In this document: piece by piece, positions 1 to 64,000 of the stretch
Position numbering within the stretch: the first letter of the stretch is position 1
Layout: the number at the start of each line of letters is the position of its first letter
NCBI GenBank assembly: GCA_043807425.1
Contig: JAZDFZ010000025.1
Span: 1,827 to 65,826, forward strand
Source of the DNA: Actinomycetota bacterium
GTDB taxonomy: Bacteria; Actinomycetota; Geothermincolia; Fen-727; Anoxymicrobiaceae
DNA length: 64,000 nucleotides
Reading direction: 5' to 3'
Notes under the pieces: model-generated
What the model was told of the DNA's origin: nothing
Seen by the model: only the letters and a program-made list of their open reading frames with translations
Database searches by the model: none
Program-made: the position numbers and the translations under genes

Positions 1-549
1 GAGGATGTCCAGGATAACCAGACCGAGCATCACTGCACCTGATACGCTCGCGAAGTAGGGGAAGGATACCTCCCGGAGAGCCGACTTGTCCGAAAAGACC
101 TTCCTTTTCTCCACCTCTTCAGTGATCCTTTCGTACAACTTCGGAAGGAAAGCGGGAAGCTTCTTGAAGAGCGACACCTCGCTCACTTCCTTCGTCCTGC
201 CCGGGAACATCTCCCTCAGAAGATCGTGTTCGTACCTGTTTAGTCCCTTGAGCGATTGTCCGGTCGAATCGAACTCGAACGTATTGAGCAGCCCGTGCCC
301 CATCTCCTCCACCATCAGGAAACCGCGGTTCGCCAGGTCGATAATGGTCGCGGTGATGTATTGCCTCTTCACCTTCTGGAAGAGCACGAAACCCGCGAGC
401 GCCGGCGGCCACGCGTCCAGGAAGTCCTCGTCGGGTCTCGCCGGCTCGACCCGGCGGACTATCGACTTCTCCATGATGAACATCACGACCGGGACCGCGA
501 GAACATAGACACTCGCCGTCACCAGGCAGAACCCCAGGAGTTTAGACAA
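1..549 (-). CDS. partial membrane protein (first 183 codons; 3' end beyond left edge), resembles the middle region of DUF2207 proteins
   Basis: Minus-strand frame is open and in phase from about 549 (TTG preceded by GGGGG) to position 1. Translation: LSKLLGFCLVTASVYVLAVPVVMFIMEK...WPPALAGFVLFQKVKRQYITATIIDLANRGFLMVEE. 'ATIIDLA.RG.L' parallels 'ATIVDLAIRGKLII' in the DUF2207 protein at 41038-42804. Absent from the ORF track because it has no stop in the window. Confidence 0.45.
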   Translation of the reverse strand, partial: MSKLLGFCLVTASVYVLAVPVVMFIMEKSIVRRVEPARPDEDFLDAWPPALAGFVLFQKVKRQYITATIIDLANRGFLMVEEMGHGLLNTFEFDSTGQSLKGLNRYEHDLLREMFPGRTKEVSEVSLFKKLPAFLPKLYERITEEVEKRKVFSDKSALREVSFPYFASVSGAVMLGLVILDIL

Positions 550-718
550 GTCGCCCCCGTTTGTCGTCAAATGGTTAGTATATGGTCTCTCGGATGCCAC
601 CACCAGACAACCGATGGGAGGACGCGAATGAACGGTACCATCAGGAAGGCCGAGCCCCGCGACGCGGTCGAGATGGCGAAGCTGTACTCCCACTCAACCG
701 AGGCTTCGCCCCGTCGGG

Positions 719-1648
719 TCAGCGCGCTCTTCGGAGGCTGAACTCGAAGCAGGCCCCGTCGTCGTTGCAGGCCCTGACCCCGCTGCCATAGGCGTCAACG
801 ATCTTCCTGACGATGGCGAGTCCGATCCCCGTCCTGCCGTCCGCGCCCTTTACGAACGGCACGAAGATCTCTTGAAGCAGATCCTCCGGGATGCCGGGGC
901 CGTTGTCCCTGACGAGGTACGTGTTCTCTCCGTTACTCGACACCATTCGCACTTCGATTCGGGGCCCTCCGTACGCGATTGCGTTCATGATGAGGTTTGA
1001 GAATACCTGATAGATCTCCAGGTCTGTCGCCCGGACACGGCCCAGGTCATCATCCACCTCGAGCCGGATGTCCTTGCTCTCGATCTCCTCCCGGTTGTCT
1101 CTCAAGACCTCCGCGACCTGCACGGACACATCAACGTCCTCGAGCTGTTTCGGCTGGTCGGCTTCCGCGAAGGTCAGCAGCTCATCTACCAGGTCGTTAC
1201 CGCGAAGCGCGCTCCTGAGTGCTATGTCCGACAGTTCCCTGGCCGTCTCGAGCGAGTCGGCTGTCGGCCGTTTCAGCATCTCCTTGATAGCGTGGAGAGA
1301 GGTCGCCACACTCGCGATCGGGCCTTTGAGGTCGTGAGAAACAGTGTGCGCATATACGGCCAGCTCCGCGTTGGACCTCTTGAGATCCTCGGAAAGCTCC
1401 TTGTATCGCGCTTCGGATTCCTGCAGGCTGGTCACGGTCCGCCAGAGGAAGTAGTACGCCAACCCTATGACAAACGCCGTCAGGACCGTGGAGGATGCGA
1501 AATTGAACGCGAACGACGTCCATGTGTCGTCTTCCGCTATGAGGTAATAGAGGTTGAGACCCAGGACGTATGCCTCTACCGTCAGGAAGATCCCCAGCAG
1601 CAGCCATCGATAGAACCGCAGTTGCTTGTTGTCCTTCAAGAGCACCAC
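719..1648 (-). CDS. sensor histidine kinase (orphan)
   Basis: 309 aa with two N-terminal TM helices. H-box HTVSHDLKGPIASV, N-box NLIMNAIAYG, G1 DNGPGIP, G2 GIGLAIVRKIV. GTG start. Confidence 0.9.
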   Translation of the reverse strand: MVLLKDNKQLRFYRWLLLGIFLTVEAYVLGLNLYYLIAEDDTWTSFAFNFASSTVLTAFVIGLAYYFLWRTVTSLQESEARYKELSEDLKRSNAELAVYAHTVSHDLKGPIASVATSLHAIKEMLKRPTADSLETARELSDIALRSALRGNDLVDELLTFAEADQPKQLEDVDVSVQVAEVLRDNREEIESKDIRLEVDDDLGRVRATDLEIYQVFSNLIMNAIAYGGPRIEVRMVSSNGENTYLVRDNGPGIPEDLLQEIFVPFVKGADGRTGIGLAIVRKIVDAYGSGVRACNDDGACFEFSLRRAR

Positions 1649-1775
1649 CTGAAGCCGGCCTTGATAGTTTCAAGAATGTTGTCCCCTGGTAAGCCCAGCC
1701 GGTCTCTATCCTACTATCGTTTGCCGAACCCGGCCACCTAAGCCCGGGCTTGCCGCGATATCCACCGAAAACCGG

Positions 1776-1804
1776 GTGAAACATTGCCGTTTCGGTGTAT
1801 AAAT
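1776..1804 (+). promoter_or_regulatory. candidate sigma70-type promoter for the giant surface protein gene
   Basis: GTGAAA, 16 nt spacer, then TATAAAT (1798-1804), sitting in a locally AT-richer patch about 135 nt upstream of ATG 1941. Weak -35. Confidence 0.25.
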
Positions 1805-1940
1805 AGGTGGGTGGGTATTTACGGCGGGTTTCTCCCGTCCAAATTCGTTGTGCTCCCGGCGCGGGTCCATTCACCAGGCCGGCCCGGGCCGTGTCCCCCA
1901 CTCAAGGACCGATATCGAAAGACCTTGGGAGGCCGTATCG

Positions 1941-4900
1941 ATGGGTTCAATAAGCATGATGTTCCGTCGAGGCAGAAAGGCGATAGCCGCCGCCGTTTTC
2001 GGGGTGCTGCTCGCGGCGTTGTTCGTCTCCCTGGGGGCGGTCGTTCCCATGGGCCGGTCGGAGGCCAGGGCCGCCGACAACGTGAACCACGGGGACCTCT
2101 CGAGCATCCAGGAGAAGGTGTGGTACCTGGCGGAGGGGTACACGGGCGGGGGGTTCGACACCTGGGTGCTGGTGCAGAACCCGTCCGATGAAGCGGCCTC
2201 GGTCACCATGGAGTTCCAGCTTCCCGGGGGGACCTACGCCCAGCCCTTCAGCCTCACGGTGCCCGCCAACACCCGGCAGAGCGTCCACCTGGACGAGCTT
2301 GCCGGCCTCGCGGATACAGAGGTCTCGACGCGCGTGACCTCCGACAGGGGTGTCTTCGTGGAGAGATCGGTCTACTTCGACTACGCGGGCATCCGCGGCG
2401 GCACAAGCACCGTGGGCTGCGTCTGCCCTGACTTCAACTGGCTCTTCGCCGAGGGCTACACGGGGAGCGCCTTCGACACCTATGTCCTGGTGCAGAACCC
2501 CGGTGACAGGGTGGCTCAAGTCACCATGGATTTCCAGCTTCCCCCGGGCGCGACAGCCGAGCCTCATACCTTCGAGGTCCCACCCGGCACCCGCCGGACG
2601 ATCAAGCTCGACGACCTGCCCGGCCTGGGCTCCACCGACGTGTCCACCAAGGTATCCTCCACCCAGCCCGTGGTCGCCGAGAGGGCGATGTACTTCGACT
2701 ACTACGGGAACGACGGGGGGCACTGCTCGCTGGGCGCCACCAGCACCGACCAGCAGTTCTACATCCCGGAGGGGTATACCGGGGGCAGCTTCGACACCTA
2801 CCTCCTGGTCCAGAACCCGGGAGACGAGCAGGCGGAGGTTGTTGTCGAGTTCCAACTCCCGGACGGCCTCTTTGGGGACCGCGTCACCTTCAACCTGCCG
2901 GCCGGGACCCGCCAGACCCTGAAGGTGGACGACGTTGCCAACCTCGCCTCGACGGACGTTTCCACTATCGTCTACACCGACGTCCCCGCCGTGGTCGAGA
3001 GGGCCATGTACTTCGACAGCGAGGGACACGACGGCGGTTCGTGCTCGCAGGCCTCCGACTCGGTCAGCGACACCTGGCACGTGCCCGAAGGCTGCACGCG
3101 CGAGGGGTTCGACACCTGGATCCTGCTGCAGAACCCCACCGATGAAACCGTGCACGCCACGCTGGAGTTCCAGCTGGCGCCGGGGTACTCCTACCCGCCG
3201 TACGGGCTGGATGTGCCGGCCAGGGGGCGAAGGACGGTCCACCTGAACGAGCTGGAGGGATTCCCCCGGGTCGACGTATCCACCACCGTGCGCTCCGACC
3301 TCCCGCTGGTAGTCGAGTCATCCATGTACTTCGACTACGAGGGCCGGAGGGGGGGACACACCTCCCTCGGCCACATCCCCAACATGCTGATGCCCGAAGG
3401 GGTCATCCTCGACGAGGTCACCGCGTCGCACGTGACCTCCGCGCCGGACGGCAAGGTGGTGTTCGCGGGGACCACCGGGCTGCTCCAGACCATCGAGGCG
3501 GGCAGGGTCATCTGCTCAGGCGCGAGCCAGGGGGCGCCGAACGGCTTCCTCAGGAAGGTCACCGAGGTACAGCGGGTCGGGGGCGTGACCACCCTGATCA
3601 CCGAGCAGGCCTCGGTGGTCGAGCTGATCCGCTACGGGAACTTCTACGGGACCAGCGAGACACCGGTGCCTGCGGGCGGGGTGAACGTCAACGTCCCGTT
3701 CGACATCGACCTGCTGGGAAAGGGCGAGCTGAAGGGGGACGTCGATCTCACCATAGGCCTGGACATCTCCATCCATATCAAGTGGAAGTGGAAGGTGATC
3801 CCCGTCGGTTTCACCTTCAGCATAGCGGCGAGCGTCGGAGAGAAGGTCAGCCTCGAGCTCAAGGCGAACGCCGACTTCAGCCTCACCCAGGAGGTCAAGA
3901 TAAAGACCTTCTACCTGGACCCGATAGACGCGGGTCCGCTGGTCTTCTTCCCGAAGGTGAACATCTTTATCGGCTTTGACGGCTCTGTCGCCGCGGGGAC
4001 GGACTTATTGTGCAGCGAGACCTTGTCGGCATCGGTGGGCTTCGGCTACGACGGGTGGTACACAATCCACGACTTCGACGCGGGCGCCACCGCGGACGCC
4101 AGTATCCCCTACAAGCCCATGGACAACAAGACCTACGTGAAGGAAGAGATCGAGTGCCTGCTCTACGACGTGGTAGGGCCCTACATCGACGTGCTGGAGT
4201 ACATAAGGCTGCACTCGGACCCGAACGAGGACCCCTGGTGGAACCTCTACCTGGGCGTTCAGAGCGACGGTGGGGTGGACATCAACCTGATAGTCTGGCA
4301 CCTCAAGTGGCACGGGGAGATATACGACCACGAATGGCTGATAAAATCCGCGCCCGCTAAGCCGGCTATCACCTCGATATCTCCTGATCCGAGCTTCACG
4401 GGTTCACAGGTCACCATCAGCGGTGCCCACTTCGGGGGCTCGAAGGCCGGAAGCTGGTACGCAGACTTCGGGGGCGTGCACGCGCAGGACTACGCGCAGT
4501 GGACGGACGGCACTATAGTCTGCACGGTCCCGGCCGGGCTGTCGGGCATCGTGCCGGTGACCGTCTGGAACGACGGAGGGCTCTCTCCTCCGCATAACTT
4601 CCACGTGCAGCCGCACATAACCGGCCTGAGCCCGGGCAGCGGCACGGTCGGCACGCAGGTGACCGTGGACGGCAGCGCCTTCGGCGCCTCGCGGGGCGGC
4701 TCCTACGTCTCGTTCGGGGGCACCCGCGTGACCCAGTACGACTCCTGGACCGACGGGCGCATCGTGTGCAGGGTCCCGGCCGGCGCCTGGGGCAAGGCGC
4801 AGGTGACCGTTGATACCGCCGGGGGGACCTCAAACAGCGTCGAGTTCGACGTGGCGCCGCACATAGACTCGGTGGACCCGACCTCGGGCATCGTCGGTAC

Positions 4901-7883
4901 GCAGGTGACCATCGACGGGAGCGCCTTCGGCGGCAGCCGGGGGACGTCCCTGGTCAGCTTCGGTGGCACGACCGTGACGGAGTACATCTCATGGTCGGAT
5001 ACGGAAGTCGTCTGCAAGGTCCCGCTGGGCGCATCCGGTCAGGTCCAGGTAACCGTCACCACGGAGGGTGGCACGTCCAACGGCGTGACCTTCAAAGTGG
5101 TTCCCCGGATCGACGTCGTGTCACCGACCGCGGGGATGGTCGGTACCGAGGTCACGATATCAGGCAGCGCCTTCGGCGGTTCGCAGGGCGGCTCGTACGT
5201 CTCGTTCGGCGATACCAGGGCCAGCTCTTACGTGGTGTGGTCGGATACGCAGGTGGTCTGCCACGTGCCGCTCGGAGCCTCGGGCAAGACCCAGGTGACG
5301 GTCACGACCCCGGGTGGGACATCGAACGGCGCGGACTTCAGCGTCGTCCCGTACCTGAGCGAGATCGATCCGATTTCCGGCATCGTCGGAACCCAGGTCA
5401 CGCTCTCCGGTACCGCCTTTGGCGACGCCAGGGGTTCCTCATACGTCTCCTTCGGGGGTACAAAGGCTACGAGTTACCAGTCGTGGTCGGATACCGTGGT
5501 CGTCTGCAAGGTCCCTCTGGGGGCCTCGGGCAACGTCCAGGTCAGCCTCACCACCGGCGGGGGGACCTCGAACGCCTTCGGGTTCGCGGTCGTACCCGAC
5601 ATCAAGGACCTCGATCCCGCGGAGGGAATCGTCGGGACGCAGGTGACCGTAAACGGCAGCGCCTTCGGCGGTAGCCGGGGCGCCTCCGTGGTGAGCTTCG
5701 GTGGCACGGCCGTGGCGGAGTACGTCTCCTGGTCCGATACCCAGGTCGTCTGCAAGGTCCCGCAGGGGGTATCCGGGCAGGTCCAGGTGACCCTGACCAC
5801 GGAGGGCGGCACCTCCAGCGGGGTCACCTTCGACGTGGTGCCCGATATCGACTCCATCGATCCGACCTCGGGCATCGTCGGTACGCAGGTGACCGCCAAC
5901 GGCACCGCGTTCGGCGCGACCCAGGACGGCTCCATCGTCCGGTTCGACGGCGTCCAGGTCACCGATTATGTATCGTGGTCCGACACCCGGGTGGTGTGCC
6001 AGGTCCCGCTGGGGGCCTCGGGAATCGCCTCGGTGACCATCACCACGGCGGGAGGCACCTCGAACGGGGTTGATTTCAGCGTCATCCCGCATGTCGACTC
6101 CATCGAGCCGGCCGCGGCCCCGGTGGGCACGCAGGTCACCCTCGACGGCAGCGCGTTCGGAGCATCACAGGGCGACTCCTACGTCTCCTTCGGCGACACG
6201 AAGGTGGCGGATTATCAGTCCTGGTCCGACACGCGGATCGTCTGCACGGTCCCCGACTCCGTGTTCGGGATAGTGTCAGTGTCGGTGACGACCGAAGGCG
6301 GCATGTCCAACCAGACACCGTTCGACGTGAACCCGCATATAGCGAACCTGAACCCGAAGAACGGGGGCATGCTCACCGCGATAACCATCACCGGTAGCGC
6401 CTTCGGTCCCCAGAAGAGCGGCTCGGCCGTGCTTTTCGGGACGACCGAGGCCGCGGGATACACGCAGTGGACCAATAACACGATACGCTGCGTCGTTCCC
6501 GAGGGCCCCACCGCCGGTACGGTATCGGTGGTGACCGACGGCGGCCAGAGCAACGGGATGGAGTTCACGGTGTTGACCCCGGACTGGTATCTCGCCGAGG
6601 GCACGACCGCCTGGGGCTTCGATTCGTACCTGTCCATCGAGAACCCGAACGACGACAAGGTCGACGTGACGGTGACCTACATGCTGCCGCAGGGAGAGGC
6701 CCCGACCCAGGAGTTGACCCTGCCGGCGCACAGCCAGACCACGGTCAATCCCGAGGATTACCTCGAGTTCGAGACCGACTTCTCGACGCGGGTGGTATGC
6801 ACCGAGGGCAAGATGATCGCCGTGGACAGGACCATGCAGTGGACCGGCACGGGCGCGCCTTCCCCTGACGGGCACTGCTCCATAGGAGTCGTTGCGCCCG
6901 CGAAGACGTGGTTCCTTCCCGAAGGCTCCTCGAACTGGGGGTTCGAGACCTGGCTGCTGATACAGAACCCCAACGACCGCGAGGCGGTCTGCGAGGTGAC
7001 CTACATGCCGGAGGGCGGCGAGACGCGCACGTTCTTCAAGAAGATACCGGCATTTTCCAGGCGCAGCTACAGCATGGCCGAGGACATGGGCGCCGTGGAC
7101 GCCTCCATCAGGGTGAACTGCGAGCTGCCGGTCATCCCGGAGAGGTCTATGTACCGGAATTCCCGCAGGGAAGGCCACTGCTCCATCGGTACCACCCTTC
7201 CGGCCCACGGCTACTATCTGGCCATGGCGGGCAGGGGCCTGTCCCACGACTGCTACCTCGCGGAGGGAAGCACCGACTGGGGATTCACCACCTACCTGCT
7301 GGTGCAGAACCCCAACAACGACCCGGCCTCGGTGGACGTAACCTACATGCTGTCGGACGGAGCCATGCCCCAGGAGGTCTTCGTGATGCCCCCGAGGTCG
7401 CGAAAGACCATCAAAGTGAACGACGTGCTCCCGAACCGGGACTTCGCCATACACGTTCACGGCAGTATCCCGGTGGCCGCGGAGAGATCCATGTATTGGG
7501 GCGGCGGGACCGCGCTCGGCGAGGCCACCCACGACACCATAGGCATGACCGATATCCACAACACCTTCTTCTTCCCCGACGGTGAGGTGTCGGACGGCAG
7601 GGAGACCTTCACCTGCCTGATGAACCCGAACCAGTCACCGGTGGTGGTCGAGGTCTCCTACCTGGGCTCGGACGGCAAGGTGCTCGCCAGCTTCCTCGAC
7701 ACGCTCATGCCGCTCACCAGGCAGACCTACGACATGGCCGACCGCGTGGTGGTCGGCAGGGCCTCGGTGCTGGTGAGAGTGACCACCCCGGGCATGCGCA
7801 TAATGGCGGAGCGCGCCATGTACTGGAACAACCGCGGGGCCGGCACCTGTACGATCGGAGGCTTCGAGGACCGGGAGCCCTGA
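1941..7883 (+). CDS. giant secreted repeat protein (putative cell-surface / S-layer-like)
   Basis: ORF 1848-7883. Preferred start is ATG 1941 (GGGAGG 8 nt upstream), giving signal peptide MGSISMMFRRGRKAIAAAVFGVLLAALFVSLGAVVPMGRSEARA. Contains 8 modules of about 104 aa and 9 IPT/TIG-like repeats of about 82 aa. Confidence 0.9.
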   Translation: MGSISMMFRRGRKAIAAAVFGVLLAALFVSLGAVVPMGRSEARAADNVNHGDLSSIQEKVWYLAEGYTGGGFDTWVLVQNPSDEAASVTMEFQLPGGTYAQPFSLTVPANTRQSVHLDELAGLADTEVSTRVTSDRGVFVERSVYFDYAGIRGGTSTVGCVCPDFNWLFAEGYTGSAFDTYVLVQNPGDRVAQVTMDFQLPPGATAEPHTFEVPPGTRRTIKLDDLPGLGSTDVSTKVSSTQPVVAERAMYFDYYGNDGGHCSLGATSTDQQFYIPEGYTGGSFDTYLLVQNPGDEQAEVVVEFQLPDGLFGDRVTFNLPAGTRQTLKVDDVANLASTDVSTIVYTDVPAVVERAMYFDSEGHDGGSCSQASDSVSDTWHVPEGCTREGFDTWILLQNPTDETVHATLEFQLAPGYSYPPYGLDVPARGRRTVHLNELEGFPRVDVSTTVRSDLPLVVESSMYFDYEGRRGGHTSLGHIPNMLMPEGVILDEVTASHVTSAPDGKVVFAGTTGLLQTIEAGRVICSGASQGAPNGFLRKVTEVQRVGGVTTLITEQASVVELIRYGNFYGTSETPVPAGGVNVNVPFDIDLLGKGELKGDVDLTIGLDISIHIKWKWKVIPVGFTFSIAASVGEKVSLELKANADFSLTQEVKIKTFYLDPIDAGPLVFFPKVNIFIGFDGSVAAGTDLLCSETLSASVGFGYDGWYTIHDFDAGATADASIPYKPMDNKTYVKEEIECLLYDVVGPYIDVLEYIRLHSDPNEDPWWNLYLGVQSDGGVDINLIVWHLKWHGEIYDHEWLIKSAPAKPAITSISPDPSFTGSQVTISGAHFGGSKAGSWYADFGGVHAQDYAQWTDGTIVCTVPAGLSGIVPVTVWNDGGLSPPHNFHVQPHITGLSPGSGTVGTQVTVDGSAFGASRGGSYVSFGGTRVTQYDSWTDGRIVCRVPAGAWGKAQVTVDTAGGTSNSVEFDVAPHIDSVDPTSGIVGTQVTIDGSAFGGSRGTSLVSFGGTTVTEYISWSDTEVVCKVPLGASGQVQVTVTTEGGTSNGVTFKVVPRIDVVSPTAGMVGTEVTISGSAFGGSQGGSYVSFGDTRASSYVVWSDTQVVCHVPLGASGKTQVTVTTPGGTSNGADFSVVPYLSEIDPISGIVGTQVTLSGTAFGDARGSSYVSFGGTKATSYQSWSDTVVVCKVPLGASGNVQVSLTTGGGTSNAFGFAVVPDIKDLDPAEGIVGTQVTVNGSAFGGSRGASVVSFGGTAVAEYVSWSDTQVVCKVPQGVSGQVQVTLTTEGGTSSGVTFDVVPDIDSIDPTSGIVGTQVTANGTAFGATQDGSIVRFDGVQVTDYVSWSDTRVVCQVPLGASGIASVTITTAGGTSNGVDFSVIPHVDSIEPAAAPVGTQVTLDGSAFGASQGDSYVSFGDTKVADYQSWSDTRIVCTVPDSVFGIVSVSVTTEGGMSNQTPFDVNPHIANLNPKNGGMLTAITITGSAFGPQKSGSAVLFGTTEAAGYTQWTNNTIRCVVPEGPTAGTVSVVTDGGQSNGMEFTVLTPDWYLAEGTTAWGFDSYLSIENPNDDKVDVTVTYMLPQGEAPTQELTLPAHSQTTVNPEDYLEFETDFSTRVVCTEGKMIAVDRTMQWTGTGAPSPDGHCSIGVVAPAKTWFLPEGSSNWGFETWLLIQNPNDREAVCEVTYMPEGGETRTFFKKIPAFSRRSYSMAEDMGAVDASIRVNCELPVIPERSMYRNSRREGHCSIGTTLPAHGYYLAMAGRGLSHDCYLAEGSTDWGFTTYLLVQNPNNDPASVDVTYMLSDGAMPQEVFVMPPRSRKTIKVNDVLPNRDFAIHVHGSIPVAAERSMYWGGGTALGEATHDTIGMTDIHNTFFFPDGEVSDGRETFTCLMNPNQSPVVVEVSYLGSDGKVLASFLDTLMPLTRQTYDMADRVVVGRASVLVRVTTPGMRIMAERAMYWNNRGAGTCTIGGFEDREP
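2121..3377 (+). repeat. 4 tandem ~104-aa coding modules (W-x-L-AEGYTGGxFDTxxLVQNP ... ERxMYFDY..GG.S..G)
   Basis: Module heads WYLAEGYTGGGFDTWVLVQNP, WLFAEGYTGSAFDTYVLVQNP, FYIPEGYTGGSFDTYLLVQNP and WHVPEGCTREGFDTWILLQNP, each ending in an ER.MYFD..G..GG motif. Confidence 0.85.
4362..6572 (+). repeat. 9 tandem IPT/TIG-type repeats (246-bp / 82-aa period)
   Basis: Repeated pattern P.I.S.DP.SGIVGTQVT..GSAFG..RG.S.VSFGGT.V..Y.SWSDT.VVCKVP.GASG.VQVTVTT.GGTSN.V.F.V, counted 9 times. 2211 nt / 9 = 246. Confidence 0.85.
6582..7880 (+). repeat. 4 further ~104-aa AEG-type modules (diverged: AEGTTAWGFDS, PEGSSNWGFET, AEGSTDWGFTT, PDGEVSDGRET)
   Basis: Same module layout as 2121-3377 (x-AEG-x-T-xx-GF-x-T..L.QNPN ... 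ER.MY) but a diverged subfamily with W-G-F. Confidence 0.8.
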
Positions 7884-7896
7884 GGCGGGCGCCTCA
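7881..7896. terminator. stop-to-stop palindrome between convergent genes
   Basis: TGAGGCGggCGCCTCA. The TGA of the giant gene and the TCA (= TGA on the minus strand) of the NDT-like gene form the two ends of a 7-bp inverted repeat. Confidence 0.25.
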
Positions 7897-8565
7897 CGTT
7901 ATGGCACGAAAGTGATAGGCCTGCGAGGCCTCGCATGCGGCCGCCAGTTCCTCGAAGAGCTCCGTCGGTCCGGCCTTCGAGCCGGGTTCGTTGAACCGCT
8001 GCAGAGATTCCCAGACCTTGCGCCCGAGGTCGGCGTTGAGCTTCACGAGCGGCGGAAGGTCCCCGGGCCTGTGGCCCTGCTCCCGGCAGCGCCCGATCGC
8101 TTTCTCGACCTCGCCCGGCAACCGGGCCGCTTCTCTGACTGGTACGAAGTCCGCTGAGAGCCCCGATATCATGGCGTTGTCGTTGCCGTACAGCTTCGTC
8201 CGGTGGTCCCGCTTGTAGAGGATGACAGGCTTGCCGGCGGTGAAGGCCACGGCGGCAAGGAAGGCGCCCCCGTCGTCGGGCACACGCCCGTTCATGTTGA
8301 AGACGAGGCAGTCGCACCTTCGCACGACCTGGTATACCTCCAGTGCGAACGCGGCGCTCTCAAGCACTGAGCGATACCTGCGCTCCAGCGCGGGGTCGTC
8401 CCCGGGGAGGGTATGTGGCGCGAGGACGGAGCCGATACCGTGACGCGACCTGAGGTAGACCTCGAACCCGCCGCCCTCGAGCAGTGCCGCCAGGCCGGCC
8501 ATGCCCTCCAGCTCCTCGGGGCTGCAGTCCGGTCCGGCGAGGTGGACCTTCAGACGCCGCTCCAA
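7894..8565 (-). CDS. nucleoside 2-deoxyribosyltransferase-like protein, paralog 1 (catalytic Glu position replaced)
   Basis: Core KVHLAGPDCSPEE...CDCLVFNMNGRVPDDGGAFLAAVAFTAGKPVILY aligns with paralog 2 at 10219-10827. Start is uncertain: TTG 8565 sits 1 nt after the deoC stop with GGCGGAGAGG upstream. Alternatives are ATG 8592 and TTG 8622 (the ORF-track start). Confidence 0.6.
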   Translation of the reverse strand: MERRLKVHLAGPDCSPEELEGMAGLAALLEGGGFEVYLRSRHGIGSVLAPHTLPGDDPALERRYRSVLESAAFALEVYQVVRRCDCLVFNMNGRVPDDGGAFLAAVAFTAGKPVILYKRDHRTKLYGNDNAMISGLSADFVPVREAARLPGEVEKAIGRCREQGHRPGDLPPLVKLNADLGRKVWESLQRFNEPGSKAGPTELFEELAAACEASQAYHFRAIT

Positions 8566-8566
8566 C

Positions 8567-9238
8567 TCAGACACCTCTCCGCCTGGCTTCATCGACGATG
8601 TACGCACCGCTGCTGGTGCCAAGGCGGTCGGCCCCGGCGTCGACCATCTCCATCGCCGTGGCGAGATCCCTGATGCCGCCGGACGCCTTGACCCGCGCCT
8701 GGCCCGACACGGCTTCCTTCATCAACTTCACGTCGTGAGCCGTGGCACTGCCGGAGCCGAAGCCCGTGGACGTCTTCACGAAGTCCGCGCCCGCCGCGAC
8801 CGCGAGCCCGCAGGCCTCGACCTTCTCGCCGTCGCTCAACAGGCTGCACTCCAGGATGACCTTGACCAGGGCCCTGCCGTCACACTGCTCTACCACGGCC
8901 CTTATGTCGTCCTGCACCCCGCGCGGATCCCCGCTTTTGAGCGCCCCCACGTTCATGACCAGGTCCACCTCTTCGGTGCCGACATCCAGGGCGTAGCGCG
9001 CCTCGCACGCCTTCGCTTCCGTGGCGGCCGCGCCCAGGGGGAACCCGACGACAACGCAGGTCTTTACGCCGCTTCCCGCGAGCAGGCGGCCTACCGTCTG
9101 CGCGTAGCACGAGTTGACGCACACGGCGGCGAACCCGTAGGAGAGGGCCTCCTCGCAGAGGCTGACGATCTCGTCCCGGGTGGCTTCGGGTCGGAGCAGG
9201 GTCGAATCGATCAGGTCCTTTATCTCCATGCTCCTCAC
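8567..9238 (-). CDS. deoC: deoxyribose-phosphate aldolase
   Basis: 223 aa. IDSTLLRPEAT, CVNSCY, VVGFPLGA, VDLVMNVGALKSGD, VKVILE, FVKTSTGF (Schiff-base Lys region), ASGGIR. The GTG start overlaps the rbsK stop (GTGA). Confidence 0.9.
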   Translation of the reverse strand: MRSMEIKDLIDSTLLRPEATRDEIVSLCEEALSYGFAAVCVNSCYAQTVGRLLAGSGVKTCVVVGFPLGAAATEAKACEARYALDVGTEEVDLVMNVGALKSGDPRGVQDDIRAVVEQCDGRALVKVILECSLLSDGEKVEACGLAVAAGADFVKTSTGFGSGSATAHDVKLMKEAVSGQARVKASGGIRDLATAMEMVDAGADRLGTSSGAYIVDEARRRGV

Positions 9239-10167
9239 GTCCCCGACCGGTCCATGGCCCGGTCGATCTCTTCACGAGTGGGCATGGCGGGGGCGGTCCC
9301 GATCCTGGTCACCGAGAGAGCGGCCGCCGTGTTCGCGAAATCGACGGCCTCGAAGAACGCCTTCCCCTCGGCGATGGCGGTCGCCAGGGCCCCGCTGAAA
9401 GCGTCGCCTGCCCCGGTCGCATCGACTGCCGCCACCTCCACACTGGGGATGAAGCGCTCCTCCGCGCCGGTGACGGCGAACACGCCCCTGGAACCCATGG
9501 TGATGACGACGCTCTTCGTCCCCTTGCCCATGAGGACACGGGCCGCCTCACCCGCATCCTCGGGGGTCGAGACGTTGACACCCGAGAGGATGGACGCCTC
9601 GACCTCGTTGGGGGTCAGGATATCGACCAGCCCCAGGAGCGCGTCCGGCACCTCGCACGCCGGTGCGGGGTTCAAGATTATCCGGACACCGTTGCCCGAG
9701 GCGATTCCCAGCGCCCTCTCCACGGCGTCCAGGTTGGTCTCCAACTGGGTGAGGAACACGGGGTTGGTCGCTATCGCCCCGCGCGCTTTGTCGATGTCGG
9801 CCTCCGTGATGTTGGAACAGGCCCCCAGCGAGACCAGTATCTTGTTGTCGCCGGTGTTCTCGTCGACCATTATCAGCGCCGCGCCGGTCGCCAGCTCGTC
9901 GTCCCGCAGGATGTACCGCGTGTCCATGCCCTCCCGCTGGAAGCTCTCCAGTGCTATCCGCCCGAAGTCGTCACGGCCTATCTTCGTGATCATGTCCACC
10001 TCGGCGCCGGCCTTGTGGGCGGCCACGCCCTGGTTCGAGCCCTTTCCCCCTGGCCCGATGAGGAAGCCGTCACCCTTGACGGTCTCGCCCGTCCGCGGGA
10101 GATGAGGGGCCCTGGCCATGAGGTCGACCACGAAGCTGCCCATCACCGTCACTCGTGCTGCTGTCAT
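9235..10167 (-). CDS. rbsK: ribokinase / deoxyribokinase (PfkB family)
   Basis: 310 aa. VMGSFVVDL..R.P.LPRTGETV.G..F..GPGGKGSNQGVAA and C-terminal DATGAGDAFSGALA. GGGGGAG SD upstream of the ATG. Confidence 0.85.
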   Translation of the reverse strand: MTAARVTVMGSFVVDLMARAPHLPRTGETVKGDGFLIGPGGKGSNQGVAAHKAGAEVDMITKIGRDDFGRIALESFQREGMDTRYILRDDELATGAALIMVDENTGDNKILVSLGACSNITEADIDKARGAIATNPVFLTQLETNLDAVERALGIASGNGVRIILNPAPACEVPDALLGLVDILTPNEVEASILSGVNVSTPEDAGEAARVLMGKGTKSVVITMGSRGVFAVTGAEERFIPSVEVAAVDATGAGDAFSGALATAIAEGKAFFEAVDFANTAAALSVTRIGTAPAMPTREEIDRAMDRSGT

Positions 10168-10218
10168 CCTTTGCTCCCCCGCTCGCGGTCCGCGGCCGTC
10201 ACCATGGCTGAAGACTGT

Positions 10219-10827
10219 TCACGCGGACATCATATTCTTCGGTTTCAGGAAAGATACCATCCGGAGCACCCCGTGGACCCTCCTGCCGAACCTCGCCACC
10301 CGGCGCAGGTGCGGTGGCGCGCAGTCGGCTCCGAACGGGTTCTCTCCCAGGGGGCGCGGGCGCTCCCCCAGGCTCTCCAGCGCGGCTGGGATGCCCTCTA
10401 CGCTGTCGACCGTCTCGAATGTGGCCGAAGCCCCCATCAGGACCGGGCTCGCGTTGCGGCCCGGCATTGCGCGCGTGTCGTTCCTGTAGATGACGACCGG
10501 CTTCCCGGCGGCGAAGGCCACGCCCGTCTCGACGACGCCTCCCTCGTCCGGGACGCTTCCGTTCATGTTGAACACGAAGTAATCGCAGGCAAGGATCTGA
10601 AAGACGTCGAGCGCGAAGGTGGCCTTGCTCATGAATCGCACTACCGGCCGGAAGATCAGCAGGTTGGCCAGCGGCTGGTTCACCGCGTTCAATGCGAACG
10701 CCTCGACCCCATCCCGGTGCGGAAGGTACGTCGAGTAGCCGGCGCCCTCGAGGGCTCCGGCGATCTCCTCCATGGCCGTCACTTCCTCCGGGCAGAAGAG
10801 GGCCCCGGAGCAATAAACCCTTTTCAT
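10219..10827 (-). CDS. nucleoside 2-deoxyribosyltransferase-like protein, paralog 2 (Glu retained)
   Basis: 202 aa. MKRVYCSGALFCPEE...CDYFVFNMNGSVPDEGGVVETGVAFAAGKPVVIY matches the NDT/Rcl pattern D.G..(F/Y)E.G.A.A.GKP. GAGGAGGA SD. Confidence 0.6.
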   Translation of the reverse strand: MKRVYCSGALFCPEEVTAMEEIAGALEGAGYSTYLPHRDGVEAFALNAVNQPLANLLIFRPVVRFMSKATFALDVFQILACDYFVFNMNGSVPDEGGVVETGVAFAAGKPVVIYRNDTRAMPGRNASPVLMGASATFETVDSVEGIPAALESLGERPRPLGENPFGADCAPPHLRRVARFGRRVHGVLRMVSFLKPKNMMSA

Positions 10828-11034
10828 GTCCTCCTCTTGGTCGGCTTGCGGGCGATCGTCTTGGACACTCCCCCGGGTCTACCACGTATCGGCGACCAGA
10901 ACCTGGCCCTGCGCCCGTAGACATCCCCGAGTCCGTCGTCCTCCGGGCCCAGCAGAAGCCGTTTCCTTATCTCGCGCTTCCAGAACCGCCAGCTTCTCAC
11001 GGCCTCATTCTACATCGAGTGCCGGGCTGCCCCG

Positions 11035-11928
11035 TCAAGGCGCCTCAGGAAGGCTTTTCAGGTACGCGTCCACGCCCGCCGCAACGCCTTCGGCGACCCT
11101 TTCGCGGAAGTCGGGGTCCTTGATCAGGGCGGCTTCATCGGGGTCGGTCAGGAAGACCGCCTCGAGCAGGGCGGACGGCATCGTGACGTTGGATACGACG
11201 TATAGGCGCGAGCCCCGGGTGCCCCGGTCGGGCCGCTCGATGCTGCGCACGACCTCCTTCTGGACGTACAGGGCGAGGAGCCTTCCATCGGAGGAATCCC
11301 GGAAGTGATAGGTGGTCGTTCCCTGGACGTCGGGCGGGCGGGCGTTGTTGTGGATGCTGACGAACACCGAGGCCCCCGAGCCGTTTGCGATGGCGCAGCG
11401 CTCAGCCAGCGATGGGTTTGTGTCCGAGTCGCGGGTCATCACGACGCGGTAGCCCTTCTCCTCCAGCAGGCGCCGGGCTCGAAGGGCGATGTCCAGGTTC
11501 ACGTCCTTCTCCCCTACGCCGTTCTCCAGCGCGCCGGTGTCCCTGGCGCCGTGACCGGGGTCAATACAGACCACCTCGCCGGTCCCAGGGGATCCCGGGG
11601 TGCCGCGGGTAGCGATCCACGCCACGACGCCGGCCGTCACAAGCACGAACGCGGACGCCGCCGAGGCGACCGCGATCCAGAATCCACGTGGGAGCCGGCC
11701 CGGCGCAGAGGCAGTCGCTGGCGCCATCATGTCTATCTCCGCATCGCTCAGCTGAAAGCGGAGGTTCAGCCTGGGGGAGTACGTCACGTACCGGAACCGG
11801 GGCCGCTCGGCGTTGGGGACGACTCGCTCTACTACGACGGATTCGCCCCTGGCGAAGGCGAGGCGCTCTCCCACCATCACGTCTTTCGTGATTATGCAGG
11901 GGTGTCCGGGGGTTATCTGTTCATCCAT
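11035..11928 (-). CDS. N-acetylmuramoyl-L-alanine amidase (Amidase_3) with N-terminal domain and TM anchor
   Basis: 297 aa. CIDPGHGARDTGA, EKDVNLDIAL, VVMTRDSD, VFVSIHNNA, ALLEAVFLTD. Confidence 0.85.
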   Translation of the reverse strand: MDEQITPGHPCIITKDVMVGERLAFARGESVVVERVVPNAERPRFRYVTYSPRLNLRFQLSDAEIDMMAPATASAPGRLPRGFWIAVASAASAFVLVTAGVVAWIATRGTPGSPGTGEVVCIDPGHGARDTGALENGVGEKDVNLDIALRARRLLEEKGYRVVMTRDSDTNPSLAERCAIANGSGASVFVSIHNNARPPDVQGTTTYHFRDSSDGRLLALYVQKEVVRSIERPDRGTRGSRLYVVSNVTMPSALLEAVFLTDPDEAALIKDPDFRERVAEGVAAGVDAYLKSLPEAP

Positions 11929-11964
11929 CAGAGTCTTCGACTACTTCTGACTGCTCGTGGAAAG

Positions 11965-12669
11965 CTACTCCCCCTCACCCCGACCCTCTCCCCCCGGGGG
12001 AGAGGGAGGAATCGGCTCCTTGGCTATCTCCAGGGCCTTCCTCTCCAGCCAGGCCGAGTACTTCTCCCAGGAGGACCAGTCCTCCTCCGTGCCGCGCCAT
12101 AGCTCGAAGTGGCACTTCTCGGCGCCGGCGGGGATGGTCTCCGTGAAGCGCACCTGCCACTCCTCCAGCCAGCCCGACTCCCTGGCGGCGTCGAGCATGC
12201 CCTGCACGAAGTACCTCTGCACCCGGCAGTCGAACGCCGAGTACTCGTCCTGGTGGGGGCACCATATTATGTCGAAGCTGACCTTGTCCTCGGAGTCTAT
12301 GACCGGGTCCTCCAGCGAGGCGTAGGCGACGCGGTTGACCACGGTGGCGAAGAAGCTGACCAGCTCGGCGTCGGAGAGCCCCTCCGGCCTCTCGTTCCCT
12401 TCGGCTATCTGGCGCCCGACGTCGTAGCCGACCTTCCTGATGGCCTCCCCCACCACCCGCTGCCCGAGCGCGCCGAACTCCTTCTCGCAGGCCTTGAGTA
12501 TCTCGATGACGGCCATCGCCTGCATGGTCCCCCACTGCCACAGCACCGCGGGGTCGAACCGGTCATCGGAGAGGACCGACTCCCTGAGGCGCTTCAGCCC
12601 GTCCCCGTACGGCTGGTTGAACTCGAACCGCTTCCAGGACTCCTCGGGGCGGTCCTCCCAGTGCTTCAT
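11965..12669 (-). CDS. hypothetical cytoplasmic protein (possibly ATC-hydrolase-like) with a repeat-encoded C-terminal tail
   Basis: ATG 12669 with AGGGAGGAA SD. MKHWEDRPEESWKRFEF...IIWCPHQDEYSAFDCRVQRYF...AGAEKCHFELW. The last 15 aa (PIPPSPPGGEGRGEGE) are encoded by the family-1 repeat. The long upstream part of ORF 11965-14112 is an antisense shadow of the GT39 gene. Confidence 0.6.
   Translation of the reverse strand: MKHWEDRPEESWKRFEFNQPYGDGLKRLRESVLSDDRFDPAVLWQWGTMQAMAVIEILKACEKEFGALGQRVVGEAIRKVGYDVGRQIAEGNERPEGLSDAELVSFFATVVNRVAYASLEDPVIDSEDKVSFDIIWCPHQDEYSAFDCRVQRYFVQGMLDAARESGWLEEWQVRFTETIPAGAEKCHFELWRGTEEDWSSWEKYSAWLERKALEIAKEPIPPSPPGGEGRGEGE
11968..12013 (-). repeat. family-1 hairpin repeat, copy 1
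   Basis: CTCCCCCTCACCCCGACCCTCTCCCCCCGGGGGAGAGGGAGGAATC. Arms CCCTCTCCCCC / GGGGGAGAGGG. Confidence 0.9.
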
Positions 12670-12685
12670 GATTCCTCCCTCGTAT

Positions 12686-12738
12686 CCGGGACTGAAGTCC
12701 CGGCCCAAGCTGTTCGGTTCCGGGCCTGAGAGGCCCGG
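12686..12738. repeat. family-2 hairpin (CCGGGACTGAAGTCCCGGCCCAAG) plus a second GC hairpin (CCGGGCCtgagaGGCCCGG)
   Basis: Lies in the 110-nt gap between the GT39 stop (12780) and the next start (12669). Likely intercistronic or terminator structures. Confidence 0.7.
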
Positions 12739-12779
12739 CTCAAGGTCGCTGTCCGGGGTCAAGCATTCAGAGGTTCCGG

Positions 12780-14411
12780 CTATGGCCTTATCTTCACCAG
12801 GAACATGTTCATCTTCTCGTTCCCGTCCTTGGGGTAGACCGCTATCACGTCGACGGGCCACCCGGCCGGGACCTCCTCGTAACCGTTTATCACCGCGTAG
12901 GTGGGGTAGGCGCACGCCGCCTCCTGGTACAGCGGCGGGAACTCGGAGTCCTCGGGGATACCCGGCAGGAACCTTATCTCCTCGTTGTCGAACACGTACA
13001 TGGAGAGCGCGGCCTCGCCGCACCCGTACCCGATCCTGCCCATGGCGATGGTCCCCTTCTCGCTCTGCGACTCCAGGAACCGTACCGTCTCGTCTATGCC
13101 CCAGCCGGCCGCCCACCCGGTGATGAACTGCGGCGTCTCCTCGTAGGGGAGCCAGGCCCGCTCCGGCTTCACGACCATGAAGCCGTCCTCCACCCCGACC
13201 GGCACCAGGACCAGCAGAAGGACCGCGACCAGGCCGGCAACTGCGACCAGCTTTCCGCGTCCCCTGCGAGGGCCGGGCTCGAACGCCCACCCGGTCAGCG
13301 ACCTGACCAGGTAAGCGCCGCCCAGCAGCAGCGGGGGTATGACCACGATGAAGTATCGGGGGAAGTGGTACCCGGCCACGAAGCACGTCGCCCCGCCTAT
13401 GATGAGTGCCCAGGCCACCAGGAAGTAGGCGGGCCGCCAGCGCCGGATGAGCCCCATCAGCAGGCCCGCTATGCACGCCAGGAACAGGGTCGGTACGAGG
13501 TAGACGAACAGTATGCGGAACAGCGCGGCGGAGTTCGCCGGGAACACCTTCATGGGGGCATCGATCACCTGGTAGAGGTCGTAGGTCCATCGTGTGCCGA
13601 GCTGATCGATGAGGACGAAGTTGGGCGATAGCTGCAGGACGTTGTACATCCCCCATCCGATGACGAACGAGCCCACCACCCCCACCGCCCATCGCGCCAG
13701 GGGACGGCTCTTCGACCTGCCCTTCTCGCGCGGCCCGCGCACCAGGTACGCGAAGGGGATGACCAGGTAGAGCAGCTGGCCGCTCGGCTTGGTGAGCATC
13801 GCGAGACCGATGGAGACGCCGGTGCCGATGAGCCACCAGTGGTTCACCGCCCGCACCGCCTTGAGGGCGAAGAACACCGCGAAGATGAAGAAGGTCAGCA
13901 GGAGGCCCTCGGCCACTGCCATCCTGTCGTACCAGAGGGCGAACGGGCAGAGCACGTAGAGCAGCCCGGCCCAGGCGCCCAGCTCCAGGTCTTTGAGCTC
14001 CCGGCCGACGAGGACCATGCCCAGCGTGCTGAACGCTCCCGCGATGACGGAGGTGATCCTGCCCGCAATCAGGGGATCGGCGAAGACCTTGAGCAGGGGG
14101 ACCATGGCCCACGCGTGCAGTGGAGGCTTCCCGTCCGTCAGCGAGATCAGGTAGTTACCCTTGTAGAGCGCCAGCTGGGACCATCGGATGTAGATGCTCT
14201 CGTCGCAGAACACGGGGAGGCTCTTGAGAGAGACCGATCGTGTCACGAGGTAGAGGGTGAACACCGCGCCGAGCAGTATCCATACGTAGTTCCGTCTCAG
14301 AAACGATGGGCTGTCGGTCATGCGCTTCAGTACTCTCTCAGCCGGTCGGCGGGGCCCTGGCCTGGACCTGCCCCGATTATAACCTTTGAGGGGGTCAGCA
14401 TTGGCTGACAT
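12780..14411 (-). CDS. GT-C fold membrane glycosyltransferase (family 39/83, ArnT/PMT-like)
   Basis: 543 aa with many TM helices. First-loop motif PVFCDESIYIRW and C-terminal soluble domain. Alternative ATG at 14321. Confidence 0.8.
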   Translation of the reverse strand: MSANADPLKGYNRGRSRPGPRRPAERVLKRMTDSPSFLRRNYVWILLGAVFTLYLVTRSVSLKSLPVFCDESIYIRWSQLALYKGNYLISLTDGKPPLHAWAMVPLLKVFADPLIAGRITSVIAGAFSTLGMVLVGRELKDLELGAWAGLLYVLCPFALWYDRMAVAEGLLLTFFIFAVFFALKAVRAVNHWWLIGTGVSIGLAMLTKPSGQLLYLVIPFAYLVRGPREKGRSKSRPLARWAVGVVGSFVIGWGMYNVLQLSPNFVLIDQLGTRWTYDLYQVIDAPMKVFPANSAALFRILFVYLVPTLFLACIAGLLMGLIRRWRPAYFLVAWALIIGGATCFVAGYHFPRYFIVVIPPLLLGGAYLVRSLTGWAFEPGPRRGRGKLVAVAGLVAVLLLVLVPVGVEDGFMVVKPERAWLPYEETPQFITGWAAGWGIDETVRFLESQSEKGTIAMGRIGYGCGEAALSMYVFDNEEIRFLPGIPEDSEFPPLYQEAACAYPTYAVINGYEEVPAGWPVDVIAVYPKDGNEKMNMFLVKIRP

Positions 14412-14504
14412 ACCTCATGCCGGGCGGGTGGCGTGTCACAGCCCGGGAGTATGTTAGTCTGGTAGCCGGCACAAGGTTATCTTTCTGGAATGGAGTGATG
14501 CGTG

Positions 14505-15293
14505 ATGACAAACGGCTCTCCCCCACCGGAGGGGCGGCCTCCTCCACCGCCGCCGCCGGCCAACCTGCCTCCGGGCAGGCCGCCCATGCATCAGCCGCCG
14601 GGACGGCCGCCCCAGGGGCAGCCTCCCGTGCAGGGCCAGCCTCAGGTGCCGGTGCAGCAGCCTCCCACATATCAGCAGCCTGGGCAGCAGGCCCCGCCCG
14701 CCGGCCCGGGACAGCCCGTTCAACCCGGATACCCCCAGTACGCCTACCCGCCGCCCCCGCAGGCGCCGCAGAAGTCGAGCGGCGTGTTGAAGGGGTGTCT
14801 CATCGCCTTCGGCATCGTCACGCTGGTCTCCATAATAGTGGTCGTCGTCCTGGTCGCCGTGGTGGGGGTCGGGGTCCACAAGGTGGTCAAGGAGATCACC
14901 AACAGGGAGACGGTCAGCGTCGGGATCGGGCAGGTTGGCAAGACGGGTCAGCTCGACGTGAAGGTGGTCGGCTGGTCGCCATCCCAGGGTGACGACGTGT
15001 TCAAACCGGCGCAGGGCAACCAGTTCGTCGTGGTCGACCTGTCAATCGCAAACAGCGGGACGACCTCCAAGCTGGTCAGCACCGTGACCGAGATGTCCAT
15101 AAGAACCCCCGACGGGTACCAGTACGACATGGCCGTGTACTTCCCCGAACCGAGATTCCCCGAGGGCGACATTTTGCCCGGCCAGACCGCCAGGGGGAAC
15201 GTGTCATTCGAGGTGCCGTCGAACGCGACCGGCATGTCATTCGTCTACAAGCCGCTGATAATAGGCGACGTGGTGAGCGTCAAGCTCAACTGA
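14505..15293 (+). CDS. membrane-anchored DUF4352-like protein with Pro/Gln-rich N-terminus
   Basis: GGAGTG SD 7 nt upstream of ATG 14505. About 85 aa of P/Q-rich sequence (PPPPPPPANLPPGRPP...), one TM helix, then a beta-rich domain: VKVVGWSPSQGDDVFKPAQGNQFVVVDLSIANSG...GNVSFEVP. Confidence 0.7.
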   Translation: MTNGSPPPEGRPPPPPPPANLPPGRPPMHQPPGRPPQGQPPVQGQPQVPVQQPPTYQQPGQQAPPAGPGQPVQPGYPQYAYPPPPQAPQKSSGVLKGCLIAFGIVTLVSIIVVVVLVAVVGVGVHKVVKEITNRETVSVGIGQVGKTGQLDVKVVGWSPSQGDDVFKPAQGNQFVVVDLSIANSGTTSKLVSTVTEMSIRTPDGYQYDMAVYFPEPRFPEGDILPGQTARGNVSFEVPSNATGMSFVYKPLIIGDVVSVKLN

Positions 15294-15392
15294 GAAGATG
15301 ACCGTTCGCGGGTATTGAATAAACACATGGCCGCCGATACGATTACTGGTTGAGCGAGCAGGTGCGGGATTCTCGAGGTGGGAGTCGGGGAT

Positions 15393-15728
15393 ATGGAAAA
15401 CGGCGAAGAGCGGCAGAGCGACATTCCCCCCGGTGCGGCGATGATACTCGAGTGCACGTCCGACACGGGGGTCACCCTTGAGGTCAAGCACGGCCAGGTG
15501 ATAGGCAGGGAGGCCGACATCGACGTGAGCGGCCTCTCCGACACTCAGTACATGTCACGCAAGCACGCCCGGTTCCACCACAGGCGCGGAAGGTGGCACC
15601 TGGAGAACCTCAGCAGCAAGAGCTTCACCTACGTGAACGGAAAGCAGGTCTCCCCCGGCGATACGATCGAGCTGAAGCCCGGAGACAGGCTTACCTTCGG
15701 GACGACGCGCTGCACCTACAAGGAGTAG
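15393..15728 (+). CDS. FHA domain protein
   Basis: IGREADIDV....SRKHARFHHRRGRWHLENLSSKSFTYVNGKQVSPGD.IELKPGDRLTFG. ATG 15393 preceded by GAGGTGGGAG. Confidence 0.85.
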   Translation: MENGEERQSDIPPGAAMILECTSDTGVTLEVKHGQVIGREADIDVSGLSDTQYMSRKHARFHHRRGRWHLENLSSKSFTYVNGKQVSPGDTIELKPGDRLTFGTTRCTYKE

Positions 15729-15737
15729 AACTCAAAT

Positions 15738-15839
15738 GATTGGGCGCGGACTTTAGTCCGCGGACACTAAGAAGACCGGGACTGAAGTCCCGGCCCAATC
15801 GGGAAGTCCCGGCCCAATCGGGAAGTCCCGGCCCAATCG
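15738..15839. repeat. family-2 hairpin repeat cluster (1 inverted copy, 1 forward copy, 3x tandem 19-bp tail)
   Basis: GATTGGGCGCGGACTTTAGTCCGCG (inverted). CCGGGACTGAAGTCCCGGCCCAATCG (forward). GGAAGTCCCGGCCCAATCG repeated at 15783, 15802 and 15821. Followed by the palindrome AGTGACTAGTCACT (15841-15854), which spans the stop of the next gene. Confidence 0.9.
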
Positions 15840-15849
15840 CAGTGACTAG

Positions 15850-16956
15850 TCACTCGACGAGGATTATCCTGGCGTCGTCCGTTATCTCCACCAGCGTGTT
15901 GCTGGTCTCGGGGACACCGCGGTCGTCCAGCCAGCAGCCCGAGTTGACCGCAAGCGTCCCGGAGAGGGGCAGTCGCAGCATCCCGGCCCGGTGGGTGTGC
16001 CCGTAGACGAAGTAGGCCGGCATCTCCTCGCAGAAGTGCTTGAGCAGGGCCTCTATCTCGACCGCGTTCTCCTCGATAGTGGAGCCCCGGTAGTTGGAGG
16101 TGCGGTCGTCGGGCGAGACCCCCCAGTACTTGCCGGTGTTGTTCAACCAGCGGTAGATGCGGTAGCGGTTCTCCACGACCCCGGGTATATAGGTGCTGAG
16201 CATCGCCATCTCGTAGTACGGAGAGATAAAGCGTTCCATGTCGTCCAGGTCGAGACTGCCGGTTCTGTTGAGTATGAAGGTACTGATGCGGGAGTGCTTC
16301 GGCTTCCACAGGGACCGCTCGAACATGCCCAGCAGGTGCCCGTGGGTTAGCAGCGCCGGCCTGCCGCGTACAAGGACCTGGTAAATGGGGTAGGTCATGA
16401 ATAGCGGCACCTGGGCGTCCCTGGGGATGAGTGGCGCGATCGCCGGGCAGTCGCGGGTCATGGGCATGACCAGCTCGGGCATCTCCAGGCTGCCTTCACG
16501 GAGGTTTCGCGCGACCTTCTCCTCGAAATACATGCGGAAGATGTGGTGATCGTGGTTTCCGGGCAGGTACACCATCCTCCGGACGTTCGGCAGCGTGAAC
16601 AGCGCGTCCAGGAGCGGCCCTCCCCTCTTCAGCGCCTCGTCGAACCTCGCGTTCCAGAAGTCGAACAGATCGCCCAGGATGACAAGGTCGTCGATGGGGC
16701 CCAGCTCGGTTATCGCTTCCACCAGCGGCTGGACGCGCTCGGGCTGGGCCAGAAGGTCGTGTGGCTCGCCGAGGTGTACGTCGCTGATGATCACGACGCG
16801 GTCGGCGACCGCCCCGGGCTCCGGCGGCTTGAGGAATGCGCGCGCGCCGGGGATGCGTGAGGCGATAAGCTCTCCGCGGCGCCTCGCCTTCTGAGCGACG
16901 CGCCTGGACGCCTCCACTGCCTTGTACTCCGATATCTTCTTGCGGTTATCGGCCAT
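15850..16956 (-). CDS. metallophosphoesterase (calcineurin-like)
   Basis: SDVHLGEP, ILGDLFDFWN, LPGNHDHH, LTHGHLL, YGHTHRAG. ATG 16956 preferred over the ORF-track TTG at 16974. Confidence 0.85.
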   Translation of the reverse strand: MADNRKKISEYKAVEASRRVAQKARRRGELIASRIPGARAFLKPPEPGAVADRVVIISDVHLGEPHDLLAQPERVQPLVEAITELGPIDDLVILGDLFDFWNARFDEALKRGGPLLDALFTLPNVRRMVYLPGNHDHHIFRMYFEEKVARNLREGSLEMPELVMPMTRDCPAIAPLIPRDAQVPLFMTYPIYQVLVRGRPALLTHGHLLGMFERSLWKPKHSRISTFILNRTGSLDLDDMERFISPYYEMAMLSTYIPGVVENRYRIYRWLNNTGKYWGVSPDDRTSNYRGSTIEENAVEIEALLKHFCEEMPAYFVYGHTHRAGMLRLPLSGTLAVNSGCWLDDRGVPETSNTLVEITDDARIILVE

Positions 16957-16983
16957 GTTCGTCCCTAATCGCAATGACTTGAG

Positions 16984-17080
16984 CCCGGCCTCTCAGGCCG
17001 GGGTCGTGCCTGCGGGGCTGAGAGCCCCGCCTCAAGCGTTTCTTGATGATAGCGGGGTTGACAACTCCCGCTCAAGAAAG
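16984..17080 (-). terminator. three consecutive GC hairpins after the end of the 13-gene operon
   Basis: CCCGGCCtctcaGGCCGGG (16984-17002). GCGGGGCtgagaGCCCCGC (17012-17030). AGCGGGgttgacaactCCCGCT nested inside TTTCTTGA...TCAAGAAA (17038-17079). No U-tract. Confidence 0.4.
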
Positions 17081-17107
17081 AATTCGCCATCGGAGAGAAT
17101 AACCCGG

Positions 17108-17845
17108 CTAGAGTATCGCGGCCAGGGCCGCGTTTATAGCACCTGAAGCAGGGCAGTCGGGCAGATCGAGGAACGAGAGCTCCTCCTCGTCGAAGCGGCG
17201 TATCGTAGGGTCCTCGGGCACCCAGCCGACCACTTCCAGGTCCGTAGCGGCGCGCACCTGCTCGACCTGACCCTCGTCGGTGACACGGTTGACCAGCAGC
17301 CCGAAACGGGCGCCGGGAGCCATGGTGGCACCAACGGCGCTGATGGTCTCCGCCGTTCGGACGGCCTTCATCGAGGTATCAGCGACCAGGAGCACGTAGT
17401 CCACCGAGCCCAGGACCTTGCGGTTCACCTGCTCTATTCCCGCCTCCGCGTCCACAACTGTCTCGTCGAAGCGAACGGCGAGCCCCTTTATGGCGTCCTT
17501 GAGGATAACGTTCACCTTGCAGTAGCAGCCGGCGTCCTCGGGGCGCCCGATCGAGAGCAGCGCCAGGTTGCCGCGCTCGGTGAGGGCCTCGGCCAGGAGG
17601 TAGTCGATGGAGACGGCCAGGTCGCGCTCGTCCCGGGCCCCCTCCTTGACCTCGTGGATGAGCTCCTTGCGCACATCGTTGAGAGTCCTGCCTGGCTTCA
17701 TGCCCAGGGCCATGGCAAGCCCGCCGGCGGGGTCGGCATCGACTATGAGAGAACGGCGCGAGCCGTCACGCGCCAGCGCCCGTGCGGCCACGGCCGCGAT
17801 CGTGGTTTTGCCGACGCCTCCCTTGCCCGAAACCGCCAGTATCAT
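17108..17845 (-). CDS. CooC/AcsF-type P-loop ATPase (metal-centre maturation family)
   Basis: MILAVSGKGGVGKTT (deviant Walker A), DADPAGGL, and the CooC-type Cys-x-Cys motif GCYCKVN. ATG overlaps the upstream stop (ATGA). Confidence 0.8.
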   Translation of the reverse strand: MILAVSGKGGVGKTTIAAVAARALARDGSRRSLIVDADPAGGLAMALGMKPGRTLNDVRKELIHEVKEGARDERDLAVSIDYLLAEALTERGNLALLSIGRPEDAGCYCKVNVILKDAIKGLAVRFDETVVDAEAGIEQVNRKVLGSVDYVLLVADTSMKAVRTAETISAVGATMAPGARFGLLVNRVTDEGQVEQVRAATDLEVVGWVPEDPTIRRFDEEELSFLDLPDCPASGAINAALAAIL

Positions 17846-18594
17846 TCTTCACCCCCACCCCGACCCTCCCCCCTCGAGGGGGAGGGAGGAATCGTACCTG
17901 CGAGACGGTCGCGTATCTTCTTCAGGTCCATCACCGAGTCGCAGACCTCCTTGTACTCGCAGGTCTCGCAGTCGAAGTTGGCCTCCTGGTACATCTTCAT
18001 CATCGCCTCGATGACCCTCTGCGCTCCCCGGGCAGGCTCGGCGAGCCGCTCCACGTCATCACGTCCCGAGGTGACGAAGAGGACCTCGGCGCACGACACC
18101 GGCTCCACGGTCTTGAGCTCCTCGATCAGCGCGGCCCCGAGGTCCGCGAGCGAGAAACCCCCGTCACGCGCCTCGGTGCTGACCCTGCACCATACGGTCT
18201 GGCGGGACGGCAGGGTGCGCACGGAGAAACCGTCCAGGTGGGTATCGTACACCGCGTCCCTGATGTCGCGGAAGGAGTCGTACTCGTTGTCGAACTCGCC
18301 CCCCACCAGGACGACCTGCCCGAAAGGTATGCTGCCCCCGCCGGCCTCAGCGACGTCAGGCCCGACCAGGGATACGCGGCCTTCCGAGATCTCGGAGGGC
18401 TCGCCCCAGGCCAGGATGGACAGCGAGGCGCCGCTGGGGTTGCCCAGCTCGAGGCCGGTATCCTCCTGCAGGACCAGGCTGTACGCGCGCGGCCAGGGGA
18501 CCTCCCGGCGCCCCAGCGTGCGCAGCCGACCTTCCCCGCTCAACTCATCAACGAACCCTCGTATCTGCTTTATCTGCTCGTCGAATAGGCCCAT
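17842..18594 (-). CDS. truncated acetyl-CoA synthase (AcsB/CdhC) middle-domain-like protein
   Basis: 250 aa from ATG 18594. SEISEGRVSLVGPDVAEAGGGSIPFGQVVLVGG...SRQTVWCRVSTEARDGGFSL...VLFVTSG...ANFDCETCEYKEVC parallels, from memory, AcsB SEITDGKIEVIGPDIDQIPEGSKLPLGILVDIYG...NINWLRVSKDAVAKGF...VTIFTD...TFYSCVLCQSFAPNHVC. Ends before the Ni-binding Cys-Gly-Cys region. Confidence 0.55.
   Translation of the reverse strand: MGLFDEQIKQIRGFVDELSGEGRLRTLGRREVPWPRAYSLVLQEDTGLELGNPSGASLSILAWGEPSEISEGRVSLVGPDVAEAGGGSIPFGQVVLVGGEFDNEYDSFRDIRDAVYDTHLDGFSVRTLPSRQTVWCRVSTEARDGGFSLADLGAALIEELKTVEPVSCAEVLFVTSGRDDVERLAEPARGAQRVIEAMMKMYQEANFDCETCEYKEVCDSVMDLKKIRDRLAGTIPPSPSRGEGRGGGEE
17850..17893 (-). repeat. 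family-1 hairpin repeat, copy 2
   Basis: CACCCCCACCCCGACCCTCCCCCCTCGAGGGGGAGGGAGGAATCG. Encodes the tail PPSPSRGEGRGGGEE of the upstream gene, and its G-rich end supplies the SD for ATG 17845. Confidence 0.9.
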
Positions 18595-18601
18595 GCAACG
18601 G

Positions 18602-19372
18602 TTAGTCCATTCCCGCGAGGAGGGCGGCGCCGAGCGCCGCGGCCAGCCTCGGGTCGTGGGGGAACTCGTAGCAGGTGCCACCCATCTTGCCCTTGATGCG
18701 GTCGTTCACCGCCGCGATGCTCGCCACGCCCCCGGTCAGGGTGTACCTGTCCCCGTCGGAGAAACGTCGCGCCTGCGCGGCCACTATGCTCGAGACAGCG
18801 TCGCACAGCCCGGCCACTATGTCGGCGGGCTGCTCGCCCGCGTTCACGTGCGTTATGACCTCGCTCTCGGCGAACACCCCGCACTGGCTGCTGATGGGCA
18901 CCGGGCTCTGCGCCCCCGACGCCGCCTCGTCGATACGGTCCAGCTCGATGCCGACAGCGTTGCTCATGACCTCGAGGAACCGCCCTGAGCCCGAGGCGCA
19001 CTTGTCGTTGCGCATGAAGTTGATCACGTCGCCGTCCTCGTCGATGAGGATGGAGGTGATGCTCTGCCCGCCGCAGTCCACCACCATGTTTATCTCCGGC
19101 AGGTAGTAGGCCCCGGCCGCCGCCACGCAGGTCACCACGTCCTCCAGGAAGGTCATGCCGCTCAGGAGCTCGGACCCACTCCCGGTCCCCGCGGTCCGCT
19201 CGATCTGCTCGCGTGACACGCCCGCGTCCGCCAGTGTCGTCTCCACCAGGGCGCCGATCTCTTCTGCCACATTCCCGGTGGTCTCCATGATGCCGCTCGC
19301 CAGCACCACGTCGTCGTCCAGGACCACCACCTTGGAGAGCAGGTTGCCCACGTCTACACCCATAGTCTTCAC
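18602..19372 (-). CDS. BadF/BadG/BcrA/BcrD-type activase ATPase (subunit 2)
   Basis: 256 aa. MGVDVGNLLSKVVV, VVDCGGQSITSILID, RNDKCASGSGRFLEVM. The GTG start overlaps the upstream stop (GTGA). Confidence 0.85.
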   Translation of the reverse strand: MKTMGVDVGNLLSKVVVLDDDVVLASGIMETTGNVAEEIGALVETTLADAGVSREQIERTAGTGSGSELLSGMTFLEDVVTCVAAAGAYYLPEINMVVDCGGQSITSILIDEDGDVINFMRNDKCASGSGRFLEVMSNAVGIELDRIDEAASGAQSPVPISSQCGVFAESEVITHVNAGEQPADIVAGLCDAVSSIVAAQARRFSDGDRYTLTGGVASIAAVNDRIKGKMGGTCYEFPHDPRLAAALGAALLAGMD

Positions 19373-20202
19373 GAGGCATCACCCGTCCTGCGGGCCAGCA
19401 CAGCGGCCCCGTAGGCGCCGATCAGTTGCGGGTCGATGTGGGGCGCGATCATCCTCACGTTCAGCATCTTCTCCAGCTCGGACCTCACCGCCACGTTCTT
19501 GGCGACCCCGCCGGTCATCATGACATCTTTCTCCATCCCCACGCGGCGTACCAGCGCCATGACCCGGTCGGCCATGGACTTGGTGATGCCGCTCGCCAGG
19601 TCCGCCCGGTTGACGCCCTTCTGGATGTAGTGCAGGACCTCGGTCTCCGCGAAGATGCTGCACCGCGACGACAGCTCGATTCGGCTGTGGGCCTCTATTG
19701 CCAGCGGTCCAAGGTCCTCGAAGGAGATGCCCAGCGTCCTGCTCATGACCTCCAGAAAGCGCCCCGTCCCCGCCGCGCACTTGTCGTTCATCACGAAGTT
19801 GACCAGGTCGCCGTTCTCGTCCACCCTTATCACCTTGGCGTCCTGGCCCCCGATGTCGATGATGGTCCTCACCTGCGGCGCCAGGGAGAACGCCCCCACC
19901 CCGTGGCAGGAGATCTCGCTCATGTTCTGCTGGGCCAGGCCCTCGGCCTCCACCCGGTCGCGCCCGTAACCGGTGCTCACACAGTAGGTGATGTCGCCCC
20001 AGCCGAGCTTCCTCTCGTCGAGCAGCTCACCCATCACGGTCCGGGCCGAGTCCAGCGGGTTCGACTTCACCCGGATGCTGCGGGCGTCGAACTTCACCCC
20101 GATCGCCTTGAGCATCGGCGTGTGCCCGTCCTCGATGAGCACCGCCTGCGCGGTCAGCGAGCCGACGTCTATCCCCGCAAAACGCCTCGTGTCACTCATC
20201 AT
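19369..20202 (-). CDS. BadF/BadG/BcrA/BcrD-type activase ATPase (subunit 1)
   Basis: 277 aa. AGIDVGSLTAQAVLI, ISCHGVGA, IIDIGGQDAKVIRV, MNDKCAAGTGRFLEVM. Confidence 0.85.
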   Translation of the reverse strand: MMSDTRRFAGIDVGSLTAQAVLIEDGHTPMLKAIGVKFDARSIRVKSNPLDSARTVMGELLDERKLGWGDITYCVSTGYGRDRVEAEGLAQQNMSEISCHGVGAFSLAPQVRTIIDIGGQDAKVIRVDENGDLVNFVMNDKCAAGTGRFLEVMSRTLGISFEDLGPLAIEAHSRIELSSRCSIFAETEVLHYIQKGVNRADLASGITKSMADRVMALVRRVGMEKDVMMTGGVAKNVAVRSELEKMLNVRMIAPHIDPQLIGAYGAAVLARRTGDAS

Positions 20203-21622
20203 CCGCTCCTCGCCGCGCCCCGCGGCCCTTCACCCTTCTCCTCTTGATAACCACGTTCTTCATGAACTCGTCAATGTCGCCCTGCAACCGGGACATGGGG
20301 GTCATGCCCGACAGCCAGGCGTCGCCCTGCAGGCACAACGTGGGCGCCCCTATGCGGTCCATGAGCTCCTTCTGGACTATGGAGATTACGCTCCAGGTCT
20401 GCTTGCAGGCGTGGTGCCCGCAGTAGATCCCGCAGTTGGCGTTCATCTCGCGGCACATGTGCACCGCGTCGTCTATCCAGGCCACGGACATGGAGTCGGC
20501 CCCCATCTGCCTGGTCATCGGGAACCGCCGCGCCGCCTCGCAGATGCCGTCCAGCATCGTCTCCCTGCTGTCGGTCGGTATGGGGTCCGGGAAGAAGAGA
20601 TCCAGCACGTCGAACAGGTAGGAGTAACCCTGCTCCTCCATCCAGTTGAAGAGCCCGTTGTAATCTATGTAGTAGCCGACGTACAGCCATCCCACGCGCG
20701 CCAGCTCTCTTGGAGCGGGGTACTCCCCCGCCTCGAGCCTGCGCCGGGACTCCTCGACCATCACCTCCATACAGCGGACCGCCTCCGGCCTTCCCCACAT
20801 GGTGAAGCGGCACCCGTAGACGAAAAAGCTGAAAAGGTTGGGCACCGGACAGGGCACGTTCTTCTTCAGCTCCCATAGCTGGTAGTGAAGCTCGGCCGCG
20901 CGGTTGCAGTTCTCCACCACGTCCCGGAGGCGCTCCTCGCTTATTTCCTCGCCGATGTACTCCTCGAGGTTGCTCACCAGCCGGTAGAAGTTCTTACGGA
21001 ACTGCTCGCGGCCGCGCTCGGTGTCGTCGACCGGCTTCTCCAGGATGAACTGGGGTATCCCCAGGTAGTGCGCGACGAACTCGTGGATCTTGGAGTTGGC
21101 GTCGCAGGCCCCCGCCGTCGAGCTCACTATCGCGTCCGCCTCGAAGTCCTGGCCGGTGAGCATGCTCCCCAGCTCGATGGTGCTGCTGCTGCAGAGGTGG
21201 TCGGGTATTCCGAGGCCCATGGCGTAGTCCCAGTAGCGATGGCCCTTGCCCTCGATGGCGCCGGCGCCGAGCGAGGTCAGAACCTCGCTGGTGAGCGGGA
21301 CCGCGTTCTCGAAGGCGTGTATCAGCTCGGGCACGAAGTTGAACGGCACCAGGATGACCTTCCTGCCGGTCTCCCTGGCCTCCCTGGCCTCGGCCATCCA
21401 CTCACCTATCATCTTCAGGTAGGCGATGCTGGCGCGGCGGACCCTCGGGTTGAGGAACCCCTCCAGGGTCTCGGCCACGTCGGGCGGCATCAGGGCGATG
21501 ACGCCCTCGCTCTCCTCGTCGGAGAGGTCGTCCGGGATACTCCGCACCATGTCGAGCATCGCGATGACCCGCTCGAAGAGGCCCTCCCGTGACGTCCTGG
21601 GTGCGCCTGCCAGTATCGTCAT
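20192..21622 (-). CDS. benzoyl-CoA reductase / 2-hydroxyacyl-CoA dehydratase family large subunit (copy B)
   Basis: 476 aa, roughly half identical by eye to the 521-aa neighbour. Shared blocks: GIPQFILEKPVDD, NLFS, LFNWMEEQGYSYL, CKQTWSV. Confidence 0.8.
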   Translation of the reverse strand: MTILAGAPRTSREGLFERVIAMLDMVRSIPDDLSDEESEGVIALMPPDVAETLEGFLNPRVRRASIAYLKMIGEWMAEAREARETGRKVILVPFNFVPELIHAFENAVPLTSEVLTSLGAGAIEGKGHRYWDYAMGLGIPDHLCSSSTIELGSMLTGQDFEADAIVSSTAGACDANSKIHEFVAHYLGIPQFILEKPVDDTERGREQFRKNFYRLVSNLEEYIGEEISEERLRDVVENCNRAAELHYQLWELKKNVPCPVPNLFSFFVYGCRFTMWGRPEAVRCMEVMVEESRRRLEAGEYPAPRELARVGWLYVGYYIDYNGLFNWMEEQGYSYLFDVLDLFFPDPIPTDSRETMLDGICEAARRFPMTRQMGADSMSVAWIDDAVHMCREMNANCGIYCGHHACKQTWSVISIVQKELMDRIGAPTLCLQGDAWLSGMTPMSRLQGDIDEFMKNVVIKRRRVKGRGARRGADDE

Positions 21623-23184
21623 AGCATTGCCCCCTCACCCCGACCCTCTCCCCCCAGGGGAGAGGGGGAATCTGGGCGACCCTCTCCCCCGAGGGGAGAG
21701 GGGGAATCGGAGGTCTTTTCCTCCAGCCGCCTGCGGATCTTTCTCTTGCCGGTCCGCTTCTCGGAGACGACGTTCTTGATGAACTCGTCTATCTGCTCCT
21801 GGATGACACCGATGGGGGTGGTGCGCTTCAGCCACGAGTCCCCCTGCAGGACCAGCATCGGCACGCCCGCCCGCTTCATCAGCTCCTCGCGCATTATGGA
21901 GGCCACGCTCCAGGTCTGCTTGCAGGAGTGGTGCCCGGAGTAGATGGCTACGTTCGCTCCCAGGTCCTTCGCGGAGTACAGCGCGTCCTCCAGCCAGCAC
22001 ATGGACATCGATTCGCCCCCGACCTGGTGGGTCATGGGCATGTTCCAGGCTTCCTCGGCCAGCCCACTCACCATGCTGTCGTAGCTGCTGGTGTCGATGG
22101 TGATGGGGAACAGCAGGTCGAGGCCGTCCCCCAGGTAGGAGTATCCCTGCTCCTCCATCCAGTTGAAGAGCGCCGCCAGGTCGAAGTAGTAGGAGGTATA
22201 GGTCAGCAGGCAGCGGGCGATCTCGCGGTCCGCAGGGTACGCGCCCTCCTTCAGGCGCCTCTTGGAGACGTCCACATAGGCCCTGATGGCGTCGATAGCG
22301 GCGTCCGTCCCCCACATCGAGAAACGCGTCCCGTAGGTGTACAGGCTGAACAGGTTGGGGACCGGGTCGGGCACGTTCTTGTGGAGGTCCCACAGCTCCG
22401 CCAGCAGCTCGTTGCAGACGTTCACTTTCTCGCAGGTGCGCCGCAACTTCTCCTCGGTGAGCTCCTCGTCCAGGAACTCCTCCATCCTGTGGATGAGGCC
22501 CAGGTAGTTCCTCCGGTACTGCTCTTTTCCTCGCTCAGAGTCGTCGACCGGCTTCTCCAGGATGAACTGTGGGATGCCGTGATACAGCGAGATGAGCTCG
22601 TGGGTCTTGGCGTTTATGTCGCAGGAACCGGTCGCGGCGTTGATTATCGCCTGCGGCTGGAAGTCGTCGCTGCCCAGCATCGAGCCGATCTCGATGGCGT
22701 TCGACGAGCAGATGTGGTCCGGCAGGCCGATCCCCAGCGCCATGTCGTAGTAGCGCTCGCCCTGCCCTTCCAGGGCGACGACCGCCAGCGAAGAGAGGAC
22801 CTCGCTTGTTATGGGGAACCCCTTGTCGAAGGCGTGGACCAGTTCGGGCGGAAAGCAGAACGGCACCAGGAACGTCTTCCGGCCCTCGTCAGGCGAGCGC
22901 TTCGCCTCGTCCAGCCAGGTGGAAAGGCACTTCATAAAGGCGAGGCTCCCCTCGCGGGCCCGGGGTATGAGCATCGCGGTCAGGGACTTGCGAGAGTCGC
23001 CCGGGAGCACGCCCATCAGACCCTCGACCTCCTCGTCGCTCATCTCGTCCGGGAGCATGTCGATGACCCGGAACAGGCTCGAGACCCTGTCGAAGAGCCC
23101 TTCCTTGGCGTCACCGGGAAGGCCCGGGGCCGCCCGGCCCTCGGGCTTGAGTATCTCGGTGAGAGTCGCGACGGAGCCGCTCAT
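21619..23184 (-). CDS. benzoyl-CoA reductase / 2-hydroxyacyl-CoA dehydratase family large subunit (copy A) with a repeat-encoded tail
   Basis: ATG 23184 overlaps the upstream stop (ATGA). MSGSVATLTEILKPEG... 521 aa, with the last ~30 aa encoded by the tandem repeat. Its stop overlaps the next ATG (ATGA). Confidence 0.8.
   Translation of the reverse strand: MSGSVATLTEILKPEGRAAPGLPGDAKEGLFDRVSSLFRVIDMLPDEMSDEEVEGLMGVLPGDSRKSLTAMLIPRAREGSLAFMKCLSTWLDEAKRSPDEGRKTFLVPFCFPPELVHAFDKGFPITSEVLSSLAVVALEGQGERYYDMALGIGLPDHICSSNAIEIGSMLGSDDFQPQAIINAATGSCDINAKTHELISLYHGIPQFILEKPVDDSERGKEQYRRNYLGLIHRMEEFLDEELTEEKLRRTCEKVNVCNELLAELWDLHKNVPDPVPNLFSLYTYGTRFSMWGTDAAIDAIRAYVDVSKRRLKEGAYPADREIARCLLTYTSYYFDLAALFNWMEEQGYSYLGDGLDLLFPITIDTSSYDSMVSGLAEEAWNMPMTHQVGGESMSMCWLEDALYSAKDLGANVAIYSGHHSCKQTWSVASIMREELMKRAGVPMLVLQGDSWLKRTTPIGVIQEQIDEFIKNVVSEKRTGKRKIRRRLEEKTSDSPSPLGGEGRPDSPSPLGGEGRGEGAML
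21630..21708 (-). repeat. family-1 hairpin repeat, tandem copies 3a and 3b
   Basis: CCCCTCACCCCGACCCTCTCCCCCCAGGGGAGAGGGGGAATC, then GCGACCCTCTCCCCCGAGGGGAGAGGGGGAATCGG. Translated as SDSPSPLGGEGRPDSPSPLGGEGRGEGAML. Confidence 0.9.
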
Positions 23185-24320
23185 GACCTGTCTCCTATCC
23201 TCTCGAGGAACGCCTGGACCCTGGTCCGGATGCGCCCGATGTCCGCCTTCGAGCCGTACTCCTTCTCGAGCTGGAGGACCGGGATGCCCTCCTTCTCGAG
23301 CGAAAGGCGGAGCTGGACGTTGTCCACCCCGTGGACGTCGCAAAACTTGTTGTGCATGACCATCACGCCGTCGGCGCCGGCGCGCTTCACCTCGTCGATG
23401 ACGAAGTCCCGTCTCCTGGGGAAGTCCTCGTACATGCGCGGGCAGAGCATCTCCTTGAGGTAGAGCTCGGCCAGCGCCTCGATGGGCTCCAGGTCAGTCC
23501 GTATTGGCTTCCAGAACGCGCGGGCCCCGTAGCACAGCGAGTCGGTGACCACCAGGCCGCCCACGTCCTCTATCTCACCGATGAGCTCCAGCTCGTCGGT
23601 GGCGGCGCCGCACAGCATGAGGCGGGCCCGGTAGCCGGTGACCCCGGTGCCCGAGCGCTCCTCTATCACGCGGTCGATCAGAGCGAGGTAATCGTCCGCG
23701 GGCATCGCGGAGGCCAGCAGGAACAGCGAGAGCGCCTCGGTCCCCGTGAACGACGGGGCGTCGCCCTCCCTCATGGCGTACACCTCGCGCAGCTTCGATC
23801 GGACGGCCTCCTGCCGCTCGATGGCCTTCTTAAGCTTCGGCTTGGTGACCTTGGTCCCGAAGCCGGCCTCCAGGGCCCTGGCGAAGAGCCTGAGCTCCTC
23901 CGTGTAGTACTCCATCGCCTCGGGCGTGGTCTGGTGCGGCACCTTCACGTAGTGGAAGAACGCCACCGGCTTGACGTACTGCCAGTTCTCGAACATCCCC
24001 CGCAGGTGGTCGCAGCCGTTGGTCTCGATCAGCCCGTCCAGGAAGTCGAAGGTCCCGTCCAGGCCCAGCTGCAGGCACGAGCGGCAGAAGCTGCAGTTGA
24101 AGCGCGCCAGGTGGGCGTCGGCTATCTCGGTGTTGGGGTTGCCCAGGGCCCGGATGCGGTATGGCAGCAGGCCCGCCGCGTCGATTATCTCCGGAGGGGT
24201 CGTCACGCAGCTGTATCCGACGACCTTGCCGCCGCCTTCCTTCCACCGCTTCACGTACTCGTTCTCGACCGCCTCCGATATCCTGACGGCCTCTTCCAGC
24301 GCGCTGGTGGTAACAGTCAT
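23181..24320 (-). CDS. benzoyl-CoA reductase / 2-hydroxyacyl-CoA dehydratase family small subunit (BzdN/BcrC/HgdB-like)
   Basis: 379 aa. VVGYSCVTTPPEIIDAAGLLPYRI, FCRSCLQ, NGCDHLR, LMLCGAA, HNKFCDVHG. Confidence 0.8.
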   Translation of the reverse strand: MTVTTSALEEAVRISEAVENEYVKRWKEGGGKVVGYSCVTTPPEIIDAAGLLPYRIRALGNPNTEIADAHLARFNCSFCRSCLQLGLDGTFDFLDGLIETNGCDHLRGMFENWQYVKPVAFFHYVKVPHQTTPEAMEYYTEELRLFARALEAGFGTKVTKPKLKKAIERQEAVRSKLREVYAMREGDAPSFTGTEALSLFLLASAMPADDYLALIDRVIEERSGTGVTGYRARLMLCGAATDELELIGEIEDVGGLVVTDSLCYGARAFWKPIRTDLEPIEALAELYLKEMLCPRMYEDFPRRRDFVIDEVKRAGADGVMVMHNKFCDVHGVDNVQLRLSLEKEGIPVLQLEKEYGSKADIGRIRTRVQAFLERIGDRS

Positions 24321-24321
24321 G

Positions 24322-25599
24322 TCAAGCTCCTCCAGTGATCTTTCTACCCACGAATGCGACGAACGCCTTTATCGTCTTCCAGAGGTTGCGCGCGAAGATG
24401 CGCGTCATCGCCTGGACCATCCCGGTGCTGGCGAACGCCGCCTCTATCAACCCGTCGGAGACGTTCCGGACCGCGATCTCCATCTGCCCCGAGTCTATCG
24501 AGGATACGAGGCGGCCGAGGTAGTCACCCACCGCGCCGGGGCGGCCCGCGGCCGACGCGTTGAACGCGGCCAGCGACTCGTTTATGCGGCGCGCCACCTG
24601 CTCGGGCTCACACGCCCGGCGGATACCCGGGTGCGCGAGGGCGGCGGCCTTCCAGTCGGCGCCGACCTCCCTGAGGAGCGTCTCCGCGCTCTCGGTGTCA
24701 ACGGCGGCCAGCCCCTTGACGTAGACCTCGCGGTTGAGGCCGGGGTTGGCGGCCCTGAACTTCAGGTCCCAGGTGACATACAGGTCGATCATGCGGCCTA
24801 TCTCCCCTGCCAGCTCGTGCCTGGCGACCTCACCCAGCTTACCCAGCCTTCCCTCGTCCAGCATGGTGAAGTCGGAGAGCATATTGCTCATGGTGCGGGC
24901 GAAGATGTTCATCATCTCGACGCTGCCCCGTGTGAGCTGCACCAGGACCTCGTCGTCCCGTATTGCCAGCTCGGTCAGGACGCCCGCTATGACCTCCAGG
25001 TCCTCGGCCAGGGCGATGGAGGCGTCAGTAGTCGCCTTCACGTCCAGGTTTTCCATCACCCTGTTCATGAAGTCGTTGAACACGGCGCGCGACTTCGGCT
25101 CGTCGCGGCCCAGTATCAGGTTGCCGGCGTGGAGGTCGTTGATCTGCCCGGCGGTCATGGTCAGTATCTTCCCGATCGATTCGGCGTCCAGAGCGCTGAT
25201 GGTATTGAAGAGCGCGGAGGCCAGTATCTCCGGCGGCAGCGCCATCTGGTCGAGCGCGTCGGCCAGTACCGCCAGCAGGCCGTTGACCAGGGGCGGGATG
25301 GTTCCGAGGAGGTTGGCCATGATGACCGGGTTGGTCAGCGCTATCCCCGAGGCGTGCTTGAGCAGCTCCGCCCAGGCCCCGATGAGCTCGCTTGCCGCGA
25401 CACGGACCTTGCCGAAGTCGATGTCCGTCAGGGCGTCGTCCAGCGCCGGGAACATCTGCTTCGCGACGTCGGGGTTCTCCTTGAACGACTCCATGACCGC
25501 CAGCGAGTAGCTGTTGACGGCCTCGGCAAGCGCCTTGCCGTCAAGGCCGGCGGCCCAGGGCTCGAGCATCGGTCGCTTTTCTTCTCCACTTGCCGCCAA
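24322..25599 (-). CDS. all-helical protein of unknown family (long paralog, 425 aa)
   Basis: TTG 25599 with AAGGGGTGAT SD inside the end of the upstream gene. No Cys/His motifs and no clear TM helix. Shares a ~45-aa module with the two upstream genes: PPLVNGLLAVLADALDQMALPPEILASALFNTISALDAESIG. Confidence 0.7.
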   Translation of the reverse strand: MAASGEEKRPMLEPWAAGLDGKALAEAVNSYSLAVMESFKENPDVAKQMFPALDDALTDIDFGKVRVAASELIGAWAELLKHASGIALTNPVIMANLLGTIPPLVNGLLAVLADALDQMALPPEILASALFNTISALDAESIGKILTMTAGQINDLHAGNLILGRDEPKSRAVFNDFMNRVMENLDVKATTDASIALAEDLEVIAGVLTELAIRDDEVLVQLTRGSVEMMNIFARTMSNMLSDFTMLDEGRLGKLGEVARHELAGEIGRMIDLYVTWDLKFRAANPGLNREVYVKGLAAVDTESAETLLREVGADWKAAALAHPGIRRACEPEQVARRINESLAAFNASAAGRPGAVGDYLGRLVSSIDSGQMEIAVRNVSDGLIEAAFASTGMVQAMTRIFARNLWKTIKAFVAFVGRKITGGA

Positions 25600-25605
25600 C
25601 TGGCA

Positions 25606-26208
25606 TCACCCCTTGTTGATCATCTCCGACAGCCTGCGTACCAGCCGTCCGGTCAGGGAAAATACGGTAAGCGCGAGGGAGCGCGCCACGGCCGTCCCGG
25701 CCCGCAGCAGCTCCAGGCCGTCCACCTGCTCGGCCACGTCGCGCAGGAAGTATGGATCGGAGGTGGCGGCGCGGTTCACCCACCGTGCCCCCGTGTTGAT
25801 GAGCCGTGCCAGCGCGCCCGCCGCCGAGTCGCGGGCACCCACCTTCTCCAGGAGCGGGCCGTAGACACGGGGCAACTCGGCGACCTTCTCCATGTCTATC
25901 CGCTCGGCCACCTGCCCGCCGAAGGCCGCTATAAGGTGCGGGGGAAGCCCGTCGAAGACCCGACCCGCCTCGAGGGCCGCCTCCAGCAGGTAGTTGATTA
26001 CTTCCGGTAGGGTCCCCGAGAGGCTGAGCGAGAGGTTTACGTCCTCGAGGAGGGCCGTCCGCACCAGCTCCCGCGCGGCTTCGGGATCAAGCCCCGTAGT
26101 GTTCGTCTTTATGATCTCCAGGAACGCGGGCGTGCGGATGACCTCGCGCAGCACCCGTGCCCCGGATCCCGCCCGGGGGACGGCCTTCGGCTCGCGCGTC
26201 TCCTCCAT
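25606..26208 (-). CDS. all-helical protein of unknown family (short paralog 2, ~200 aa)
   Basis: ATG 26208 overlaps the upstream TGA by 1 nt. MEETREPKAV...RTPAFLEIIK...LDPEAARELVRTALLEDVNLSLSLSGTLPEVINYLLEA...GLPPHLIAAFGGQVAERIDMEKV. Confidence 0.7.
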   Translation of the reverse strand: MEETREPKAVPRAGSGARVLREVIRTPAFLEIIKTNTTGLDPEAARELVRTALLEDVNLSLSLSGTLPEVINYLLEAALEAGRVFDGLPPHLIAAFGGQVAERIDMEKVAELPRVYGPLLEKVGARDSAAGALARLINTGARWVNRAATSDPYFLRDVAEQVDGLELLRAGTAVARSLALTVFSLTGRLVRRLSEMINKG

Positions 26209-26819
26209 CACAGCACCTCCTCGCCTTCACCACCCGCTCCGGCGATGTCCAGCGCCTCCCTGCACGCCCTGGCCAGCGGGCCGACTACGCTCTTCATGAA
26301 CTCCGGGTTCTCCGCGGCGAAGGAGGTTATGCCGCCCGCCAGCCCCCGGGCCAGGTCGGCGACGTTCATCCCTTCGACCGAGGAAAGCCCGCCGGCGAAT
26401 CGTCCCACGAAGGCGCTGGCCGCGTCGGCCAGTGAATCCCCCGCCGCTGCACCGGTCTTTGTGGCAAGGACGGCGATACCGCCCAGGGTCGACCCCAGCC
26501 GTTCGGCGTCCAGGCCGGCCAGCGCCTGTGCGGCGAACTGCCCGAGCAGCGCGGGAGGGAACCCCGCCAGCTGCCGAACCAGCTCGTCGATGGCCACGAT
26601 GCCCGCGTTGAGAAGGTCGGGCGCGGCCGCCATCAGGCCCAGGGAGAACTCCGGATCGGTCCAGAGCAGGGTCCTGACCAGCATCGCCGCGTTCTCAGGG
26701 TCGAGCTCGCCCAGCAGTATCCTCACCGTCTGCTTGAACTTCGGGGTGCGAAGCAGCTCGGCCAGGATCCTGCTGGTCCCTTCGATCGGCCCGTTTCGTG
26801 GAGCTGTCTCTTCGATCAT
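26208..26819 (-). CDS. all-helical protein of unknown family (short paralog 1, 203 aa)
   Basis: ATG 26819. MIEETAPRNG...RTPKFKQTVR...LDPENAAMLVRTLLWTDPEFSLGLMAAAPDLLNAGIVAI...GFPPALLGQFAAQALAGLDAERLG. The upstream part of ORF 26208-27122 is repeat-derived, not coding. Confidence 0.7.
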   Translation of the reverse strand: MIEETAPRNGPIEGTSRILAELLRTPKFKQTVRILLGELDPENAAMLVRTLLWTDPEFSLGLMAAAPDLLNAGIVAIDELVRQLAGFPPALLGQFAAQALAGLDAERLGSTLGGIAVLATKTGAAAGDSLADAASAFVGRFAGGLSSVEGMNVADLARGLAGGITSFAAENPEFMKSVVGPLARACREALDIAGAGGEGEEVL

Positions 26820-26830
26820 GGCCTCACCTT

Positions 26831-26918
26831 TCACCCTGCCCTCTCCCCCGGTGGAGGGGGACAAACAGCGACGGTCACCCCCACCCCGACCCTCCCCCCT
26901 CGAGGGGGAGGGAGTCAG
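26831..26918 (-). repeat. family-1 hairpin repeat, copies 4a (degenerate) and 4b
   Basis: TCACCCTGCCCTCTCCCCCGGTGGAGGGGGACAAAC, then TCACCCCCACCCCGACCCTCCCCCCTCGAGGGGGAGGGAGTCAG. Copy 4b ends exactly at the ACAD stop codon (26915-26917). Confidence 0.85.
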
Positions 26919-28183
26919 AGTGTCTCGCACTCGTAGAACCAGCGGGCGACCTCCATCTGGCCCAGTTGCTTGCCGCCCAGCCACAGCTGGACGATCTTCA
27001 GGTCGCGCCAGTGCTTCTCGATGTCTTGCGCGCGGTCGCTGCCGCGTGGCCCCATGATGTCCAATGCCTTGCCCGAGATCTCCACCGCCTTGTCGCAGGC
27101 GAAGCACTTGTAGGCGCGGCACTTGGCCACGATCTCGTCGGACCAGTTGTCCCCGTAGAGGTCAGGCCGGTCGAGCATGCGTGCCGACTGGTACCCGACA
27201 ATGCGGGTTATCTCTATGTCGCGGGCGATGTCGGCGAGCACGCCTGCGACGTCGTCGTTCTCCTTGAGCGGCTTCCCCCTGAACGTGGTCTCCTCGCAGA
27301 ACTCTTTGAGCAGCTCGAAGATGTTCAGCATGGCCCCGCTGGCGAACGCCACTGACAGCACGTTCCCCCAGGAGACCATCTCCTTGAAGTACAGGAAGTC
27401 CAGCCCGGGCCCGTGCGCGCGGTACCACACCGGGACCCTGACGTTGTCGAACCAGATGTCGGAGTTCTTGTCCGCCGCCATCCCCGCCTTCTGGTACGGC
27501 TTCCCCTGGGTCACGCCCGGGAGGTCCGTCGGGCAGAATATGAAGGCGAAGTCGTCGGGGTCGGTCGAGCCCAGCTTCGTGGTGCAGACCACGCCGAACA
27601 GCTTCGCCGCCCCGCCGCTGTTGGTCGGCCAGAGCTTGTGCCCGCTGATGACCCATTCGTCGCCGTCCAGTATGGCGGTGGTCTGGATGGTGCTGCCCTT
27701 GAGGAGGTCTAGGTTCTCTATGTCGCTGCCGCCCTGCGGTTCGGTCATGGCGTTCGCCGCGAAGACGGGCTCCTCTGTCTCGCAGAACATGGGCGCGAAC
27801 TCGGCGCAGAGCCTGCGGTTCACGTGCGGTTCCTTGCATATCATGAGCAGGGGCCAGTGCATCACCGCGAAGGCGACGCCCATGGCCGAGTCCGCCCGGC
27901 TGATCTCCTCACAGACCCTGAAGCCGCCCACCCCGCCGTAGTCGGAGTGCCCCATCCCGAAGCCCCCCATGTCCTCGGGGAAGAAGAAGCGCTGGAACCC
28001 CAGTTCGCCCATCAGGCTCTTGAACGCCGGCTCGATGGTCTCGTGTTCCTCCCAGTCCTCGTCGAAGCCGCGCCTGAGGGGCATGACCTCCCGCTCGGCC
28101 CAGGCGCGGGTAATCTCCCCGAGGTACCCGTCCAGCGGAGAGAGGTACTCCAGTGGCCTGGTGAAATCGTCTATGCTGCGCAT
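26915..28183 (-). CDS. acyl-CoA dehydrogenase family protein (atypical C-terminal active-site region)
   Basis: 422 aa. AMTEPQGGSDI, WVISGHKLWPTN, IEKHWRDLKIVQLWLGGKQLGQMEVAR. The MCAD-type 'YEGT' Glu position reads L-G-G. Confidence 0.8.
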   Translation of the reverse strand: MRSIDDFTRPLEYLSPLDGYLGEITRAWAEREVMPLRRGFDEDWEEHETIEPAFKSLMGELGFQRFFFPEDMGGFGMGHSDYGGVGGFRVCEEISRADSAMGVAFAVMHWPLLMICKEPHVNRRLCAEFAPMFCETEEPVFAANAMTEPQGGSDIENLDLLKGSTIQTTAILDGDEWVISGHKLWPTNSGGAAKLFGVVCTTKLGSTDPDDFAFIFCPTDLPGVTQGKPYQKAGMAADKNSDIWFDNVRVPVWYRAHGPGLDFLYFKEMVSWGNVLSVAFASGAMLNIFELLKEFCEETTFRGKPLKENDDVAGVLADIARDIEITRIVGYQSARMLDRPDLYGDNWSDEIVAKCRAYKCFACDKAVEISGKALDIMGPRGSDRAQDIEKHWRDLKIVQLWLGGKQLGQMEVARWFYECETL

Positions 28184-28359
28184 GTCCCCCTCCCTTCAGT
28201 ACCCCATTCCATGAATACGCTTGCATTCGAACGCCGATCCATCCGCACCTGCTGCGTTCCGCTCCCTCCGAGTACTACAGGAGTACGCGTCGGTCGCGCG
28301 CCTTGCACGAGCGGCGCCTCGACGTTCTCGGTGCGACACCGTACTCATGAAATGGGGCA
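28184..28359 (-). other. 176-nt structured intercistronic region closed by a 17-bp helix
   Basis: Arms at 28202-28218 and 28341-28357. On the minus (sense) RNA, CCCCAUUUCAUGAGUAC pairs with GUAUUCAUGGAAUGGGG: 15 Watson-Crick and 2 G-U pairs. Internal hairpins include GUACUccuguAGUAC and CGAGgcgccgCUCG. Confidence 0.5.
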
Positions 28360-29601
28360 CTACAGTGCCTTCAGCCCGTAGTAGTGCCGCGCCATGTTAA
28401 CGCTCGCGCAGGTCTCCGGGACCACGTACGTCTCGATGGTCTTCACGTCTCGCCAGTAACGCTCTAGGTTCCACTCCGTCGCGTACCCGGCGGACGCCAT
28501 GAGCTCCATCGCGTTATCGATCCCCTGCATCGCTCCCCGCGAAGCCTGCTTGAAGACCGACGTCGCGGTGGCGAAGATGGGTGGTGAGCCCGCCGGGCCG
28601 TAGAGGTCGGGGCGCGCGAGCATCCGCGCCAGGCTGTAGACCAGAATCCGGATGGCCCCGCACCGGCCGGCGATCTCACCCATCAGGGCGGCGGTGAGCG
28701 GGTTCTCCTTGAACACCTGACCTTTGCCCTTGATCACCCGGGTGTCGCCCCACTCCTTGAGTATCTCGTAGGACGCCAGGAGCGATCCGGCGCACACGGC
28801 CGCGCACGCCATGTAGTACCAGGACAGCAGGCCCAGTGTCCTCTCCTCTCCCTGGAACACCAGCGTTCCGCTCGCGCCGTCGAGGTCGAGGTCGGCGTTG
28901 ATGCTGGGGGCCAGGCCGGTCTTCAGGAACGGCTCGGAGGCCTTCAGCTCCTTCGACGCCGCCGGAACGATCACCAGTGCGGGCGCGCCGTCCAGCCCGC
29001 AGACGACCCCGAACAGGGTGCCGTTGGCTCCGCAGCATTGGGGCCGGACCGAGGTGCCGCTCACGGCGACCAGGGTTCCGGGCTTCATCGAATTGTCTTT
29101 GGCCGTGTTACGTACGGTTGCCGGGTACTCCATGCCGAGGAAGGCCCCCTGGTCCTTCCCGGACCCGTACCCGGGGAGAACGAGCCCGGCGAGGTTGAGC
29201 CCATCCGAGCAGAACAGCGGCGCGATCTCCTCCAGTACGGCGGCTTCGACGTTCGGCTCTATCGCGAACGATGACTGCAGCGCCAGCGTGTTGGCGCAGA
29301 CGAAGCCTATGCCGGTATCGGCGTAGCCGGCCAGCTCCAGGCAGACCGCGGCCGTCACCGCCGCGTCGGGGGTGGACATCCCGCCGCCACCGGACCCGTC
29401 CGGCATCAGCATCGACCCCAGCCCGAGGTCCACCATCAGCTTGCGCATCGCGGGCTCGAGCAGGGCGTCGTAATCCTCCCGGTGCTCCAGCCGCCCGGCC
29501 TTGACCTCCGCCTCCGCCCACTGCGAGACGGTCTGGGCCATCTGCTCGTCGGTCTCCTGCACCCACTCGACGGGAACAGGGAACAGTTCCTGGTACTTCA
29601 T
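28360..29601 (-). CDS. degenerate acyl-CoA dehydrogenase-like protein
   Basis: 413 aa with ACAD-like length and C-terminus (LERYWRDVKTIETYVVPETCASVN). The nucleotide/substrate motif is degenerate (LVLPGYGSGKD instead of TEPxxGSD). GGGGTGAT SD. Confidence 0.6.
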   Translation of the reverse strand: MKYQELFPVPVEWVQETDEQMAQTVSQWAEAEVKAGRLEHREDYDALLEPAMRKLMVDLGLGSMLMPDGSGGGGMSTPDAAVTAAVCLELAGYADTGIGFVCANTLALQSSFAIEPNVEAAVLEEIAPLFCSDGLNLAGLVLPGYGSGKDQGAFLGMEYPATVRNTAKDNSMKPGTLVAVSGTSVRPQCCGANGTLFGVVCGLDGAPALVIVPAASKELKASEPFLKTGLAPSINADLDLDGASGTLVFQGEERTLGLLSWYYMACAAVCAGSLLASYEILKEWGDTRVIKGKGQVFKENPLTAALMGEIAGRCGAIRILVYSLARMLARPDLYGPAGSPPIFATATSVFKQASRGAMQGIDNAMELMASAGYATEWNLERYWRDVKTIETYVVPETCASVNMARHYYGLKAL

Positions 29602-29672
29602 GGCATCACCCCACGGATTCCTCTCGGTCCGGTCCTCGACGAAACCGCCCTCGTGACGGACCGTTCATCCCG

Positions 29673-30296
29673 CTACCCCCTCACCAGCAGGCCGTTCAAC
29701 TGCAGGTCCACGAACCCGGCGGACACTCCCTCGATGTCGTTCTTCCAAAGCCCCGCGCTCAGGTTGCGCCCCAGGTGTATGAGGCCTCCGACCACGAACT
29801 CGGCGGCCCGTCGCGCGCTCAGGTCGCGCACGATCCCTATGCCCTCACCGAACACGATAAGCCTCTCGAACTGGTCCGTCACTCGCTCCTGGAAGTCTAT
29901 AAACAGCGCGGTCATCTCGTCGTCCACGCCGACAAGCTCGTGCAGGAAGACCTTGGTCATGCTGCGGTTCTTCGCTATGTAGTGAAAGACGTCGGTCATG
30001 ATGGCTGCAAGGCGACGCTCCAGCTCCGCCTCGTCGGGCGGCGGCAGGTCCGGCGCGGTGAATCGCGCGATGGCGTCATCTATGCCGGGCGCGAGTATGG
30101 CGAGGATGTCCTCCATTATTCCGCTCACAGCGGCGGTGAAGACGTCGCGCTTGCTGGAGAAGTAGGAGTAGAAGGTGGACCGGGCGGCCCCGGCCTCGCC
30201 GAGGATGTCCTCGACCGTCGCCTTGTGATAACCGACCTTCGCGAATACCTTCGCTCCGGCATTCACAATCTGGTCGCGCTTGCCGTTCGAGCCCAT
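29673..30296 (-). CDS. TetR/AcrR family transcriptional regulator
   Basis: 207 aa. N-terminal HTH: IVNAGAKVFAKVGYHKATVEDILGEAGAARSTFYSYFSSKRD. Confidence 0.9.
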   Translation of the reverse strand: MGSNGKRDQIVNAGAKVFAKVGYHKATVEDILGEAGAARSTFYSYFSSKRDVFTAAVSGIMEDILAILAPGIDDAIARFTAPDLPPPDEAELERRLAAIMTDVFHYIAKNRSMTKVFLHELVGVDDEMTALFIDFQERVTDQFERLIVFGEGIGIVRDLSARRAAEFVVGGLIHLGRNLSAGLWKNDIEGVSAGFVDLQLNGLLVRG

Positions 30297-30326
30297 AGGA
30301 AAGCCCCATCCCTGGAGGTACCTTAC

Positions 30327-30346
30327 CGAACATACATGTATGTTCG
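30327..30346. promoter_or_regulatory. perfect 20-bp palindrome, candidate TetR operator
   Basis: CGAACATACATGTATGTTCG, 31 bp upstream of the tetR ATG (30296), in the divergent region shared with the PAS kinase gene. Confidence 0.55.
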
Positions 30347-30478
30347 ATGTCGACTAATATACAACCGCCATCGACGTGCGTCAAGATTCCCACCGATATT
30401 TTTCTTGACCGTATTCCTGTCCACCGCTCGCGGGTTCACACGACTGTCAGCGTTGCGATACGCTTTTTTGCAGGTAAA

Positions 30479-31624
30479 ATGGCTGGGGCGGCGATGGTGG
30501 ATTCCGAGCATAACCCGGATTCGGGCTCAACTTCCGAGAACAGACTCGTCACGAGCGAGCAGCGCGTCCGCAACATAGCGGATGCCGTCTCCGAGGCCGT
30601 CCTCATGATAAACCAGTCAGGGATCATCACCTTCTGGAACCCCGCGGCCGAGAGGATGTTCGGCTACTCCCAGGAAGAGGCACTCGACTCCAACATCCTG
30701 CAACTGCTGGCCAGGCCCACGGACGCGCATGGGTTCAAGGTCGGTCTCGAGGAGATGGTGGAAGCCGGTATCGCCCCTCGAGCCGACCAGATCGAGCGAC
30801 TCGTCGGCGTGCGCAAGGGCGGAAGCGAGATGATGGTCGACGTGTCGACCTCGGGCCTTTGTGACGAGGACGGCTGGAACCTGATCCTGGTAATAAGGGA
30901 TGTGACCGAGCAGCATTCACGCGAGGAGGAGATACGCAGGGTGAACCAGGAGCTGGAGGCCTACGCGCATACGATCTCCCACGACCTGAGGGGCCCCCTC
31001 TCTACGCTGCTCACCTCGCTGGACCTGCTCGAACTGGCCCTCGACGACGCGGAGTCGAGAGCCACCCGCCGGGAGGTCATGCGGATGATCCGCCGGAGCG
31101 TGAACCGGATGTACGAGAAAGTGACCGGGCTCCTGTCGCTCGCCGTGGCCGGCCGATTCCCGTCCGAGGTCGAGACGGTGATATTGCGCTCGGTGGTGGC
31201 CGAGATCCTCGAGGACCTGGCGGGCCAGATCGACGAGCGGTCGGTGGAGGTCCGTGTCGACAAAGACCTGGGGTCGCTGGTGGGGAACCGCACCCAGGTG
31301 GCCCAGGTGTTTTCCAACCTGATAACAAACGCGATCGCCCACAACGGCCACGAGAACCCGGTTGTGGAGGTAGTCCTCGTCGGCCGCGAGGATGGAATGC
31401 TCCGGTTCCAGGTCAGGGACAACGGCCCCGGTATCCCCGAGGATTGCATGGAGCGGTTGTTCGAGCCGTTCTACACGGTCGGCGATACGGGCAGCACCGG
31501 GCTGGGGCTGTCGCTGGTGCGCAAGATAGTGACCTCCTACGGGGGCGAGATCGACGTCTGCAACGACGGTGGAGCCTGCTTCGAGTTCACCCTGGGGGAC
31601 ATAACCACGGCTCAGCAGGCTTAG
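30479..31624 (+). CDS. PAS-domain sensor histidine kinase (cytoplasmic, orphan)
   Basis: PAS: VLMINQSGIITFWNPAAERMFGYSQEEAL. H-box HTISHDLRGPLSTL, N-box NLITNAIAHNG, G1 DNGPGIP, G2 GLGLSLVRKIV. ATG 30479 preferred over 30347. Confidence 0.85.
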   Translation: MAGAAMVDSEHNPDSGSTSENRLVTSEQRVRNIADAVSEAVLMINQSGIITFWNPAAERMFGYSQEEALDSNILQLLARPTDAHGFKVGLEEMVEAGIAPRADQIERLVGVRKGGSEMMVDVSTSGLCDEDGWNLILVIRDVTEQHSREEEIRRVNQELEAYAHTISHDLRGPLSTLLTSLDLLELALDDAESRATRREVMRMIRRSVNRMYEKVTGLLSLAVAGRFPSEVETVILRSVVAEILEDLAGQIDERSVEVRVDKDLGSLVGNRTQVAQVFSNLITNAIAHNGHENPVVEVVLVGREDGMLRFQVRDNGPGIPEDCMERLFEPFYTVGDTGSTGLGLSLVRKIVTSYGGEIDVCNDGGACFEFTLGDITTAQQA

Positions 31625-32757
31625 AGCACCTTCTCCCCGTGCGCCCGTATCTTCTCCATGTCGACCTCGATCCCCAGCCCCGGCGCCTCGGGCAGCCTCA
31701 CGAAACCCTCGTCGTCGATGTCGAACGGGCGCGAGAGCATCGCGTCACGCCCCTCGGGCGTCCAGCCGGGCGGGTCGTAGGGGAACTCGCAGAATGTGCA
31801 GTTGGGTATGGCACCCATCAACTGGAGGTTCGCCGCGAAACCGATACCGTTGGTCCAGGTGTGCGGGTTGACGATGAGGCCCGCGGCCTCGGCCATGCCC
31901 GCCACCTTCTTGCCGTTCAGGATGCCGCAGGCCAGGGTGACGTCCGGCTGCAGGACGTCGTAGCAGCGGCGGTTGATGAGCTCGCGGAAGTCGTAGATGT
32001 CGTTGTTCAGCTCGCCTCCCGAGATGCCCACGCTGGTGGAGGCGGTCAGGGTGGACAGGCCGTCGTAGTCGTACATTCCCAGGGGCTCCTCCAGCCACAG
32101 CACCCCCAGCTCCTCCAGGACCTTGACCTCTGTCATCGCCCGCTTGAGGTCCCATGTCGGGTAGTCGCCGAACCCGTGGATGGGCCAGGCCTGGTTGGCG
32201 TCCACCATGATGTCCATGTCCGGCCCCACGGCCTCGCGCACGGCGGTCACCACGGCCAGGTCGTCCTTCATGTCCATGCTGCGGATACGGAGCTTGATCG
32301 CCTTGAAGCCCTTCTCCTTTATCGCGAGGGCGTCCTCGACGCGGCGGGCGGGCTCGCGTAGCTCCCCGGTGGAAGCGTAGGCGAGGACCCGGTCGCGAAA
32401 GGCTCCCAGCAGCCTGTATACGGGCTGGCCGGTCGCCTTGCCGATGAGGTCCCAGAGCGCGATCTCCATGAACCAGGCGCGGATGCCCACCGCCTTCGCG
32501 GAGCGGAAGACCTTGGTGAAGTGCTCTACCTGGAACGGGTCGCGCTCGACCAGGAACACCTTGAGCAGCTCCGGCACTCCCCGCAGCTCTCCCAGGAACG
32601 CCGGGGCCGCCGCGAAGCCGTCAAGTCCCTCGTCGGTGAGTAGCCTCACCAGCAGGAACGAGTTGTTCATGGAGGGTATACCGGGTATCCAGGTCGGGTA
32701 GAAAGGCTCGGCCAGCGGGATGTGACAGACGTACGCTTCGGCATCCGTGATCTTCAT
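31621..32757 (-). CDS. enolase-superfamily enzyme (mandelate racemase / muconate lactonizing family)
   Basis: ATG 32757 (MKITDAEAYVCHIPL). KAIKLRI, IMVDANQAW, WLEEPL, ISGGE. The upstream extension of the ORF-track entry would run into the tRNA. Confidence 0.8.
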   Translation of the reverse strand: MKITDAEAYVCHIPLAEPFYPTWIPGIPSMNNSFLLVRLLTDEGLDGFAAAPAFLGELRGVPELLKVFLVERDPFQVEHFTKVFRSAKAVGIRAWFMEIALWDLIGKATGQPVYRLLGAFRDRVLAYASTGELREPARRVEDALAIKEKGFKAIKLRIRSMDMKDDLAVVTAVREAVGPDMDIMVDANQAWPIHGFGDYPTWDLKRAMTEVKVLEELGVLWLEEPLGMYDYDGLSTLTASTSVGISGGELNNDIYDFRELINRRCYDVLQPDVTLACGILNGKKVAGMAEAAGLIVNPHTWTNGIGFAANLQLMGAIPNCTFCEFPYDPPGWTPEGRDAMLSRPFDIDDEGFVRLPEAPGLGIEVDMEKIRAHGEKVL

Positions 32758-32801
32758 CGCGCCCCCCTGTTCGAATCCTAAGCGGGATACCTGGAAAAAC
32801 T

Positions 32802-32879
32802 TGGGGTGAACGAGGGGATTCGAACCCCCGACCTCCGGGGCCACAACCCGGCGCTCTAACCAACTGAGCTACGTCCACC
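32802..32879 (-). tRNA. tRNA-His (GUG) with genomically encoded G-1 and CCA
   Basis: Sense: G-GTGGACG-TA-GCTCAGTTGGTTAGAGC-G-CCGGG-TTGTGGC-CCCGG-AGGTC-GGGGG-TTCGAAT-CCCCT-CGTTCAC-C-CCA. 7-bp acceptor stem, anticodon GTG, and the extra 5' G opposite discriminator C73. Confidence 0.9.
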
Positions 32880-32992
32880 GCGGATCGCTTCGATGATGTT
32901 AACGAACCTGGCTCCCATCTGTGGCTCAGGGAGCACGATAAAAGATAGAACTTCCGGGCCTCTAATTCAAATCCGGGTGCCGGCGCTGAGGG

Positions 32993-33910
32993 TCAGTGGC
33001 TGGGCTCCAGGAAACGCAGCGACCAGCCGATGGGAGTGTGGTACGGTTCCCCGCCGGCCACCGCGACCTCGACTGCCTCGACTGCCTCGTCCGAGAAAGC
33101 GTTCAGCATCCTGTCGCCAGCCTGCTCCGAGGCGGCGCGAGGCTCGCCGATATAGGTCGGGGGCTCCTTCATCGTGACCCAGGAGAGCATCACCCCCAGG
33201 TACCTCACGTCAGCCGCCAGTTTTCCCGCACCCAGCGCCTGGAGCACCCGGCCGACATTCCCCAGCAGCAGGTTCGGCCAGCGCCGCCGGCCTATGGCCG
33301 TGCGCTGCAGCCCGGTCCATTCACCCCGCACCTGCCCCGGGCTGGCCTTCAGCATCAGGGAGGTCTCGTTCAGCCCGGCGTGGCAGTCGTCCGTGTCGCC
33401 GCACGCTCCGGGGCCCGCGCCCAGGCGGTCCATCAGTACAGGATCGTTCTCGACCATCCTGCGGTAGAAGGAGAGGAACGGCGCACAGACGGACACCCCT
33501 CGCTTGTAGGCCTTGCGGACGGCCTTCGCCGTGGCTATCTGGTGCCGGGGGCCGCCGTGGTTGTCGGTGACGAGGAGGTATCGGAAGCCCCTGTCGGCCA
33601 GAAAACCGGCGGCGGCGCTCACGACGTAGAAGACGGCGCGGCTGTCGACCTCCACCGAGCGTGGGATCGTGTCGCTGCCCAGGCTGTATGACGGGAACAG
33701 CACGAAGTCGAAATCTGGCAGGCGCTCGGACAGCTTCGCCAGCGCGCGGTCTCGTATCTCCTCCGCTACGGTGACATCCGTCCCCAGGGGAAGGTGCGGC
33801 CCGTGGACTTCCAGCGGGCTCAGCGCCATCACGAACAACGTACGCGCGCGGTCGAGCGCGTCGATCTCCGGGCTCGTCATCTCGGCAATCTTCATCACCT
33901 TGCCGCTCAT
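32993..33910 (-). CDS. creatininase-family amidohydrolase
   Basis: 305 aa. LSPLEVHGPHLPLGTDV, VTDNHGGP, GDTDDCHAGLNETS. Confidence 0.75.
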   Translation of the reverse strand: MSGKVMKIAEMTSPEIDALDRARTLFVMALSPLEVHGPHLPLGTDVTVAEEIRDRALAKLSERLPDFDFVLFPSYSLGSDTIPRSVEVDSRAVFYVVSAAAGFLADRGFRYLLVTDNHGGPRHQIATAKAVRKAYKRGVSVCAPFLSFYRRMVENDPVLMDRLGAGPGACGDTDDCHAGLNETSLMLKASPGQVRGEWTGLQRTAIGRRRWPNLLLGNVGRVLQALGAGKLAADVRYLGVMLSWVTMKEPPTYIGEPRAASEQAGDRMLNAFSDEAVEAVEVAVAGGEPYHTPIGWSLRFLEPSH

Positions 33911-33956
33911 GGGAACAAGTATATCAGTCGGGGTATCCTTGTCCGCATCGGCGTCA

Positions 33957-33982
33957 GACCCCGATGCGAGACCCCGATGCGA
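33957..33982. repeat. 2 x 13-bp tandem direct repeat upstream of the creatininase-family gene
   Basis: GACCCCGATGCGA GACCCCGATGCGA, 47-72 bp upstream of ATG 33910 (minus-strand gene). Confidence 0.8.
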
Positions 33983-34034
33983 ATCCTGGTAAATAGACTC
34001 CTGCCTGGCACGGTCTTAGTCAGCCTCCTGCCAG

Positions 34035-34199
34035 GTCCCGCAGGTTTGAATAACATAAGCAACACTAGTTGACAGTCGAATACAGTAACCACAAGAATCG
34101 ATCCATAAGCGATCTTTGAGTCGGAGCCCCTGTTACTAAAGTTACTAATAATATCTATATACTATTATTGTTACATATTGTGATTCAAATCTGCGGGAC
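34035..34199. repeat. 165-bp AT-rich element bounded by ~21-bp imperfect inverted repeats (MITE-like or scar)
   Basis: Left arm GTCCCGCAGGTTTGAATAACA (34035-34055). Right arm TGTGATTCAAATCTGCGGGAC (34179-34199); its reverse complement is GTCCCGCAGATTTGAATCACA. The core includes TTACTAAAGTTACTAATAATATCTATATACTATTATTGTTACATATTG, far below the window GC content. Confidence 0.6.
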
Positions 34200-34206
34200 G
34201 TGCGGG

Positions 34207-34284
34207 CTATCCCTCGGCGCGGGCGACGTGGGCCAGGACGTCCAGCACGCTGTCGGGATTGAGCGAGATCGAATCGATGCCCTC
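34207..34284 (-). pseudogene. C-terminal relic of a PEP-utilising enzyme (PpsA/PPDK-type)
   Basis: The minus frame reads ...EGIDSISLNPDSVLDVLAHVARAEG*, with the stop at 34207-34209. GIDS(I/V)SLNPD is the conserved C-terminal motif of PEP synthase-type enzymes. No upstream ORF or start is present, and the frame runs into the end of the neighbouring gene. Confidence 0.4.
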
Positions 34285-34375
34285 TCGACTACATCGGTGC
34301 CAGGCGGGATTCAATTCATGCTGTCGGTAAGGCTCGCCCGGCGGCAAAGGGTGGCAGAGCTCAAGTCCAGTTGCG

Positions 34376-35422
34376 TCAGTACCGAGCGCGGTGGAACTCC
34401 ACCACCCCGAAGTAATCGTCGATCTCGTGGACCGTCCCGGCGGAGTCCGTCGCGGTGCCCCGGAAGGTCCCGAAAGGCTGGTGGAAGTCGGACATGATGA
34501 TGCCGACGTTGACCTTGCCGCATCTCTCGCCGAGCGGCTGGAATTCGAGCCGGAAGCTGTCCGGCGCGTCGATGTGCCAGGGGTCCAGGACGTTGCTCTC
34601 GTCGAAGGTGAACCCGGGCATTCCCAGGAACGACATCCGGCCGTCCACCCAGAGCACGTTGTCGTGGAACTCGTCGGTGCGGATGTTGATCCCCCGGCTG
34701 GTGTTCAGCGCCACCAGACGTCCGTCGGGATCGTGCCCGCCGAAGGTCGCCCAGTGCCAGAACGAGGTGTAGGGGAAGAACGTCTTCTGCACGTCGATGA
34801 TGGCGATGCCCTCGGACTCGCCGAACTCGTGGGTCTTGCCACTGACGGTGACCTTCCCGGCGGCGGGGCACGCAACCTTGTGCGTGTAGGCGGGCCGGTC
34901 GCCCCTCAGGATCGAGATGAGCTCGAGCGGCTGGACGCGGTCGAGGTCCTCGATGACCTCGACCTCCGCCTTTATCGCGGGCCGGTCCCCCTTGGCCGCG
35001 ATATCCACCGTGGCCGTATGCCTCTTCTCATCGAGCCGGTTCTCAATGCGGATGTCGTAGCCGGAGAACCGGAAGCCGCACTCGCCGCGCCAGATGTCGC
35101 GGGCCACCTTCGCTACGTGAGGCGGCGCCAGCCTGTCGTGCTCCACCATGGCCCCCGTCTCGCGGTCGAGAAAGTAGCAGAACGAGTTGGCGAGGAACTT
35201 GGCGTTGACGATGGCGAACCCGAAGTAGATGTCAGGAGCGATGAACCCGAAGTGCTGCCACTCCTTGAGCCTGAACCGGGAGTAGAAGCCGGGCATGGTC
35301 CTGCCCGCCGTGGTGATGTGCGCCTCCGAGATGTTCACGTCCCTGAACGGGGTTCGGAACGCCCCGAACTCATTGATGCGTCCGTCCTCGACCATTCGGT
35401 CGGGGGTCTCTTTGAGTTCCAT
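34376..35422 (-). CDS. hypothetical protein (possibly DUF2804 family)
   Basis: ATG 35422 (GGGGGTG SD) preferred over 35437, which lies 8 nt from the tRNA. MELKETPDRMVEDGRINEFG...EWQHFGFIAPDIYFGFAIVNAKFLANSFCYFLDRETG. Family name is recalled from memory only. Confidence 0.6.
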   Translation of the reverse strand: MELKETPDRMVEDGRINEFGAFRTPFRDVNISEAHITTAGRTMPGFYSRFRLKEWQHFGFIAPDIYFGFAIVNAKFLANSFCYFLDRETGAMVEHDRLAPPHVAKVARDIWRGECGFRFSGYDIRIENRLDEKRHTATVDIAAKGDRPAIKAEVEVIEDLDRVQPLELISILRGDRPAYTHKVACPAAGKVTVSGKTHEFGESEGIAIIDVQKTFFPYTSFWHWATFGGHDPDGRLVALNTSRGINIRTDEFHDNVLWVDGRMSFLGMPGFTFDESNVLDPWHIDAPDSFRLEFQPLGERCGKVNVGIIMSDFHQPFGTFRGTATDSAGTVHEIDDYFGVVEFHRARY

Positions 35423-35444
35423 CAATGTCACCCCCATGTAAGTC

Positions 35445-35521
35445 TGGCGCCCCCGGCAGGACTCGAACCTGCGACCCGCTGCTTAGAAGGCAGCCGCTCT
35501 ATCCAGCTGAGCTACGGGGGC
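35445..35521 (-). tRNA. tRNA-Arg (UCU)
   Basis: Sense: GCCCCCG-TA-GCTCAGCTGGATAGAGC-G-GCTGC-CTTCTAA-GCAGC-GGGTC-GCAGG-TTCGAGT-CCTGC-CGGGGGC-G-CCA. Confidence 0.9.
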
Positions 35522-35630
35522 TCTTCTCACGCATATCATTATATGGCACCGTCTACAACCCGGTCCTCCCCCAGTGATATGATTGGGGCGGCCCGGATAA
35601 GTTATCGAACCGTCGTCTATCGGAGGTCGG

Positions 35631-36149
35631 ATGGCCCGCATGAGCCGCTGGAGCAGCCAGGACCGCCTGTGCATAGTGTGCGGGCACAGCCTGGGCCCCT
35701 GGGGCCGCGTCTGCGATAAATGCGGCTCCATCCAGCGCCCCTCGAAGGGCGACGGGCTCGCCATACCCATCGAGGCAGCCGGCCTCTGTGAGGTGTGCGG
35801 CGTTGATCTGCCCGAGGACTACGAGGGCACTATCTGCGAGGCCTGCCTGGCCGAGTCAGCCCCCCGCCCGGTGATCTGGATCGAGGACCTTCCGACCTAC
35901 CAAAGGGCGAAACGCGTGAGCGCCGGTGTGAGCCTGGTGTCGGGGGCGGCCCTGGTCTCCAGCATCGTTCTCGTCTTCGTCGTCGGTGCGGCGGCCTGGG
36001 TCATCATCATGATGGTGGCCTCCGCGGCCGGCGCCGGGGCGGGTGGTGCCGCATACGCGGTCTACGCCAGGAAACCCACGGGCGAAATACAGCACCTCGA
36101 GGGCGTAAAGCCCGAGAGCCCTCTGCAACAGATAGGTAAGAAGGGCTGA
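35631..36149 (+). CDS. double zinc-ribbon membrane protein (hypothetical)
   Basis: 172 aa. CIVCGHSL..GRVCDKCGS and CEVCGVDL...TICEAC, then two TM helices (VSLVSGAALVSSIVLVFVVGAAAWVIIMMVASAAGAGAGGAAYAV). Confidence 0.6.
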   Translation: MARMSRWSSQDRLCIVCGHSLGPWGRVCDKCGSIQRPSKGDGLAIPIEAAGLCEVCGVDLPEDYEGTICEACLAESAPRPVIWIEDLPTYQRAKRVSAGVSLVSGAALVSSIVLVFVVGAAAWVIIMMVASAAGAGAGGAAYAVYARKPTGEIQHLEGVKPESPLQQIGKKG

Positions 36150-36177
36150 TCCCCTTGCTGCGTCAACCGTAGCAAGT

Positions 36178-36206
36178 GTAGCAAAAGGGTCAGGCCCTTT
36201 TGCTAC
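36178..36206. terminator. perfect 12-bp-stem hairpin between convergent genes
   Basis: GTAGCAAAAGGG-tcagg-CCCTTTTGCTAC, between the stop at 36149 (+) and the stop at 36223 (-). A related copy lies at 60113-60135. Confidence 0.55.
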
Positions 36207-36222
36207 ATTACCGCAAGCCGGG

Positions 36223-37989
36223 TTACTTCCTGGAGGGGGAGGTGCCGTCGGAGCGGCGCAGGATCTTGCCCGGTCGGGAGTCCAGGTCCACCTTGCCCCC
36301 CTCGACGACAACCTTCCCGTTGATGATGACCATGTCCAGGCCCTCCGGGTGCCTCTCCGGGTCGCGGAAGACGGCCTCGGTACGGAACTCCTCGGGCCGC
36401 AGCACCAGCAGGTCGGCGAAGAAGCCCTCCAGGACACGACCCCGCTTCGGAATCTCGAACCACTCGGCCGGCAGTGAGGTGCAGCGGGCGATGGCGCTCG
36501 GCATGTCCAGCAGGCGCTTCTCGTTCACGTAGCGCCCGATGAACTTCGGGTAGCAGCCGTAGAAGAGGTATGAGGGCTTGCCGATCCCCATCAGTATGGT
36601 GTCCGTTGTGACCATGGTGCGCGCATCGGTCAGCGCCGGGTAGGTGTACTTTTCGGTGAAGTAGTCGTCCGGCTCCGCCATCGACTCGAACACCAGGACC
36701 TCGCCGTCCTCCTCTATCAGCAGGTCGCACATCACGTCGAAGGGGTGCTTGCCCTGCTCCTCGGCGATCTCGGTGAAGCGGCGCCCCTCCAGCGGCCTGT
36801 TCTCCTCGCTGTGCACGGCCATAACCGTCACCGCGTCCCACCCCATCTGGCGCATCACGTTGAGAGACCAGTCGTTGCGCCCCCGGTGCGGCCAGGTCGG
36901 TTTGCCGCTCTCGATGTCGTGGAGTATCTCCCTGCGGGTCGCCGGGTCCGTTATGCGCCCCAGGACGGTGTCCCGGTCGCCGGCCAGGCACCAGGAGGGG
37001 AAGAAAGCCAGAAGGTGGGTGAACCCCGCGGTGGTCGGCATGACGTCCATGCCGATGCGGGCACCCGCGGCGCGCTTTTTGTCCAGGTGTCTGAGGATGC
37101 GGTTCATCTCGCCGTACATGAGGAAGTTGGGGATGGTCTTGTGCGCGAACTCCGGGTGGCCCGCCAGCCACTTGATCACCTTCAGGGCCTGGTTCTGCAG
37201 GGGCCCCAGCCAGGGAAGGGAGAAGATGTGCGAGACCTGGCTGCGGATGCTGTTCTTCGTCGAGACCTCGGCGACCTCGTCGATGGCCCTGTCCAGCGTG
37301 CTCTGCGTGTAGGAGCGCAGGTGACTGGTGAAGATGCCGTCGTACTTAGCCAGGGTCCGGCCCAGGGCAACCAGCTCGGCGGTGTCGGACTGGTTTCCCG
37401 GGAAGTACTGCAGGCCCGTGGACAGCCCCAGGGCGCCGGCCTCCATCGATTCGGCCAGCGACCGGCTCATCATCTCGACCTGTTCCGGGGAGGCGAGCCC
37501 GGTCTCCAGCCCGCAGGCGGAGATCCTCATCATCCCGTGCGGGGCCAGCAGAGCGGTGTTGAGCAGCACACCGTCGGACTCGATGTGGTCCATGAACTCA
37601 CCCATGGTGGACCAGCGCACGTCCTTCTCGAAGTCCATCTGGGTGAACACCTCGAGGTACATCCGCAGCCCGTCGTTGTGCTCGGTGGTAATGGGAGCGA
37701 GGGACATGCCGCAGTTGCCGCCCACGAACGTTGTGATCCCCTGGCGCACCAGCGGTGAGAGCACCTCGGCGTGGTCCCGCCGGAAGTAGGCCAGGTCCGC
37801 GTGCGAGTGGATGTCGATGAAGCCGGGGCACACGGCCCGGCCCGTCACGTCGATCCTTCGCGCGGCCTCGAGGCCGGCGAGGTCCCCTATCTTCTCGATG
37901 GCTTCGCCCTTGATGCCGACGTCGGCCGTGTAGGGCTCGGAGCCTGAGCCGTCGATGACGGTGGCGTGTTCCAGGATCAGGTCGAACAT
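36223..37989 (-). CDS. N-acyl-D-amino-acid deacylase (D-aminoacylase) family amidohydrolase
   Basis: 588 aa. VIDGSGSEPYTADVGIKGEAIEKIGDL, GRAVCPGFIDIHSHAD, and the long C-terminal beta domain typical of the family. Confidence 0.8.
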   Translation of the reverse strand: MFDLILEHATVIDGSGSEPYTADVGIKGEAIEKIGDLAGLEAARRIDVTGRAVCPGFIDIHSHADLAYFRRDHAEVLSPLVRQGITTFVGGNCGMSLAPITTEHNDGLRMYLEVFTQMDFEKDVRWSTMGEFMDHIESDGVLLNTALLAPHGMMRISACGLETGLASPEQVEMMSRSLAESMEAGALGLSTGLQYFPGNQSDTAELVALGRTLAKYDGIFTSHLRSYTQSTLDRAIDEVAEVSTKNSIRSQVSHIFSLPWLGPLQNQALKVIKWLAGHPEFAHKTIPNFLMYGEMNRILRHLDKKRAAGARIGMDVMPTTAGFTHLLAFFPSWCLAGDRDTVLGRITDPATRREILHDIESGKPTWPHRGRNDWSLNVMRQMGWDAVTVMAVHSEENRPLEGRRFTEIAEEQGKHPFDVMCDLLIEEDGEVLVFESMAEPDDYFTEKYTYPALTDARTMVTTDTILMGIGKPSYLFYGCYPKFIGRYVNEKRLLDMPSAIARCTSLPAEWFEIPKRGRVLEGFFADLLVLRPEEFRTEAVFRDPERHPEGLDMVIINGKVVVEGGKVDLDSRPGKILRRSDGTSPSRK

Positions 37990-38013
37990 CTTCTCTCCTT
38001 CGTAATACCTGTG

Positions 38014-39096
38014 CTAGCTGCAGCTCAGCGGGCTGAACCCGGGGATGGCCGAGGACTTCCTGCCCTTGCGCAAAGCCTCCAGGAGCAGCCGTACCGAGCG
38101 GTCGTGCCCCAGCGTACGGGCCAGTCCCTCCAGCAGGTCCACCCGCTCGCGCAGCGGGTACCAGACCTCCTGCTTGAAGTTGAACACCCCGGGGTAGTTA
38201 CGTGTGAAACGCGCGAACTCCCCGGCCGCCTTCGCGCGGTCCGAGACGGCGATGGCCGCGACCTTCCCGGAGACCAGCGCCCCGGATATGCCGAATCCCA
38301 TGAACGGGTCCAGGCACCCGGACATCGTCCCGCACATGATGAGCCCGTCCCTGAACAGGCACGGGTTGTCGGGCGAGACGACCGGCGCCGCCCCCACGAT
38401 GTAGTCCCAGCGGTCCTCCTCCAGGCCATCCACCCTTCGCATGAAGTCGCGGTACTTCTCCAGGCCCTCTCGGTCTATCTCCTGCCCGTAGGCGAAGAGC
38501 AGGTTGTAGTACATCCCGTTGGCGTACGAGATGTAGCCGTACTCGTTTATGCACTCGTCCATCCAGATCCACGCCGAGCTATCGTGCTCGGCCACACCGA
38601 AAGAGCGCCAGGCGAACCACTCCTTGTAGGGTATGCCGAGGTAGTCGTAGGCGGGCCGGTTCAGCCCGCAGGCGATGATGGTACCCTCGGGCAGGGAGGC
38701 GATGTCCTCCCGGCGGAGCGGGGTCTCGAACTCGAAGGAGACGCCCGCCTCGAGGCACCTGTTATACAGCAGCGTGTCGAGGCTGGACGGCCGGTCCGAA
38801 CGCTCGACGTGGTAGGCCATAAACACCGGCGCGTCGATCCGGAAGTCGTGCAGGTAGATCGCAAGCGAAGAGACCGGAACGAACGCCGGTGTGATGTCTA
38901 TCCCGATGTACTCGGAGGTCGCCTGCGGGTCCAGCGGCGTGGTGTGCAGAGAGGGGTTGAAGATATGAGAGCCGCCGTAGGAAGGCTCCTGCTCCCGGAC
39001 GACCACCTCGCGGCCTTCGCCGGCCAGGTTGCAGGCCGCGATCAGCCCGGACATCCCCGCTCCGTAGATAATGACCCTCTTTGATGCCAAGACCAT
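38014..39096 (-). CDS. FAD/NAD(P)-binding oxidoreductase
   Basis: 360 aa. N-terminal Rossmann motif RVIIYGAGMSGLIAACNLAGEGREVVVREQ. Confidence 0.7.
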   Translation of the reverse strand: MVLASKRVIIYGAGMSGLIAACNLAGEGREVVVREQEPSYGGSHIFNPSLHTTPLDPQATSEYIGIDITPAFVPVSSLAIYLHDFRIDAPVFMAYHVERSDRPSSLDTLLYNRCLEAGVSFEFETPLRREDIASLPEGTIIACGLNRPAYDYLGIPYKEWFAWRSFGVAEHDSSAWIWMDECINEYGYISYANGMYYNLLFAYGQEIDREGLEKYRDFMRRVDGLEEDRWDYIVGAAPVVSPDNPCLFRDGLIMCGTMSGCLDPFMGFGISGALVSGKVAAIAVSDRAKAAGEFARFTRNYPGVFNFKQEVWYPLRERVDLLEGLARTLGHDRSVRLLLEALRKGRKSSAIPGFSPLSCS

Positions 39097-39242
39097 CCTC
39101 CGTCAGATGCCTTTCCGCTGTGAATGTAGGCCGACCGAGCTGGAACCGCATCGTGGTGCGAGCCGAGTCTCGGCATACATTGACCAGGCTGGCCGGACAA
39201 ATCGCAAGGATATCACATTCGCGCGGCCGAGTAATTGACCAG

Positions 39243-39998
39243 TTACGTGACCCCGGGGGACCGGACCGCCTCGGCGAAGATGGTCACGCAGGCCTTGAGC
39301 GACGGCGTAGCGGAGTGGGCGGCGTACTCCCGCGCCCGGGCGCGCTCCAGCGGTCCGGCGAACGGCATCTCGCGCCGGAACAGCCACTTCCACAGGTAGA
39401 GCCAGATCATGGTGAACTGCTCGACCGCCCCACCGGCGAACCGTACCCGCCGGGCCTCGAATCCGGCCTCCGCCAGGATGGCCTCCAGCCGCTCGCGGGA
39501 GTAGTGCCGGTGGCCCAGGTAGAACGCCGGGTCCAGGGCCCGAGAGAGCAGGCTCTGATAAGGTGTCGAGAGAAGCAACCGGCCCCCCGGCTCGAGGCTC
39601 GCGCTCAAGCGCCTGAGGAAAGCCACCTCGCTCCCCTTCGGCAGGTGCTCCAGGACGTCGAATAGACACACGACCGTGAAAGAGCCCAGGTCGGAGAGGT
39701 CCCCCGAAGCGTCCCGGTGCAGGAACTCGGCGCCCGGGGCCTCTTCCCCGGCGCGCTCTACCAGCGGCTCCGATAGCTCCAGCCCCACCGCTCTGGCGGC
39801 CCCGTGCTCCAGGGCGTACCTCTCGAACCAGCCGAATCCGCATCCGACGTCCAGCGTCGAGGCGCCGGCCAGGTCGCCCGCCATCTCGCAGAGGAAGGCG
39901 TGCCTGCCGGTGAAACGCTGCCCAATCAGATCTCTCTCCAACAGACTCCTCACCGCCCGTCCGTCCTTTCGGCCTATGATACAGGAGTGAAAGATCAC
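39243..39998 (-). CDS. class I SAM-dependent methyltransferase
   Basis: Motif I LDVGCGFGWFERYAL, then VVCLFDVLEHL. Start uncertain: GTG 39998 lies inside a family-4 repeat. TTG 39941 has a GAGGAG SD. Confidence 0.75.
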   Translation of the reverse strand: MIFHSCIIGRKDGRAVRSLLERDLIGQRFTGRHAFLCEMAGDLAGASTLDVGCGFGWFERYALEHGAARAVGLELSEPLVERAGEEAPGAEFLHRDASGDLSDLGSFTVVCLFDVLEHLPKGSEVAFLRRLSASLEPGGRLLLSTPYQSLLSRALDPAFYLGHRHYSRERLEAILAEAGFEARRVRFAGGAVEQFTMIWLYLWKWLFRREMPFAGPLERARAREYAAHSATPSLKACVTIFAEAVRSPGVT

Positions 39999-40117
39999 CT
40001 CAGACCAAAACTTTCATCGTACGAGGTGTCATCGGATATCGGAGGTTTTGAAAGAAATGGTGTGAGGTATTCTTTCAAGCAACGCGTTACGCAAGAATTG
40101 GTTTGAGGTGTTTTTGC
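39989..40117. repeat. family-4 hairpin repeats, locus A (1 minus-oriented and 2 plus-oriented copies)
   Basis: A1 39989-40015 (reverse complement GAAAGttttggtctgaggtgatCTTTC). A2 40050-40076 GAAAGAAatggtgtgaggtATTCTTTC. A3 40091-40117 GCAAGAAttggtttgaggtgTTTTTGC. Confidence 0.8.
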
Positions 40118-40942
40118 GTGGAGGAGATAGAGCAGGCGGCAGGTATCCTTGCAGGGGCGTCGGACGTGCTGGTATTCACCGGGGCCGGGGTCTCCGAGGA
40201 GAGCGGCATCCCCACCTTCAGAGGTACGGGGGGGATCTGGGAGCGGTACCGGCCGACGGTATACGGGACCGTACCCGGGCTGACCGCCGCGTTCGCCTTC
40301 CGCCGCCGGAAGCTCGCGGCGTTCGCGGTCGAGGCCCTCGAGGCTTTTGTGCAGGCCGAGCCCAATCCCGCGCACCTCGCCATCGCCGAGCTGGAACGTA
40401 TGGGCATTGTCACCGCGGTCGCGACCCAGAACGTGGATGGCCTGCACCAGGCCGCCGGCAGCAGCCGCGTCCTGGAGCTGCATGGAAGCGCCTACCGGGT
40501 GCGATGCCGGCGCTGCGGTACCAGGATCCAGGTGCCGCGCGAGAGGCTGGCCCGGGTCGTCAGCGATCTGGAGGGCTCCCCCTCCAGGAGGCGGATGCTG
40601 GCGGTGCTCAGGGAGTACGGGGAAGGCTGTGAGTGTGGTGGCGGGGGCCGCCCGGACGTGGTCTTCTTCGGTGAGTCACTCCCCCCCGGTGTCTTCGAGG
40701 AGGCGGCCGAGCGAGCCTCCCGATGCGACCTCCTGCTGGCCGTGGGGACCTCCGGGCTGGTCATGCCCGCCGCCGGGATCCCCCTGCTGGCCGCCGATTC
40801 CGGCGCGAAGGTCATTGAGGTCAACCCTCTCCCATCGGGCCTGACCAGGCTCGCCGACCTGTTCGTCCCGCTGGCCGCCGGCCGGGCCCTGCCCGCGATC
40901 GTGGAAGCGGTGAAAGCGCGGTCGGACAGAACACCGGTCTGA
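40118..40942 (+). CDS. cobB: NAD-dependent protein deacylase (Sir2 family)
   Basis: [32 protein letters not shown], Zn module CRRCG...CECGG, VVFFGE, VGTSG. GTG 40118 sits 7 nt after GAGGTG. The ORF-track TTG at 40103 lies inside the repeat. Confidence 0.85.
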
Positions 40943-41037
40943 CGCCTTTCGAGCGTGTTATACTGCGGGCGACCGCGGACACGAGCGTCTCGGGCGAAGG
41001 GAGACCCGCTCGAGTACGCCCCCCAAAGGAGGACCGG

Positions 41038-42804
41038 ATGCTCGTTTCAGAAAGGCGATCCCTCCGGATCGCGGCCCTCGCTATCGTACTGGGCATTGTC
41101 GCGCTTCTCGTCCCCGCTTCGGCGTCCGGCCGCGCCGGCGGCGGACGCCAGATCCAGGAGAAGAGCTGGGACATCGAGCGCATCGACGAGGACATCACCA
41201 TCAACCCGGACTCGTCGTTCACGGTCAGTGAGAAGGTGGTCGCGAACTTCCACGGCTCTTTCAGCTTTCTCAACCACCCGATAAGCACGCAGACGGCGAG
41301 CTTCACCGGCGGGAAGACATACGGCGGGGTACGGGTCAAGAACATCAAGGTGTATGACGCGAACGGGAACCCGGCCGAGGGTGTCAAAATCGAGAAGAGC
41401 TCCGACGGGCCCGTGGTCCGGTTGAGCTTCTCGGCGACCAACGAGCAGAGGACCTGGATATACCAGTACGACTACAGGGGCGCTATAATCTTCGGCCCCG
41501 AGGCGGACCGGCTCTACTACAACGCCATCGGCTCCGAGCGGGACGTACCCGTCAAGCAGTCGCGCGTGACCGTGCACTTCCCCGAGGGCACGGACATGGA
41601 GAAGGTAGAGTACACGTTTTACGACATCCCCGGCGCCGCTCCCGACTCCATCAAGTCGGGCAAGGAGGGTAACACCGTCTGGTACACCACCGGGGAGATC
41701 CCACCTTACGCCCCGTTCACCATCGACGTGCAGTTCCCCAAGGGCGTGGTCTCGCCGCCCCCGCTCTACACCGAATGGTTCCTCACGCTGATGATCGTGC
41801 TCGGCTGCGTCCTGGCGGTCGGGATCCTAGGGCTCATGCTGTGGATGTGGTGGAGCAGGGGCCGCGACGTCGGGCGCCCCGGCCTGGACGTGGTGCGCTA
41901 CGAGCCGCCGTCCGACCTCAAGCCGGCCATGGTGGGGGTCCTGGTGAACGAGACGGCGGTCGATTCGGACATCAGCGCGACCATCGTCGACCTCGCGATA
42001 CGCGGCAAGTTGATTATCGGCCAGTACGAGAAGCCCGGGATCTTCAAGGACAAGACCGAGTTCGGCTTCGACAGGACCGGCGCCGACGAGAGCGACCTCA
42101 CGCGGTACGAGTCGGATATCATGGCCGGCCTGTTCGAGAGCGGCAGCTCGGTGCGCGAGTCGGACCTCGAGGACAAGTTCTACGTCCACCTCGGGGGCAT
42201 CTACCTCGACATGAAGGACGAGGTCCTCTCCAGGGGCCTGTTCGACGGCGATCCGGCAAAGGTGAAGGGGCGCTATGCGCTCATCGGCGCGGCCGCCGCC
42301 ATCATCGGCCTGTTCATCGCCCTGTTCGTGGTCAGATGGCTCGACCTCGGCTACTTCAACGTCCTGGCCTACTCGCTGGTGCCCTGCGCGATCGTGGTGT
42401 TCGTGGTCGGACGGTACATGCCCAGGCGCACCGCGAAGGGATCGGAGGCGCTCTCCTACGTGATGGGTTTCAAGGAGTACATGTCCACGGCCGAGAAGGG
42501 CGAGCTGGAGTGGATGACGCCCGAGAACTTCCAGGCCAACCTCCCCTACGCGGTGGCGCTGGGTGTCACCGACAAGTGGGCCGAGAAGTTCGAGGACATC
42601 TACGTCACCCCACCGGACTGGTACCGCGGCACCTACGCGACGGGGTTCAGCGCCGTCTACCTGGCCGACTCTCTCTCGCACATGCAGGACAGCATGAGCG
42701 GCACAATGGCTTCTTCGCCCTCGTCCAGCGGAAGCGGCGGAGGCGGGTTCGGCGGGGGCTCCTCGGGCGGCGGGTTCGGCGGGGGCGGCTTCAGCGCGGG
42801 CTAA
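41038..42804 (+). CDS. DUF2207-type membrane protein with Gly-rich C-terminus
   Basis: 588 aa. Signal/TM segment, extracytoplasmic domain (WDIERIDEDITINPDSSFTVSEKV), 'ATIVDLAIRGKLII' segment, TM helices, and tail GSGGGGFGGGSSGGGFGGGGFSAG. Confidence 0.75.
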   Translation: MLVSERRSLRIAALAIVLGIVALLVPASASGRAGGGRQIQEKSWDIERIDEDITINPDSSFTVSEKVVANFHGSFSFLNHPISTQTASFTGGKTYGGVRVKNIKVYDANGNPAEGVKIEKSSDGPVVRLSFSATNEQRTWIYQYDYRGAIIFGPEADRLYYNAIGSERDVPVKQSRVTVHFPEGTDMEKVEYTFYDIPGAAPDSIKSGKEGNTVWYTTGEIPPYAPFTIDVQFPKGVVSPPPLYTEWFLTLMIVLGCVLAVGILGLMLWMWWSRGRDVGRPGLDVVRYEPPSDLKPAMVGVLVNETAVDSDISATIVDLAIRGKLIIGQYEKPGIFKDKTEFGFDRTGADESDLTRYESDIMAGLFESGSSVRESDLEDKFYVHLGGIYLDMKDEVLSRGLFDGDPAKVKGRYALIGAAAAIIGLFIALFVVRWLDLGYFNVLAYSLVPCAIVVFVVGRYMPRRTAKGSEALSYVMGFKEYMSTAEKGELEWMTPENFQANLPYAVALGVTDKWAEKFEDIYVTPPDWYRGTYATGFSAVYLADSLSHMQDSMSGTMASSPSSSGSGGGGFGGGSSGGGFGGGGFSAG

Positions 42805-43360
42805 GCGTGGCGTCCGGGGCGATCCTCATCGCGGCGTCGTCCAGCTCGAAGTACTCGCGCTCCGGGAACGAGCCCTTGAGCGCGCCCGCCACTATGTTGC
42901 CCGGGAACGACTGCGTGGCGTTGTCGTACTGCATGACCGAGCCGTTGTAGTACTTACGGGCCCCGGCGATGGCGGTCTCGGTGTGCGTCAGCTCGTCGAC
43001 GAGCTTCTCGAACCCCTCGTCGGCCTTCAGGCCGGGGTAGCTCTCCACGACGAGCATCACCCCGCCCAGCGCGTTCGAGAGGCCGTCCTCCGCCGGCCCC
43101 TTCGACTTGATCGATGCGGCTGATTGCGCCTGGGAGCGTGCCACAGTGACGGAGGTCAGGACCTCCTTCTCATGGATGGCGTAGCCCTTGACTATCGCCA
43201 CCAGCCTCGGCACCAGCTCGTGCCTGCGGTTCAGTTGAACGTCTATCTGGTGCCAGGCGGTATCCACCTTGTTGCGCAGCCTGACGAGCCTGTTGAACAG
43301 CAGGATCAACACGATGAGCACGACCGCCACCACCGCCCCGATCACTATCACGTACGCCAC
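42791..43360 (-). CDS. lemA: LemA family protein
   Basis: GTG 43360 (GAGGGGAG SD) gives 189 aa: VAYVIVIGAVVAVVLIVLILLFNRLVRLRNKVDTAWHQIDVQLNRRHELVP. Its 3' end overlaps the convergent DUF2207 gene by 14 nt. Confidence 0.8.
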   Translation of the reverse strand: MAYVIVIGAVVAVVLIVLILLFNRLVRLRNKVDTAWHQIDVQLNRRHELVPRLVAIVKGYAIHEKEVLTSVTVARSQAQSAASIKSKGPAEDGLSNALGGVMLVVESYPGLKADEGFEKLVDELTHTETAIAGARKYYNGSVMQYDNATQSFPGNIVAGALKGSFPEREYFELDDAAMRIAPDATLSPR

Positions 43361-43511
43361 TGGTCGTCTCCCCTCAAATGGGATTACTCTCCAGACCGTG
43401 AGTATATCCGAGCCTCTACCCGCCGGGGAACCGCCCCTTGAGCGCGAGCACGGCTGGGCGTAATATCTAGCGGGATGAGCGGCCTTTTGTCGGAGGCCGC
43501 TTCTTCGTGAT

Positions 43512-45011
43512 ATGAACCCCCCAGGTCGCGGGAGATCGGAAGGTAAGCCATTGAACGATAAGCAGGAGAGGATCGAGTACCTGTTCAACCCGGGCTCCAT
43601 CGCCTTCATCGGAGCCACCCAGGCGAAGATCAAGTGGGGTTTCGTGATCTTCAACAACCTGCTGTGCGGCGGCTACTCCGGGAAGGTATACCCGGTGAAC
43701 CCCGGCCTGGAGGAGGTCATGGGCCTCAAGTGCTACCCGTCGGTGCGGGACATCCCCTTTGATGTCGACCTGGCCGTCTTCACGGTCCCCGCGGCGCAGG
43801 TACTCGCCTCCATGAAGGACTGCCTGGCAAAGGGGATAAAGGCCGCGCTGGTGATCAGCGCCGGCTTCAGGGAGCTGGGGGAGCGCGGGGCCGGGATGGA
43901 GGCCGAGCTGGTGGCCATGGCCGAGAACGCGGGGATCGCGATGGCGGGGCCCAACGGTCAGGGCGTGTGCTGCCCGGCGAACGACCTCTACCCCTGGATG
44001 CCCATCTTCTACCCCCGAGGCGGCGGAATGGGCTTCGTCAGCCAGAGCGGCAACATCCTCAACATGCTCATCGGGCACGCCCTGGACGCGGGCTACGGGG
44101 TGTCGAAGGCCGTTTCCGGCGGCAACGAGGCGTCCCTTCGGACCGAGGACTACCTCGCCTACCTCGCCCGGGACCCCGGAACCCACGTCATAGTCTCCTA
44201 CATAGAGGGCGTGGACAGGGGGCGGGAGTTCTTCGGCCAGGCCGCCCGTGCGACCCGCTCCAAGCCGGTGGTGCTGCTGAAGGGCGGCCGTACCGCTTCG
44301 GGGGTGCGCGCGGCGCGCTCACATACAGGTGCCATCGCTGTCAGTGAAGCGCTGTTCGACTCCGCGTGCCGGCAGGCGGGTGTCACCCTCGCGCGCGACA
44401 TCAGGGAAGCGGGAGTGACCGCCTCCGCCTTCGTCAACCGCCCGCTGCCGCGCGGCAGGAGGGTGGGCATCGTGACCGGAGGTGGCGGTCTCGGAGTGCT
44501 GGCGGCCGACGCCTGCGCCGAGCACGGGTTGGAGGTACCGGCCCTGTCGGCGACGACCCTCGAGACCATAGGCGCGCTCCTGCCGCCTTACTGGGTCCCC
44601 GGGAACCCGGTCGACCTGGTGGCCGGCCTCGACCTCAGCGTCGTGCGTCCCGTGCTGGAGACGGTGATACGCAGCGGGGAGGTCGATTCGGTCCTGTTCA
44701 TCTTCATCGAGTCTCAGCGGAGCAAGGGGATCCGGACCATCGAGACCAGCGGGCTCGGGTTCGACGTCTCGGCCGCCTGGGATATGATGACCCTGCAGCT
44801 CGGAAAGTACCTGGAGGAGCTGTACGGGATCGCGCGGGAGACGGGGGTGCCACTGTACGTGGCCTCTAACTTCGGCCTGGTCCAGGAGCCGGGGCAGGAC
44901 CGCTCCGCGGACCTGGACACCTGCAGGTTCGAGGACGTGGAGTCGGCGTGCAGGGCCATGAGGGCAATGGCGGATTACCGGGAGTACCGGGAGTGTTCCA
45001 CCCGGGGATAG
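43512..45011 (+). CDS. NDP-forming acyl-CoA synthetase alpha-type protein (CoA-binding + CoA-ligase domains, no ATP-grasp part)
   Basis: 499 aa. FNPGSIAFIGAT, VYPVNP, DLAVFTVPA, SQSGN, GGNEA, and phospho-His region ARSHTGAIA. Confidence 0.75.
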   Translation: MNPPGRGRSEGKPLNDKQERIEYLFNPGSIAFIGATQAKIKWGFVIFNNLLCGGYSGKVYPVNPGLEEVMGLKCYPSVRDIPFDVDLAVFTVPAAQVLASMKDCLAKGIKAALVISAGFRELGERGAGMEAELVAMAENAGIAMAGPNGQGVCCPANDLYPWMPIFYPRGGGMGFVSQSGNILNMLIGHALDAGYGVSKAVSGGNEASLRTEDYLAYLARDPGTHVIVSYIEGVDRGREFFGQAARATRSKPVVLLKGGRTASGVRAARSHTGAIAVSEALFDSACRQAGVTLARDIREAGVTASAFVNRPLPRGRRVGIVTGGGGLGVLAADACAEHGLEVPALSATTLETIGALLPPYWVPGNPVDLVAGLDLSVVRPVLETVIRSGEVDSVLFIFIESQRSKGIRTIETSGLGFDVSAAWDMMTLQLGKYLEELYGIARETGVPLYVASNFGLVQEPGQDRSADLDTCRFEDVESACRAMRAMADYREYRECSTRG

Positions 45012-45025
45012 GAAGGGGTGCTGCG

Positions 45026-45475
45026 ATGGGCGACGACTATCTCGAGAAGACGGCGTACTGCGGTCTCTACTGCGGCGACTGCTCTTTCGGGACCGGGGTT
45101 ATCCCCGACCTTGCACGGGATCTGCGCAAGGAGATGCGGTCTTTCCGGCTGGAGCAGGCCGCCGAGGTGATCCCGTTCCCCGAGTTCAAGAACTACGGGG
45201 AGTGCTACGAACTGCTGGGCGCCCTGGTAAAGATGCGCTGTGGGGGTTGCAGGACAAGCGCCAGGAGCCGGTATTGCAATATCGCCAAGTGCGCCGTCAG
45301 GAAGAAGCTGGACGGCTGCTGGGAGTGCGGCGAGTTCGAGGAGTGTAAGAAGCTGGAGTTCCTGGAGGGCGTCCACGGAGACGCCCACATGAAGAACCTG
45401 CGAAAGATCAAGAAGGCCGGCCTCGACAAGTGGGTCGCCGGTGGCCCCCTGTGGTACTCGAAGAAGAAAGCTTGA
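45026..45475 (+). CDS. DUF3795-like Cys-rich protein
   Basis: ATG 45026 (GGAAGGGG SD). MGDDYLEKTAYCGLYCGDCSFG...CGGCRTS...CNIAKC...CWECGEFEEC. Confidence 0.7.
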   Translation: MGDDYLEKTAYCGLYCGDCSFGTGVIPDLARDLRKEMRSFRLEQAAEVIPFPEFKNYGECYELLGALVKMRCGGCRTSARSRYCNIAKCAVRKKLDGCWECGEFEECKKLEFLEGVHGDAHMKNLRKIKKAGLDKWVAGGPLWYSKKKA

Positions 45476-45484
45476 GCGCTGGCT

Positions 45485-46435
45485 TCAGTCCGCGCCTGTC
45501 GTGTCGGCCTGGGTGGGAGGCGCGTCGATGAAGTCGACGATCTGGCCGGCGAAGTCCGTGGGGTACTGGTACTGAAGGCCGTGCCCCGCTCCCCAGTACC
45601 GCACCACCCAGCACCCCGGTATTCGCGAGCCCAGGATGCCCAGGTTCTCCGGCGGTGTCGAGACGTCCTCCGTCCCTCCGACCACCAGCACCGGCTTGTC
45701 GATGTCGGGCAGCCTGTCGTAGACACCCTCCCAGGTCTCGTATGCCAGGTCCTGCCTCCCTATACTCTTCGGTGAGCTGTGCTCCTTCGGGAACGGGAAG
45801 TCCTTCCAGTAGTCGGGGTGCTCGTCCATCCACTCGGGGGGGAACAGGGAAACCAGCACCCTCTTAAGCGGGGCGTCGACGTCCTGCACTTCCGCCAGCA
45901 CCTCTCGGTACTCGGGCGCTTCCACCTTCTGGGTGCCGCCGCAGTCACCGGCGTAGCTGATCAGCTTTATGACCCGTTCGGGGTGGTTCACCGCCAGGCT
46001 GAGCGCGATGTCTCCCCCCACCGACCACCCGAGCACGAACGCGCTCCGGTACCCGAGCGTTTCGATGAGTCCGGCCGTGTCGTCGGCGAACTGGTCGATG
46101 GTCCACTCCCTGGTCCCGGAGGTGGTCTCGCCCATGCCCCGGTTGTCGAAGATGATCACCCTGTACTCGGTGGATAACTCCTCGAGGAAGACGGGGTCCC
46201 AGACGTCCATGGTCATTGCGAACGCCGGTATCATGAACAGCGGCTGGCCCTCACCGAAGCTCTTGCAGGCCATCTCGATGTCGCCGACCTGCACCTTCTG
46301 CAGGGGCTGCGACTCGAAGAAGGCCCGGTTGTCCGAGACCTTCTTCTGCCCGCCGGACCCGCACCCGGCAAAGGAGACGGTAAGCAGCAATACGATCAGC
46401 GCCGGCGACAGGACCATCAACCTTCTCGACATCAT
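45485..46435 (-). CDS. alpha/beta-hydrolase lipoprotein
   Basis: ATG 46435 (GGAGGA upstream). Signal MMSRRLMVLSPALIVLLLTVSFAGC (lipobox). IIFDNRGMGET and nucleophile elbow GWSVGG. Confidence 0.8.
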   Translation of the reverse strand: MMSRRLMVLSPALIVLLLTVSFAGCGSGGQKKVSDNRAFFESQPLQKVQVGDIEMACKSFGEGQPLFMIPAFAMTMDVWDPVFLEELSTEYRVIIFDNRGMGETTSGTREWTIDQFADDTAGLIETLGYRSAFVLGWSVGGDIALSLAVNHPERVIKLISYAGDCGGTQKVEAPEYREVLAEVQDVDAPLKRVLVSLFPPEWMDEHPDYWKDFPFPKEHSSPKSIGRQDLAYETWEGVYDRLPDIDKPVLVVGGTEDVSTPPENLGILGSRIPGCWVVRYWGAGHGLQYQYPTDFAGQIVDFIDAPPTQADTTGAD

Positions 46436-46618
46436 TCCTCCATCAGGATCAACACGGTTCACTCTGGAAATGCCCAGCTTATTGTATTCTCCTTCGAACG
46501 GGCGCTGCGACCCGTAGTACAATCGGAGCGGTCCGCCGAGTTGCGGGAGTGCCTGACCCTTCTGCAACTCCACTTCTGCAACTCCAGCGGTCCACCGGGC
46601 ACCGGCATGGGAGGCGAG

Positions 46619-46867
46619 ATGACAGATCCGCAGGGCATGGGCTGTCCGCACAGGTACCACCAGCAACCCGATGGGAGCTTCCTGTGCTCGATGTGCGGCG
46701 CCTCATACAGGATGGACCAGCAGTTCACCGAGTTGGATCTCACGAACTCGCCGGGTGCCATCGCCGAGCAGAAGAGGGTAAGGAGCGCGCGACGGTCCCG
46801 GGTAGTGATTAACGTCCTCCTGGACGCCTTCGCCGGCTGGCGCTGGGGGGGCTGGTTCAGGCGCTGA
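46619..46867 (+). CDS. small zinc-ribbon-like protein (hypothetical)
   Basis: GGGAGG SD. MTDPQGMGCPHRYHQQPDGSFLCSMCGASYRMD... with a basic, W-rich C-terminus. No family recognised. Confidence 0.3.
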   Translation: MTDPQGMGCPHRYHQQPDGSFLCSMCGASYRMDQQFTELDLTNSPGAIAEQKRVRSARRSRVVINVLLDAFAGWRWGGWFRR

Positions 46868-46885
46868 CCCGGGCGGTTCGTGCTG

Positions 46886-47665
46886 CTAGAGCGATACGGG
46901 TGCCAGGCTCGGCAGCCGTGGCGGGGGCATTCCCTGCAGGGCGACCTTCGCCTCCAGGGCCTCCTGCGGAATCGCTATCTCGAAGTCCTTGTCCACGTCC
47001 GAGAACTCCACGGACATCGACTGCTTGAGCCCCGGAGTGTCGGGAGCCTGGATATCCGTATCCGTTCTGTACCCCAGGGGCAGGTAGGTCTTCTTCTGCA
47101 CCTCCAGGAGCAGCTTCACCTTCACGATCCTGGACAGCTCCTTGATCTCGTCGGCCGACAGGCCCGTGCTGTACTGGGGGTTTTCCAGAAGGTTCTTCCT
47201 GATCCATTCCGGGCCGGCCGTCGCCGAAACCTTCCAGCTCACGCCGTCCTGGCTCTCGAACGTCGCCTTGTCGGAGAAGCCCTGGAGCATCCCCATCTCC
47301 TCCATCATGTCCTGGCCGGCGGCATCGGACTTGTCGAACCGGTACCACTGCTCCTGCACCGGGTACACGTACTCGTACCTGCCCTGGATGTAGACCTGCC
47401 CTTTTATGTCCGCGGTCTGGTCGAAGGCCATGTGGGTCACCCGTGCTTTGCCCCCCGGAGCCTGCTCGTAGGTCGCCGTATAGGTGAGCGTCTTGCCCTG
47501 GGCGTCCGCGTCGAACTTTATCCTGGCCCGGTAGGATGTGACGTCCTTCGCCGTGGCGATGCACTTCTCCATCACCCCGACAGGGGAAGTGGGGCTGCAC
47601 GAGGACACCATGGACGCCGCCAGGACGCAAAACGTCAACGCGGCGATCGCGCCGGCTCTCTTCAT
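46886..47665 (-). CDS. lipoprotein of unknown function
   Basis: 259 aa. Signal MKRAGAIAALTFCVLAASMVSSC (lipobox), followed by a beta-rich sequence. Confidence 0.65.
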   Translation of the reverse strand: MKRAGAIAALTFCVLAASMVSSCSPTSPVGVMEKCIATAKDVTSYRARIKFDADAQGKTLTYTATYEQAPGGKARVTHMAFDQTADIKGQVYIQGRYEYVYPVQEQWYRFDKSDAAGQDMMEEMGMLQGFSDKATFESQDGVSWKVSATAGPEWIRKNLLENPQYSTGLSADEIKELSRIVKVKLLLEVQKKTYLPLGYRTDTDIQAPDTPGLKQSMSVEFSDVDKDFEIAIPQEALEAKVALQGMPPPRLPSLAPVSL

Positions 47666-47858
47666 CTGACCTCCTGTTCGCCTGACAGGTCTCCACCAGG
47701 TAACGCCACAATTATACCCAGCCGCCGGCGGGGACGGTGCGCGGCCGCCCCGGCACCCGCGCCCTTGCGGACCGTGGCATTCATATTATTAGAATGTGCT
47801 GGCGTGAAAAGTGTTCGCCCGGGGATGACCCGGTGTGACCGGAGAGCGGAGGTTCGAG

Positions 47859-49040
47859 ATGAAAGAGCTCAGGGAAGCCGTCCTGGTAGACGGAGTACGC
47901 ACCGCGAACGCGCGGGCCCATCCCGCCAAGGGGTGGTTCAGGGGCCTGCGACCCGACGAGCTGTTGAGCGCCGTCTATAGCGGCCTGTTCGAGCGGAACC
48001 CCCAGGTCCAGCCGGACCAGGTGGAGGCGGTGTTCTGCGGGACCGCGAACCAGACGGGGATGCAGAACGACATCGCCCGGTTCGGGTGGCTGGCCTCCGG
48101 CCTTCCCGTCAACGTGGCGACCAACGGCATCAACCAGCAGTGTCCCTCGGGGATGGCCGCGGTCGAGCACGCCTGCAGGGCCATCATGTGCGGCGAGGGT
48201 GACGTCTACATCGCGTCCGGTGTCGAGGACATGCAGAACGTGCCGATGGGCATGGGGATGGACTTCGCCCCGAGGCTGGCCGACTACTGGAACCCGGCGG
48301 ACCTGCCCATGGGCGCCAACTCCGAGAAGATGTCCGAGGTTCTCGGGATCGCCCGCGCCGACCAGGAGGCGGTCGCCTACCACAGCCACCTGCGCGCGAA
48401 GGCGGCCCGCGACGCGGGGAAGTTCGATAGCGAGATTGTGTTCGTCCAGGGGCTCGACGAAGATGGCAACGAGATGGTGGTCGATAGGGACCAGTGGATC
48501 AGGGAGGAGCCCAGCCTCGAGCAGATGGCGGGCATGAAACCGGCGTTCAAGCCGGACGGCGTGGTTACCGCTGCCACGGCCTCCCCGCTGACCACGGGCG
48601 CCTGCGCGGCGCTCTTCATGAGCAGGGAAAAGGCGGACGAGCTCGGCTGCTCGTACTACGTCAGGTACGGGGGCGGGGTCATGTCCGGGTACGACCCGAC
48701 CATGATGGGGCTCTCGGCGGCAAGGGCGTGCGCCAGGCTGCTCGAGCGCAAGGGGCTCACCGTGGACGACATAGACGTCTTCGAGGCGCACGAGGCGTTC
48801 GGTGTGGTCACGCTCGCCATCCTGCGGGACCTGGGCATAGACGAGAACGCACCGTTCGAGAAGGCCAACCTCTGGGGCGGCGCGCTGGCGCTGGGCCATC
48901 CTCTCGGCGAGTCCGGGTGCCGGCTGGTGATCACGCTGGCCAACGTGATGAAGACCGACCTTCCGGACGCCAGGCGCGGGATCGCCATGATGTGCGGCGG
49001 GTTCGGCAACGGTAACGCCAGCCTCTGGGAGAAGGTGTAG
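47859..49040 (+). CDS. acetyl-CoA C-acyltransferase (thiolase)
   Basis: ATG 47859 (GGAGG SD). NQQCPSGMAAV (acyl-Cys), GHPLGESGCR (His), MMCGGFGNGNA (Cys base). Confidence 0.85.
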   Translation: MKELREAVLVDGVRTANARAHPAKGWFRGLRPDELLSAVYSGLFERNPQVQPDQVEAVFCGTANQTGMQNDIARFGWLASGLPVNVATNGINQQCPSGMAAVEHACRAIMCGEGDVYIASGVEDMQNVPMGMGMDFAPRLADYWNPADLPMGANSEKMSEVLGIARADQEAVAYHSHLRAKAARDAGKFDSEIVFVQGLDEDGNEMVVDRDQWIREEPSLEQMAGMKPAFKPDGVVTAATASPLTTGACAALFMSREKADELGCSYYVRYGGGVMSGYDPTMMGLSAARACARLLERKGLTVDDIDVFEAHEAFGVVTLAILRDLGIDENAPFEKANLWGGALALGHPLGESGCRLVITLANVMKTDLPDARRGIAMMCGGFGNGNASLWEKV

Positions 49041-49089
49041 GGGGCCGGCCGATGTGCCTGAAGCGGATGCGGCCGGCGGGAGGTGGACC

Positions 49090-49467
49090 GTGAGCGACGA
49101 CCTCTACGAGAAAGGCCTGGCTGAGATGCGAAGGCATTTCGGTGACGAGGCCGACGCGCACATCGAACGTTTGAGGAGGATCTCCCCCGAGTTCGCCAGG
49201 GTCAACGTCGAGTTCCCGTTCGGCGAGCTGTACACGCGCGACGTGCTCGACGATAAGACGCGCGAGCTGTGCACGATCGCCGCGCTGACGGTCGAGGGAC
49301 ACTGCCTTCCGGAGCTGAAGATACACGCGGCCGGAGCCCTCAACTGCGGCGCCACTCGCGAGGAGGTTATCGAGGTCATCATCCAGATGATCGCCTACTG
49401 TGGATTCCCGGCCGCGACGAACGCGCTTATCGTGGTGAATGAGGCCTTCGAAGAGCTCGATGAATAG
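49090..49467 (+). CDS. carboxymuconolactone decarboxylase (AhpD-like) family protein
   Basis: GTG 49090 after GGGAGGTGGA. FPFGELYTRDVLDDKTRELCTIAALTVEGHCLPELKIHAAGALNCGATREEVIEVI. Confidence 0.75.
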   Translation: MSDDLYEKGLAEMRRHFGDEADAHIERLRRISPEFARVNVEFPFGELYTRDVLDDKTRELCTIAALTVEGHCLPELKIHAAGALNCGATREEVIEVIIQMIAYCGFPAATNALIVVNEAFEELDE

Positions 49468-49487
49468 TGGTTTTTCACGCGGCGGGT

Positions 49488-49514
49488 GAGAAAAGATGGT
49501 TGAGGTGAATTCTC
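49488..49514 (+). repeat. family-4 hairpin repeat, copy D
   Basis: GAGAAaagatggttgaggtgaaTTCTC, between convergent genes. Overlaps the stop codon of the fusion gene at 49513-49515. Confidence 0.65.
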
Positions 49515-52167
49515 AGGAGGTCATGGTCGGTTTTGGCTTCGCGGCCAGGCGCGCACGCATCAAAGGCGAGGGCTCGCGTCGCCGTCCGGTCCATTCGAAC
49601 CCCTCCATGACCTCCGGGTTCAGGATGTGGAAGGGCGCGCGGCCCTCGAGCAGTGCCTCCAGCTGATCGACGGCGATAGCGCCCTGGTGCGCGGCGGTCT
49701 CGAGGGTATTGCCGCCGATGTGCGGCGTGGCGATCACGTTACCCATGCGCACCAGCCTGTCGTCGGAGGCGGGCGGCTCAACCTCGAACACGTCCAGCGC
49801 CGCGCCGGCCAGACGCCCCGACTCCAGGGCATCCGCCAGCGCCTCGTAGTCCACCAGGGAAGCGCGCGCGGTGTTGATCAGGAAGGCTCCTTCCTTCATT
49901 ATCCCCAGGCGAGACCGGTCGAGAAGACCCCTGGTCTCCTCTTTCGCCGGCGCGTGGACGCTCACTATGTCGCTTCGCTCGAGCAGGGCCTCGAGCGAGA
50001 CCTTCTCCGCGTTCTGAAGCGCCCCGGCACCCTCCTCCACCAGCGGGTCGAAGAAGAGCACCCGCGCACCGCACGCTCTTGAACGGCGGGCAACCGCCCT
50101 CCCCACGCTGCCAAGCCCGATGATGCCGACCGTCTTCCGCCACAGCTCACGGCCCTGGAAGCTGGCGTACGCCGCTCCCATCCTGACAAGGTCCCCCGCC
50201 TCGCCGCCTGGCTCGCGCAGGAAATCCGCCGCCGCGGGGAGTCTGCGCAGCAGCATTATCATGAACCCGAGGGTGAGGTCCGCCACGGCCTCCGCGTTCC
50301 GCCCGGGCGTGTTGAACACCGGGATGCCGAACGCGGTCGCGCTCTCCACGTCAAGGTTCACGGGGTTGACCCTGCAGGAGCAGACTGCCTTGAGGCCCGG
50401 CAGCAGGTCCAGCGCCTCGTAGTCTACGATGTCAATCTCGGTGATGAGCGCGTCGTACCCTTCAAGGGCCTCGGCCAGCTCCCGGCCGCCGGTGATGATG
50501 CGCCCGGCCTCTCGCCACCCCGCGTACTCCACCTCAGCGAGCTGCTTGAGTCTCTCCAGCGCCTCTGCATCCATGGACGCGGTCACCATTACACGCGGCC
50601 GGAAGGAGAGCGGGGCGGCTCCGGCGGGCTCGCCCCTCTCCAGGAGCGCCATGGTCAGCAGTCCGGAAAGGTGCTCGTCACTCGCGGCGCGCAGCGAGCA
50701 CGTCCGGCTCCAGCCCTCATAGAGTCTCGCGTAGACCGATGAATCCGGGCCGGGGGCGTGCCACCTGGCGACACCCGACAGCTCCGCCGCCCCGGCGACC
50801 AGGTCCACGAAGACACCCGCGCCTACACCGGCGCACACCGCCGCACCCAGTGCCGTGGCCTCGCAAACGGCTGGAACAGCCACGGTCTTGCCCGTCACAT
50901 CGCTGACCATCTGCGTCCAGAGCTCGCTCCTCGACATCCCCGCGGATACCATGAGCTCGTCTGTACCCGAGCAGGTCACCTCCATCAGTTGCTCGACGTT
51001 CGCCCTGACCGACAGGGCCACGCCCTCCAGCAGCGAGCGGGCCAGATGCCACCTGCCCTCGGATGCCGGAGTGACCAGGTGCGACATCGAGATGTTCCCG
51101 ACCGGCATGTTGAGCCGGCGGGCGTCGAAGGTGCAGGCACCGAACGTAGAGAACGAGCCCGCCCCGCCCGGCCCGGAGAGCGCGGCCTCCGCGAACATCA
51201 CCGCCACAGGGTTCTCGTAATCGGCGTACACGATCCTGGCAAACCACTCCAGGACCGAGCCAGTGGCGAGCCCGTTACTCTCCAGCACGTAGAGGCCCGG
51301 GACGACGTGCAGCCCGCTCCAGAGCCTTCCCTCGCCGTCCAGCACGATCCCGTCAGTCACCACCTGGACAGGCATGCTTGTGCCGGCCACCACACAGATG
51401 TTTCCCGGCGCGACGGCCCCGGACCCCAGCAGGCCGCACTGGGTGTCGGCCCCACCAGCTGAGATTGTGATCCCCGGCGGGAGACCGAAGTGCCGGGCGG
51501 CCTCCTCCGAGAGCCTCCCGATGGGCGTCCCGGCATCAACGGTCTCGGGGAAGAGCGAAGCGGGGAGGCCTTTCGACTTGACGAGCGCGTACGCCCAGTC
51601 ACGACTCTCCAGGTCGAACAGCAGCGTCTCGGCGGCCTGCGACCTCTCGGCCACGGGCTCCGCGCCGATGCTGCAGGCGATCCAGTCCGACAGGCTCAAG
51701 ACCTTCACACCATGCAATGCATCCGGCTCGCGCTCACCAAGCCACAGCAGCCGGCTGCCCGTGAACAGCGGACCCGGCCAGTGCCCTCCCAGGGTGTAGA
51801 CCTCCTCCCCCTGCTCGGCAGCCCAGCCCAGCGCCTCGCCGACCGCTCTGGCGTCCTGGTTGGGGGTGGCGAAGACGACCGACCCGTCCGAGCTCAGCAG
51901 CACGGTGGAGTGCCTCATGCTCATGACCGCGATCCCGCCTACATCGTCCGGCCTGGCCCCGGAGACGGCCAGCACCTCGCGCGACGCCTCACCGAGCTTG
52001 CGCCGGATGTCCTCCAGATCGAGGTCGTATCCGAGTCCGCCGGTACCCGACGCCGGCGGATGCGTCCAGCGTCGCAGCGCCGTCCATGTCTTCCCGGAGC
52101 CGACGTCCACCAGGAGGCACCGGCCTGAACCGCTGCCCGCGTCGAGTGCCATGAGGTAGTCAGCCAA
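49513..52167 (-). CDS. fusion protein: FGGY carbohydrate kinase + D-isomer-specific 2-hydroxyacid dehydrogenase
   Basis: 884 aa. TTG 52167 with GGGGAGGA SD. N-terminal half: LMALDAGSGSGRCLLVD and an FGGY-like layout. C-terminal half: GKTVGIIGLGSVGRAVARR, LINTARASLVD, GAALDVFEVEP, TPHIGGNT. Confidence 0.8.
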   Translation of the reverse strand: MADYLMALDAGSGSGRCLLVDVGSGKTWTALRRWTHPPASGTGGLGYDLDLEDIRRKLGEASREVLAVSGARPDDVGGIAVMSMRHSTVLLSSDGSVVFATPNQDARAVGEALGWAAEQGEEVYTLGGHWPGPLFTGSRLLWLGEREPDALHGVKVLSLSDWIACSIGAEPVAERSQAAETLLFDLESRDWAYALVKSKGLPASLFPETVDAGTPIGRLSEEAARHFGLPPGITISAGGADTQCGLLGSGAVAPGNICVVAGTSMPVQVVTDGIVLDGEGRLWSGLHVVPGLYVLESNGLATGSVLEWFARIVYADYENPVAVMFAEAALSGPGGAGSFSTFGACTFDARRLNMPVGNISMSHLVTPASEGRWHLARSLLEGVALSVRANVEQLMEVTCSGTDELMVSAGMSRSELWTQMVSDVTGKTVAVPAVCEATALGAAVCAGVGAGVFVDLVAGAAELSGVARWHAPGPDSSVYARLYEGWSRTCSLRAASDEHLSGLLTMALLERGEPAGAAPLSFRPRVMVTASMDAEALERLKQLAEVEYAGWREAGRIITGGRELAEALEGYDALITEIDIVDYEALDLLPGLKAVCSCRVNPVNLDVESATAFGIPVFNTPGRNAEAVADLTLGFMIMLLRRLPAAADFLREPGGEAGDLVRMGAAYASFQGRELWRKTVGIIGLGSVGRAVARRSRACGARVLFFDPLVEEGAGALQNAEKVSLEALLERSDIVSVHAPAKEETRGLLDRSRLGIMKEGAFLINTARASLVDYEALADALESGRLAGAALDVFEVEPPASDDRLVRMGNVIATPHIGGNTLETAAHQGAIAVDQLEALLEGRAPFHILNPEVMEGFEWTGRRREPSPLMRARLAAKPKPTMTS

Positions 52168-52396
52168 AATCCCGTCCTCCCCTGGTCAGTCCGTGGTCCG
52201 GTCGCCTTCTACCGGACTGTATCCCCCCGGCGGCCCCCTCGGCAACATCCGCGGTCGGTCTCAACCCTTCAACGATAGACCCCTCTTGCCGATAAGAGAG
52301 GGAAGCGCATCCGTGGCACCGTTCGCTTGCATTGGAGGCCACGCTGAGTATAGTGTTCATTCCGTTGTCAGGTCCCCGGGACACAGGTTGGTGCAG

Positions 52397-52828
52397 ATGG
52401 CATTGAAGCGGAGCAGGAAAGAGTTAGAGCCGGGACCGGGTGCCCGGGACAGGGACACGATCCTCATCGTTGACGACGACCCCGGCATCGTAAAGATGAT
52501 CGGCATCTACTTCAAGGCCGCCGGCCTCGGGATCGTGACCGCCGAGAACGGGCTCGAGGCGATAAGGGTCTGGAAGCGTGGTGAGCCCGACGCGGTCATC
52601 CTCGACATAGCCATGCCCCAGATGACCGGCATCGAGTTCTGCAAGTGGCTGCGCCTGGAGAAGAGGAACCTCACCGTCCCCGTCGTAGCCATCACCGCGT
52701 TCGTCGACTCCGAAAGACGGGACAAGATCCTCAAGTCGGGGGCCAACGTCTACCTCAGCAAGCCGATCGACATGGGGCAACTGCTGGACATCGTAAAGAG
52801 GGAGATCAGGCAGAGCCGCGAAACCTGA
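52397..52828 (+). CDS. single-domain response regulator (CheY-like)
   Basis: ATG 52397. [22 protein letters not shown] (phospho-Asp), VVAITA, YLSKP. Confidence 0.85.
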
Positions 52829-52877
52829 CGGTGGAGAGCGACTCGGACCCGGCGGGATCAGCACCCTGGAGCGCACG

Positions 52878-53876
52878 ATGCCGGCATCCAGCCCGAACGA
52901 CAAACCTATGCCCACCCACGTCAAGCCGATGCTCGCGTTGCTGGGCACACTGCCGCGCGAGGCGGACCGCTTCGGGTTCGAGTACAAGTGGGACGGGACC
53001 CGCGCGCTCGCCTACATCTCCCGCGGCTCGCTGAGACTCGAGAGCCGCAACCTCAACGACGTCACGGTCAGCTACCCGGAGCTCGTGCCCCTGGCCGCCG
53101 CCTTCGAGCGCGGGAACGCGGTCCTCGACGGCGAGATAGTCGCCCTGGACGAGGACGGAAGGCCCAGCTTCAACATCCTGCAGCACCGCATGGGTGTGGT
53201 CAGCCCGGATGCGGCCGCGCGGCTGGCGCGCGAGACAGACCTTGTCTACATGCTCTTCGACATCATCTACCTCGACGGGCGGCTCGTGACCGACCGGCCG
53301 TACACGGAGCGCAGGGAGCTGCTCGAAGGCCTCGGCCTCAACGGTGATACCTGGCATACCCCCGCTTCCTACCCCGGGGAGGGAGAGGCGATGCTGTCCT
53401 CGGCGCGCGAGGCAGGGCTGGAAGGGGTGGTGGCGAAGGTTCTCACCAGCCGCTACTCGCCCGGGAAGCGGACCGGTGAGTGGATAAAGGTCAGGCTGAG
53501 GTCGGGCCAGGAGTTCGTGGTCGGCGGGTGGGAGCCCGAGAAAGGCACGGCCGGAAAGGCTGTGGGCTCGCTGCTGATGGGCTACCACGAGAAGGCGGGC
53601 GACGACCGGCTGGTCTTCGCGGGCAGGGTCGGCACCGGCTACACGGACCGCGACCGGTCCGATCTGCGAGAGGCGCTTGAGCGGATCTCGCGGCCTGACA
53701 GCCCCTTTACGGGAGAGGTTGGCCGGCGGGACACCCGCTTCGTCGACCCGGTGCTCATCGCCGAGGTCGAGTACCACGGCTGGACCGGCGAACACCACCT
53801 GCGGCAGGCGTCCTTCAAGGGCCTGCGCGGCGACAAGCCCGCGTCAGAGGTGTTGCTCGAGGAGCCGACGGGCTGA
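52878..53876 (+). CDS. ligD: ATP-dependent DNA ligase (LigD ligase-domain type)
   Basis: 332 aa. Adenylation motif [10 protein letters not shown]. Also [26 protein letters not shown]. Confidence 0.85.
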
Positions 53877-53913
53877 GGGTAATCGACGCGACTGAATGGA
53901 TTGGGAGGCGGTC

Positions 53914-54711
53914 ATGCCCAGGGCGATCTGGAGAGGGTCCATAAGCTTCGGACTGGTGAACATCCCGGTGAAGCTGTACAGCGCGGTGGTGGACCGGTCG
54001 GTCCGCTTCCACCGGCTGCACGCCTCCGACGGTGTCCGGCTCCGGCAGAAGATGTACTGCCCGGCCGACGGGGAGGACGTCGACCTGGAGGACGCCGCGC
54101 GTGGGTACGAGGTCTCGCGCGACCACTACGTCATAGTCACGGACGAGGAGATCGAGGGGATGGCGCCCGAGGCCACGAGGTCTATCCAGGTGACGGACTT
54201 CGTGGACCTGGCCCGGATAGACCCGATCGCCTACGTCCATCCTTACTACCTCGTGCCGGCCGAAGGCGCTTCCGAGCCGTACAACCTCCTGGCGAAAGCC
54301 ATGACGGACGCGGGTAAGGCCGCCATCGCCAGGCTGGTCATGCACAACAAGGCCTACCTGGCCGCCCTTCGGACCATCGACGGGATCATCTGCCTTGAGA
54401 CCATGCGCTTCGCGGACGAGATACTGAAGCCCTCGGAGATCGAGGAGGGGCCGGAGAAGACGAAGGTGGACGCAAAGCAACTCGAGATGGCGAACAGGCT
54501 CATCGACATGCTGGCCGCCGACTTCGAGCTGGAGAAGTACCACGACGACTACCGCGAGCAGCTCCAGGCGATGGTCGACAAGAAGGCAAAGGGCGAGCAG
54601 ATCGTGGCCGCCGAGGCGCCGCCGCCGCCCGCGAAGGTGATCGACCTCACCGCCGCGCTGGAGCAGAGCCTGGCGAAGGCCAGGGAGCGGAAGAAGGAGA
54701 AAGCCGGTTGA
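53914..54711 (+). CDS. ku: Ku DNA end-binding protein
   Basis: MPRAIWRGSISFGLVNIPVKLYSA, with a Lys-rich C-terminal tail. Confidence 0.9.
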   Translation: MPRAIWRGSISFGLVNIPVKLYSAVVDRSVRFHRLHASDGVRLRQKMYCPADGEDVDLEDAARGYEVSRDHYVIVTDEEIEGMAPEATRSIQVTDFVDLARIDPIAYVHPYYLVPAEGASEPYNLLAKAMTDAGKAAIARLVMHNKAYLAALRTIDGIICLETMRFADEILKPSEIEEGPEKTKVDAKQLEMANRLIDMLAADFELEKYHDDYREQLQAMVDKKAKGEQIVAAEAPPPPAKVIDLTAALEQSLAKARERKKEKAG

Positions 54712-55619
54712 GCCGCACCACCCCCGCCCGGGTCGAAGGTCACACCATAGAGCTGAGCAACCTCGACAAGGTCCTCTACCCGGCGGTCGGGTTCACCAAG
54801 GGCCAGGTGGTCGACTACTACTCGCGGGTCGCCCCGGCTATACTGCCCCACCTCAAAGACCATCCCCTGACCATGAAGCGCTACCCCGACGGAGTGGAGG
54901 GCGAGTACTTCTACGAGAAGGAGTGCCCGTTCTTCCATCCCGACTGGGTGGATACCGCGACCATGGAGAGCAGGAACGTCAGGGGATCGGTTAGCTTCTG
55001 CGTGCTCAACGGGCAGGCCCCGCTGGTGTGGGTGGCGAACCTGGCCTCCCTCGAGCTGCACGTGCTTCTCTCGAAGAGACAGGACCTCGGGCGCCCGACC
55101 GCGGTCGCCTTCGACCTGGACCCCGGGGAGGGGTCCGATATCCTGACCGCCTGCCGCGCGGCGCTGAAGCTGAGGGACCTGCTGGATGAGATGGGCCTGC
55201 GGTCGTTCGCCAAGTGCTCCGGCGGCAAGGGGATGCATGTGTACGTGCCGCTGAACACGAAGACCGACTTCGAGGCGACCAAGGCCTTCGCCCACGCGGT
55301 GGCGAGCATGATGGAGAAGCGCGAGCCGGACCTCGTGACCTCCAACATGAGGAAGGACCTGCGGAAGGGAAAGATACTGGTCGACTGGAGCCAGAACGAC
55401 ATCCACAAGACCACGGTCTGCGTCTACTCGCTGCGCGCCCGGGAGCACCCCACCGTCTCGACGCCGCTGGAGTGGAAGGAGGTCGAGCAGGGCCTGAAGA
55501 AGGAGGACCCATCTCTCGTCCTCTTCGAGTCAGATCGGGTCCTGGAGCGCATCGAGAAGCACGGCGACCTGTTCGCCGAGGTGCTGACCCTGAAGCAGAA
55601 GCTACCGCAGGTGTCATAA
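54708..55619 (+). CDS. ligD: LigD primase-polymerase domain protein (stand-alone)
   Basis: TTG 54708 overlaps the ku stop (TTGA), with an AAGGAGAAAG SD. LSNLDKVLYP..GFTKGQVVDYY, FDLDPG, SGGKGMHVYVPL. Confidence 0.85.
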   Translation: MSRTTPARVEGHTIELSNLDKVLYPAVGFTKGQVVDYYSRVAPAILPHLKDHPLTMKRYPDGVEGEYFYEKECPFFHPDWVDTATMESRNVRGSVSFCVLNGQAPLVWVANLASLELHVLLSKRQDLGRPTAVAFDLDPGEGSDILTACRAALKLRDLLDEMGLRSFAKCSGGKGMHVYVPLNTKTDFEATKAFAHAVASMMEKREPDLVTSNMRKDLRKGKILVDWSQNDIHKTTVCVYSLRAREHPTVSTPLEWKEVEQGLKKEDPSLVLFESDRVLERIEKHGDLFAEVLTLKQKLPQVS

Positions 55620-55620
55620 T

Positions 55621-55744
55621 ACGCAAAAACCCCTCAAACCGATTCTTGCGTTTCCTCCGCTTTCCGCTTGAAAGACCCGCGATGCAAAAAATGGTTTGAG
55701 GTGATCTTGCACGTAGCAAAAAATGGTTTGAGGTGATCTTGCAC
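55621..55744. repeat. family-4 hairpin repeats, locus B (1 minus-oriented copy and a 2x tandem plus-oriented pair)
   Basis: B1 55621-55651 ACGCAAAAACCCCTCAAACCGATTCTTGCGT, 29/31 identical to the reverse complement of A3 with flanks. B2 55684-55712 and B3 55716-55744 are both exactly GCAAAAAATGGTTTGAGGTGATCTTGCAC. Confidence 0.85.
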
Positions 55745-55751
55745 ATATAAT

Positions 55752-57149
55752 ATGAACATGAGCCATCAATCACTGAGCATACTAGCGGATACGATCTTCG
55801 ACGGTCTCGAGGTGAGGACCGGGCGGTTCGCCGTCGAGGTCTCCTCGGGAGTCATCACCGGCGTGAACGAAAATCCGTCGTTCGGGCGGGGGCGCGACGT
55901 GCTCGACCTCCGGGGTCTTCTTGTGACCCCGGGCCTCATCAACACCCACGCCCACACGGCCCGTGGGGGGATGTTCGATCCCGACGAGATGATCTCGGTA
56001 GACAGCATCGTGCGCAACTTCCGCGACATGCTGCGCGCGGGGGTGACGGCGCTGGGAGAGCTGGGGAACGCCGCCGGGCTCACTTACTCCCTCAGGGAGA
56101 GGTTCAGGAAGAACCCGGAGTGCGGACCGACCATCTTCGGCTGCGGACCGCTTATCACCGCTCCGGGAGGCTACCCGCTGGACTGGATGCCGAAGGCCGT
56201 GGCCATGCTGGGAGTCGCGCTCCCCTGCTCCACACCCGGGGACGCGCGCCGCGCGGTCCGGTCGGTCGTCGCCTCGCGCATGGACGGGATAAAGCTGGCG
56301 ATCATGCACCGCAGCTACTCGGAGAAGCCAATCCCTGCGATGACACTCGAGGCGGCGCGGGCGGTCGTGGACGAGGCCCATGCGCTGGGCAAGAAGGTCC
56401 TCTGCCACGCGCACTACCCGGAGGACTACGACAAGGCCCTGGAGGCGGGCGTCGACGCGCTGGTGCACTCCTGCTTCGAGCCGCTGGAGACGGAGATGGT
56501 CGAGCGGGTCATCGCCTCGGGCGTCTACTACTGCCCCACCCTGTCGATCTTCGAGAACGCCCTGAACGGGGTCGAGGAACGCTGGGACTCGCTACCCCGG
56601 TATCGCGGGCTCGTCTCCGAGAGGGTCGCGCGGGACTGGGACCGTTTCTGCAAGGAGTTCGCAGCCTCGGGCGATATAGTGCCGCCGGGGATAGCCGGTG
56701 GACTGCCCAAGGAGAGGGGCCGCGAGGCGCTCATCAACGCACCGGCCAACTTCAAGATGCTGGCCGACGCCGGGGCGCCGGTGGTCTTCGGGACCGACGC
56801 GTCCTACGGTTTCGGCCTGCTTGGACGCCCCGCGGACGAGCTGGCCTCGATGCAGCGCGCCGGCATGTCCGCGGTCGAATGCCTGAAATCCGCCACCTCG
56901 ACAGCCGCGGAGATGCTCGGCCTCCCCGGCGGGGTTCTCCGCGAGGGAGCCCCGGCCGACCTGGTCGCCTTCGACCCGGCCGCTCTCGACGACGTGTCGC
57001 GAGTCGACGACGTCCGGGCGGTCGTGCGAGCCGGGAGGTTCCTGGACGACTCGCCGTTCCGTTCCGCCCTCAGGGCGGCGCGCACGGCGGTCTCAGTGGC
57101 GGGCGGGATGGCACGGACGCTGGCCTGGGCGGTGACCAAGCGCCCGTGA
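55752..57149 (+). CDS. amidohydrolase-family metallohydrolase
   Basis: 465 aa. VTPGLINTHAHT (HxH), HAHY, VFGTDA. Confidence 0.75.
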   Translation: MNMSHQSLSILADTIFDGLEVRTGRFAVEVSSGVITGVNENPSFGRGRDVLDLRGLLVTPGLINTHAHTARGGMFDPDEMISVDSIVRNFRDMLRAGVTALGELGNAAGLTYSLRERFRKNPECGPTIFGCGPLITAPGGYPLDWMPKAVAMLGVALPCSTPGDARRAVRSVVASRMDGIKLAIMHRSYSEKPIPAMTLEAARAVVDEAHALGKKVLCHAHYPEDYDKALEAGVDALVHSCFEPLETEMVERVIASGVYYCPTLSIFENALNGVEERWDSLPRYRGLVSERVARDWDRFCKEFAASGDIVPPGIAGGLPKERGREALINAPANFKMLADAGAPVVFGTDASYGFGLLGRPADELASMQRAGMSAVECLKSATSTAAEMLGLPGGVLREGAPADLVAFDPAALDDVSRVDDVRAVVRAGRFLDDSPFRSALRAARTAVSVAGGMARTLAWAVTKRP

Positions 57150-57169
57150 CAGATTACCTCTGAAAGATC

Positions 57170-57207
57170 GCCTTGATTGAGTTTACCACTTTACTTGTGG
57201 TATATAT
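57170..57207 (+). promoter_or_regulatory. candidate extended -10 promoter in an AT-rich patch
   Basis: TTGATTGAGTTTACCACTTTACTTGTGGTATATAT, containing TGgTATATA (57198-57206). About 110 nt upstream of ATG 57315. Confidence 0.3.
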
Positions 57208-57314
57208 CAGTAAGATTGTTTGTTCCATAGACCCGCACCGGGCTCACCGCACCCGAACATCCGCTTATGCAACGTAGTCTTGTGCTTCGTTGCAGCGTGA
57301 AAGGAGTGGTGCGT

Positions 57315-58124
57315 ATGCCTCGGAAAGCCCCCATCGAGAGGGGGACCACTGCGAGCAGGCGGCTGTGGCTCAAAGGGCTGGGCCTCGGGTACGTCTTCAC
57401 CCGTGTCCCCCTGGTCCCGAAGGTCCATCCGTGGCTCGATCCCCGGAAGACCGACATGCGATGGATCCCCATCAACCAGGATATCGAGACCCCGCCGGGC
57501 GCAGCCATCCCCACCGCCCTCCTCGACCGCTTCATAGAGGAGGCGTCCCACCGCGTGATCTACCACGTGTGCGGCTGCCGCGAAGCGTTCGGCTGCTCGC
57601 ACTACCCGCAGTCCATAGGCTGCCTGTTGATGGGGGACTCGGCCCTGGACTCGCGCACGAACCTCTGCCGCGAGGTCGGTGTGGATGAGGCAAAGGAGCA
57701 CGCCCGTGGGGCCATAGCGGCGGGCCTGGTGCCGCTGGTGGGCAAGGCCAGGATCGACTCCTACATCTTCGGAATCAAGGACCGCGCCCGGCTGATGACG
57801 GTGTGCTTCTGCTGCGAGTGCTGCTGCTGGCTCAAGTACGGGCGCGCCGCCGACCCCGAGGTCCTGGACGCCCTCTTCCCCAGGATGCAAGGCGTCAGCA
57901 TCGAGGTGTCCGACGCATGCGAGGGCTGCGGCACGTGCGTGGAGCGCTGCTACCTGGGCGCAATAGACGTCAGCTCAGGACGTGCCGTAATGTCCGGGCT
58001 GTGCCGCGCGTGCGGAAGGTGCGCCGCCGCCTGCCCCAACGGGGCCATCTCGGTGAGCATCGACGACCCGGACTTCCTCGAGCGTGAGTATGAGCGCATA
58101 ACGACCTACGTGAAGCACGATTGA
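57315..58124 (+). CDS. Cys-rich Fe-S protein with C-terminal 2x[4Fe-4S] ferredoxin motifs
   Basis: AAAGGAG SD. HVCGCREAFGCSHYPQSIGC, MTVCFCCECCCW, then CEGCGTCVERC and CRACGRCAAACP. Confidence 0.7.
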   Translation: MPRKAPIERGTTASRRLWLKGLGLGYVFTRVPLVPKVHPWLDPRKTDMRWIPINQDIETPPGAAIPTALLDRFIEEASHRVIYHVCGCREAFGCSHYPQSIGCLLMGDSALDSRTNLCREVGVDEAKEHARGAIAAGLVPLVGKARIDSYIFGIKDRARLMTVCFCCECCCWLKYGRAADPEVLDALFPRMQGVSIEVSDACEGCGTCVERCYLGAIDVSSGRAVMSGLCRACGRCAAACPNGAISVSIDDPDFLEREYERITTYVKHD

Positions 58125-58144
58125 AAGAAGGGAGGGCGGCACCG

Positions 58145-59122
58145 ATGACACAGGGTTACTCGCAGTTGAAAGTCGATGAGGCGGGGCCGGTCGTGTGGGC
58201 ACGGTTCTACAACCCGCCGGAGCACCTGTTCACCCTCGAGATGACGATCCAAGCGGAGAACCTCATAAGGCGCTGCGAGCGCGACGGCCGCACCGGGGTC
58301 ATCGTCTTCTCCGGGAGCGAGCCCGGGTGGTTCGTCGAGCACTACGACGCCTCCCGGATCCTCGAGGCCGCCTCACGCTTCGCGGACCTGGGGCTCGGAT
58401 CTCCTCCGGTGGGACCGGTCATGGCCATGGCGCGCGGGCTCGGCCTGTTCATCGACCTGTTCCCGGCGGCCGGGGACGCGCTCTCGCTCAAGATGTCGAA
58501 GGGGCTGTTCTCGGGCCTCTCGCAGCTCGTGCGGTTCACCCGTCTGCTGGAGCGCATGGAACGCTCACCGCTGATACTCATCGCGGCCATATCCGGCAAC
58601 TGTATGGGAGGTGCATGCGAGTTCGCGCTGGCCTGCGACTTCAGGTACTGCATTGACGGCGAGGAGATAATGATCGGGCACCCGGAGTCGCTGGTGGCGA
58701 TGCCGCCCGCGGGCGGTGGCTGCCAGAGGCTATCCAGGGCCGTCGGGGTCGGCAGGGCCGCCGCGATGATCCTGGACGGGCGGCCGGTGCCAGCCCCCGA
58801 AGCGCTCGATATTGGCCTGGTCCATCAGTTGATACCCGCCGCCGGGTTCGAGGAAGCAGTGACCGCCCACGCCCTCCGCCTTTCCTCCCGCTCGCCCCTG
58901 GCGAACAGGACCATCAAGGACCTTCTCTACCGGGGCACCCGCCTCCCCTACCGCAAGGCGTTCACGCGTGAGAAGGAGGCGGTCCTGCGCACGTCGGCGA
59001 CAAAGGATGCGGTTGACGGGCTGACCATCTACACGAAGGGCGCACTCTCCGACCGCGAGGCCGAGGAACAGCGACGCATCGACCTCTACGAGGGAAGGCT
59101 GATCAAGTTCGCCGGCTCGTAA
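58145..59122 (+). CDS. enoyl-CoA hydratase/isomerase (crotonase) family protein
   Basis: ATG 58145 (GAAGGGAGGG SD). VIVFSGSEPGWFVEHYD, IAAISGNCMGGACEFALACDFRY. Confidence 0.8.
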   Translation: MTQGYSQLKVDEAGPVVWARFYNPPEHLFTLEMTIQAENLIRRCERDGRTGVIVFSGSEPGWFVEHYDASRILEAASRFADLGLGSPPVGPVMAMARGLGLFIDLFPAAGDALSLKMSKGLFSGLSQLVRFTRLLERMERSPLILIAAISGNCMGGACEFALACDFRYCIDGEEIMIGHPESLVAMPPAGGGCQRLSRAVGVGRAAAMILDGRPVPAPEALDIGLVHQLIPAAGFEEAVTAHALRLSSRSPLANRTIKDLLYRGTRLPYRKAFTREKEAVLRTSATKDAVDGLTIYTKGALSDREAEEQRRIDLYEGRLIKFAGS

Positions 59123-59180
59123 TATAATCCGAGAATCAACAGCGGATTTGTCGATCGACCCATAGACCGGTAACCGTGGG

Positions 59181-59250
59181 GTCGGACGTTTGCAGTGCCG
59201 TTGGAGCACCTCAATCCATTTGAGGTCATTACGCAATGAAAACGTCCGAC
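59181..59250 (+). other. nested hairpin element 27 nt upstream of the MBL gene
   Basis: Outer 11-bp stem GTCGGACGTTT (59181-59191) / AAACGTCCGAC (59240-59250). Inner hairpin ACCTCAAtccatTTGAGGT (59208-59226), which pairs a family-4-like TTGAGGT core with its complement. Confidence 0.5.
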
Positions 59251-59276
59251 GCCACTCATCATTAAAAAGGAGTGCC

Positions 59277-60092
59277 ATGGAGGTCAGCGTATTGAACTGC
59301 GGGACCATGCGCCCCAGGGGGGCGCGTTTCCTCGTACCTCAGATGTCGGCGAGCCCGTGCCTGTGCCTGCTCATCGAGGACGCGGATCGCCTCATCCTGG
59401 TGGACACCGGCCTGGGCACTGAGGATGTTGAGGACCCCACGGGGCGCCTCGGCTTCTCCAACGTCCTGCTCAACGCCCAGCGTGACCCCGCGCTGACGGC
59501 TCTTCGGCAGGTGCGGAAGCGCGGCCTCAGGATGGAGCGGGTGACCGACATCATCTGCACCCACCTGGACCGGGACCACGCCGGCGGGCTGCCCGATTTC
59601 CCGGACGCCCGCGTGCACGTCCTGCGGCCGGAGCGCGACCACGCGCTCGATCCTCCCAGCCGGCGGGAGAGGGAGAGATACCGGAGGTGCCACTTCACCC
59701 ACGGACCCCGCTGGGAGGTCCACGAGGGTACGTCCGGCGAGGACTGGTTCGGATTCAACTGCATCAGGAATATCGAGGGGTTGCCCTCCGAGGTGGTGCT
59801 GGTGCCCCTGCCGGGCCATACGCTTGGCCACTGCGGGGTGGCTGTGAGGTACGGGCAGGGCTGGCTGTTCCACTGCGGGGACGCATACTACGCGCGGGCC
59901 GAGTTGGCCGATGGGAAGAGGCCGCCGCCGGGGGTCCGCGTGTTCAGGTCGGTCGCCCACCTGGACCGCACCTGCGCCCTGCGGCAGCTCGACCGGATAA
60001 AGATGCTCCTCGCCGCGCACGGCTCCGAGGTGGCCACGATCGCCTCGCACGACCAGGCGGAGTACGTCAAGAGGTTCGGCCGCGAGCCTTGA
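59277..60092 (+). CDS. MBL-fold metallo-hydrolase
   Basis: ATG 59277 (AAAAAGGAG SD). LILVDTGLG, CTHLDRDHAGG, VPLPGHTLGH. Confidence 0.8.
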   Translation: MEVSVLNCGTMRPRGARFLVPQMSASPCLCLLIEDADRLILVDTGLGTEDVEDPTGRLGFSNVLLNAQRDPALTALRQVRKRGLRMERVTDIICTHLDRDHAGGLPDFPDARVHVLRPERDHALDPPSRRERERYRRCHFTHGPRWEVHEGTSGEDWFGFNCIRNIEGLPSEVVLVPLPGHTLGHCGVAVRYGQGWLFHCGDAYYARAELADGKRPPPGVRVFRSVAHLDRTCALRQLDRIKMLLAAHGSEVATIASHDQAEYVKRFGREP

Positions 60093-60112
60093 TCACTCCC
60101 AGCGGGAGTGTT

Positions 60113-60135
60113 GCAAAAGGGTCAGGCACTTTTGC
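60113..60135. terminator. hairpin related to 36178-36206, between convergent genes
   Basis: GCAAAAGggtcaggcaCTTTTGC, 21 nt after the MBL stop. Confidence 0.4.
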
Positions 60136-60147
60136 TACACCGTCAAC

Positions 60148-60243
60148 GACGGACTGAAGTCCGCCCCCAATCAGTGGGTCTTGGGCCGGGACTTCAGTCC
60201 CGGCAGGCGTAGTCAACGGCGGACTCAAGTCCGCCCCCAAGAG
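60148..60243. repeat. family-2 hairpin repeat cluster (forward, inverted, forward)
   Basis: GACGGACTGAAGTCCGCCCCCAATCAG (60148-60174). TTGGGCCGGGACTTCAGTCCCGG (60181-60203, inverted). CAACGGCGGACTCAAGTCCGCCCCCAAGAG (60214-60243). Confidence 0.9.
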
Positions 60244-60250
60244 ACCCCGG

Positions 60251-60460
60251 CTAATCTGCTGCGCCGCTTATGCAGTAGTAGGTTCCCACCAGGTCGTACT
60301 GGTCGGTCACCGGACACTCGGGGCAGATGCAGTTCACCCTGTCTATGCCCTTGTCGCTCTTCCCCCTCGCGCAGTAGGACCAGACGTCGTTGGCAGGGTA
60401 GCTGGGGCAGTCACCGCAGATGCAGTCCTGGTGTACCTGGTCGCTGTCGGGAACCGTCAT
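60251..60460 (-). CDS. DUF2769-like small Cys-rich protein
   Basis: ATG 60460 (GGGAGG SD). MTVPDSDQVHQDCICGDCPSYPANDVWSYCARGKSDKGIDRVNCICPECPV. Confidence 0.65.
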   Translation of the reverse strand: MTVPDSDQVHQDCICGDCPSYPANDVWSYCARGKSDKGIDRVNCICPECPVTDQYDLVGTYYCISGAAD

Positions 60461-60474
60461 ACCGCGCCTCCCGT

Positions 60475-60852
60475 CTACGCCGCCTCGGGGTCGTCCACCC
60501 AGCCGCCGAAGGCGTTCCCCTCCGGGTCCATGCATACCGACATCCAGCCGAACCCCTTGACCGGCATCTTCTCCATCATCACCATGCCGCCGTTGTCCTT
60601 GACGCGCTGGTTGAACGCCTCGAGCCCGCCCTCGGCCGTGTAGTAGTTCATCGGGCCCTGCTCGGGCATCTGCTTCTTGCCCAGGCCGCCCTCCAGGGCT
60701 CCTTCCTTATCCGGCTCGGGAGCGAGCCTCCAGTAGTCCGGGAAGTCACCGGCGTACGGCTCCACGGTCCAGCCCATCACGTTCCGGTAGAAAGCGGTCA
60801 TCTTCTCCACGTCGTCCACAGGGATGTCGAAGTGCACCATCTCTCCAGGCAT
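60475..60852 (-). CDS. VOC (glyoxalase/bleomycin-resistance) family protein
   Basis: ATG 60852 (GAGGAGGAGG SD). MPGEMVHFDIPVDDVEKMTAFYRNVMGWTV...GFGWMSVCMDPEGNAFGGW. The rest of ORF 60475-61833 is an antisense shadow of the SDR gene. Confidence 0.75.
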   Translation of the reverse strand: MPGEMVHFDIPVDDVEKMTAFYRNVMGWTVEPYAGDFPDYWRLAPEPDKEGALEGGLGKKQMPEQGPMNYYTAEGGLEAFNQRVKDNGGMVMMEKMPVKGFGWMSVCMDPEGNAFGGWVDDPEAA

Positions 60853-60947
60853 GACTACCTCCTCCTCTTCGTCACCGGTCAGCCGCCGACAGACTAGATT
60901 CTGCGCGGCCGGAGGTGTTCCTGCAAACCGGGTGTGGAGTACGCCGG

Positions 60948-61811
60948 TCAGACCATCCCGTGCTTCGACATCCACATGATGACGGGACGTGCGATGCCGT
61001 ACCGGTAGCCCAGGGCGAAGACGCGGTTCGTAAGCAACGGGAAAAACCGCTTGGCGAGCCAGCTCAACCTGGCCGAGGTCTGCGGCATGACGTAGAGCTT
61101 GCCCTTCCTTGCCCCTTTCAGGATCGACGCCGCGACGTCGTCGCAGGTTATCCTGGCGTTGCAGAACGCCGAGCGGGCGAACTCGGTCTGGAACTCGTTG
61201 GTGCAGGTCATGGTATCGAGCAGGTTCGTGTCGAAGAACGTAGGGCAGGCTACGGTCACACCGATCCGGTCCGGGGCGAGCTCCATGCTGAGCGTCTCGG
61301 ACAGGGATATCACCCCCGCCTTGGTCATGTTGTAGGGGGCCATCTCCGGAAGGTTCATGATGCCCGCGAAGGAGGCGATGTTCACGATGTGGCCTCCGCC
61401 ACCCCTCTTCATGAGCGGGATAAAGGCGTGGCACCCGTTCACGCAACCCATGAGGTTCACGTCGACTATCCGCCTCCACTCGCTTATCTCCGCGTCGCCC
61501 ACGGATCCCGCGACCGCTATCCCGGCGTTGTTCACCAGCAGCGATACCCCGCCCCACTCGGCGAAGAAGTGCCTTGCCATCGCGCCGAACTGGTCCGCGT
61601 CGCGCACGTCGCAGCGGTAGACCTCCCCCGATCCGCCCGCCTTCTCGACCAGCTCCAGGGTGCAGCCGGCGCGCTCCGCGTCGACGTCCGAGATGCCGAT
61701 GGTCCACCCCTGGCGGGCCAGGTTCAGGGCGAGAGAGCGCCCCAGCCCGGAGCCGGCCCCGGTGATGACGGCGGTGTTGCCAGCGAGCTTCTCCAGATGA
61801 TCGCGCCTCAT
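60948..61811 (-). CDS. short-chain dehydrogenase/reductase
   Basis: ATG 61811 (GGAGGAGG SD). TAVITGAGSGLGR, NNAG, YNMTKAG. The ORF-track N-terminal extension (MGRDFSPG) is repeat-derived. Confidence 0.85.
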   Translation of the reverse strand: MRRDHLEKLAGNTAVITGAGSGLGRSLALNLARQGWTIGISDVDAERAGCTLELVEKAGGSGEVYRCDVRDADQFGAMARHFFAEWGGVSLLVNNAGIAVAGSVGDAEISEWRRIVDVNLMGCVNGCHAFIPLMKRGGGGHIVNIASFAGIMNLPEMAPYNMTKAGVISLSETLSMELAPDRIGVTVACPTFFDTNLLDTMTCTNEFQTEFARSAFCNARITCDDVAASILKGARKGKLYVMPQTSARLSWLAKRFFPLLTNRVFALGYRYGIARPVIMWMSKHGMV

Positions 61812-61819
61812 GCCTCCTC

Positions 61820-62926
61820 CTATCGAGGAACATCCGGGACTGAAGTCCCGGCCCAATCAGTGGATATGGTGAACGAGACCGTCTCTTTCTCGCGATCGCC
61901 CCAGGTCAACTCGCCCGGTTTCCCGGTGCGGGCTTCCAGGGCCGCGGCTACCCTGGCCGCATACAGCGTGTCGTTGTAGGCGTTGGATATCCTCACCGAG
62001 ATGCCGCCTTCATCGCTCTCGAACGAATCGGGGTGACCCATGCCCCTGAGTGCCATCCCCAGGAAGAAGCCGTCCCAGAACGAGCCTCGCATGTCCACCG
62101 GGGAGCCGCCGGGCGACTGCTTCGAGATCTCGAGCTGAGACCTGTACAGGATGTCGGCCACGGAGGCCCCCAGCTCCGCCTCCAGCTCGCGCTGCAGGGC
62201 ATTGAGGGACTGCACGGCGAACATCACGCTGCGGTGCCCCGTGTTACGGTCGATGATGCGCCCGCGGGCCTGGTCCCAGTCGATCATCCTCGCGATCTTC
62301 AGGGGAGCCCCGCACTGGCTGCAGCGGTCGTAGTCCAGCGACATCCCGGCGGGCCGCACCTGCTCCAGGTAGAACCGCTCCACCTCGGTGTCCGGCTCGT
62401 CGGACCGGCTGACGTCGATTGTCAGCGTGTCTCCGTCCAGCCTGTAGTCAGCTTTCATGGGCACCCCTTCGACCACCTCGACGGCCCCCAGGAAGCTCCC
62501 CACCAGGCGTGGAGCGAGGCAGGCGTTCTCCACCCGCAGCGACATGTTTTCCCCCGCCCTGTACGACTGGACTCTGACAACACCGAACCCGATGGCGGCC
62601 AGGTCCTTTCCCACCCGGTCGATTATCGCCTTGATCGCCCACTGCGGCCTGGCGAGACGGCTGCGGGGGATGTGGTCGATGAGCGGGATGGGACGGATGG
62701 CATATATCGCCTTGCCGACCCTTCTCTGGGCCTCGACCAGGGTGTGGTCGACCGAGAAGCCGATCTCCTCGGAGACACGGTCGAAGAGGCTCTGCAGCTC
62801 ATCCGCGTCGAGCAGGGCGATCTGCAGCAACACTCCACGTTGCTTCATCACTATCGTGCCGTCCCCGCGCCACTCGAAGAAGTCCGCGAACCTCGCCGGG
62901 AACCCGCACTCGGCGCACTGCTTCAT
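61820..62926 (-). CDS. internally duplicated Zn-ribbon + ligand-binding-like domain protein (unknown family)
   Basis: 368 aa with GGGAGG SD. Half 1: CAECGFPARFADFFEWRGDGTIV...LQSLFDRVSEEIG...GFGVVRVQSY..GENMSLRVENA. Half 2: CSQCGAPLKIARMIDWDQARGRII...LNALQRELEAELG...GMGHPDSFESDEGGISVRISNA. Confidence 0.65.
   Translation of the reverse strand: MKQCAECGFPARFADFFEWRGDGTIVMKQRGVLLQIALLDADELQSLFDRVSEEIGFSVDHTLVEAQRRVGKAIYAIRPIPLIDHIPRSRLARPQWAIKAIIDRVGKDLAAIGFGVVRVQSYRAGENMSLRVENACLAPRLVGSFLGAVEVVEGVPMKADYRLDGDTLTIDVSRSDEPDTEVERFYLEQVRPAGMSLDYDRCSQCGAPLKIARMIDWDQARGRIIDRNTGHRSVMFAVQSLNALQRELEAELGASVADILYRSQLEISKQSPGGSPVDMRGSFWDGFFLGMALRGMGHPDSFESDEGGISVRISNAYNDTLYAARVAAALEARTGKPGELTWGDREKETVSFTISTDWAGTSVPDVPR
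61834..61860. repeat. family-2 hairpin repeat copy
   Basis: CCGGGACTGAAGTCCCGGCCCAATCAG. Encodes the last residues (DWAGTSVPDVPR) of the upstream gene. Confidence 0.9.
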
Positions 62927-62947
62927 CTCTCGCCTCCCTGCTTGCTT

Positions 62948-63778
62948 TCAGCCTGTGGACACCCGGTCGTTGACCACGCCCACGATCCTTCGCATAAGGC
63001 CCGGAGCCACCCGGTGGAAGTAGTAGAGCAGGTAGGCCTCCCTGCCCGTCAGGCACAGAAAGCGGCCCTTCTCGACGGCGGCGAGCACCTTCAACGCCAC
63101 CTCCTCAGGCCGCATCCCACCCTTCTCGAGCCTCGCGGCCCACCTCTCCTTGAACCTCTCCTGCCCGGGGTCGCCCCCCGGCGGCGTTCGCGTACCCTTC
63201 ATTATGTTCGTCCTGATGGCCCCGGGGCAGACCAGGGTCACTCCTACGCCGTGACGCCGCACCTCCACGGCCAGCATCTCTGAGAAGCCGACCAGTGCGT
63301 ACTTCGTGGTCGTGTACGGAAGGTGGAACGGAAGGGGCACAAGTCCGGAGAGGGATGCGACGTTGACGATGTGCCCCGCGCCCCGCTCGATCATGCCGGG
63401 CAGGAACAGCCTCGTCCCGTACACCTCTCCCATCAGGTTGATGCCCACGATCCACTCGAAGTCCTCGAGGGGGACCTGCACCAGCTCGCCGCCGACGCCG
63501 ACCCCGGCGTTGTTCACCAGGATATCCACGCGCCCGAACTCGGAGAGCACCTCGCCGGCCAGGTCCTCCATCCGCGCCCGCACGGAGACGTCCGCGCATC
63601 GTGACACGCACATCCCCGGGGCCCCTTCCGTGATCTGTGCCGTCTCCGCCAGGCCGTCCACGTCGAGGTCGACCCCCACCACGGTCGCGCCCCTCCGGGC
63701 CAGCTCGACCGCGACGGCCCGCCCCAGGCCGGAGCCTGCCCCGGTGACTACGGATATCTTGTCGGTGAAGAAAGTCAC
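62948..63778 (-). CDS. short-chain dehydrogenase/reductase
   Basis: GTG 63778, preceded by GAGGGG from the repeat. ISVVTGAGSGLGR, NNAGVG, YTTTKYA. Confidence 0.85.
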   Translation of the reverse strand: MTFFTDKISVVTGAGSGLGRAVAVELARRGATVVGVDLDVDGLAETAQITEGAPGMCVSRCADVSVRARMEDLAGEVLSEFGRVDILVNNAGVGVGGELVQVPLEDFEWIVGINLMGEVYGTRLFLPGMIERGAGHIVNVASLSGLVPLPFHLPYTTTKYALVGFSEMLAVEVRRHGVGVTLVCPGAIRTNIMKGTRTPPGGDPGQERFKERWAARLEKGGMRPEEVALKVLAAVEKGRFLCLTGREAYLLYYFHRVAPGLMRRIVGVVNDRVSTG

Positions 63779-63823
63779 TACCCCTCACCCCGACCCTCTC
63801 CCCCAAGGGGAGAGGGAGAATCA
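63778..63823 (-). repeat. family-1 hairpin repeat, copy 5
   Basis: CTACCCCTCACCCCGACCCTCTCCCCCAAGGGGAGAGGGAGAATCAG. Fills the gap between the stop at 63824-63826 and GTG 63778 exactly. Confidence 0.9.
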
Positions 63824-64000
63824 GTAAGGTACCGGCTTCTTGAACTCCCCGCGGTTCAGCTTCTTGAAGTAGTACCCGAAGTCGTAGGCGACCACCGCCC
63901 TCACCGCGTCCCGCTCGCAGATCGCCGCGCAGTCGTTACACGACATGCACTGGGGAAAGACCTCCTCCAGGTACGCCTTCTTCTCCTTGCCCTCGCCACG
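63824..64000 (-). CDS. partial Fe-S (ferredoxin-like) protein, C-terminal 58 codons
   Basis: The minus frame is in phase with the window edge: RGEGKEKKAYLEEVFPQCMSCNDCAAICERDAVRAVVAYDFGYYFKKLNRGEFKKPVPY*. Contains a CxxCxxCxxxC motif. Not in the ORF track because it has no start in the window. Confidence 0.6.

Follow-up and report, generated by a model that had tools for sequence, protein, structure and literature searches.

What kind of enzyme is encoded by a row of 13 genes in which a benzoyl-CoA-reductase-like core is linked to acyl-CoA-dehydrogenase-like flavoproteins, helical proteins and an ACS fragment? The row lies in an uncultured Actinomycetota MAG, within the 64,000-nucleotide stretch of DNA analysed here as a whole (the window). 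It was originally predicted to be one TetR-headed unit for an undescribed ATP-dependent reductase or dehydratase of the BCR/HGD family, and this was supported in every test run. With moderate confidence, and without expression or biochemical data, we favor a multi-subunit ATP-driven Fe-S enzyme with the class I (Bzd-type) build that forms a separate, uncharacterised clade.

Organization of the cassette

The following features were identified, listed in the direction of transcription:

30356–30384, minus strand: sigma-70-like promoter TTGACG-17-TATATT, upstream of the TetR gene (10/12 consensus matches)
30327–30346, no strand: perfect 20-bp palindrome CGAACATACA/TGTATGTTCG, probable TetR operator
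29673–30296, minus strand: TetR-family regulator, first gene (TetR_N 3e-13, TetR_C_24)
28360–29601, minus strand: ACADb, degenerate acyl-CoA-dehydrogenase-like protein (Pfam: ACAD N and C domains only)
26915–28183, minus strand: ACADa, acyl-CoA-dehydrogenase-fold flavoprotein without canonical catalytic glutamate (ACAD N/M/C domains)
26839–26912, no strand: REP-like palindromic element(s) in the ACADa/hel1 gap; L032, a close relative, has a gap ~58 nt shorter
26208–26819, minus strand: hel1, ~200-aa protein of unknown family, present in loci with the ACAD pair
25606–26211, minus strand: hel2, N-terminal third of a ~600-aa protein of simpler cassettes (aligns to L005:3993-5801 residues 19–166, E 4e-25)
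24322–25599 (NCBI start 25569), minus strand: hel3, all-alpha, C-terminal two thirds of the ~600-aa protein (aligns to L005:3993-5801 residues 192–584)
23181–24320, minus strand: S, BzdN-like small HGD-D subunit (HGD-D 2e-85), predicted double-cubane [8Fe-9S] carrier
21619–23184, minus strand: L1, large HGD-D subunit of catalytic type, three invariant Cys
20192–21622, minus strand: L2, second large HGD-D subunit, invariant C144, C173 and C406 plus a CDxNxK motif
19369–20202, minus strand: ATPase 1, BcrAD/BzdQ-like (BcrAD_BadFG 1e-62), Cys142 and Cys181 invariant
18602–19372, minus strand: ATPase 2, BcrAD-type (BcrAD_BadFG), Cys125 and Cys164 invariant
17842–18594, minus strand: CdhC-like protein, ACS middle (A2) domain plus C-terminal CxxCx5C (CdhC 9e-11; ACS chains E ~3e-8)
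17108–17845, minus strand: CooC-type P-loop ATPase with CxC metal motif (Pfam: CbiA/ParA-type; best solved relative CooC1 3kje, E 2e-12)
16978–17080, minus strand: three GC-rich hairpins beyond the CooC-type gene, no U tract (folding −60.8 kcal/mol, z = −3.2)
15850–16974, minus strand: metallophosphoesterase gene (Metallophos), downstream neighbor conserved in the Actinomycetota clade

The predicted 13 co-directional genes (17108–30296), with their domains, positions and junctions, were all confirmed, as were, by folding, the three terminal GC hairpins. ATGA overlaps were verified at 23181–23184, 21619–21622 and 17842–17845, a GTGA overlap at 19369–19372 and an 11-nt overlap at 20192–20202; S and hel3 are separated by 1 nt (24321). 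The hel1/hel2 overlap is 1 nt (ATG at 26208) or 4 nt (GTG at 26211), and the hel2–hel3 gap (25600–25605) is 6 nt if TTG is taken as the hel3 start, the NCBI call (P0001, 415 aa) starting 30 nt further in. The prediction did not mention the gaps between TetR and ACADb (71 nt), ACADb and ACADa (176 nt), ACADa and hel1 (95 nt), and ATPase 2 and the CdhC-like gene (7 nt).

The claim that the ATGA overlaps imply co-translation held only in part. REP-like palindromes (CCCTCTCCC...GGGAGAGGG) were found at 26839–26912, 21632–21702 and 17864–17886, and in-frame reading of REP elements accounts for the last ~26 codons of L1 (21622–21700) and the last ~18 of the CdhC-like gene. These C-terminal tails are not present in homologues, and in L032, a relative with 92–97% identity, the elements differ in copy number or presence. 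Thus, two of the four overlaps are recent accidents of REP insertion and not conserved translational coupling.

The promoter at 30356–30384, a consensus match only, had no second minus-strand candidate ahead of the cassette, and a promoter consensus scan found no further minus-strand site inside the 13-gene unit. The palindrome, which the prediction had not mentioned, is unique in the window, had 0 matches in shuffles, and recurs as GAACATACA/TGTATGTTC where it precedes the TetR genes of L001, L003, L009, L013, L014, L032 and L033. This conserved footprint is likely to be the TetR operator. One promoter-like site and one conserved operator, both at the head of the cassette, support a single unit; the 71-nt and 176-nt gaps and the internal REP hairpins leave internal regulation possible. 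The metallophosphoesterase gene, also missed earlier, was found in the same position in L001, L003, L008, L011, L013, L014, L016, L017 and L021, and possibly has its own promoter, a promoter-like site being present ahead of it at 17075–17046.

Conservation across genomes

Species-representative genomes yielded about 76 loci with the same cassette, and every one of these genomes is a MAG (Actinomycetota, Bacillota, Desulfobacterota, and Myxococcota). The gene order recurs in dozens of loci at 30–80% protein identity, which places the arrangement far from chance. CdhC-like and/or CooC-like genes directly follow the small subunit, large subunit and two ATPases (S-L-P-Q) in 35 of 46 informative loci, and every CdhC-like context inspected (12/12) lay within an HGD-D plus BcrAD cassette. 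In 26 of 38 loci, the ACAD pair and helical proteins (hel3) lie upstream of these genes. Most orthologous loci have kept the helical proteins and the ACS-fragment/CooC pair. The system is modular: about 10 loci are without the adjacent CdhC/CooC pair, some relatives having a second large subunit instead, some are without the ACAD/helical module, and the Desulfobacterota variant (L084–L086) has a GMC flavoprotein/oxidoreductase in place of the ACADs. The operon is real and widely conserved among uncultured anaerobes. It is also unstudied: the claim that no such system had been described held within the open-access and preprint literature searched, where no description of the cassette was found.

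The catalytic core

Profile searches confirmed each predicted family (HGD-D in S, L1 and L2; BcrAD_BadFG in both ATPases), and the core was placed in the benzoyl-CoA reductase/2-hydroxyacyl-CoA dehydratase/double-cubane superfamily. No cassette protein reached any curated equivalog cutoff in the NCBIfam profile search. S matched BzdN (8s02_B, E 1.7e-55) at 191.7 bits vs 127 bits for HadC, with eight Cys 90–99% conserved among 77 homologues. All BzdN-aligned Cys were kept, which argues for a double-cubane cluster rather than the single cubane of HadC; the [8Fe-9S] cluster of BzdN has six Cys ligands (PMC11971306). The best NCBIfam match of S was a double-cubane reductase model (188 bits), and the bzdN model gave 175 bits (equivalog cutoff 454).

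L1 and L2 are 51% identical and belong to two separate old clades. Their family has exactly three invariant Cys, the same as in BzdO and HadB. They resemble both proteins but are without His131 of BzdO, the Cys128...His131 segment being replaced by CDxNxK; in HadB the His131 position is alanine (PMC11971306). The L profile scored HadB (3o3m_A, 7e-17) above BzdO (7e-10), so that dehydratase chemistry is not excluded, and neither L subunit matched the bzdO or bcrB models in NCBIfam. The two ATPases are 40% identical, each with its invariant Cys pair 39 residues apart, a spacing shared by Cys127/Cys166 of the HgdC activator. ATPase 1 scored 195 bits against the BzdQ model (cutoff 380).

Flavoproteins, helical proteins and the CdhC/CooC pair

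The original listing of a degenerate ACAD and an ACAD was corrected: the canonical catalytic glutamate is missing from both. ACADb (27% identical to ACADa) gave no ACAD middle-domain match in Pfam, has a degenerate TEPxxGSD-type motif and carries Val/Leu/Met at the YEG glutamate position. ACADa keeps a conserved M-T-E-P-Q-G-G-[AS]-D motif and has W-[ML]-G in place of Y-E-G throughout the family alignment. Its alternative base position is Gly273; lacking both known catalytic-base positions, it is possibly no dehydrogenase at all.

None of the helical proteins matched Pfam or NCBIfam. The claim of three helical paralogs held partly: paralogy was confirmed for hel1 and hel2 (36% identical over 126 aa), the latter being the N-terminal domain of one ~600-aa protein split into hel2 and hel3. 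The AF2 model of hel3 is all helical (pLDDT 78) without a PDB fold match, and its family, without a Pfam domain, comprises 413 clusters at 50% identity. For these proteins, homology and linkage are shown and roles only inferred.

The AF2 model of the CdhC-like protein (pLDDT 89.6) gave significant Foldseek matches to ACS/CdhC only. C209, C212, C218, W135, and R137 are invariant, W135 aligning with the ACS Trp that stacks on the CoA adenine. The NCBIfam alignment ends at model position 186 and archaeal CdhC ligands begin at Cys189; therefore the CxxC would correspond to the start of the A-cluster CxxC. The CYC of the CooC-type ATPase aligned to that of CooC1 3kje, C107 and C109 being present in 42 of 44 homologues. 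The "maturation-like" role once proposed for this pair is one reading among others, all inferred. In L085 and L086 a polyferredoxin gene precedes the CdhC-like gene, which supports an electron-entry region and also shows that the donor role need not fall to the CdhC-like protein.

Substrate hints

A FadD-like ligase adjoins the cassette in 11 loci, and the best NCBIfam similarity of TetR, far under cutoff, was to the acyl-CoA-responsive FadR of Bacillus. The window contains no benzoate-CoA ligase or ferredoxin and no dienoyl-CoA-pathway genes (dienoyl-CoA hydratase, hydroxyacyl-CoA dehydrogenase, ring hydrolase set). As predicted, the unit itself is without ferredoxin, EtfAB and CoA transferase (Pfam/NCBIfam); having no electron donor of its own counts against the favored reading. 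The FadD-like neighbors, the FadR similarity and the missing dienoyl-CoA genes hint weakly, from sequence alone, at an aliphatic acyl-CoA rather than aromatic rings. By inference, the most likely substrate is an aliphatic or alicyclic acyl-CoA and not benzoyl-CoA. The GMC oxidoreductase in the Desulfobacterota variant weakens the acyl-CoA case for the whole family.

Alternative explanations

S/L could be a 2-hydroxyacyl-CoA dehydratase activated catalytically by the ATPases, with the ACAD pair then reducing the enoyl-CoA; clostridial had/fld/lcd operons work in this way in amino-acid/hydroxy-acid fermentation. In its favor are HadB as the best solved match of the L family and the replaced His131; besides, had and fld operons typically place an ACAD next to a dehydratase. 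Against it, S matches BzdN far better than HadC and keeps all BzdN-aligned Cys, a pair of different ATPase genes is conserved throughout (known dehydratases rely on a single homodimeric activator), CoA transferase and EtfAB are absent from the unit, ACADa lacks the catalytic glutamate, and all scores are far under the HadB and HadC equivalog cutoffs. We consider this reading unlikely.

Also unlikely is a DCCP-like reductase whose substrate is a small non-CoA molecule or a lipid (PlsA/Ger-like), with the flavoproteins as interchangeable redox partners and CdhC/CooC building a nickel site. The best NCBIfam match of S, the GMC oxidoreductase of L084–L086, the existence of HGD-D/BcrAD enzymes acting on lipids (PlsA/Ger; PMC13159169) and the metal delivery implied by the CooC CxC motif support it. 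However, a heteromeric S/L pair and two ATPases are conserved here, whereas DCCP is described as homodimeric, with a single reductase partner. PlsA and Ger are BBD...H fusions that carry a DUF2229 domain (PMC13159169), and no such domain was scored by Pfam in the cassette proteins. The Trp with which ACS stacks on the CoA adenine is retained in the CdhC-like protein, and in the window's subtype the ACAD fold and FadD-like neighbors point to CoA esters.

An operon for an ordinary class I (Bzd-type) benzoyl-CoA reductase, serving anaerobic aromatic degradation, is very unlikely. The order small, large, ATPase, ATPase is that of bzdNOPQ, and S and ATPase 1 match bzdN (175 bits) and bzdQ (195 bits), but these scores were put at under half of the equivalog cutoffs (454, 380), L matched neither bzdO nor bcrB, CDxNxK stands where BzdO has its Cys128...His131 segment, the ligase, ferredoxin and dienoyl-CoA-pathway genes are absent from the window, and ligases neighboring the cassette elsewhere are FadD-like.

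Also very unlikely is that three separate units (ACAD/hel, BCR-like and CdhC/CooC) stand in a row by chance or with only loose linkage. In favor of this, some loci have one module without the other two, and the cassette has internal gaps of 71–176 nt and REP hairpins. Against it, at least four phyla preserve the gene order and strand at 30–50% identity, the CdhC-like/CooC-like genes follow the ATPases in 35/46 loci, the CdhC-like gene shares all 12 inspected contexts with HGD-D and BcrAD, and the sole promoter-like site and operator are at the head.

Proposed mechanism

In the favored reading, that of a Bzd-built ATP-driven enzyme, TetR bound to the palindromic operator would keep the entire unit repressed, and ligand binding would relieve this. 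The two BcrAD-type ATPases would form a heterodimer that shares a [4Fe-4S] cluster and accepts one electron, which ATP hydrolysis would drive to S, bearer of the predicted BzdN-type double-cubane [8Fe-9S] cluster, and on to a three-cysteine [4Fe-4S] cluster in L1 or L2. A thioester or carbonyl substrate may there be reduced or dehydrated via a ketyl-type radical, the paralogs either differing in active-site specificity or working as an L1/L2 pair. The conserved ligand residues are shown; the electron path and the substrate class are inferred. ACADa/ACADb, probably a heteromeric one-flavin unit, may form with hel1 and hel2+hel3 a flavoprotein module making or consuming an unsaturated intermediate. 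The CdhC-like protein would be what is left of the ACS A2 domain, which binds CoA, with three of the A-cluster cubane cysteines, probably holding an Fe-S (possibly Ni-Fe-S) center loaded by the CooC-type ATPase, and may serve as a dedicated electron-entry or CoA-ester-docking subunit for the core.

With a BCR-like core joined to unusual flavoproteins, novel helical proteins and a truncated piece of ACS with its nickel-chaperone-like (CooC-type) partner, the cassette probably represents a new form of ATP-driven radical reduction chemistry.

Organization of the Cassette and Its Control Region

All 13 minus-strand ORFs of the original prediction were shown to be present, and Pfam confirmed their domain assignments (TetR, two ACAD-like proteins, three HGD-D proteins, two BcrAD_BadFG ATPases, a CdhC protein and a CbiA/ParA-type ATPase). 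The junction coordinates were also confirmed, as were the three GC hairpins after the last gene, which lack a U tract. Two of the proteins, hel3 and the CdhC-like protein, showed 100% identity to NCBI proteins (locus tags V1748_02855 and V1748_02825, respectively), and the window, which belongs to a MAG of an uncultured Actinomycetota bacterium, was 92–97% identical on DNA level to a GTDB species representative (locus L032, JAHJCO010000002.1).

Features of the cassette and its surroundings
17108–30296, minus strand: cassette, in the order TetR, ACADb, ACADa (acyl-CoA-dehydrogenase-like pair), hel1, hel2, hel3 (helical proteins), S (small HGD-D subunit), L1, L2 (large HGD-D subunits), ATPase 1, ATPase 2, CdhC-like, CooC-type ATPase
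26839–26912: REP-like palindrome, internal junction of the cassette
21632–21702: REP-like palindrome, internal junction of the cassette
17864–17886: REP-like palindrome, internal junction of the cassette
11972–12006, 40825, 59665 and 63782–63816: REP-like GC palindromes elsewhere in the window
15850–16974: metallophosphoesterase gene, 3′ of the cassette here and in about nine related loci
30327–30346: perfect 20-bp palindrome upstream of the TetR gene

The reading of the gene overlaps as signs of co-translation held only in part. REP-like palindromes (CCCTCTCCC...GGGAGAGGG) occupy three internal junctions, and in-frame REP sequence makes up the C-termini of L1 (last ~26 residues) and of the CdhC-like protein (last ~18). 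These tails are missing from homologues, and the elements are polymorphic between the window and L032. Thus, the ATGA overlaps at 21619–22 and 17842–45 are recent by-products of REP elements. The family follows the pattern CCCTC[TAC]CCC ... GGG[AG]GAGGG, frequently followed by TCGGGGTGAGGG, and is scattered across the window; the copies inside the operon translate as 'SPSPLGGEGRGEG'-type tails.

The TetR gene, whose product contains an N-terminal HTH domain (Pfam TetR_N), is preceded by TTGACG-17-TATATT and then by the palindrome at 30327–30346. The palindrome occurs once in the window, no second copy of it was found inside the unit, and it is kept upstream of orthologous TetR genes in seven other loci. 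Lying downstream of the −10 element, it makes a good and likely TetR operator footprint, for which there are no binding data. Divergent from the TetR gene is a gene for a PAS-domain histidine kinase (30347–31624, plus strand); its first ATG abuts the palindrome, so that its true start is probably further downstream, and a terminator-like hairpin was seen at 30449–30464 (plus strand). Rfam detected no RNA family in 15500–31000, and a scan for intrinsic terminators returned sites no more numerous than in shuffles.

The genes around the cassette in the window were unrelated to it according to Pfam. Among them were a protein of 2011 aa in which nine TIG/IPT repeats are combined with a DUF5719 domain (1848–7883, plus strand), a complete split non-homologous end-joining set of three adjacent genes encoding an ATP-dependent DNA ligase, Ku and a LigD primase-polymerase domain (52878–55619, plus strand), and an 884-aa ORF (49513–52167, minus strand) joining an FGGY carbohydrate kinase to a D-2-hydroxyacid dehydrogenase, either an unusual fusion or two genes joined by the ORF call. 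A DUF5719 protein is also encoded just downstream of the cassette in locus L001 (20034–21290), possibly as residual synteny.

Catalytic Core

The closest solved relative of S was BzdN of the Bzd-type benzoyl-CoA reductase (BCR; 8s02_B, E 1.7e-55), with HadC, the double-cubane cluster protein (DCCP) and MbdN well behind. BzdN carries a six-cysteine double-cubane [8Fe-9S] cluster (PMC11971306). All BzdN Cys in the pairwise alignment were matched by Cys in S, and eight S Cys were conserved at 90–99% in 77 homologues. S is therefore predicted from its conserved Cys to have the six-cysteine site of a double-cubane [8Fe-9S] cluster; the cluster itself has not been observed.

L1 and L2 showed 51% identity. 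A ten-sequence alignment of the L family contained exactly three invariant Cys (C144, C173, and C406 in L2 numbering), placed in the motifs PDHxCS, GxCDxNxK, and GHHxCKQ, and the family profile matched HadB (7e-17), DCCP (2.5e-16), and BzdO (7e-10). In BzdO and HadB three Cys hold a [4Fe-4S] cluster, which in BzdO has an additional water ligand held by Glu65 and His131 (PMC11971306). The L residue aligned near BzdO His131 is hydrophobic and lies within the invariant CDxNxK, and the position of Glu65 could not be mapped by sequence.

The two ATPases (40% identity) both contain an invariant Cys pair spaced by 39 residues, and the Cys pair of the HgdC activator has the same spacing. Two different BcrAD ATPases with the Cys pair of a bridging cluster are thus present. 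By homology, the core is inferred to have the class I BCR architecture, i.e., a double-cubane subunit, a catalytic subunit and a heterodimeric ATPase, and to form a separate clade.

L1 and L2 belong to separate old clades, the L copy found after the ATPase genes in some loci stems from an independent duplication, and further pairs were found in other lineages. Doubling of the catalytic subunit is thus recurrent. The N-termini of L1 and L2 (20192–23184; consensus GLFDRV...) and of the CdhC-like protein (17842–18594; MGLFDEQ...) share a conserved G-L-F-D/E start leading into a helix, which could be a shared docking peptide or a coincidence.

ACAD Pair and Helical Proteins

ACADa contains the N, M, and C domains of the three-domain ACAD fold, and ACADb only N and C (Pfam). 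With 27% identity, each is the closest relative of the other. The TEPxGGxD motif is intact in ACADa, but W-[ML]-G stands in place of Y-E-G in every one of the 42 family sequences that cover those columns, and the alternative base position in helix G is Gly. ACADb has V, L, or M at the position of the Y-E-G glutamate, and its flavin region is degenerate. Neither protein thus has the catalytic glutamate.

Heteromeric α2β2 acyl-CoA dehydrogenases, ChsE1-ChsE2 and FadE28-FadE29, are known from actinobacterial steroid catabolism. The resemblance to them is by analogy only: two ACAD paralogs are encoded side by side, and one of them is degenerate where the flavin would bind. By this analogy, the pair may form a one-FAD heterodimer for bulky acyl-CoA. 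Unlike in those systems, the intact ACAD of the cassette also lacks the canonical catalytic glutamate, and the pair is linked to an anaerobic Fe-S enzyme.

The claim of three helical paralogs held in part. hel1 and hel2 are paralogous (36% identity over 126 residues), but hel2 and hel3 align to residues 19–166 and 192–584, respectively, of a single protein of ~600 aa in simpler cassettes. This indicates gene fission in the lineage of the window and an ancestral set of one short and one long helical protein. None of the three had a Pfam or NCBIfam match, no PDB neighbor of the all-helical hel3 model was detected by Foldseek, and 25 distant hel3 relatives were without any Pfam domain. The hel3 family amounts to 413 clusters at 50% identity, again without a Pfam domain, and to 48 clusters by word search. 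No convincing transmembrane segment was found in any of 14 proteins, which makes a role of the helical proteins as membrane anchors unlikely.

CdhC-Like Protein and CooC-Type ATPase

The CdhC-like protein (250 aa) aligns to the A2 middle domain of bacterial acetyl-CoA synthase (ACS) and to the N-terminal part of archaeal CdhC (Pfam CdhC 8.6e-11). Its AlphaFold model (pLDDT 89.6) matched only ACS/CdhC among the significant Foldseek hits (22/22), and the A2 middle-domain fold is thus present. The A2 domain of ACS binds acetyl-CoA and stacks Trp405 (C. autoethanogenum numbering) on its adenine (bioRxiv 10.1101/2024.08.05.606187). When residues were mapped by offset along the pairwise alignment, Trp405 fell on the invariant W135 of the CdhC-like protein. 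Arg383 and His386, which lie near the A-cluster of ACS (bioRxiv 10.1101/2024.08.05.606187), have no conserved equivalents. The historically implicated ACS Trp418 was dropped as a CoA marker; its position is Ser, Thr, or Met in the CdhC-like protein.

Three further residues are invariant, C209, C212, and C218 (CxxCx5C). The NCBIfam alignment ends at model position 186, and the archaeal A-cluster CxxC begins at about Cys189; the CxxC of the CdhC-like protein would therefore fall where the A-cluster segment begins. The chain stops ~30 residues past CxxCx5C, so that the fourth cubane Cys and the Cys-Gly-Cys nickel site are missing. The A-cluster ligand set is thus incomplete, and the scores were 35–48 bits compared to ACS/CdhC equivalog cutoffs of 356–809. 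Unlike ACS, the protein has no A1 domain and almost nothing of A3, and its gene is linked to a BCR-like enzyme and not to CODH, CFeSP, or Wood-Ljungdahl genes; with AcsB/CdhC it shares the A2 CoA-binding fold, the adenine-stacking Trp and the inferred placement of the CxxC.

The ATPase encoded next has the nickel chaperone CooC1 as its best solved relative, with the deviant Walker A motif GKGGVGKT and CYC aligned, and its CxC motif was present in 42 of 44 homologues. The gene order mirrors the ACS-AcsF pairing, in which AcsF is an ATP-dependent nickel chaperone for ACS. A role as metal chaperone is proposed by this analogy, with nickel binding and metal transfer inferred. From the constancy of this neighbor and the AcsF-ACS analogy, metal may be delivered to the CdhC-like protein or to the core by an ATP-dependent chaperone. 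Most plausibly, the CdhC-like protein still binds the CoA nucleotide and harbors an Fe-S centre in which one coordination site is either open or shared; both are inferred, without binding or metal data. The pair could serve in maturation, as the entry point for electrons or in docking of the substrate, and the data do not decide between these.

Distribution and Variants

The 48 clusters of the hel3 family and the 122 plus 456 clusters of the CdhC-like family came from metagenomic or MAG sequences alone, and the cassette was present in all 12 contexts looked up. In NCBI both families are called 'hypothetical', and JGI labels the CdhC-like one as 'CO dehydrogenase/acetyl-CoA synthase beta subunit', as seen on CdhC-like proteins of ~240 aa (P0055, P0056, P0062, and many others). 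A scan of species-representative genomes with the large-subunit alignment detected 76 loci, all in MAGs, from Actinomycetota (Geothermincolia, Solincola, Anoxymicrobiaceae), Bacillota (Syntrophomonadaceae, Dethiobacteria), Desulfobacterota, and Myxococcota. These were annotated with HMMs built from the window proteins.

Non-redundant loci that extend at least 2 kb beyond the ATPase genes numbered 46. In 35 of them a CdhC-like and/or CooC-like gene lay in this stretch (both in 31), 10 had a second large-subunit gene instead, and one had neither, its CdhC-like gene being upstream. On the upstream side, the ACAD pair and hel3 were present in 26 of the 38 loci with at least 5.5 kb of sequence, hel3 alone in 2, and neither in 10.

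In the Desulfobacterota variant, the order was GMC oxidoreductase, hel3-like, S, L, two ATPases, CdhC-like, CooC-like, and then a second HGD-D pair with one activator. L085 and L086 contain a gene for a 395-aa polyferredoxin between the ATPase genes and the CdhC-like gene, which favors the electron-entry region for the CdhC-like protein. In L084, an ABM-domain protein precedes the GMC oxidoreductase, and a sigma-54 activator, an MFS transporter and Hdr/FlpD-like genes lie upstream.

Variant loci
L084 6235–15264: Desulfobacterota, GMC oxidoreductase in place of the ACAD pair
L085 1353–15051: Desulfobacterota, GMC oxidoreductase in place of the ACAD pair
L086 1–13150: Desulfobacterota, GMC oxidoreductase in place of the ACAD pair
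L035, L037, L042, L044, L048–L050, L052, L058, L064, L071 and L073: second L gene after the ATPase genes, with PocR/LuxR genes

A co-occurrence check of the helical family with HGD-D genes, suggested with the original prediction, placed the hel3-like gene in the most constant set, together with S, L, the two ATPases, the CdhC-like and the CooC-like gene. The flavoprotein partner is exchangeable.

Recurrent neighbors were a FadD-like acyl-CoA ligase (11 loci), a PocR-domain histidine kinase (12), a LuxR regulator (11) and a URO-D/Fer4 protein (10). No extra gene that would name the substrate was found across the 76 loci, with no family in more than 12 and none universal. The subtype with its second L after the ATPases has the PocR-sensor histidine kinase and a LuxR-type response regulator directly downstream and no TetR gene at its head; in L071, CdhC-like and CooC-like genes lie nearby on the opposite strand. 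Some MAGs contained two or more copies or subtypes (L013 and L060, both on contig JBBQKJ010000001.1; L027 and L031; L023 and L073; L038 and L077), sometimes ~20 kb apart on one contig. The presence of multiple cassettes per MAG suggests paralogous systems with different substrates.

Comparison With Known Systems

No core subunit reached any curated equivalog cutoff in NCBIfam. The bzdN model scored 174.8 (cutoff 453.8), bzdQ 195.2 (380.2), HadC 144 (700), and HadB 33 (750). The best model for S was 'double_cubane' (NF040772; 188 compared to 350), and L1 and L2 did not match the bzdO or bcrB models. Canonical membership in BCR, 2-hydroxyacyl-CoA dehydratase (HAD) or DCCP was ruled out by these cutoffs.

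The cassette resembles BzdNOPQ (PDB 8S02, PMC11971306) in the order small HGD-D, large HGD-D and two different BcrAD ATPases, and in its cysteines, i.e., those of S aligned to BzdN, the three cluster Cys of L as in BzdO, and the bridging-cluster pair of the ATPases. It differs in its L, to which HadB and DCCP are closer than BzdO and in which alignment puts CDxNxK, without a His131 equivalent, at the corresponding BzdO segment, and in its two large paralogs. The cassette also adds the ACAD pair, the helical proteins, and the CdhC-like and CooC-like genes, and lacks a ferredoxin and dienoyl-CoA pathway genes. Neither the unit nor the rest of the 64-kb window contained a benzoate-CoA ligase, ferredoxin, dienoyl-CoA hydratase, dehydrogenase, or ring hydrolase, and none of these families was recurrent among the 76 loci.

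DCCP/DCCP-R (PDB 6ENO/7YYL; PMC7317905) shares with the cassette the HGD-D fold, the six-cysteine [8Fe-9S] motif and ATP-dependent reduction by a BcrAD-type partner. DCCP is, however, a homodimer with one reductase partner, whereas the cassette pairs its double-cubane subunit with a separate three-cysteine catalytic subunit and two ATPases.

Proposed Mechanism and Alternatives

The model best supported is the class I BCR scheme transferred to the cassette clade. The cofactor-binding residues and the subunit set are shown here, and the electron path is inferred by homology. A single electron would enter the ATPase heterodimer, ATP hydrolysis would push it to the double cubane of S, and from there it would pass to the three-cysteine cluster of L, where a thioester or carbonyl substrate would undergo ketyl-radical reduction or dehydration. 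The proposed task of the flavoprotein module is to introduce or take away a double bond beside the activating group; since the catalytic glutamate is missing, this step would not be a standard ACAD reaction. An aliphatic acyl-CoA substrate is possible, with weak hints from FadD-like neighbors, the FadR-like TetR and the absence of aromatic-pathway genes.

The first alternative, a 2-hydroxyacyl-CoA dehydratase system, remains possible. HadB is the best solved match of the L profile, (R)-2-hydroxyisocaproyl-CoA dehydratase HadBC/HadI (PDB 3O3M) has an HGD-D heterodimer as well, and an ACAD gene is linked, as in clostridial Had operons. Against it, the BzdN-type Cys of S predict a double cubane and not the single cluster of HadC. 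Besides, two distinct ATPase genes are conserved across cassettes, compared to the single homodimeric activator expected of a dehydratase (HadI). No CoA transferase or Etf is encoded in the unit, and the ACADs present are atypical, lacking the catalytic glutamate, unlike the Had operon partners.

A non-CoA function of the family, similar to DCCP or PlsA, is also possible. The existence of the GMC variant means that the whole family is perhaps not restricted to CoA esters. Plasmalogen synthase PlsA/PlsR and glycerol ester reductase Ger are likewise anaerobic HGD-D and BcrAD enzymes and act on fatty-acyl chains (PMC13159169), which shows that substrates of the superfamily extend beyond aromatic and 2-hydroxyacyl-CoA esters. 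Unlike the cassette, they are fused multi-domain proteins with a DUF2229 domain, and lack a BzdN-like double-cubane subunit, ACADs, and a CdhC/CooC pair.

That the genes are independent units rather than one system is unlikely, as their linkage is kept across phyla. A canonical benzoyl-CoA reductase is all but excluded by scores, active-site motif, and genomic context.

Beyond the class I BCR scheme, a bolder reading would define a new class of ATP-driven double-cubane reductases by two additions. One would be an obligatory subunit that descends from the middle, CoA-binding domain of ACS and whose site-differentiated Fe-S (or Ni-Fe-S) centre is inserted by a CooC-type ATPase of its own; an ACS-derived cofactor/CooC assembly pair is not known to occur outside CODH/ACS. 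The other would be a new soluble helical family that links the core with flavoproteins, either base-less ACAD heteromers or a GMC enzyme, which can replace each other. In subsurface anaerobes, the system would reduce or dehydrate aliphatic acyl-CoA or lipid-derived substrates at low potential. Taken as one joint claim, we lean slightly against this reading. Its boldest form, ATP-driven uphill transfer of electrons from acyl-CoA oxidation, is no more than a possibility.

Significance

The claim that no system of this kind had been described held within the open-access papers and preprints searched, in which HGD-D/BcrAD genes were not described with a CdhC-like and CooC-like gene or with the helical family. 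Within this literature, the catalytic core belongs to a known superfamily and there is no precedent for the accessory set.

Only a few enzyme types are known to couple ATP to electron transfer below the ferredoxin range: nitrogenase-like systems, BCR/HAD/DCCP, and the activators of corrinoid proteins and of methyl-coenzyme M reductase. The cassette is abundant in uncultured subsurface and digester anaerobes (Geothermincolia, Solincola, Dethiobacteria, Syntrophomonadaceae, Desulfobacterota), where such ATP-driven machinery appears to be reused with unprecedented neighbors: an ACS-derived protein, predicted to bind CoA and an Fe-S centre, that comes with a CooC-type chaperone; flavoproteins in which the usual catalytic base is missing; and a helical family that comprises several hundred clusters and lacks annotation.

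The JGI label of the CdhC-like protein is a widespread mis-annotation that can inflate Wood-Ljungdahl predictions in MAG studies, and the HGD-D genes of the cassette are open to misreading as markers of aromatic degradation. Knowing the reaction would set these annotations right. The wide occurrence of the cassette and its unprecedented accessory set make it a worthwhile experimental target. Solving its reaction could uncover a new radical transformation of acyl-CoA or lipid substrates, and could also uncover a new use of the nickel-chaperone/ACS module outside carbon fixation.

Follow-up and report, generated by a model that had tools for sequence, protein, structure and literature searches.

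A 250-residue relative of acetyl-CoA synthase (ACS; AcsB/CdhC), encoded next to a CooC/AcsF-type ATPase at the end of a string of genes resembling those of class I benzoyl-CoA reductases (BCR), raises two questions: is this protein a relic of an acs operon, and, if not, what do the two proteins do beside BCR-like enzymes? Both genes are located in the window, i.e. the whole stretch of 64,000 nucleotides that was analyzed (Table 1). A preliminary description of this DNA had regarded the protein as a truncated ACS that had been recruited, together with the ATPase, to the HGD/BCR-type proteins encoded upstream.

Table 1. Features of the mini-ACS locus (window coordinates).
Feature	Position	Strand	Remarks
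Calcineurin-like phosphoesterase	15850..16974	-	3' of the CooC-like gene in Actinomycetota loci only
CooC-family P-loop ATPase, 245 aa; GKGGVGKT, DADP, GRPEDAGCYC, DAEAGIEQVNR	17108..17845	-	motifs, CooC1 homology
mini-ACS, 250 aa; stand-alone, homologous to the A2 (middle) domain of ACS and the first Cys of the A-cluster motif	17842..18594	-	PF03598, PDB profile, AF2/Foldseek
GC-rich REP-like repeat, last ~16 codons of the mini-ACS ORF	17849..17880	-	repeat copies in window; outside the conserved protein
BcrD/BadG-type ATPase (activase family), cluster Cys in NDKCASGSG and SSQCGVFAE	18602..19372	-	ends 7 nt before mini-ACS start
BcrA/BadF/BzdQ-type ATPase, second subunit of the ATP-dependent electron-activating module	19369..20202	-	
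HGD3, HGD-D family subunit of the BzdO-like class, exactly three conserved Cys (C144, C173, C406)	20192..21622	-	
HGD2, second BzdO-like HGD-D subunit, three conserved Cys (C131, C160, C393; 21619-23100 query numbering)	21619..23184	-	start 23184 chosen for ATGA overlap with upstream stop
HGD1, BzdN-like HGD-D subunit, six [8Fe-9S] double-cubane Cys (C38, C76, C103, C263, C293, C327)	23181..24320	-	
Cys-free helical protein	24322..25599	-	conserved upstream of HGD-D genes across phyla
Helical protein	25606..26211	-	paralog of the 26208..26819 product
Helical protein	26208..26819	-	likely start M102 of listed ORF, after repeat copy
Acyl-CoA dehydrogenase family protein	26915..28183	-	
Acyl-CoA dehydrogenase family protein	28360..29601	-	
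TetR-family regulator	29673..30296	-	head of gene string

The protein, designated mini-ACS, is homologous to the middle (A2) domain of ACS. Residues 43–162 matched the Pfam model PF03598 (CdhC) with a score of 42.8 bits (gathering score 24; E 6.5e-11). Searching the PDB with phmmer retrieved ACS/CdhC chains exclusively (E 2e-8), with residues 44–197 of the query corresponding to residues 335–489 of Carboxydothermus hydrogenoformans ACS. The aligned blocks (SEISEGRVSLVGPDV with pdeiedgkvevigpdi, IPFGQVV with lpigivv, and VWCRVS with tWvRiS) reproduced those previously matched by eye to the ACS segment that precedes and enters the A-cluster domain. The AF2 model of mini-ACS (pLDDT 85.4, pTM 0.83) gave the same answer, since the 22 matches obtained with Foldseek in the PDB at E ≤ 1e-3 were all ACS/CdhC (best match E 4e-11, TMq 0.58; first non-ACS match E 0.17). 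The curated NCBIfam ACS models scored 36–48 bits, below their cut-offs of 356–809, and PF19436, the model of the C-terminal A3 domain of ACS, had no match in the mini-ACS ORF.

Mini-ACS harbors the motif C209-x2-C212-x5-C218. A profile constructed from 33 family members matched ACS/CdhC in the PDB at an E value of 1e-20, the alignment extending to this motif, and its C-x2-C fell on the sequences ySCllCqs of ACS and yGCtlCqs of CdhC. The C-x2-C residues are aligned with the first two Cys ligands of the A-cluster [4Fe-4S]; the second of them corresponds to the residue that, in established ACS structures, bridges the cluster to the proximal Ni. The proposal that the motif occupies the first three ligand sites of AcsB is borne out by the alignment for the first two, and the third Cys may be the counterpart of the next ligand, judging from its spacing. 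C136 (in WCR) is an additional, fourth invariant Cys within this clade only. The protein terminates 32 residues beyond the third Cys, and Cys-Gly-Cys, the two-Ni motif, is absent downstream from C-x2-C-x5-C both in its sequence and in the family alignments.

Mini-ACS is a member of a natural family of stand-alone proteins of ~240 residues, not an ACS remnant. C-x2-C-x5-C was present in 324 of the 328 homologs of 200–320 residues, which end at a median of 20 residues past the motif and do not require a repeat to do so. None of these 328 proteins reaches the fourth A-cluster Cys or Cys-Gly-Cys. At E ≤ 1e-30, the family comprises 157 representatives at the 50% identity level, and ELG, GPD, W-x-R, and the three Cys are invariant across phyla. 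A further Cys is variable or missing (82 members have none), and the combination of three invariant Cys with a variable fourth is characteristic of a site that has three Cys ligands and leaves one position open. The dN/dS ratio of 0.19 indicates purifying selection. In the window, the mini-ACS tail, TIPPSPSRGEGRGGGEE, is located within a repeat that has an exact 32-nt copy at 26875–26906 and a 20-nt core found five times on the minus strand versus 0.3 expected. The preliminary description was therefore correct in stating that the ORF ends in repeat-derived sequence ahead of the fourth Cys and of Cys-Gly-Cys. The term truncated does not apply, since orthologs devoid of the repeat terminate at about the same place, and the repeat provides only ~16 residues of a naturally variable tail. 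Truncation by the repeat was rejected on this basis.

The ATPase gene overlaps the mini-ACS gene by an ATGA stop/start at 17842–17845. The closest solved relative of its product is CooC1 (3kje), with an E value of 2e-12 for the single sequence. With an ortholog profile, CooC1 was matched over its full length (E 1.5e-25; 93 bits), the next match (9e-14) being confined to the P-loop, and ArsA, MinD, ParA, FleN, and BchL did not exceed 55 bits. CYC in the GCYC motif of the ATPase was aligned to CYC in the sequence sqCYCren of CooC1. These results agree with the initial assignment of the protein to the CooC/AcsF type. Walker A, CxC, and switch II are invariant across 75 orthologs. In a neighbor-joining tree rooted on a single MinD sequence, the ATPases of the module formed their own clade (99 of 100 bootstraps) beside the canonical CooC and AcsF clades. 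They grouped with AcsF-type paralogs internal to acs operons rather than with CODH-linked CooC in 55 versus 7 of 100 bootstraps, and their identity to these proteins was 33% and 26%, respectively. The module ATPases thus appear weakly nearest to the AcsF type, in a sparsely sampled tree containing seven canonical CooC/AcsF-type genes, which came from contigs matched when full-length ACS relatives were sought with an ACS fragment, a search that retrieved only short, frameshifted pieces. Among the characterized members of the family, CooC and AcsF insert Ni into CODH and ACS, respectively, in an ATP-dependent manner.

The genes upstream from the pair encode the components of a BCR-like enzyme. 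The BzdN-like subunit HGD1 matched 8s02_B with an E value of 1.7e-55, and its six Cys were aligned to BzdN C36, C73, C100, C263, C293, and C327, which are the positions of the [8Fe-9S] ligands (PMC11971306). The two BcrAD-type ATPases matched PF01869 with 139 and 212 bits. Tight translational coupling extends from HGD1 to the CooC-like ATPase. The best promoter-like site, at 30384–30356, is located upstream from the TetR gene; elsewhere the promoter and terminator scan gave no signal above the shuffled background. The phosphoesterase gene downstream from the pair may have its own promoter. Considering the acyl-CoA dehydrogenase genes and the BzdN- and BzdO-like subunits, the substrates of the neighboring enzymes are probably acyl- or aryl-CoA esters. 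As initially noted, CODH (Prismane) and further ACS domains were absent from the ~50 window ORFs scanned. Genes for CODH, CoFeSP (CdhD/E), or methyltransferase were found neither in the window nor in annotated related loci, true acs operons being arranged differently, and the window contains no Ni transporter or His-rich chaperone gene.

The link between the pair and HGD/BCR-type genes extends well beyond this genome. Of 73 species-level loci, which represent at least five phyla, 72 have the CooC-like gene directly 3' of the mini-ACS gene. The median distance between the two genes is 13 nt, and the pair occupies the 3' end of the operon. BcrAD and HGD-D genes accompany it in ~90% of 50 informative loci, this synteny being shared by Actinomycetota, Bacillota, Desulfobacterota, Spirochaetota, and Geobacter. 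The associated HGD-D set consists of one BzdN-like subunit with six Cys and of one or two BzdO-like subunits with three. The six double-cubane Cys are retained in 58–61 of 61 pair-associated BzdN-like orthologs, C144, C173, and C406 of HGD3 in 58 of 58, and the three Cys of HGD2 in 12 of 12. No annotated locus has CODH or ACS genes adjoining the pair. In a mirror-tree analysis of the 16 loci encoding all six proteins, all correlations were in the range of 0.67–0.87; mini-ACS correlated with BcrAD2, HGD1, and HGD3 at r ~0.81 and with the CooC-like ATPase at 0.70. It is reasonable to infer from the synteny that the pair was recruited to a metalloenzyme other than CODH/ACS, as the preliminary description had suggested.

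What does the pair do for its neighbors? Tentatively, we favor a role as an accessory module, derived from ACS and AcsF, that matures or services the metal clusters of class I BCR-like (BzdNO/DCCP-type) enzymes. The pair would descend from the partnership between ACS and AcsF and would have been taken over by these enzymes. The three invariant Cys of mini-ACS are predicted to hold a site-differentiated Fe-S cluster, or a metal adjoining one, and the CooC-type ATPase, whose dimer would bind a metal through the CxC motif, would interact with mini-ACS and use ATP to load, remodel, or hand over its metal center. The predicted targets are the clusters of the neighboring enzyme, i.e. the [8Fe-9S] double cubane bound by six Cys, the open-site [4Fe-4S] bound by three Cys, or both, which the pair would mature or repair. 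Assembly of Ni centers by an NTPase and a small metallochaperone is an established pattern (HypB/HypA, UreG/UreE, CooC/CooJ/CooT). The behavior of the pair across loci also looks accessory, since a single pair is present even where it is flanked by two HGD-HGD-BcrAD sets, and it is retained in syntenic neighborhoods devoid of local HGD-D or BcrAD genes. Against a maturation role, canonical bzd, bcr, and hgd operons are not known to contain the pair, and the window has neither a Ni transporter nor a His-rich chaperone. DCCP is reported to have been produced heterologously with its clusters. BzdNO has likewise been made heterologously with both of its clusters (PMC11971306), indicating that a dedicated maturase is not generally needed for clusters of this type. 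The evolutionary distances of mini-ACS, which track those of the catalytic and BcrAD subunits slightly more closely than those of the ATPase, are about equally compatible with a subunit and with a chaperone.

A more ambitious version of the maturation role, in which the pair is a dedicated ATP-driven machine assembling the complex Fe-S cofactors of the BCR/DCCP superfamily, appears rather improbable in either of two variants. In the first, a mini-ACS dimer would provide 2 × 3 Cys, the ligand count of the [8Fe-9S] double cubane, and would carry two open-site cubanes to be fused or delivered by the CooC-type ATPase. In the second, the ATPase would add a heterometal such as Ni, generating a so far unrecognized Ni-Fe-S variant of BCR-like enzymes. 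If such a machine existed, part of the assembly logic of the ACS A-cluster would have been reused outside C1 metabolism.

Alternatively, mini-ACS could be a permanent redox subunit or an electron donor dedicated to the enzyme, namely a [4Fe-4S] protein that might bind an additional metal and would feed electrons to the BcrAD module in place of the ferredoxin of classical BCR operons; the CooC-like ATPase would then only mature the site of mini-ACS itself, as AcsF does for ACS. We regard this possibility as serious, if on the unlikely side. It would account for the scarcity of small 2x[4Fe-4S] ferredoxin ORFs, detected in 4 of 80 loci and, by a ferredoxin-motif scan, not in the window operon, although ferredoxin genes are also missing from 2-hydroxyacyl-CoA dehydratase operons, and little can be concluded from this absence. 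Several loci combine BcrAD, mini-ACS, and CooC-like genes with no HGD-D genes nearby, and in one (L057) the two BcrAD genes are inserted between mini-ACS and the ATPase. The translational coupling and the co-variation of mini-ACS with BcrAD2, HGD1, and HGD3 also fit a subunit. A dedicated donor is difficult to reconcile with one pair for two enzyme sets, with the 4 of 50 loci in which the pair has neither BcrAD nor HGD-D genes within 6–8 kb, and with a locus (L091) that associates HGD-D and the pair without BcrAD. In addition, building a simple electron carrier on a 240-residue A2 domain would be unusual.

It is improbable that mini-ACS is a non-redox adaptor, such as a docking or CoA-thioester-binding domain inherited from ACS, with a structural Zn in its Cys motif and a MinD/ParA-like partner acting in assembly or positioning. 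The A2 domain is cofactor-free in ACS and has been linked to CoA binding, the neighboring enzymes probably act on CoA esters, and the CxC motif of CooC also binds Zn in crystals (3kje series). However, the ACS Trp presumably linked to CoA has no counterpart among the residues invariant in the family, its aligned position being S or M in mini-ACS according to a tentative mapping. The ATPase moreover resembles CooC rather than MinD, ParA, or ArsA over its full length, and retains the metal-binding CxC in 75 of 75 orthologs.

Both proteins come from families associated with CODH/ACS, and the Geothermincolia/Solincola lineages, which provided many of the matches, are reported to have the Wood-Ljungdahl pathway. 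The pair could then be an extra maturation factor for a canonical CODH/ACS encoded elsewhere, linked to BCR-like operons by chance or co-regulation. This is very improbable in view of the synteny with BcrAD and HGD-D genes in several phyla, of the absence of adjoining CODH/ACS genes in annotated loci, and of the distinct CooC/AcsF paralogs that true acs operons encode for themselves. Finally, the end of the ORF within a repeat could suggest a decaying acsB fragment severed by insertion of this element, but the ~240-residue architecture of the family, its size, its residues invariant across phyla, the dN/dS ratio, and the confident AF2 fold refute a broken acsB and make survival of an acs operon remnant next to impossible.

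A full-text literature search retrieved no published description of the mini-ACS family or of the pair. Current pipelines label these proteins as 'CO dehydrogenase/acetyl-CoA synthase beta subunit' or 'carbon monoxide dehydrogenase', so that metagenome surveys can call the Wood-Ljungdahl pathway falsely. Some of the most reducing reactions in biology are carried out by class I benzoyl-CoA reductases, 2-hydroxyacyl-CoA dehydratases, and double-cubane proteins. Little is understood of how cells build or repair the unusual clusters of these enzymes or provide them with electrons, and the pair is a concrete, testable candidate for this function. The BzdNO structure paper names no mini-ACS or CooC-like factor (PMC11971306), and the only mention that we found is a 2015 note of a stand-alone partial PF03598 domain in UniProt B8FZT4 (PMC4443539). 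A two-gene module derived from ACS and CooC/AcsF is widespread in anaerobes of at least five phyla, where it has a fixed place at the end of BzdNO-like operons. The middle domain of ACS occurs independently as a unit of evolution, which bears on how ACS was assembled, and with this module the clients of CooC-type ATPases would no longer be limited to CODH/ACS.

Comparison with ACS reveals a common fold (TMq 0.55–0.59 over 170–198 columns for the sole significant Foldseek matches) and shared ELG, GPD, and W-x-R blocks, in addition to the two A-cluster ligands. In contrast to ACS/CdhC (460–730 residues), mini-ACS has ~240 residues and lacks the A1 and A3 domains, the fourth cluster Cys, and the Cys-Gly-Cys Ni site. 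Its third Cys follows at x5 instead of x8, and its gene is associated with BCR-like genes rather than with those for CODH, CoFeSP, or methyltransferase. The ATPase shares with CooC1 and AcsF full-length homology, the deviant Walker A GKGGVGKT, the switch II D-x-E/G-AG, and, with CooC1, the metal-binding Cys-x-Cys. Its gene adjoins that of an ACS-derived protein as AcsF is encoded beside ACS. It differs from both by belonging to a separate clade (26–33% identity to the canonical paralogs) and by never being found beside CODH/ACS in the loci examined. The window resembles BzdNOPQ (8s02), DCCP, and DCCP-R in encoding a six-Cys BzdN-like subunit, three-Cys BzdO-like subunits, and two BcrAD-type ATPases. 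Unlike Bzd-type class I BCR operons, it encodes two BzdO-like paralogs where those have one, lacks a ferredoxin gene, and has, upstream, three conserved Cys-free helical proteins and two acyl-CoA dehydrogenases, and it carries the mini-ACS/CooC-like pair, which we know from none of the characterized bzd, bcr, mbd, and hgd systems. Mini-ACS is unrelated to HypA, UreE, CooJ, and CooT, has no His-rich region, and belongs to a module whose predicted clients, the BCR-like enzymes, are not known to contain Ni. The arrangement is nonetheless that of the Ni-maturation pairs, in which the operon for a complex metalloenzyme ends with adjacent genes for a SIMIBI-class NTPase and a small partner protein with Cys residues.

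The focal pair lies at the end of a minus-strand string of densely packed genes, which runs from a TetR regulator through two acyl-CoA dehydrogenase (ACAD)-family, three helical, three HGD-D family (HGD1 to HGD3) and two BcrAD/BadFG-type ATPase (BcrAD) genes to the genes encoding mini-ACS, a homolog of the middle domain of acetyl-CoA synthase (ACS), and a CooC-like ATPase. ATGA overlaps occur at several junctions, and the two focal genes overlap at 17842-17845. The helical proteins are Ala/Leu-rich, Cys-free and apparently all-helical, had no match in Pfam or NCBIfam, and include two paralogs of about 200 residues. Since their relatives are found upstream of HGD-D genes at many loci in several phyla, all three are probably part of the enzyme system. 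The calcineurin-like phosphoesterase gene is preceded by a 133-nt gap holding a weak promoter-like site, and follows the CooC-like gene in Actinomycetota loci (e.g. L003-L012, L030, and L031) but not in other phyla. As noted in the preliminary description, CODH/ACS catalytic genes are missing: scanning about 50 ORFs of the window revealed neither a Prismane (CODH) domain nor a second ACS domain. Elsewhere, the window encodes a non-homologous end-joining trio, a two-domain fusion and a large IPT/TIG protein with a DUF5719 region; at the related locus L003, a 1003-aa DUF5719 protein is encoded downstream of the operon.

Features of the window
Feature	Position	Strand	Description
IPT/TIG protein	1848-7883	+	2011 aa; nine IPT/TIG domains and DUF5719 region
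Calcineurin-like phosphoesterase	15850-16974	-	downstream of CooC-like gene
CooC-like ATPase	17108-17845	-	245 aa
Mini-ACS	17842-18594	-	250 aa
HGD2 and HGD3	20192-23184	-	BzdO-like HGD-D paralogs
HGD1	23181-24320	-	BzdN-like
Helical protein	24322-25599	-	
Helical protein	25606-26211	-	
Helical protein	26208-26819	-	
TetR regulator	29673-30296	-	
Fusion protein	49513-52167	-	884 aa; FGGY carbohydrate kinase and D-isomer-specific 2-hydroxyacid dehydrogenase
End-joining trio	52878-55619	+	ATP-dependent DNA ligase, Ku, LigD primase-polymerase
GC-rich REP-like element	11972-11991	-	
GC-rich REP-like element	17852-17871	-	
GC-rich REP-like element	21632-21651	-	
GC-rich REP-like element	26878-26897	-	
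GC-rich REP-like element	63782-63801	-	
Mini-ACS tail repeat, exact copy	26875-26906		32 nt

Mini-ACS is homologous to only one part of ACS and is not itself an ACS. Pfam detected PF03598 (CdhC) at 42.8 bits (threshold 24; E 6.5e-11), blocks previously aligned by eye were recovered in the HMMER alignment, and PDB sequence matches were limited to ACS/CdhC chains, spanning ACS residues ~335-489, the middle (A2) domain. NCBIfam ACS models scored 36-48 bits against cut-offs of 356-809. An AlphaFold2 model obtained with 23 homologs as input (pLDDT 85.4, pTM 0.83; final 16 residues disordered, Cys region lower at about 70) had significant Foldseek matches in the PDB to 22 ACS/CdhC chains only (best 4e-11; TMq 0.55-0.59 over 170-198 columns; next match E 0.17). 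With a profile built from 33 diverse members of the family, ACS in the PDB was matched at E 1e-20 and the alignment reached the Cys motif, where the family C-x2-C coincides with C. hydrogenoformans ACS 'ySCllCqs' and M. thermophila CdhC 'yGCtlCqs'. From published ACS structures, we take these residues to be the first two A-cluster cubane ligands, the second bridging to the proximal Ni. Retention of three A-cluster Cys, as initially proposed, thus holds by alignment for the first two; the third lies beyond the alignment and matches ACS by spacing alone (x5 vs x8).

The idea that the protein is a truncated ACS ending in repeat sequence did not survive, since the short architecture is family-wide. 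Searching 5.8 billion protein sequences returned 185 relatives, all of 197-270 aa among the 120 matches listed, and a profile search of 1.84 billion representatives gave 157 cluster representatives at E<=1e-30, nearly all full-length (220-280 aa). The C-x2-C-x5-C motif was present in 324 of the 328 collected members (200-320 aa), which end a median of 20 residues beyond it. None reaches the fourth Cys or the Cys-Gly-Cys of the ACS A-cluster, an ending correctly described for the window protein. Residues E49, L50, G51, G78, G122, W135, C209, C212, and C218 are invariant among members that share only 28-53% identity with the window protein. The occurrence of a fourth Cys depends on the lineage, and 82 members lack it; in the window clade it is C136 in 'WCR', invariant across a 23-sequence alignment, and another subfamily carries an additional Cys, placed 3-7 residues before the motif. 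Relative to the 91%-identical ortholog of locus L004, dN/dS was 0.19 for mini-ACS and 0.07 for the ATPase. The C-terminal tail of mini-ACS, TIPPSPSRGEGRGGGEE, does derive from a GC-rich repeat, which does no more than extend a tail that is variable by nature; the 91%-identical ortholog (P0002) has a similar end ('IPPSPLREGRGGGE'). The 20-nt repeat core, GGAGAGGGTCGGGGTGAGGG, is partly palindromic (CCCTCGAGGGGGGAGGG), occurs in five minus-strand copies at gene junctions (0.3 expected), and, in several ORFs, is translated as a terminal 'PSPxxGEGRGxG'. The ACS 'fragments' of loci L092-L096, which a homology search returned, are not natural short ACS proteins but parts of acs operons broken by many frameshifts in long-read metagenome assemblies (ERZ250395xx-ERZ250396xx).

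The partner is a CooC-type ATPase, as proposed, carrying GKGGVGKT and GCYC with an invariant CxC. Its closest solved relative is CooC1 (E 2e-12), which a 15-ortholog profile matched over its full length at 93 bits with CYC on the metal-binding CYC; ArsA, MinD, ParA, FleN, and BchL-type ATPases scored at most 55 bits, mostly at the P-loop. A neighbour-joining tree (245 columns, 100 bootstraps) was computed from 29 module ATPases, seven canonical members of the CooC family drawn from genuine acs operons, CooC1, and MinD as the outgroup, the latter two reconstructed from PDB alignments. By position, four canonical genes, within the acs operon after the RACo gene, were assigned to the AcsF type, and three, upstream of FTHFS-CODH genes, to the CooC type. 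The module ATPases were monophyletic (99/100) and, with thin sampling and a simple method, joined the AcsF-type clade in 55/100 replicates, against 7/100 for the CooC-type clade. Their mean identity was 33% to AcsF-type, 26% to CooC-type, and 26% to MinD sequences. This is a lead, not proof, that the ACS/AcsF partnership may have been co-opted as a unit.

Scanning one genome per GTDB species identified 113 relatives. Of these, the best 80 loci came from Actinomycetota (Geothermincolia, Solincola, Anoxymicrobiaceae), Bacillota (Syntrophomonadaceae, Dethiobacteria), Desulfobacterales, Smithella/Syntrophaceae, Desulfomonilia, Spirochaetota, and Leptospirales, with one bin labelled Methanobacteriota. 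The latter (L034, JAUWIL010000002.1, 'Methanobacteriota archaeon') holds a complete bacterial-type operon at about 41% identity (ACADs, three HGD-D, two BcrAD, and the pair), an occurrence that could reflect misbinning or horizontal transfer. Window proteins were searched against every ORF of the 80 loci. The two genes are near-obligately adjacent and translationally coupled: the distance from the mini-ACS stop to the CooC-like start is -4 to +243 nt (median 13) in 72 of the 73 loci with enough downstream sequence, two BcrAD genes intervening in the single exception. Where at least 6 kb of upstream sequence was available, BcrAD genes were nearby in 45/50 loci and HGD-D genes in 44/50, bearing out the suggested link to HGD-D proteins; the pair stood alone at four. 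A distant four-Cys subfamily has the same five-gene module (HGD-D, HGD-D, BcrAD, mini-ACS, CooC-like), e.g. in cultured Geobacter sp. FeAm09. In one conserved Solincola-type neighbourhood, HGD-HGD plus pair, BcrAD plus pair, or the pair alone is found depending on the genome, which identifies the pair as the unit of greatest stability. Many Desulfobacterales loci, and Spirochaetota and Smithellaceae loci, carry a second HGD-D, HGD-D, BcrAD set directly downstream of the CooC-like gene, yet only one pair, so that an enzyme set lies on either side of it (L054, L062-L064, L068, L070, L075, L077-L080, L082, L083).

The pair is strongly associated with BzdNO-like enzymes. HGD1 is BzdN-like (8s02_B, E 1.7e-55), with Cys aligned to all six [8Fe-9S] double-cubane ligands of BzdN (PMC11971306), kept in 58-61 of the 61 orthologs associated with the pair. 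Two distant members, HGD2 and HGD3, have exactly three universally conserved Cys each, the number that, with one water, ligates the active-site [4Fe-4S] of BzdO (PMC11971306). The BcrAD proteins show the usual cluster Cys (NDKC..G.G and S.QC/SRC). Given these HGD and BcrAD features, the operon encodes a Bzd-type, class-I-BCR-like, ATP-dependent radical enzyme, and its ACADs suggest a CoA ester as the probable substrate.

Tentatively, we regard the pair as an accessory module for the clusters of this enzyme. The three mini-ACS Cys would coordinate either a cubane that leaves one iron open or a metal beside it, and the ATPase, as CooC and AcsF, would load or transfer the metal centre using ATP; the client may be the [8Fe-9S] cluster, the three-Cys cluster, or both. 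An accessory role is favoured by the single pair even where two enzyme sets are present, by its 3' position, and by its retention at loci that lack HGD-D or BcrAD genes nearby. It also fits the combination of an NTPase with a metallochaperone, a general pattern in the maturation of Ni enzymes. The double-cubane cluster protein (DCCP) reportedly acquired its cluster in a heterologous host in its original report. BzdNO obtained both its clusters in such a host (PMC11971306). These observations, and the lack of any Ni-handling gene within the window, argue against an obligatory maturase role. Mini-ACS might instead be a permanent redox subunit or a dedicated electron donor to BcrAD, merely matured by the ATPase. 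The scarcity of ferredoxin genes (4/80 loci) and the occurrence of BcrAD-plus-pair triads speak for this main alternative, which we rate as slightly less likely than the accessory reading; in a small distance-correlation test, the agreement of mini-ACS distances with those of the enzyme subunits was no weaker than that with the ATPase.

Full-text searching found no description of the mini-ACS family or module in the literature, the sole mention being a 2015 remark on a partial PF03598 domain on its own in UniProt B8FZT4 (PMC4443539). Databases label these proteins hypothetical, 'carbon monoxide dehydrogenase', or 'CODH/ACS beta subunit'. Each domain comes from a known family; what is new is that mini-ACS stands alone, that the pairing is fixed, and that the context is BCR-like. 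The preliminary description had seized on a real finding and interpreted it correctly in part only. The finding opens to experiment how clusters are assembled, or electrons supplied, in an enzyme class of which little is understood. The catalytic set of the window, with two BzdO-like three-Cys paralogs beside one BzdN-like six-Cys subunit, differs from those of BzdNO and BcrBC and is unusual by comparison.
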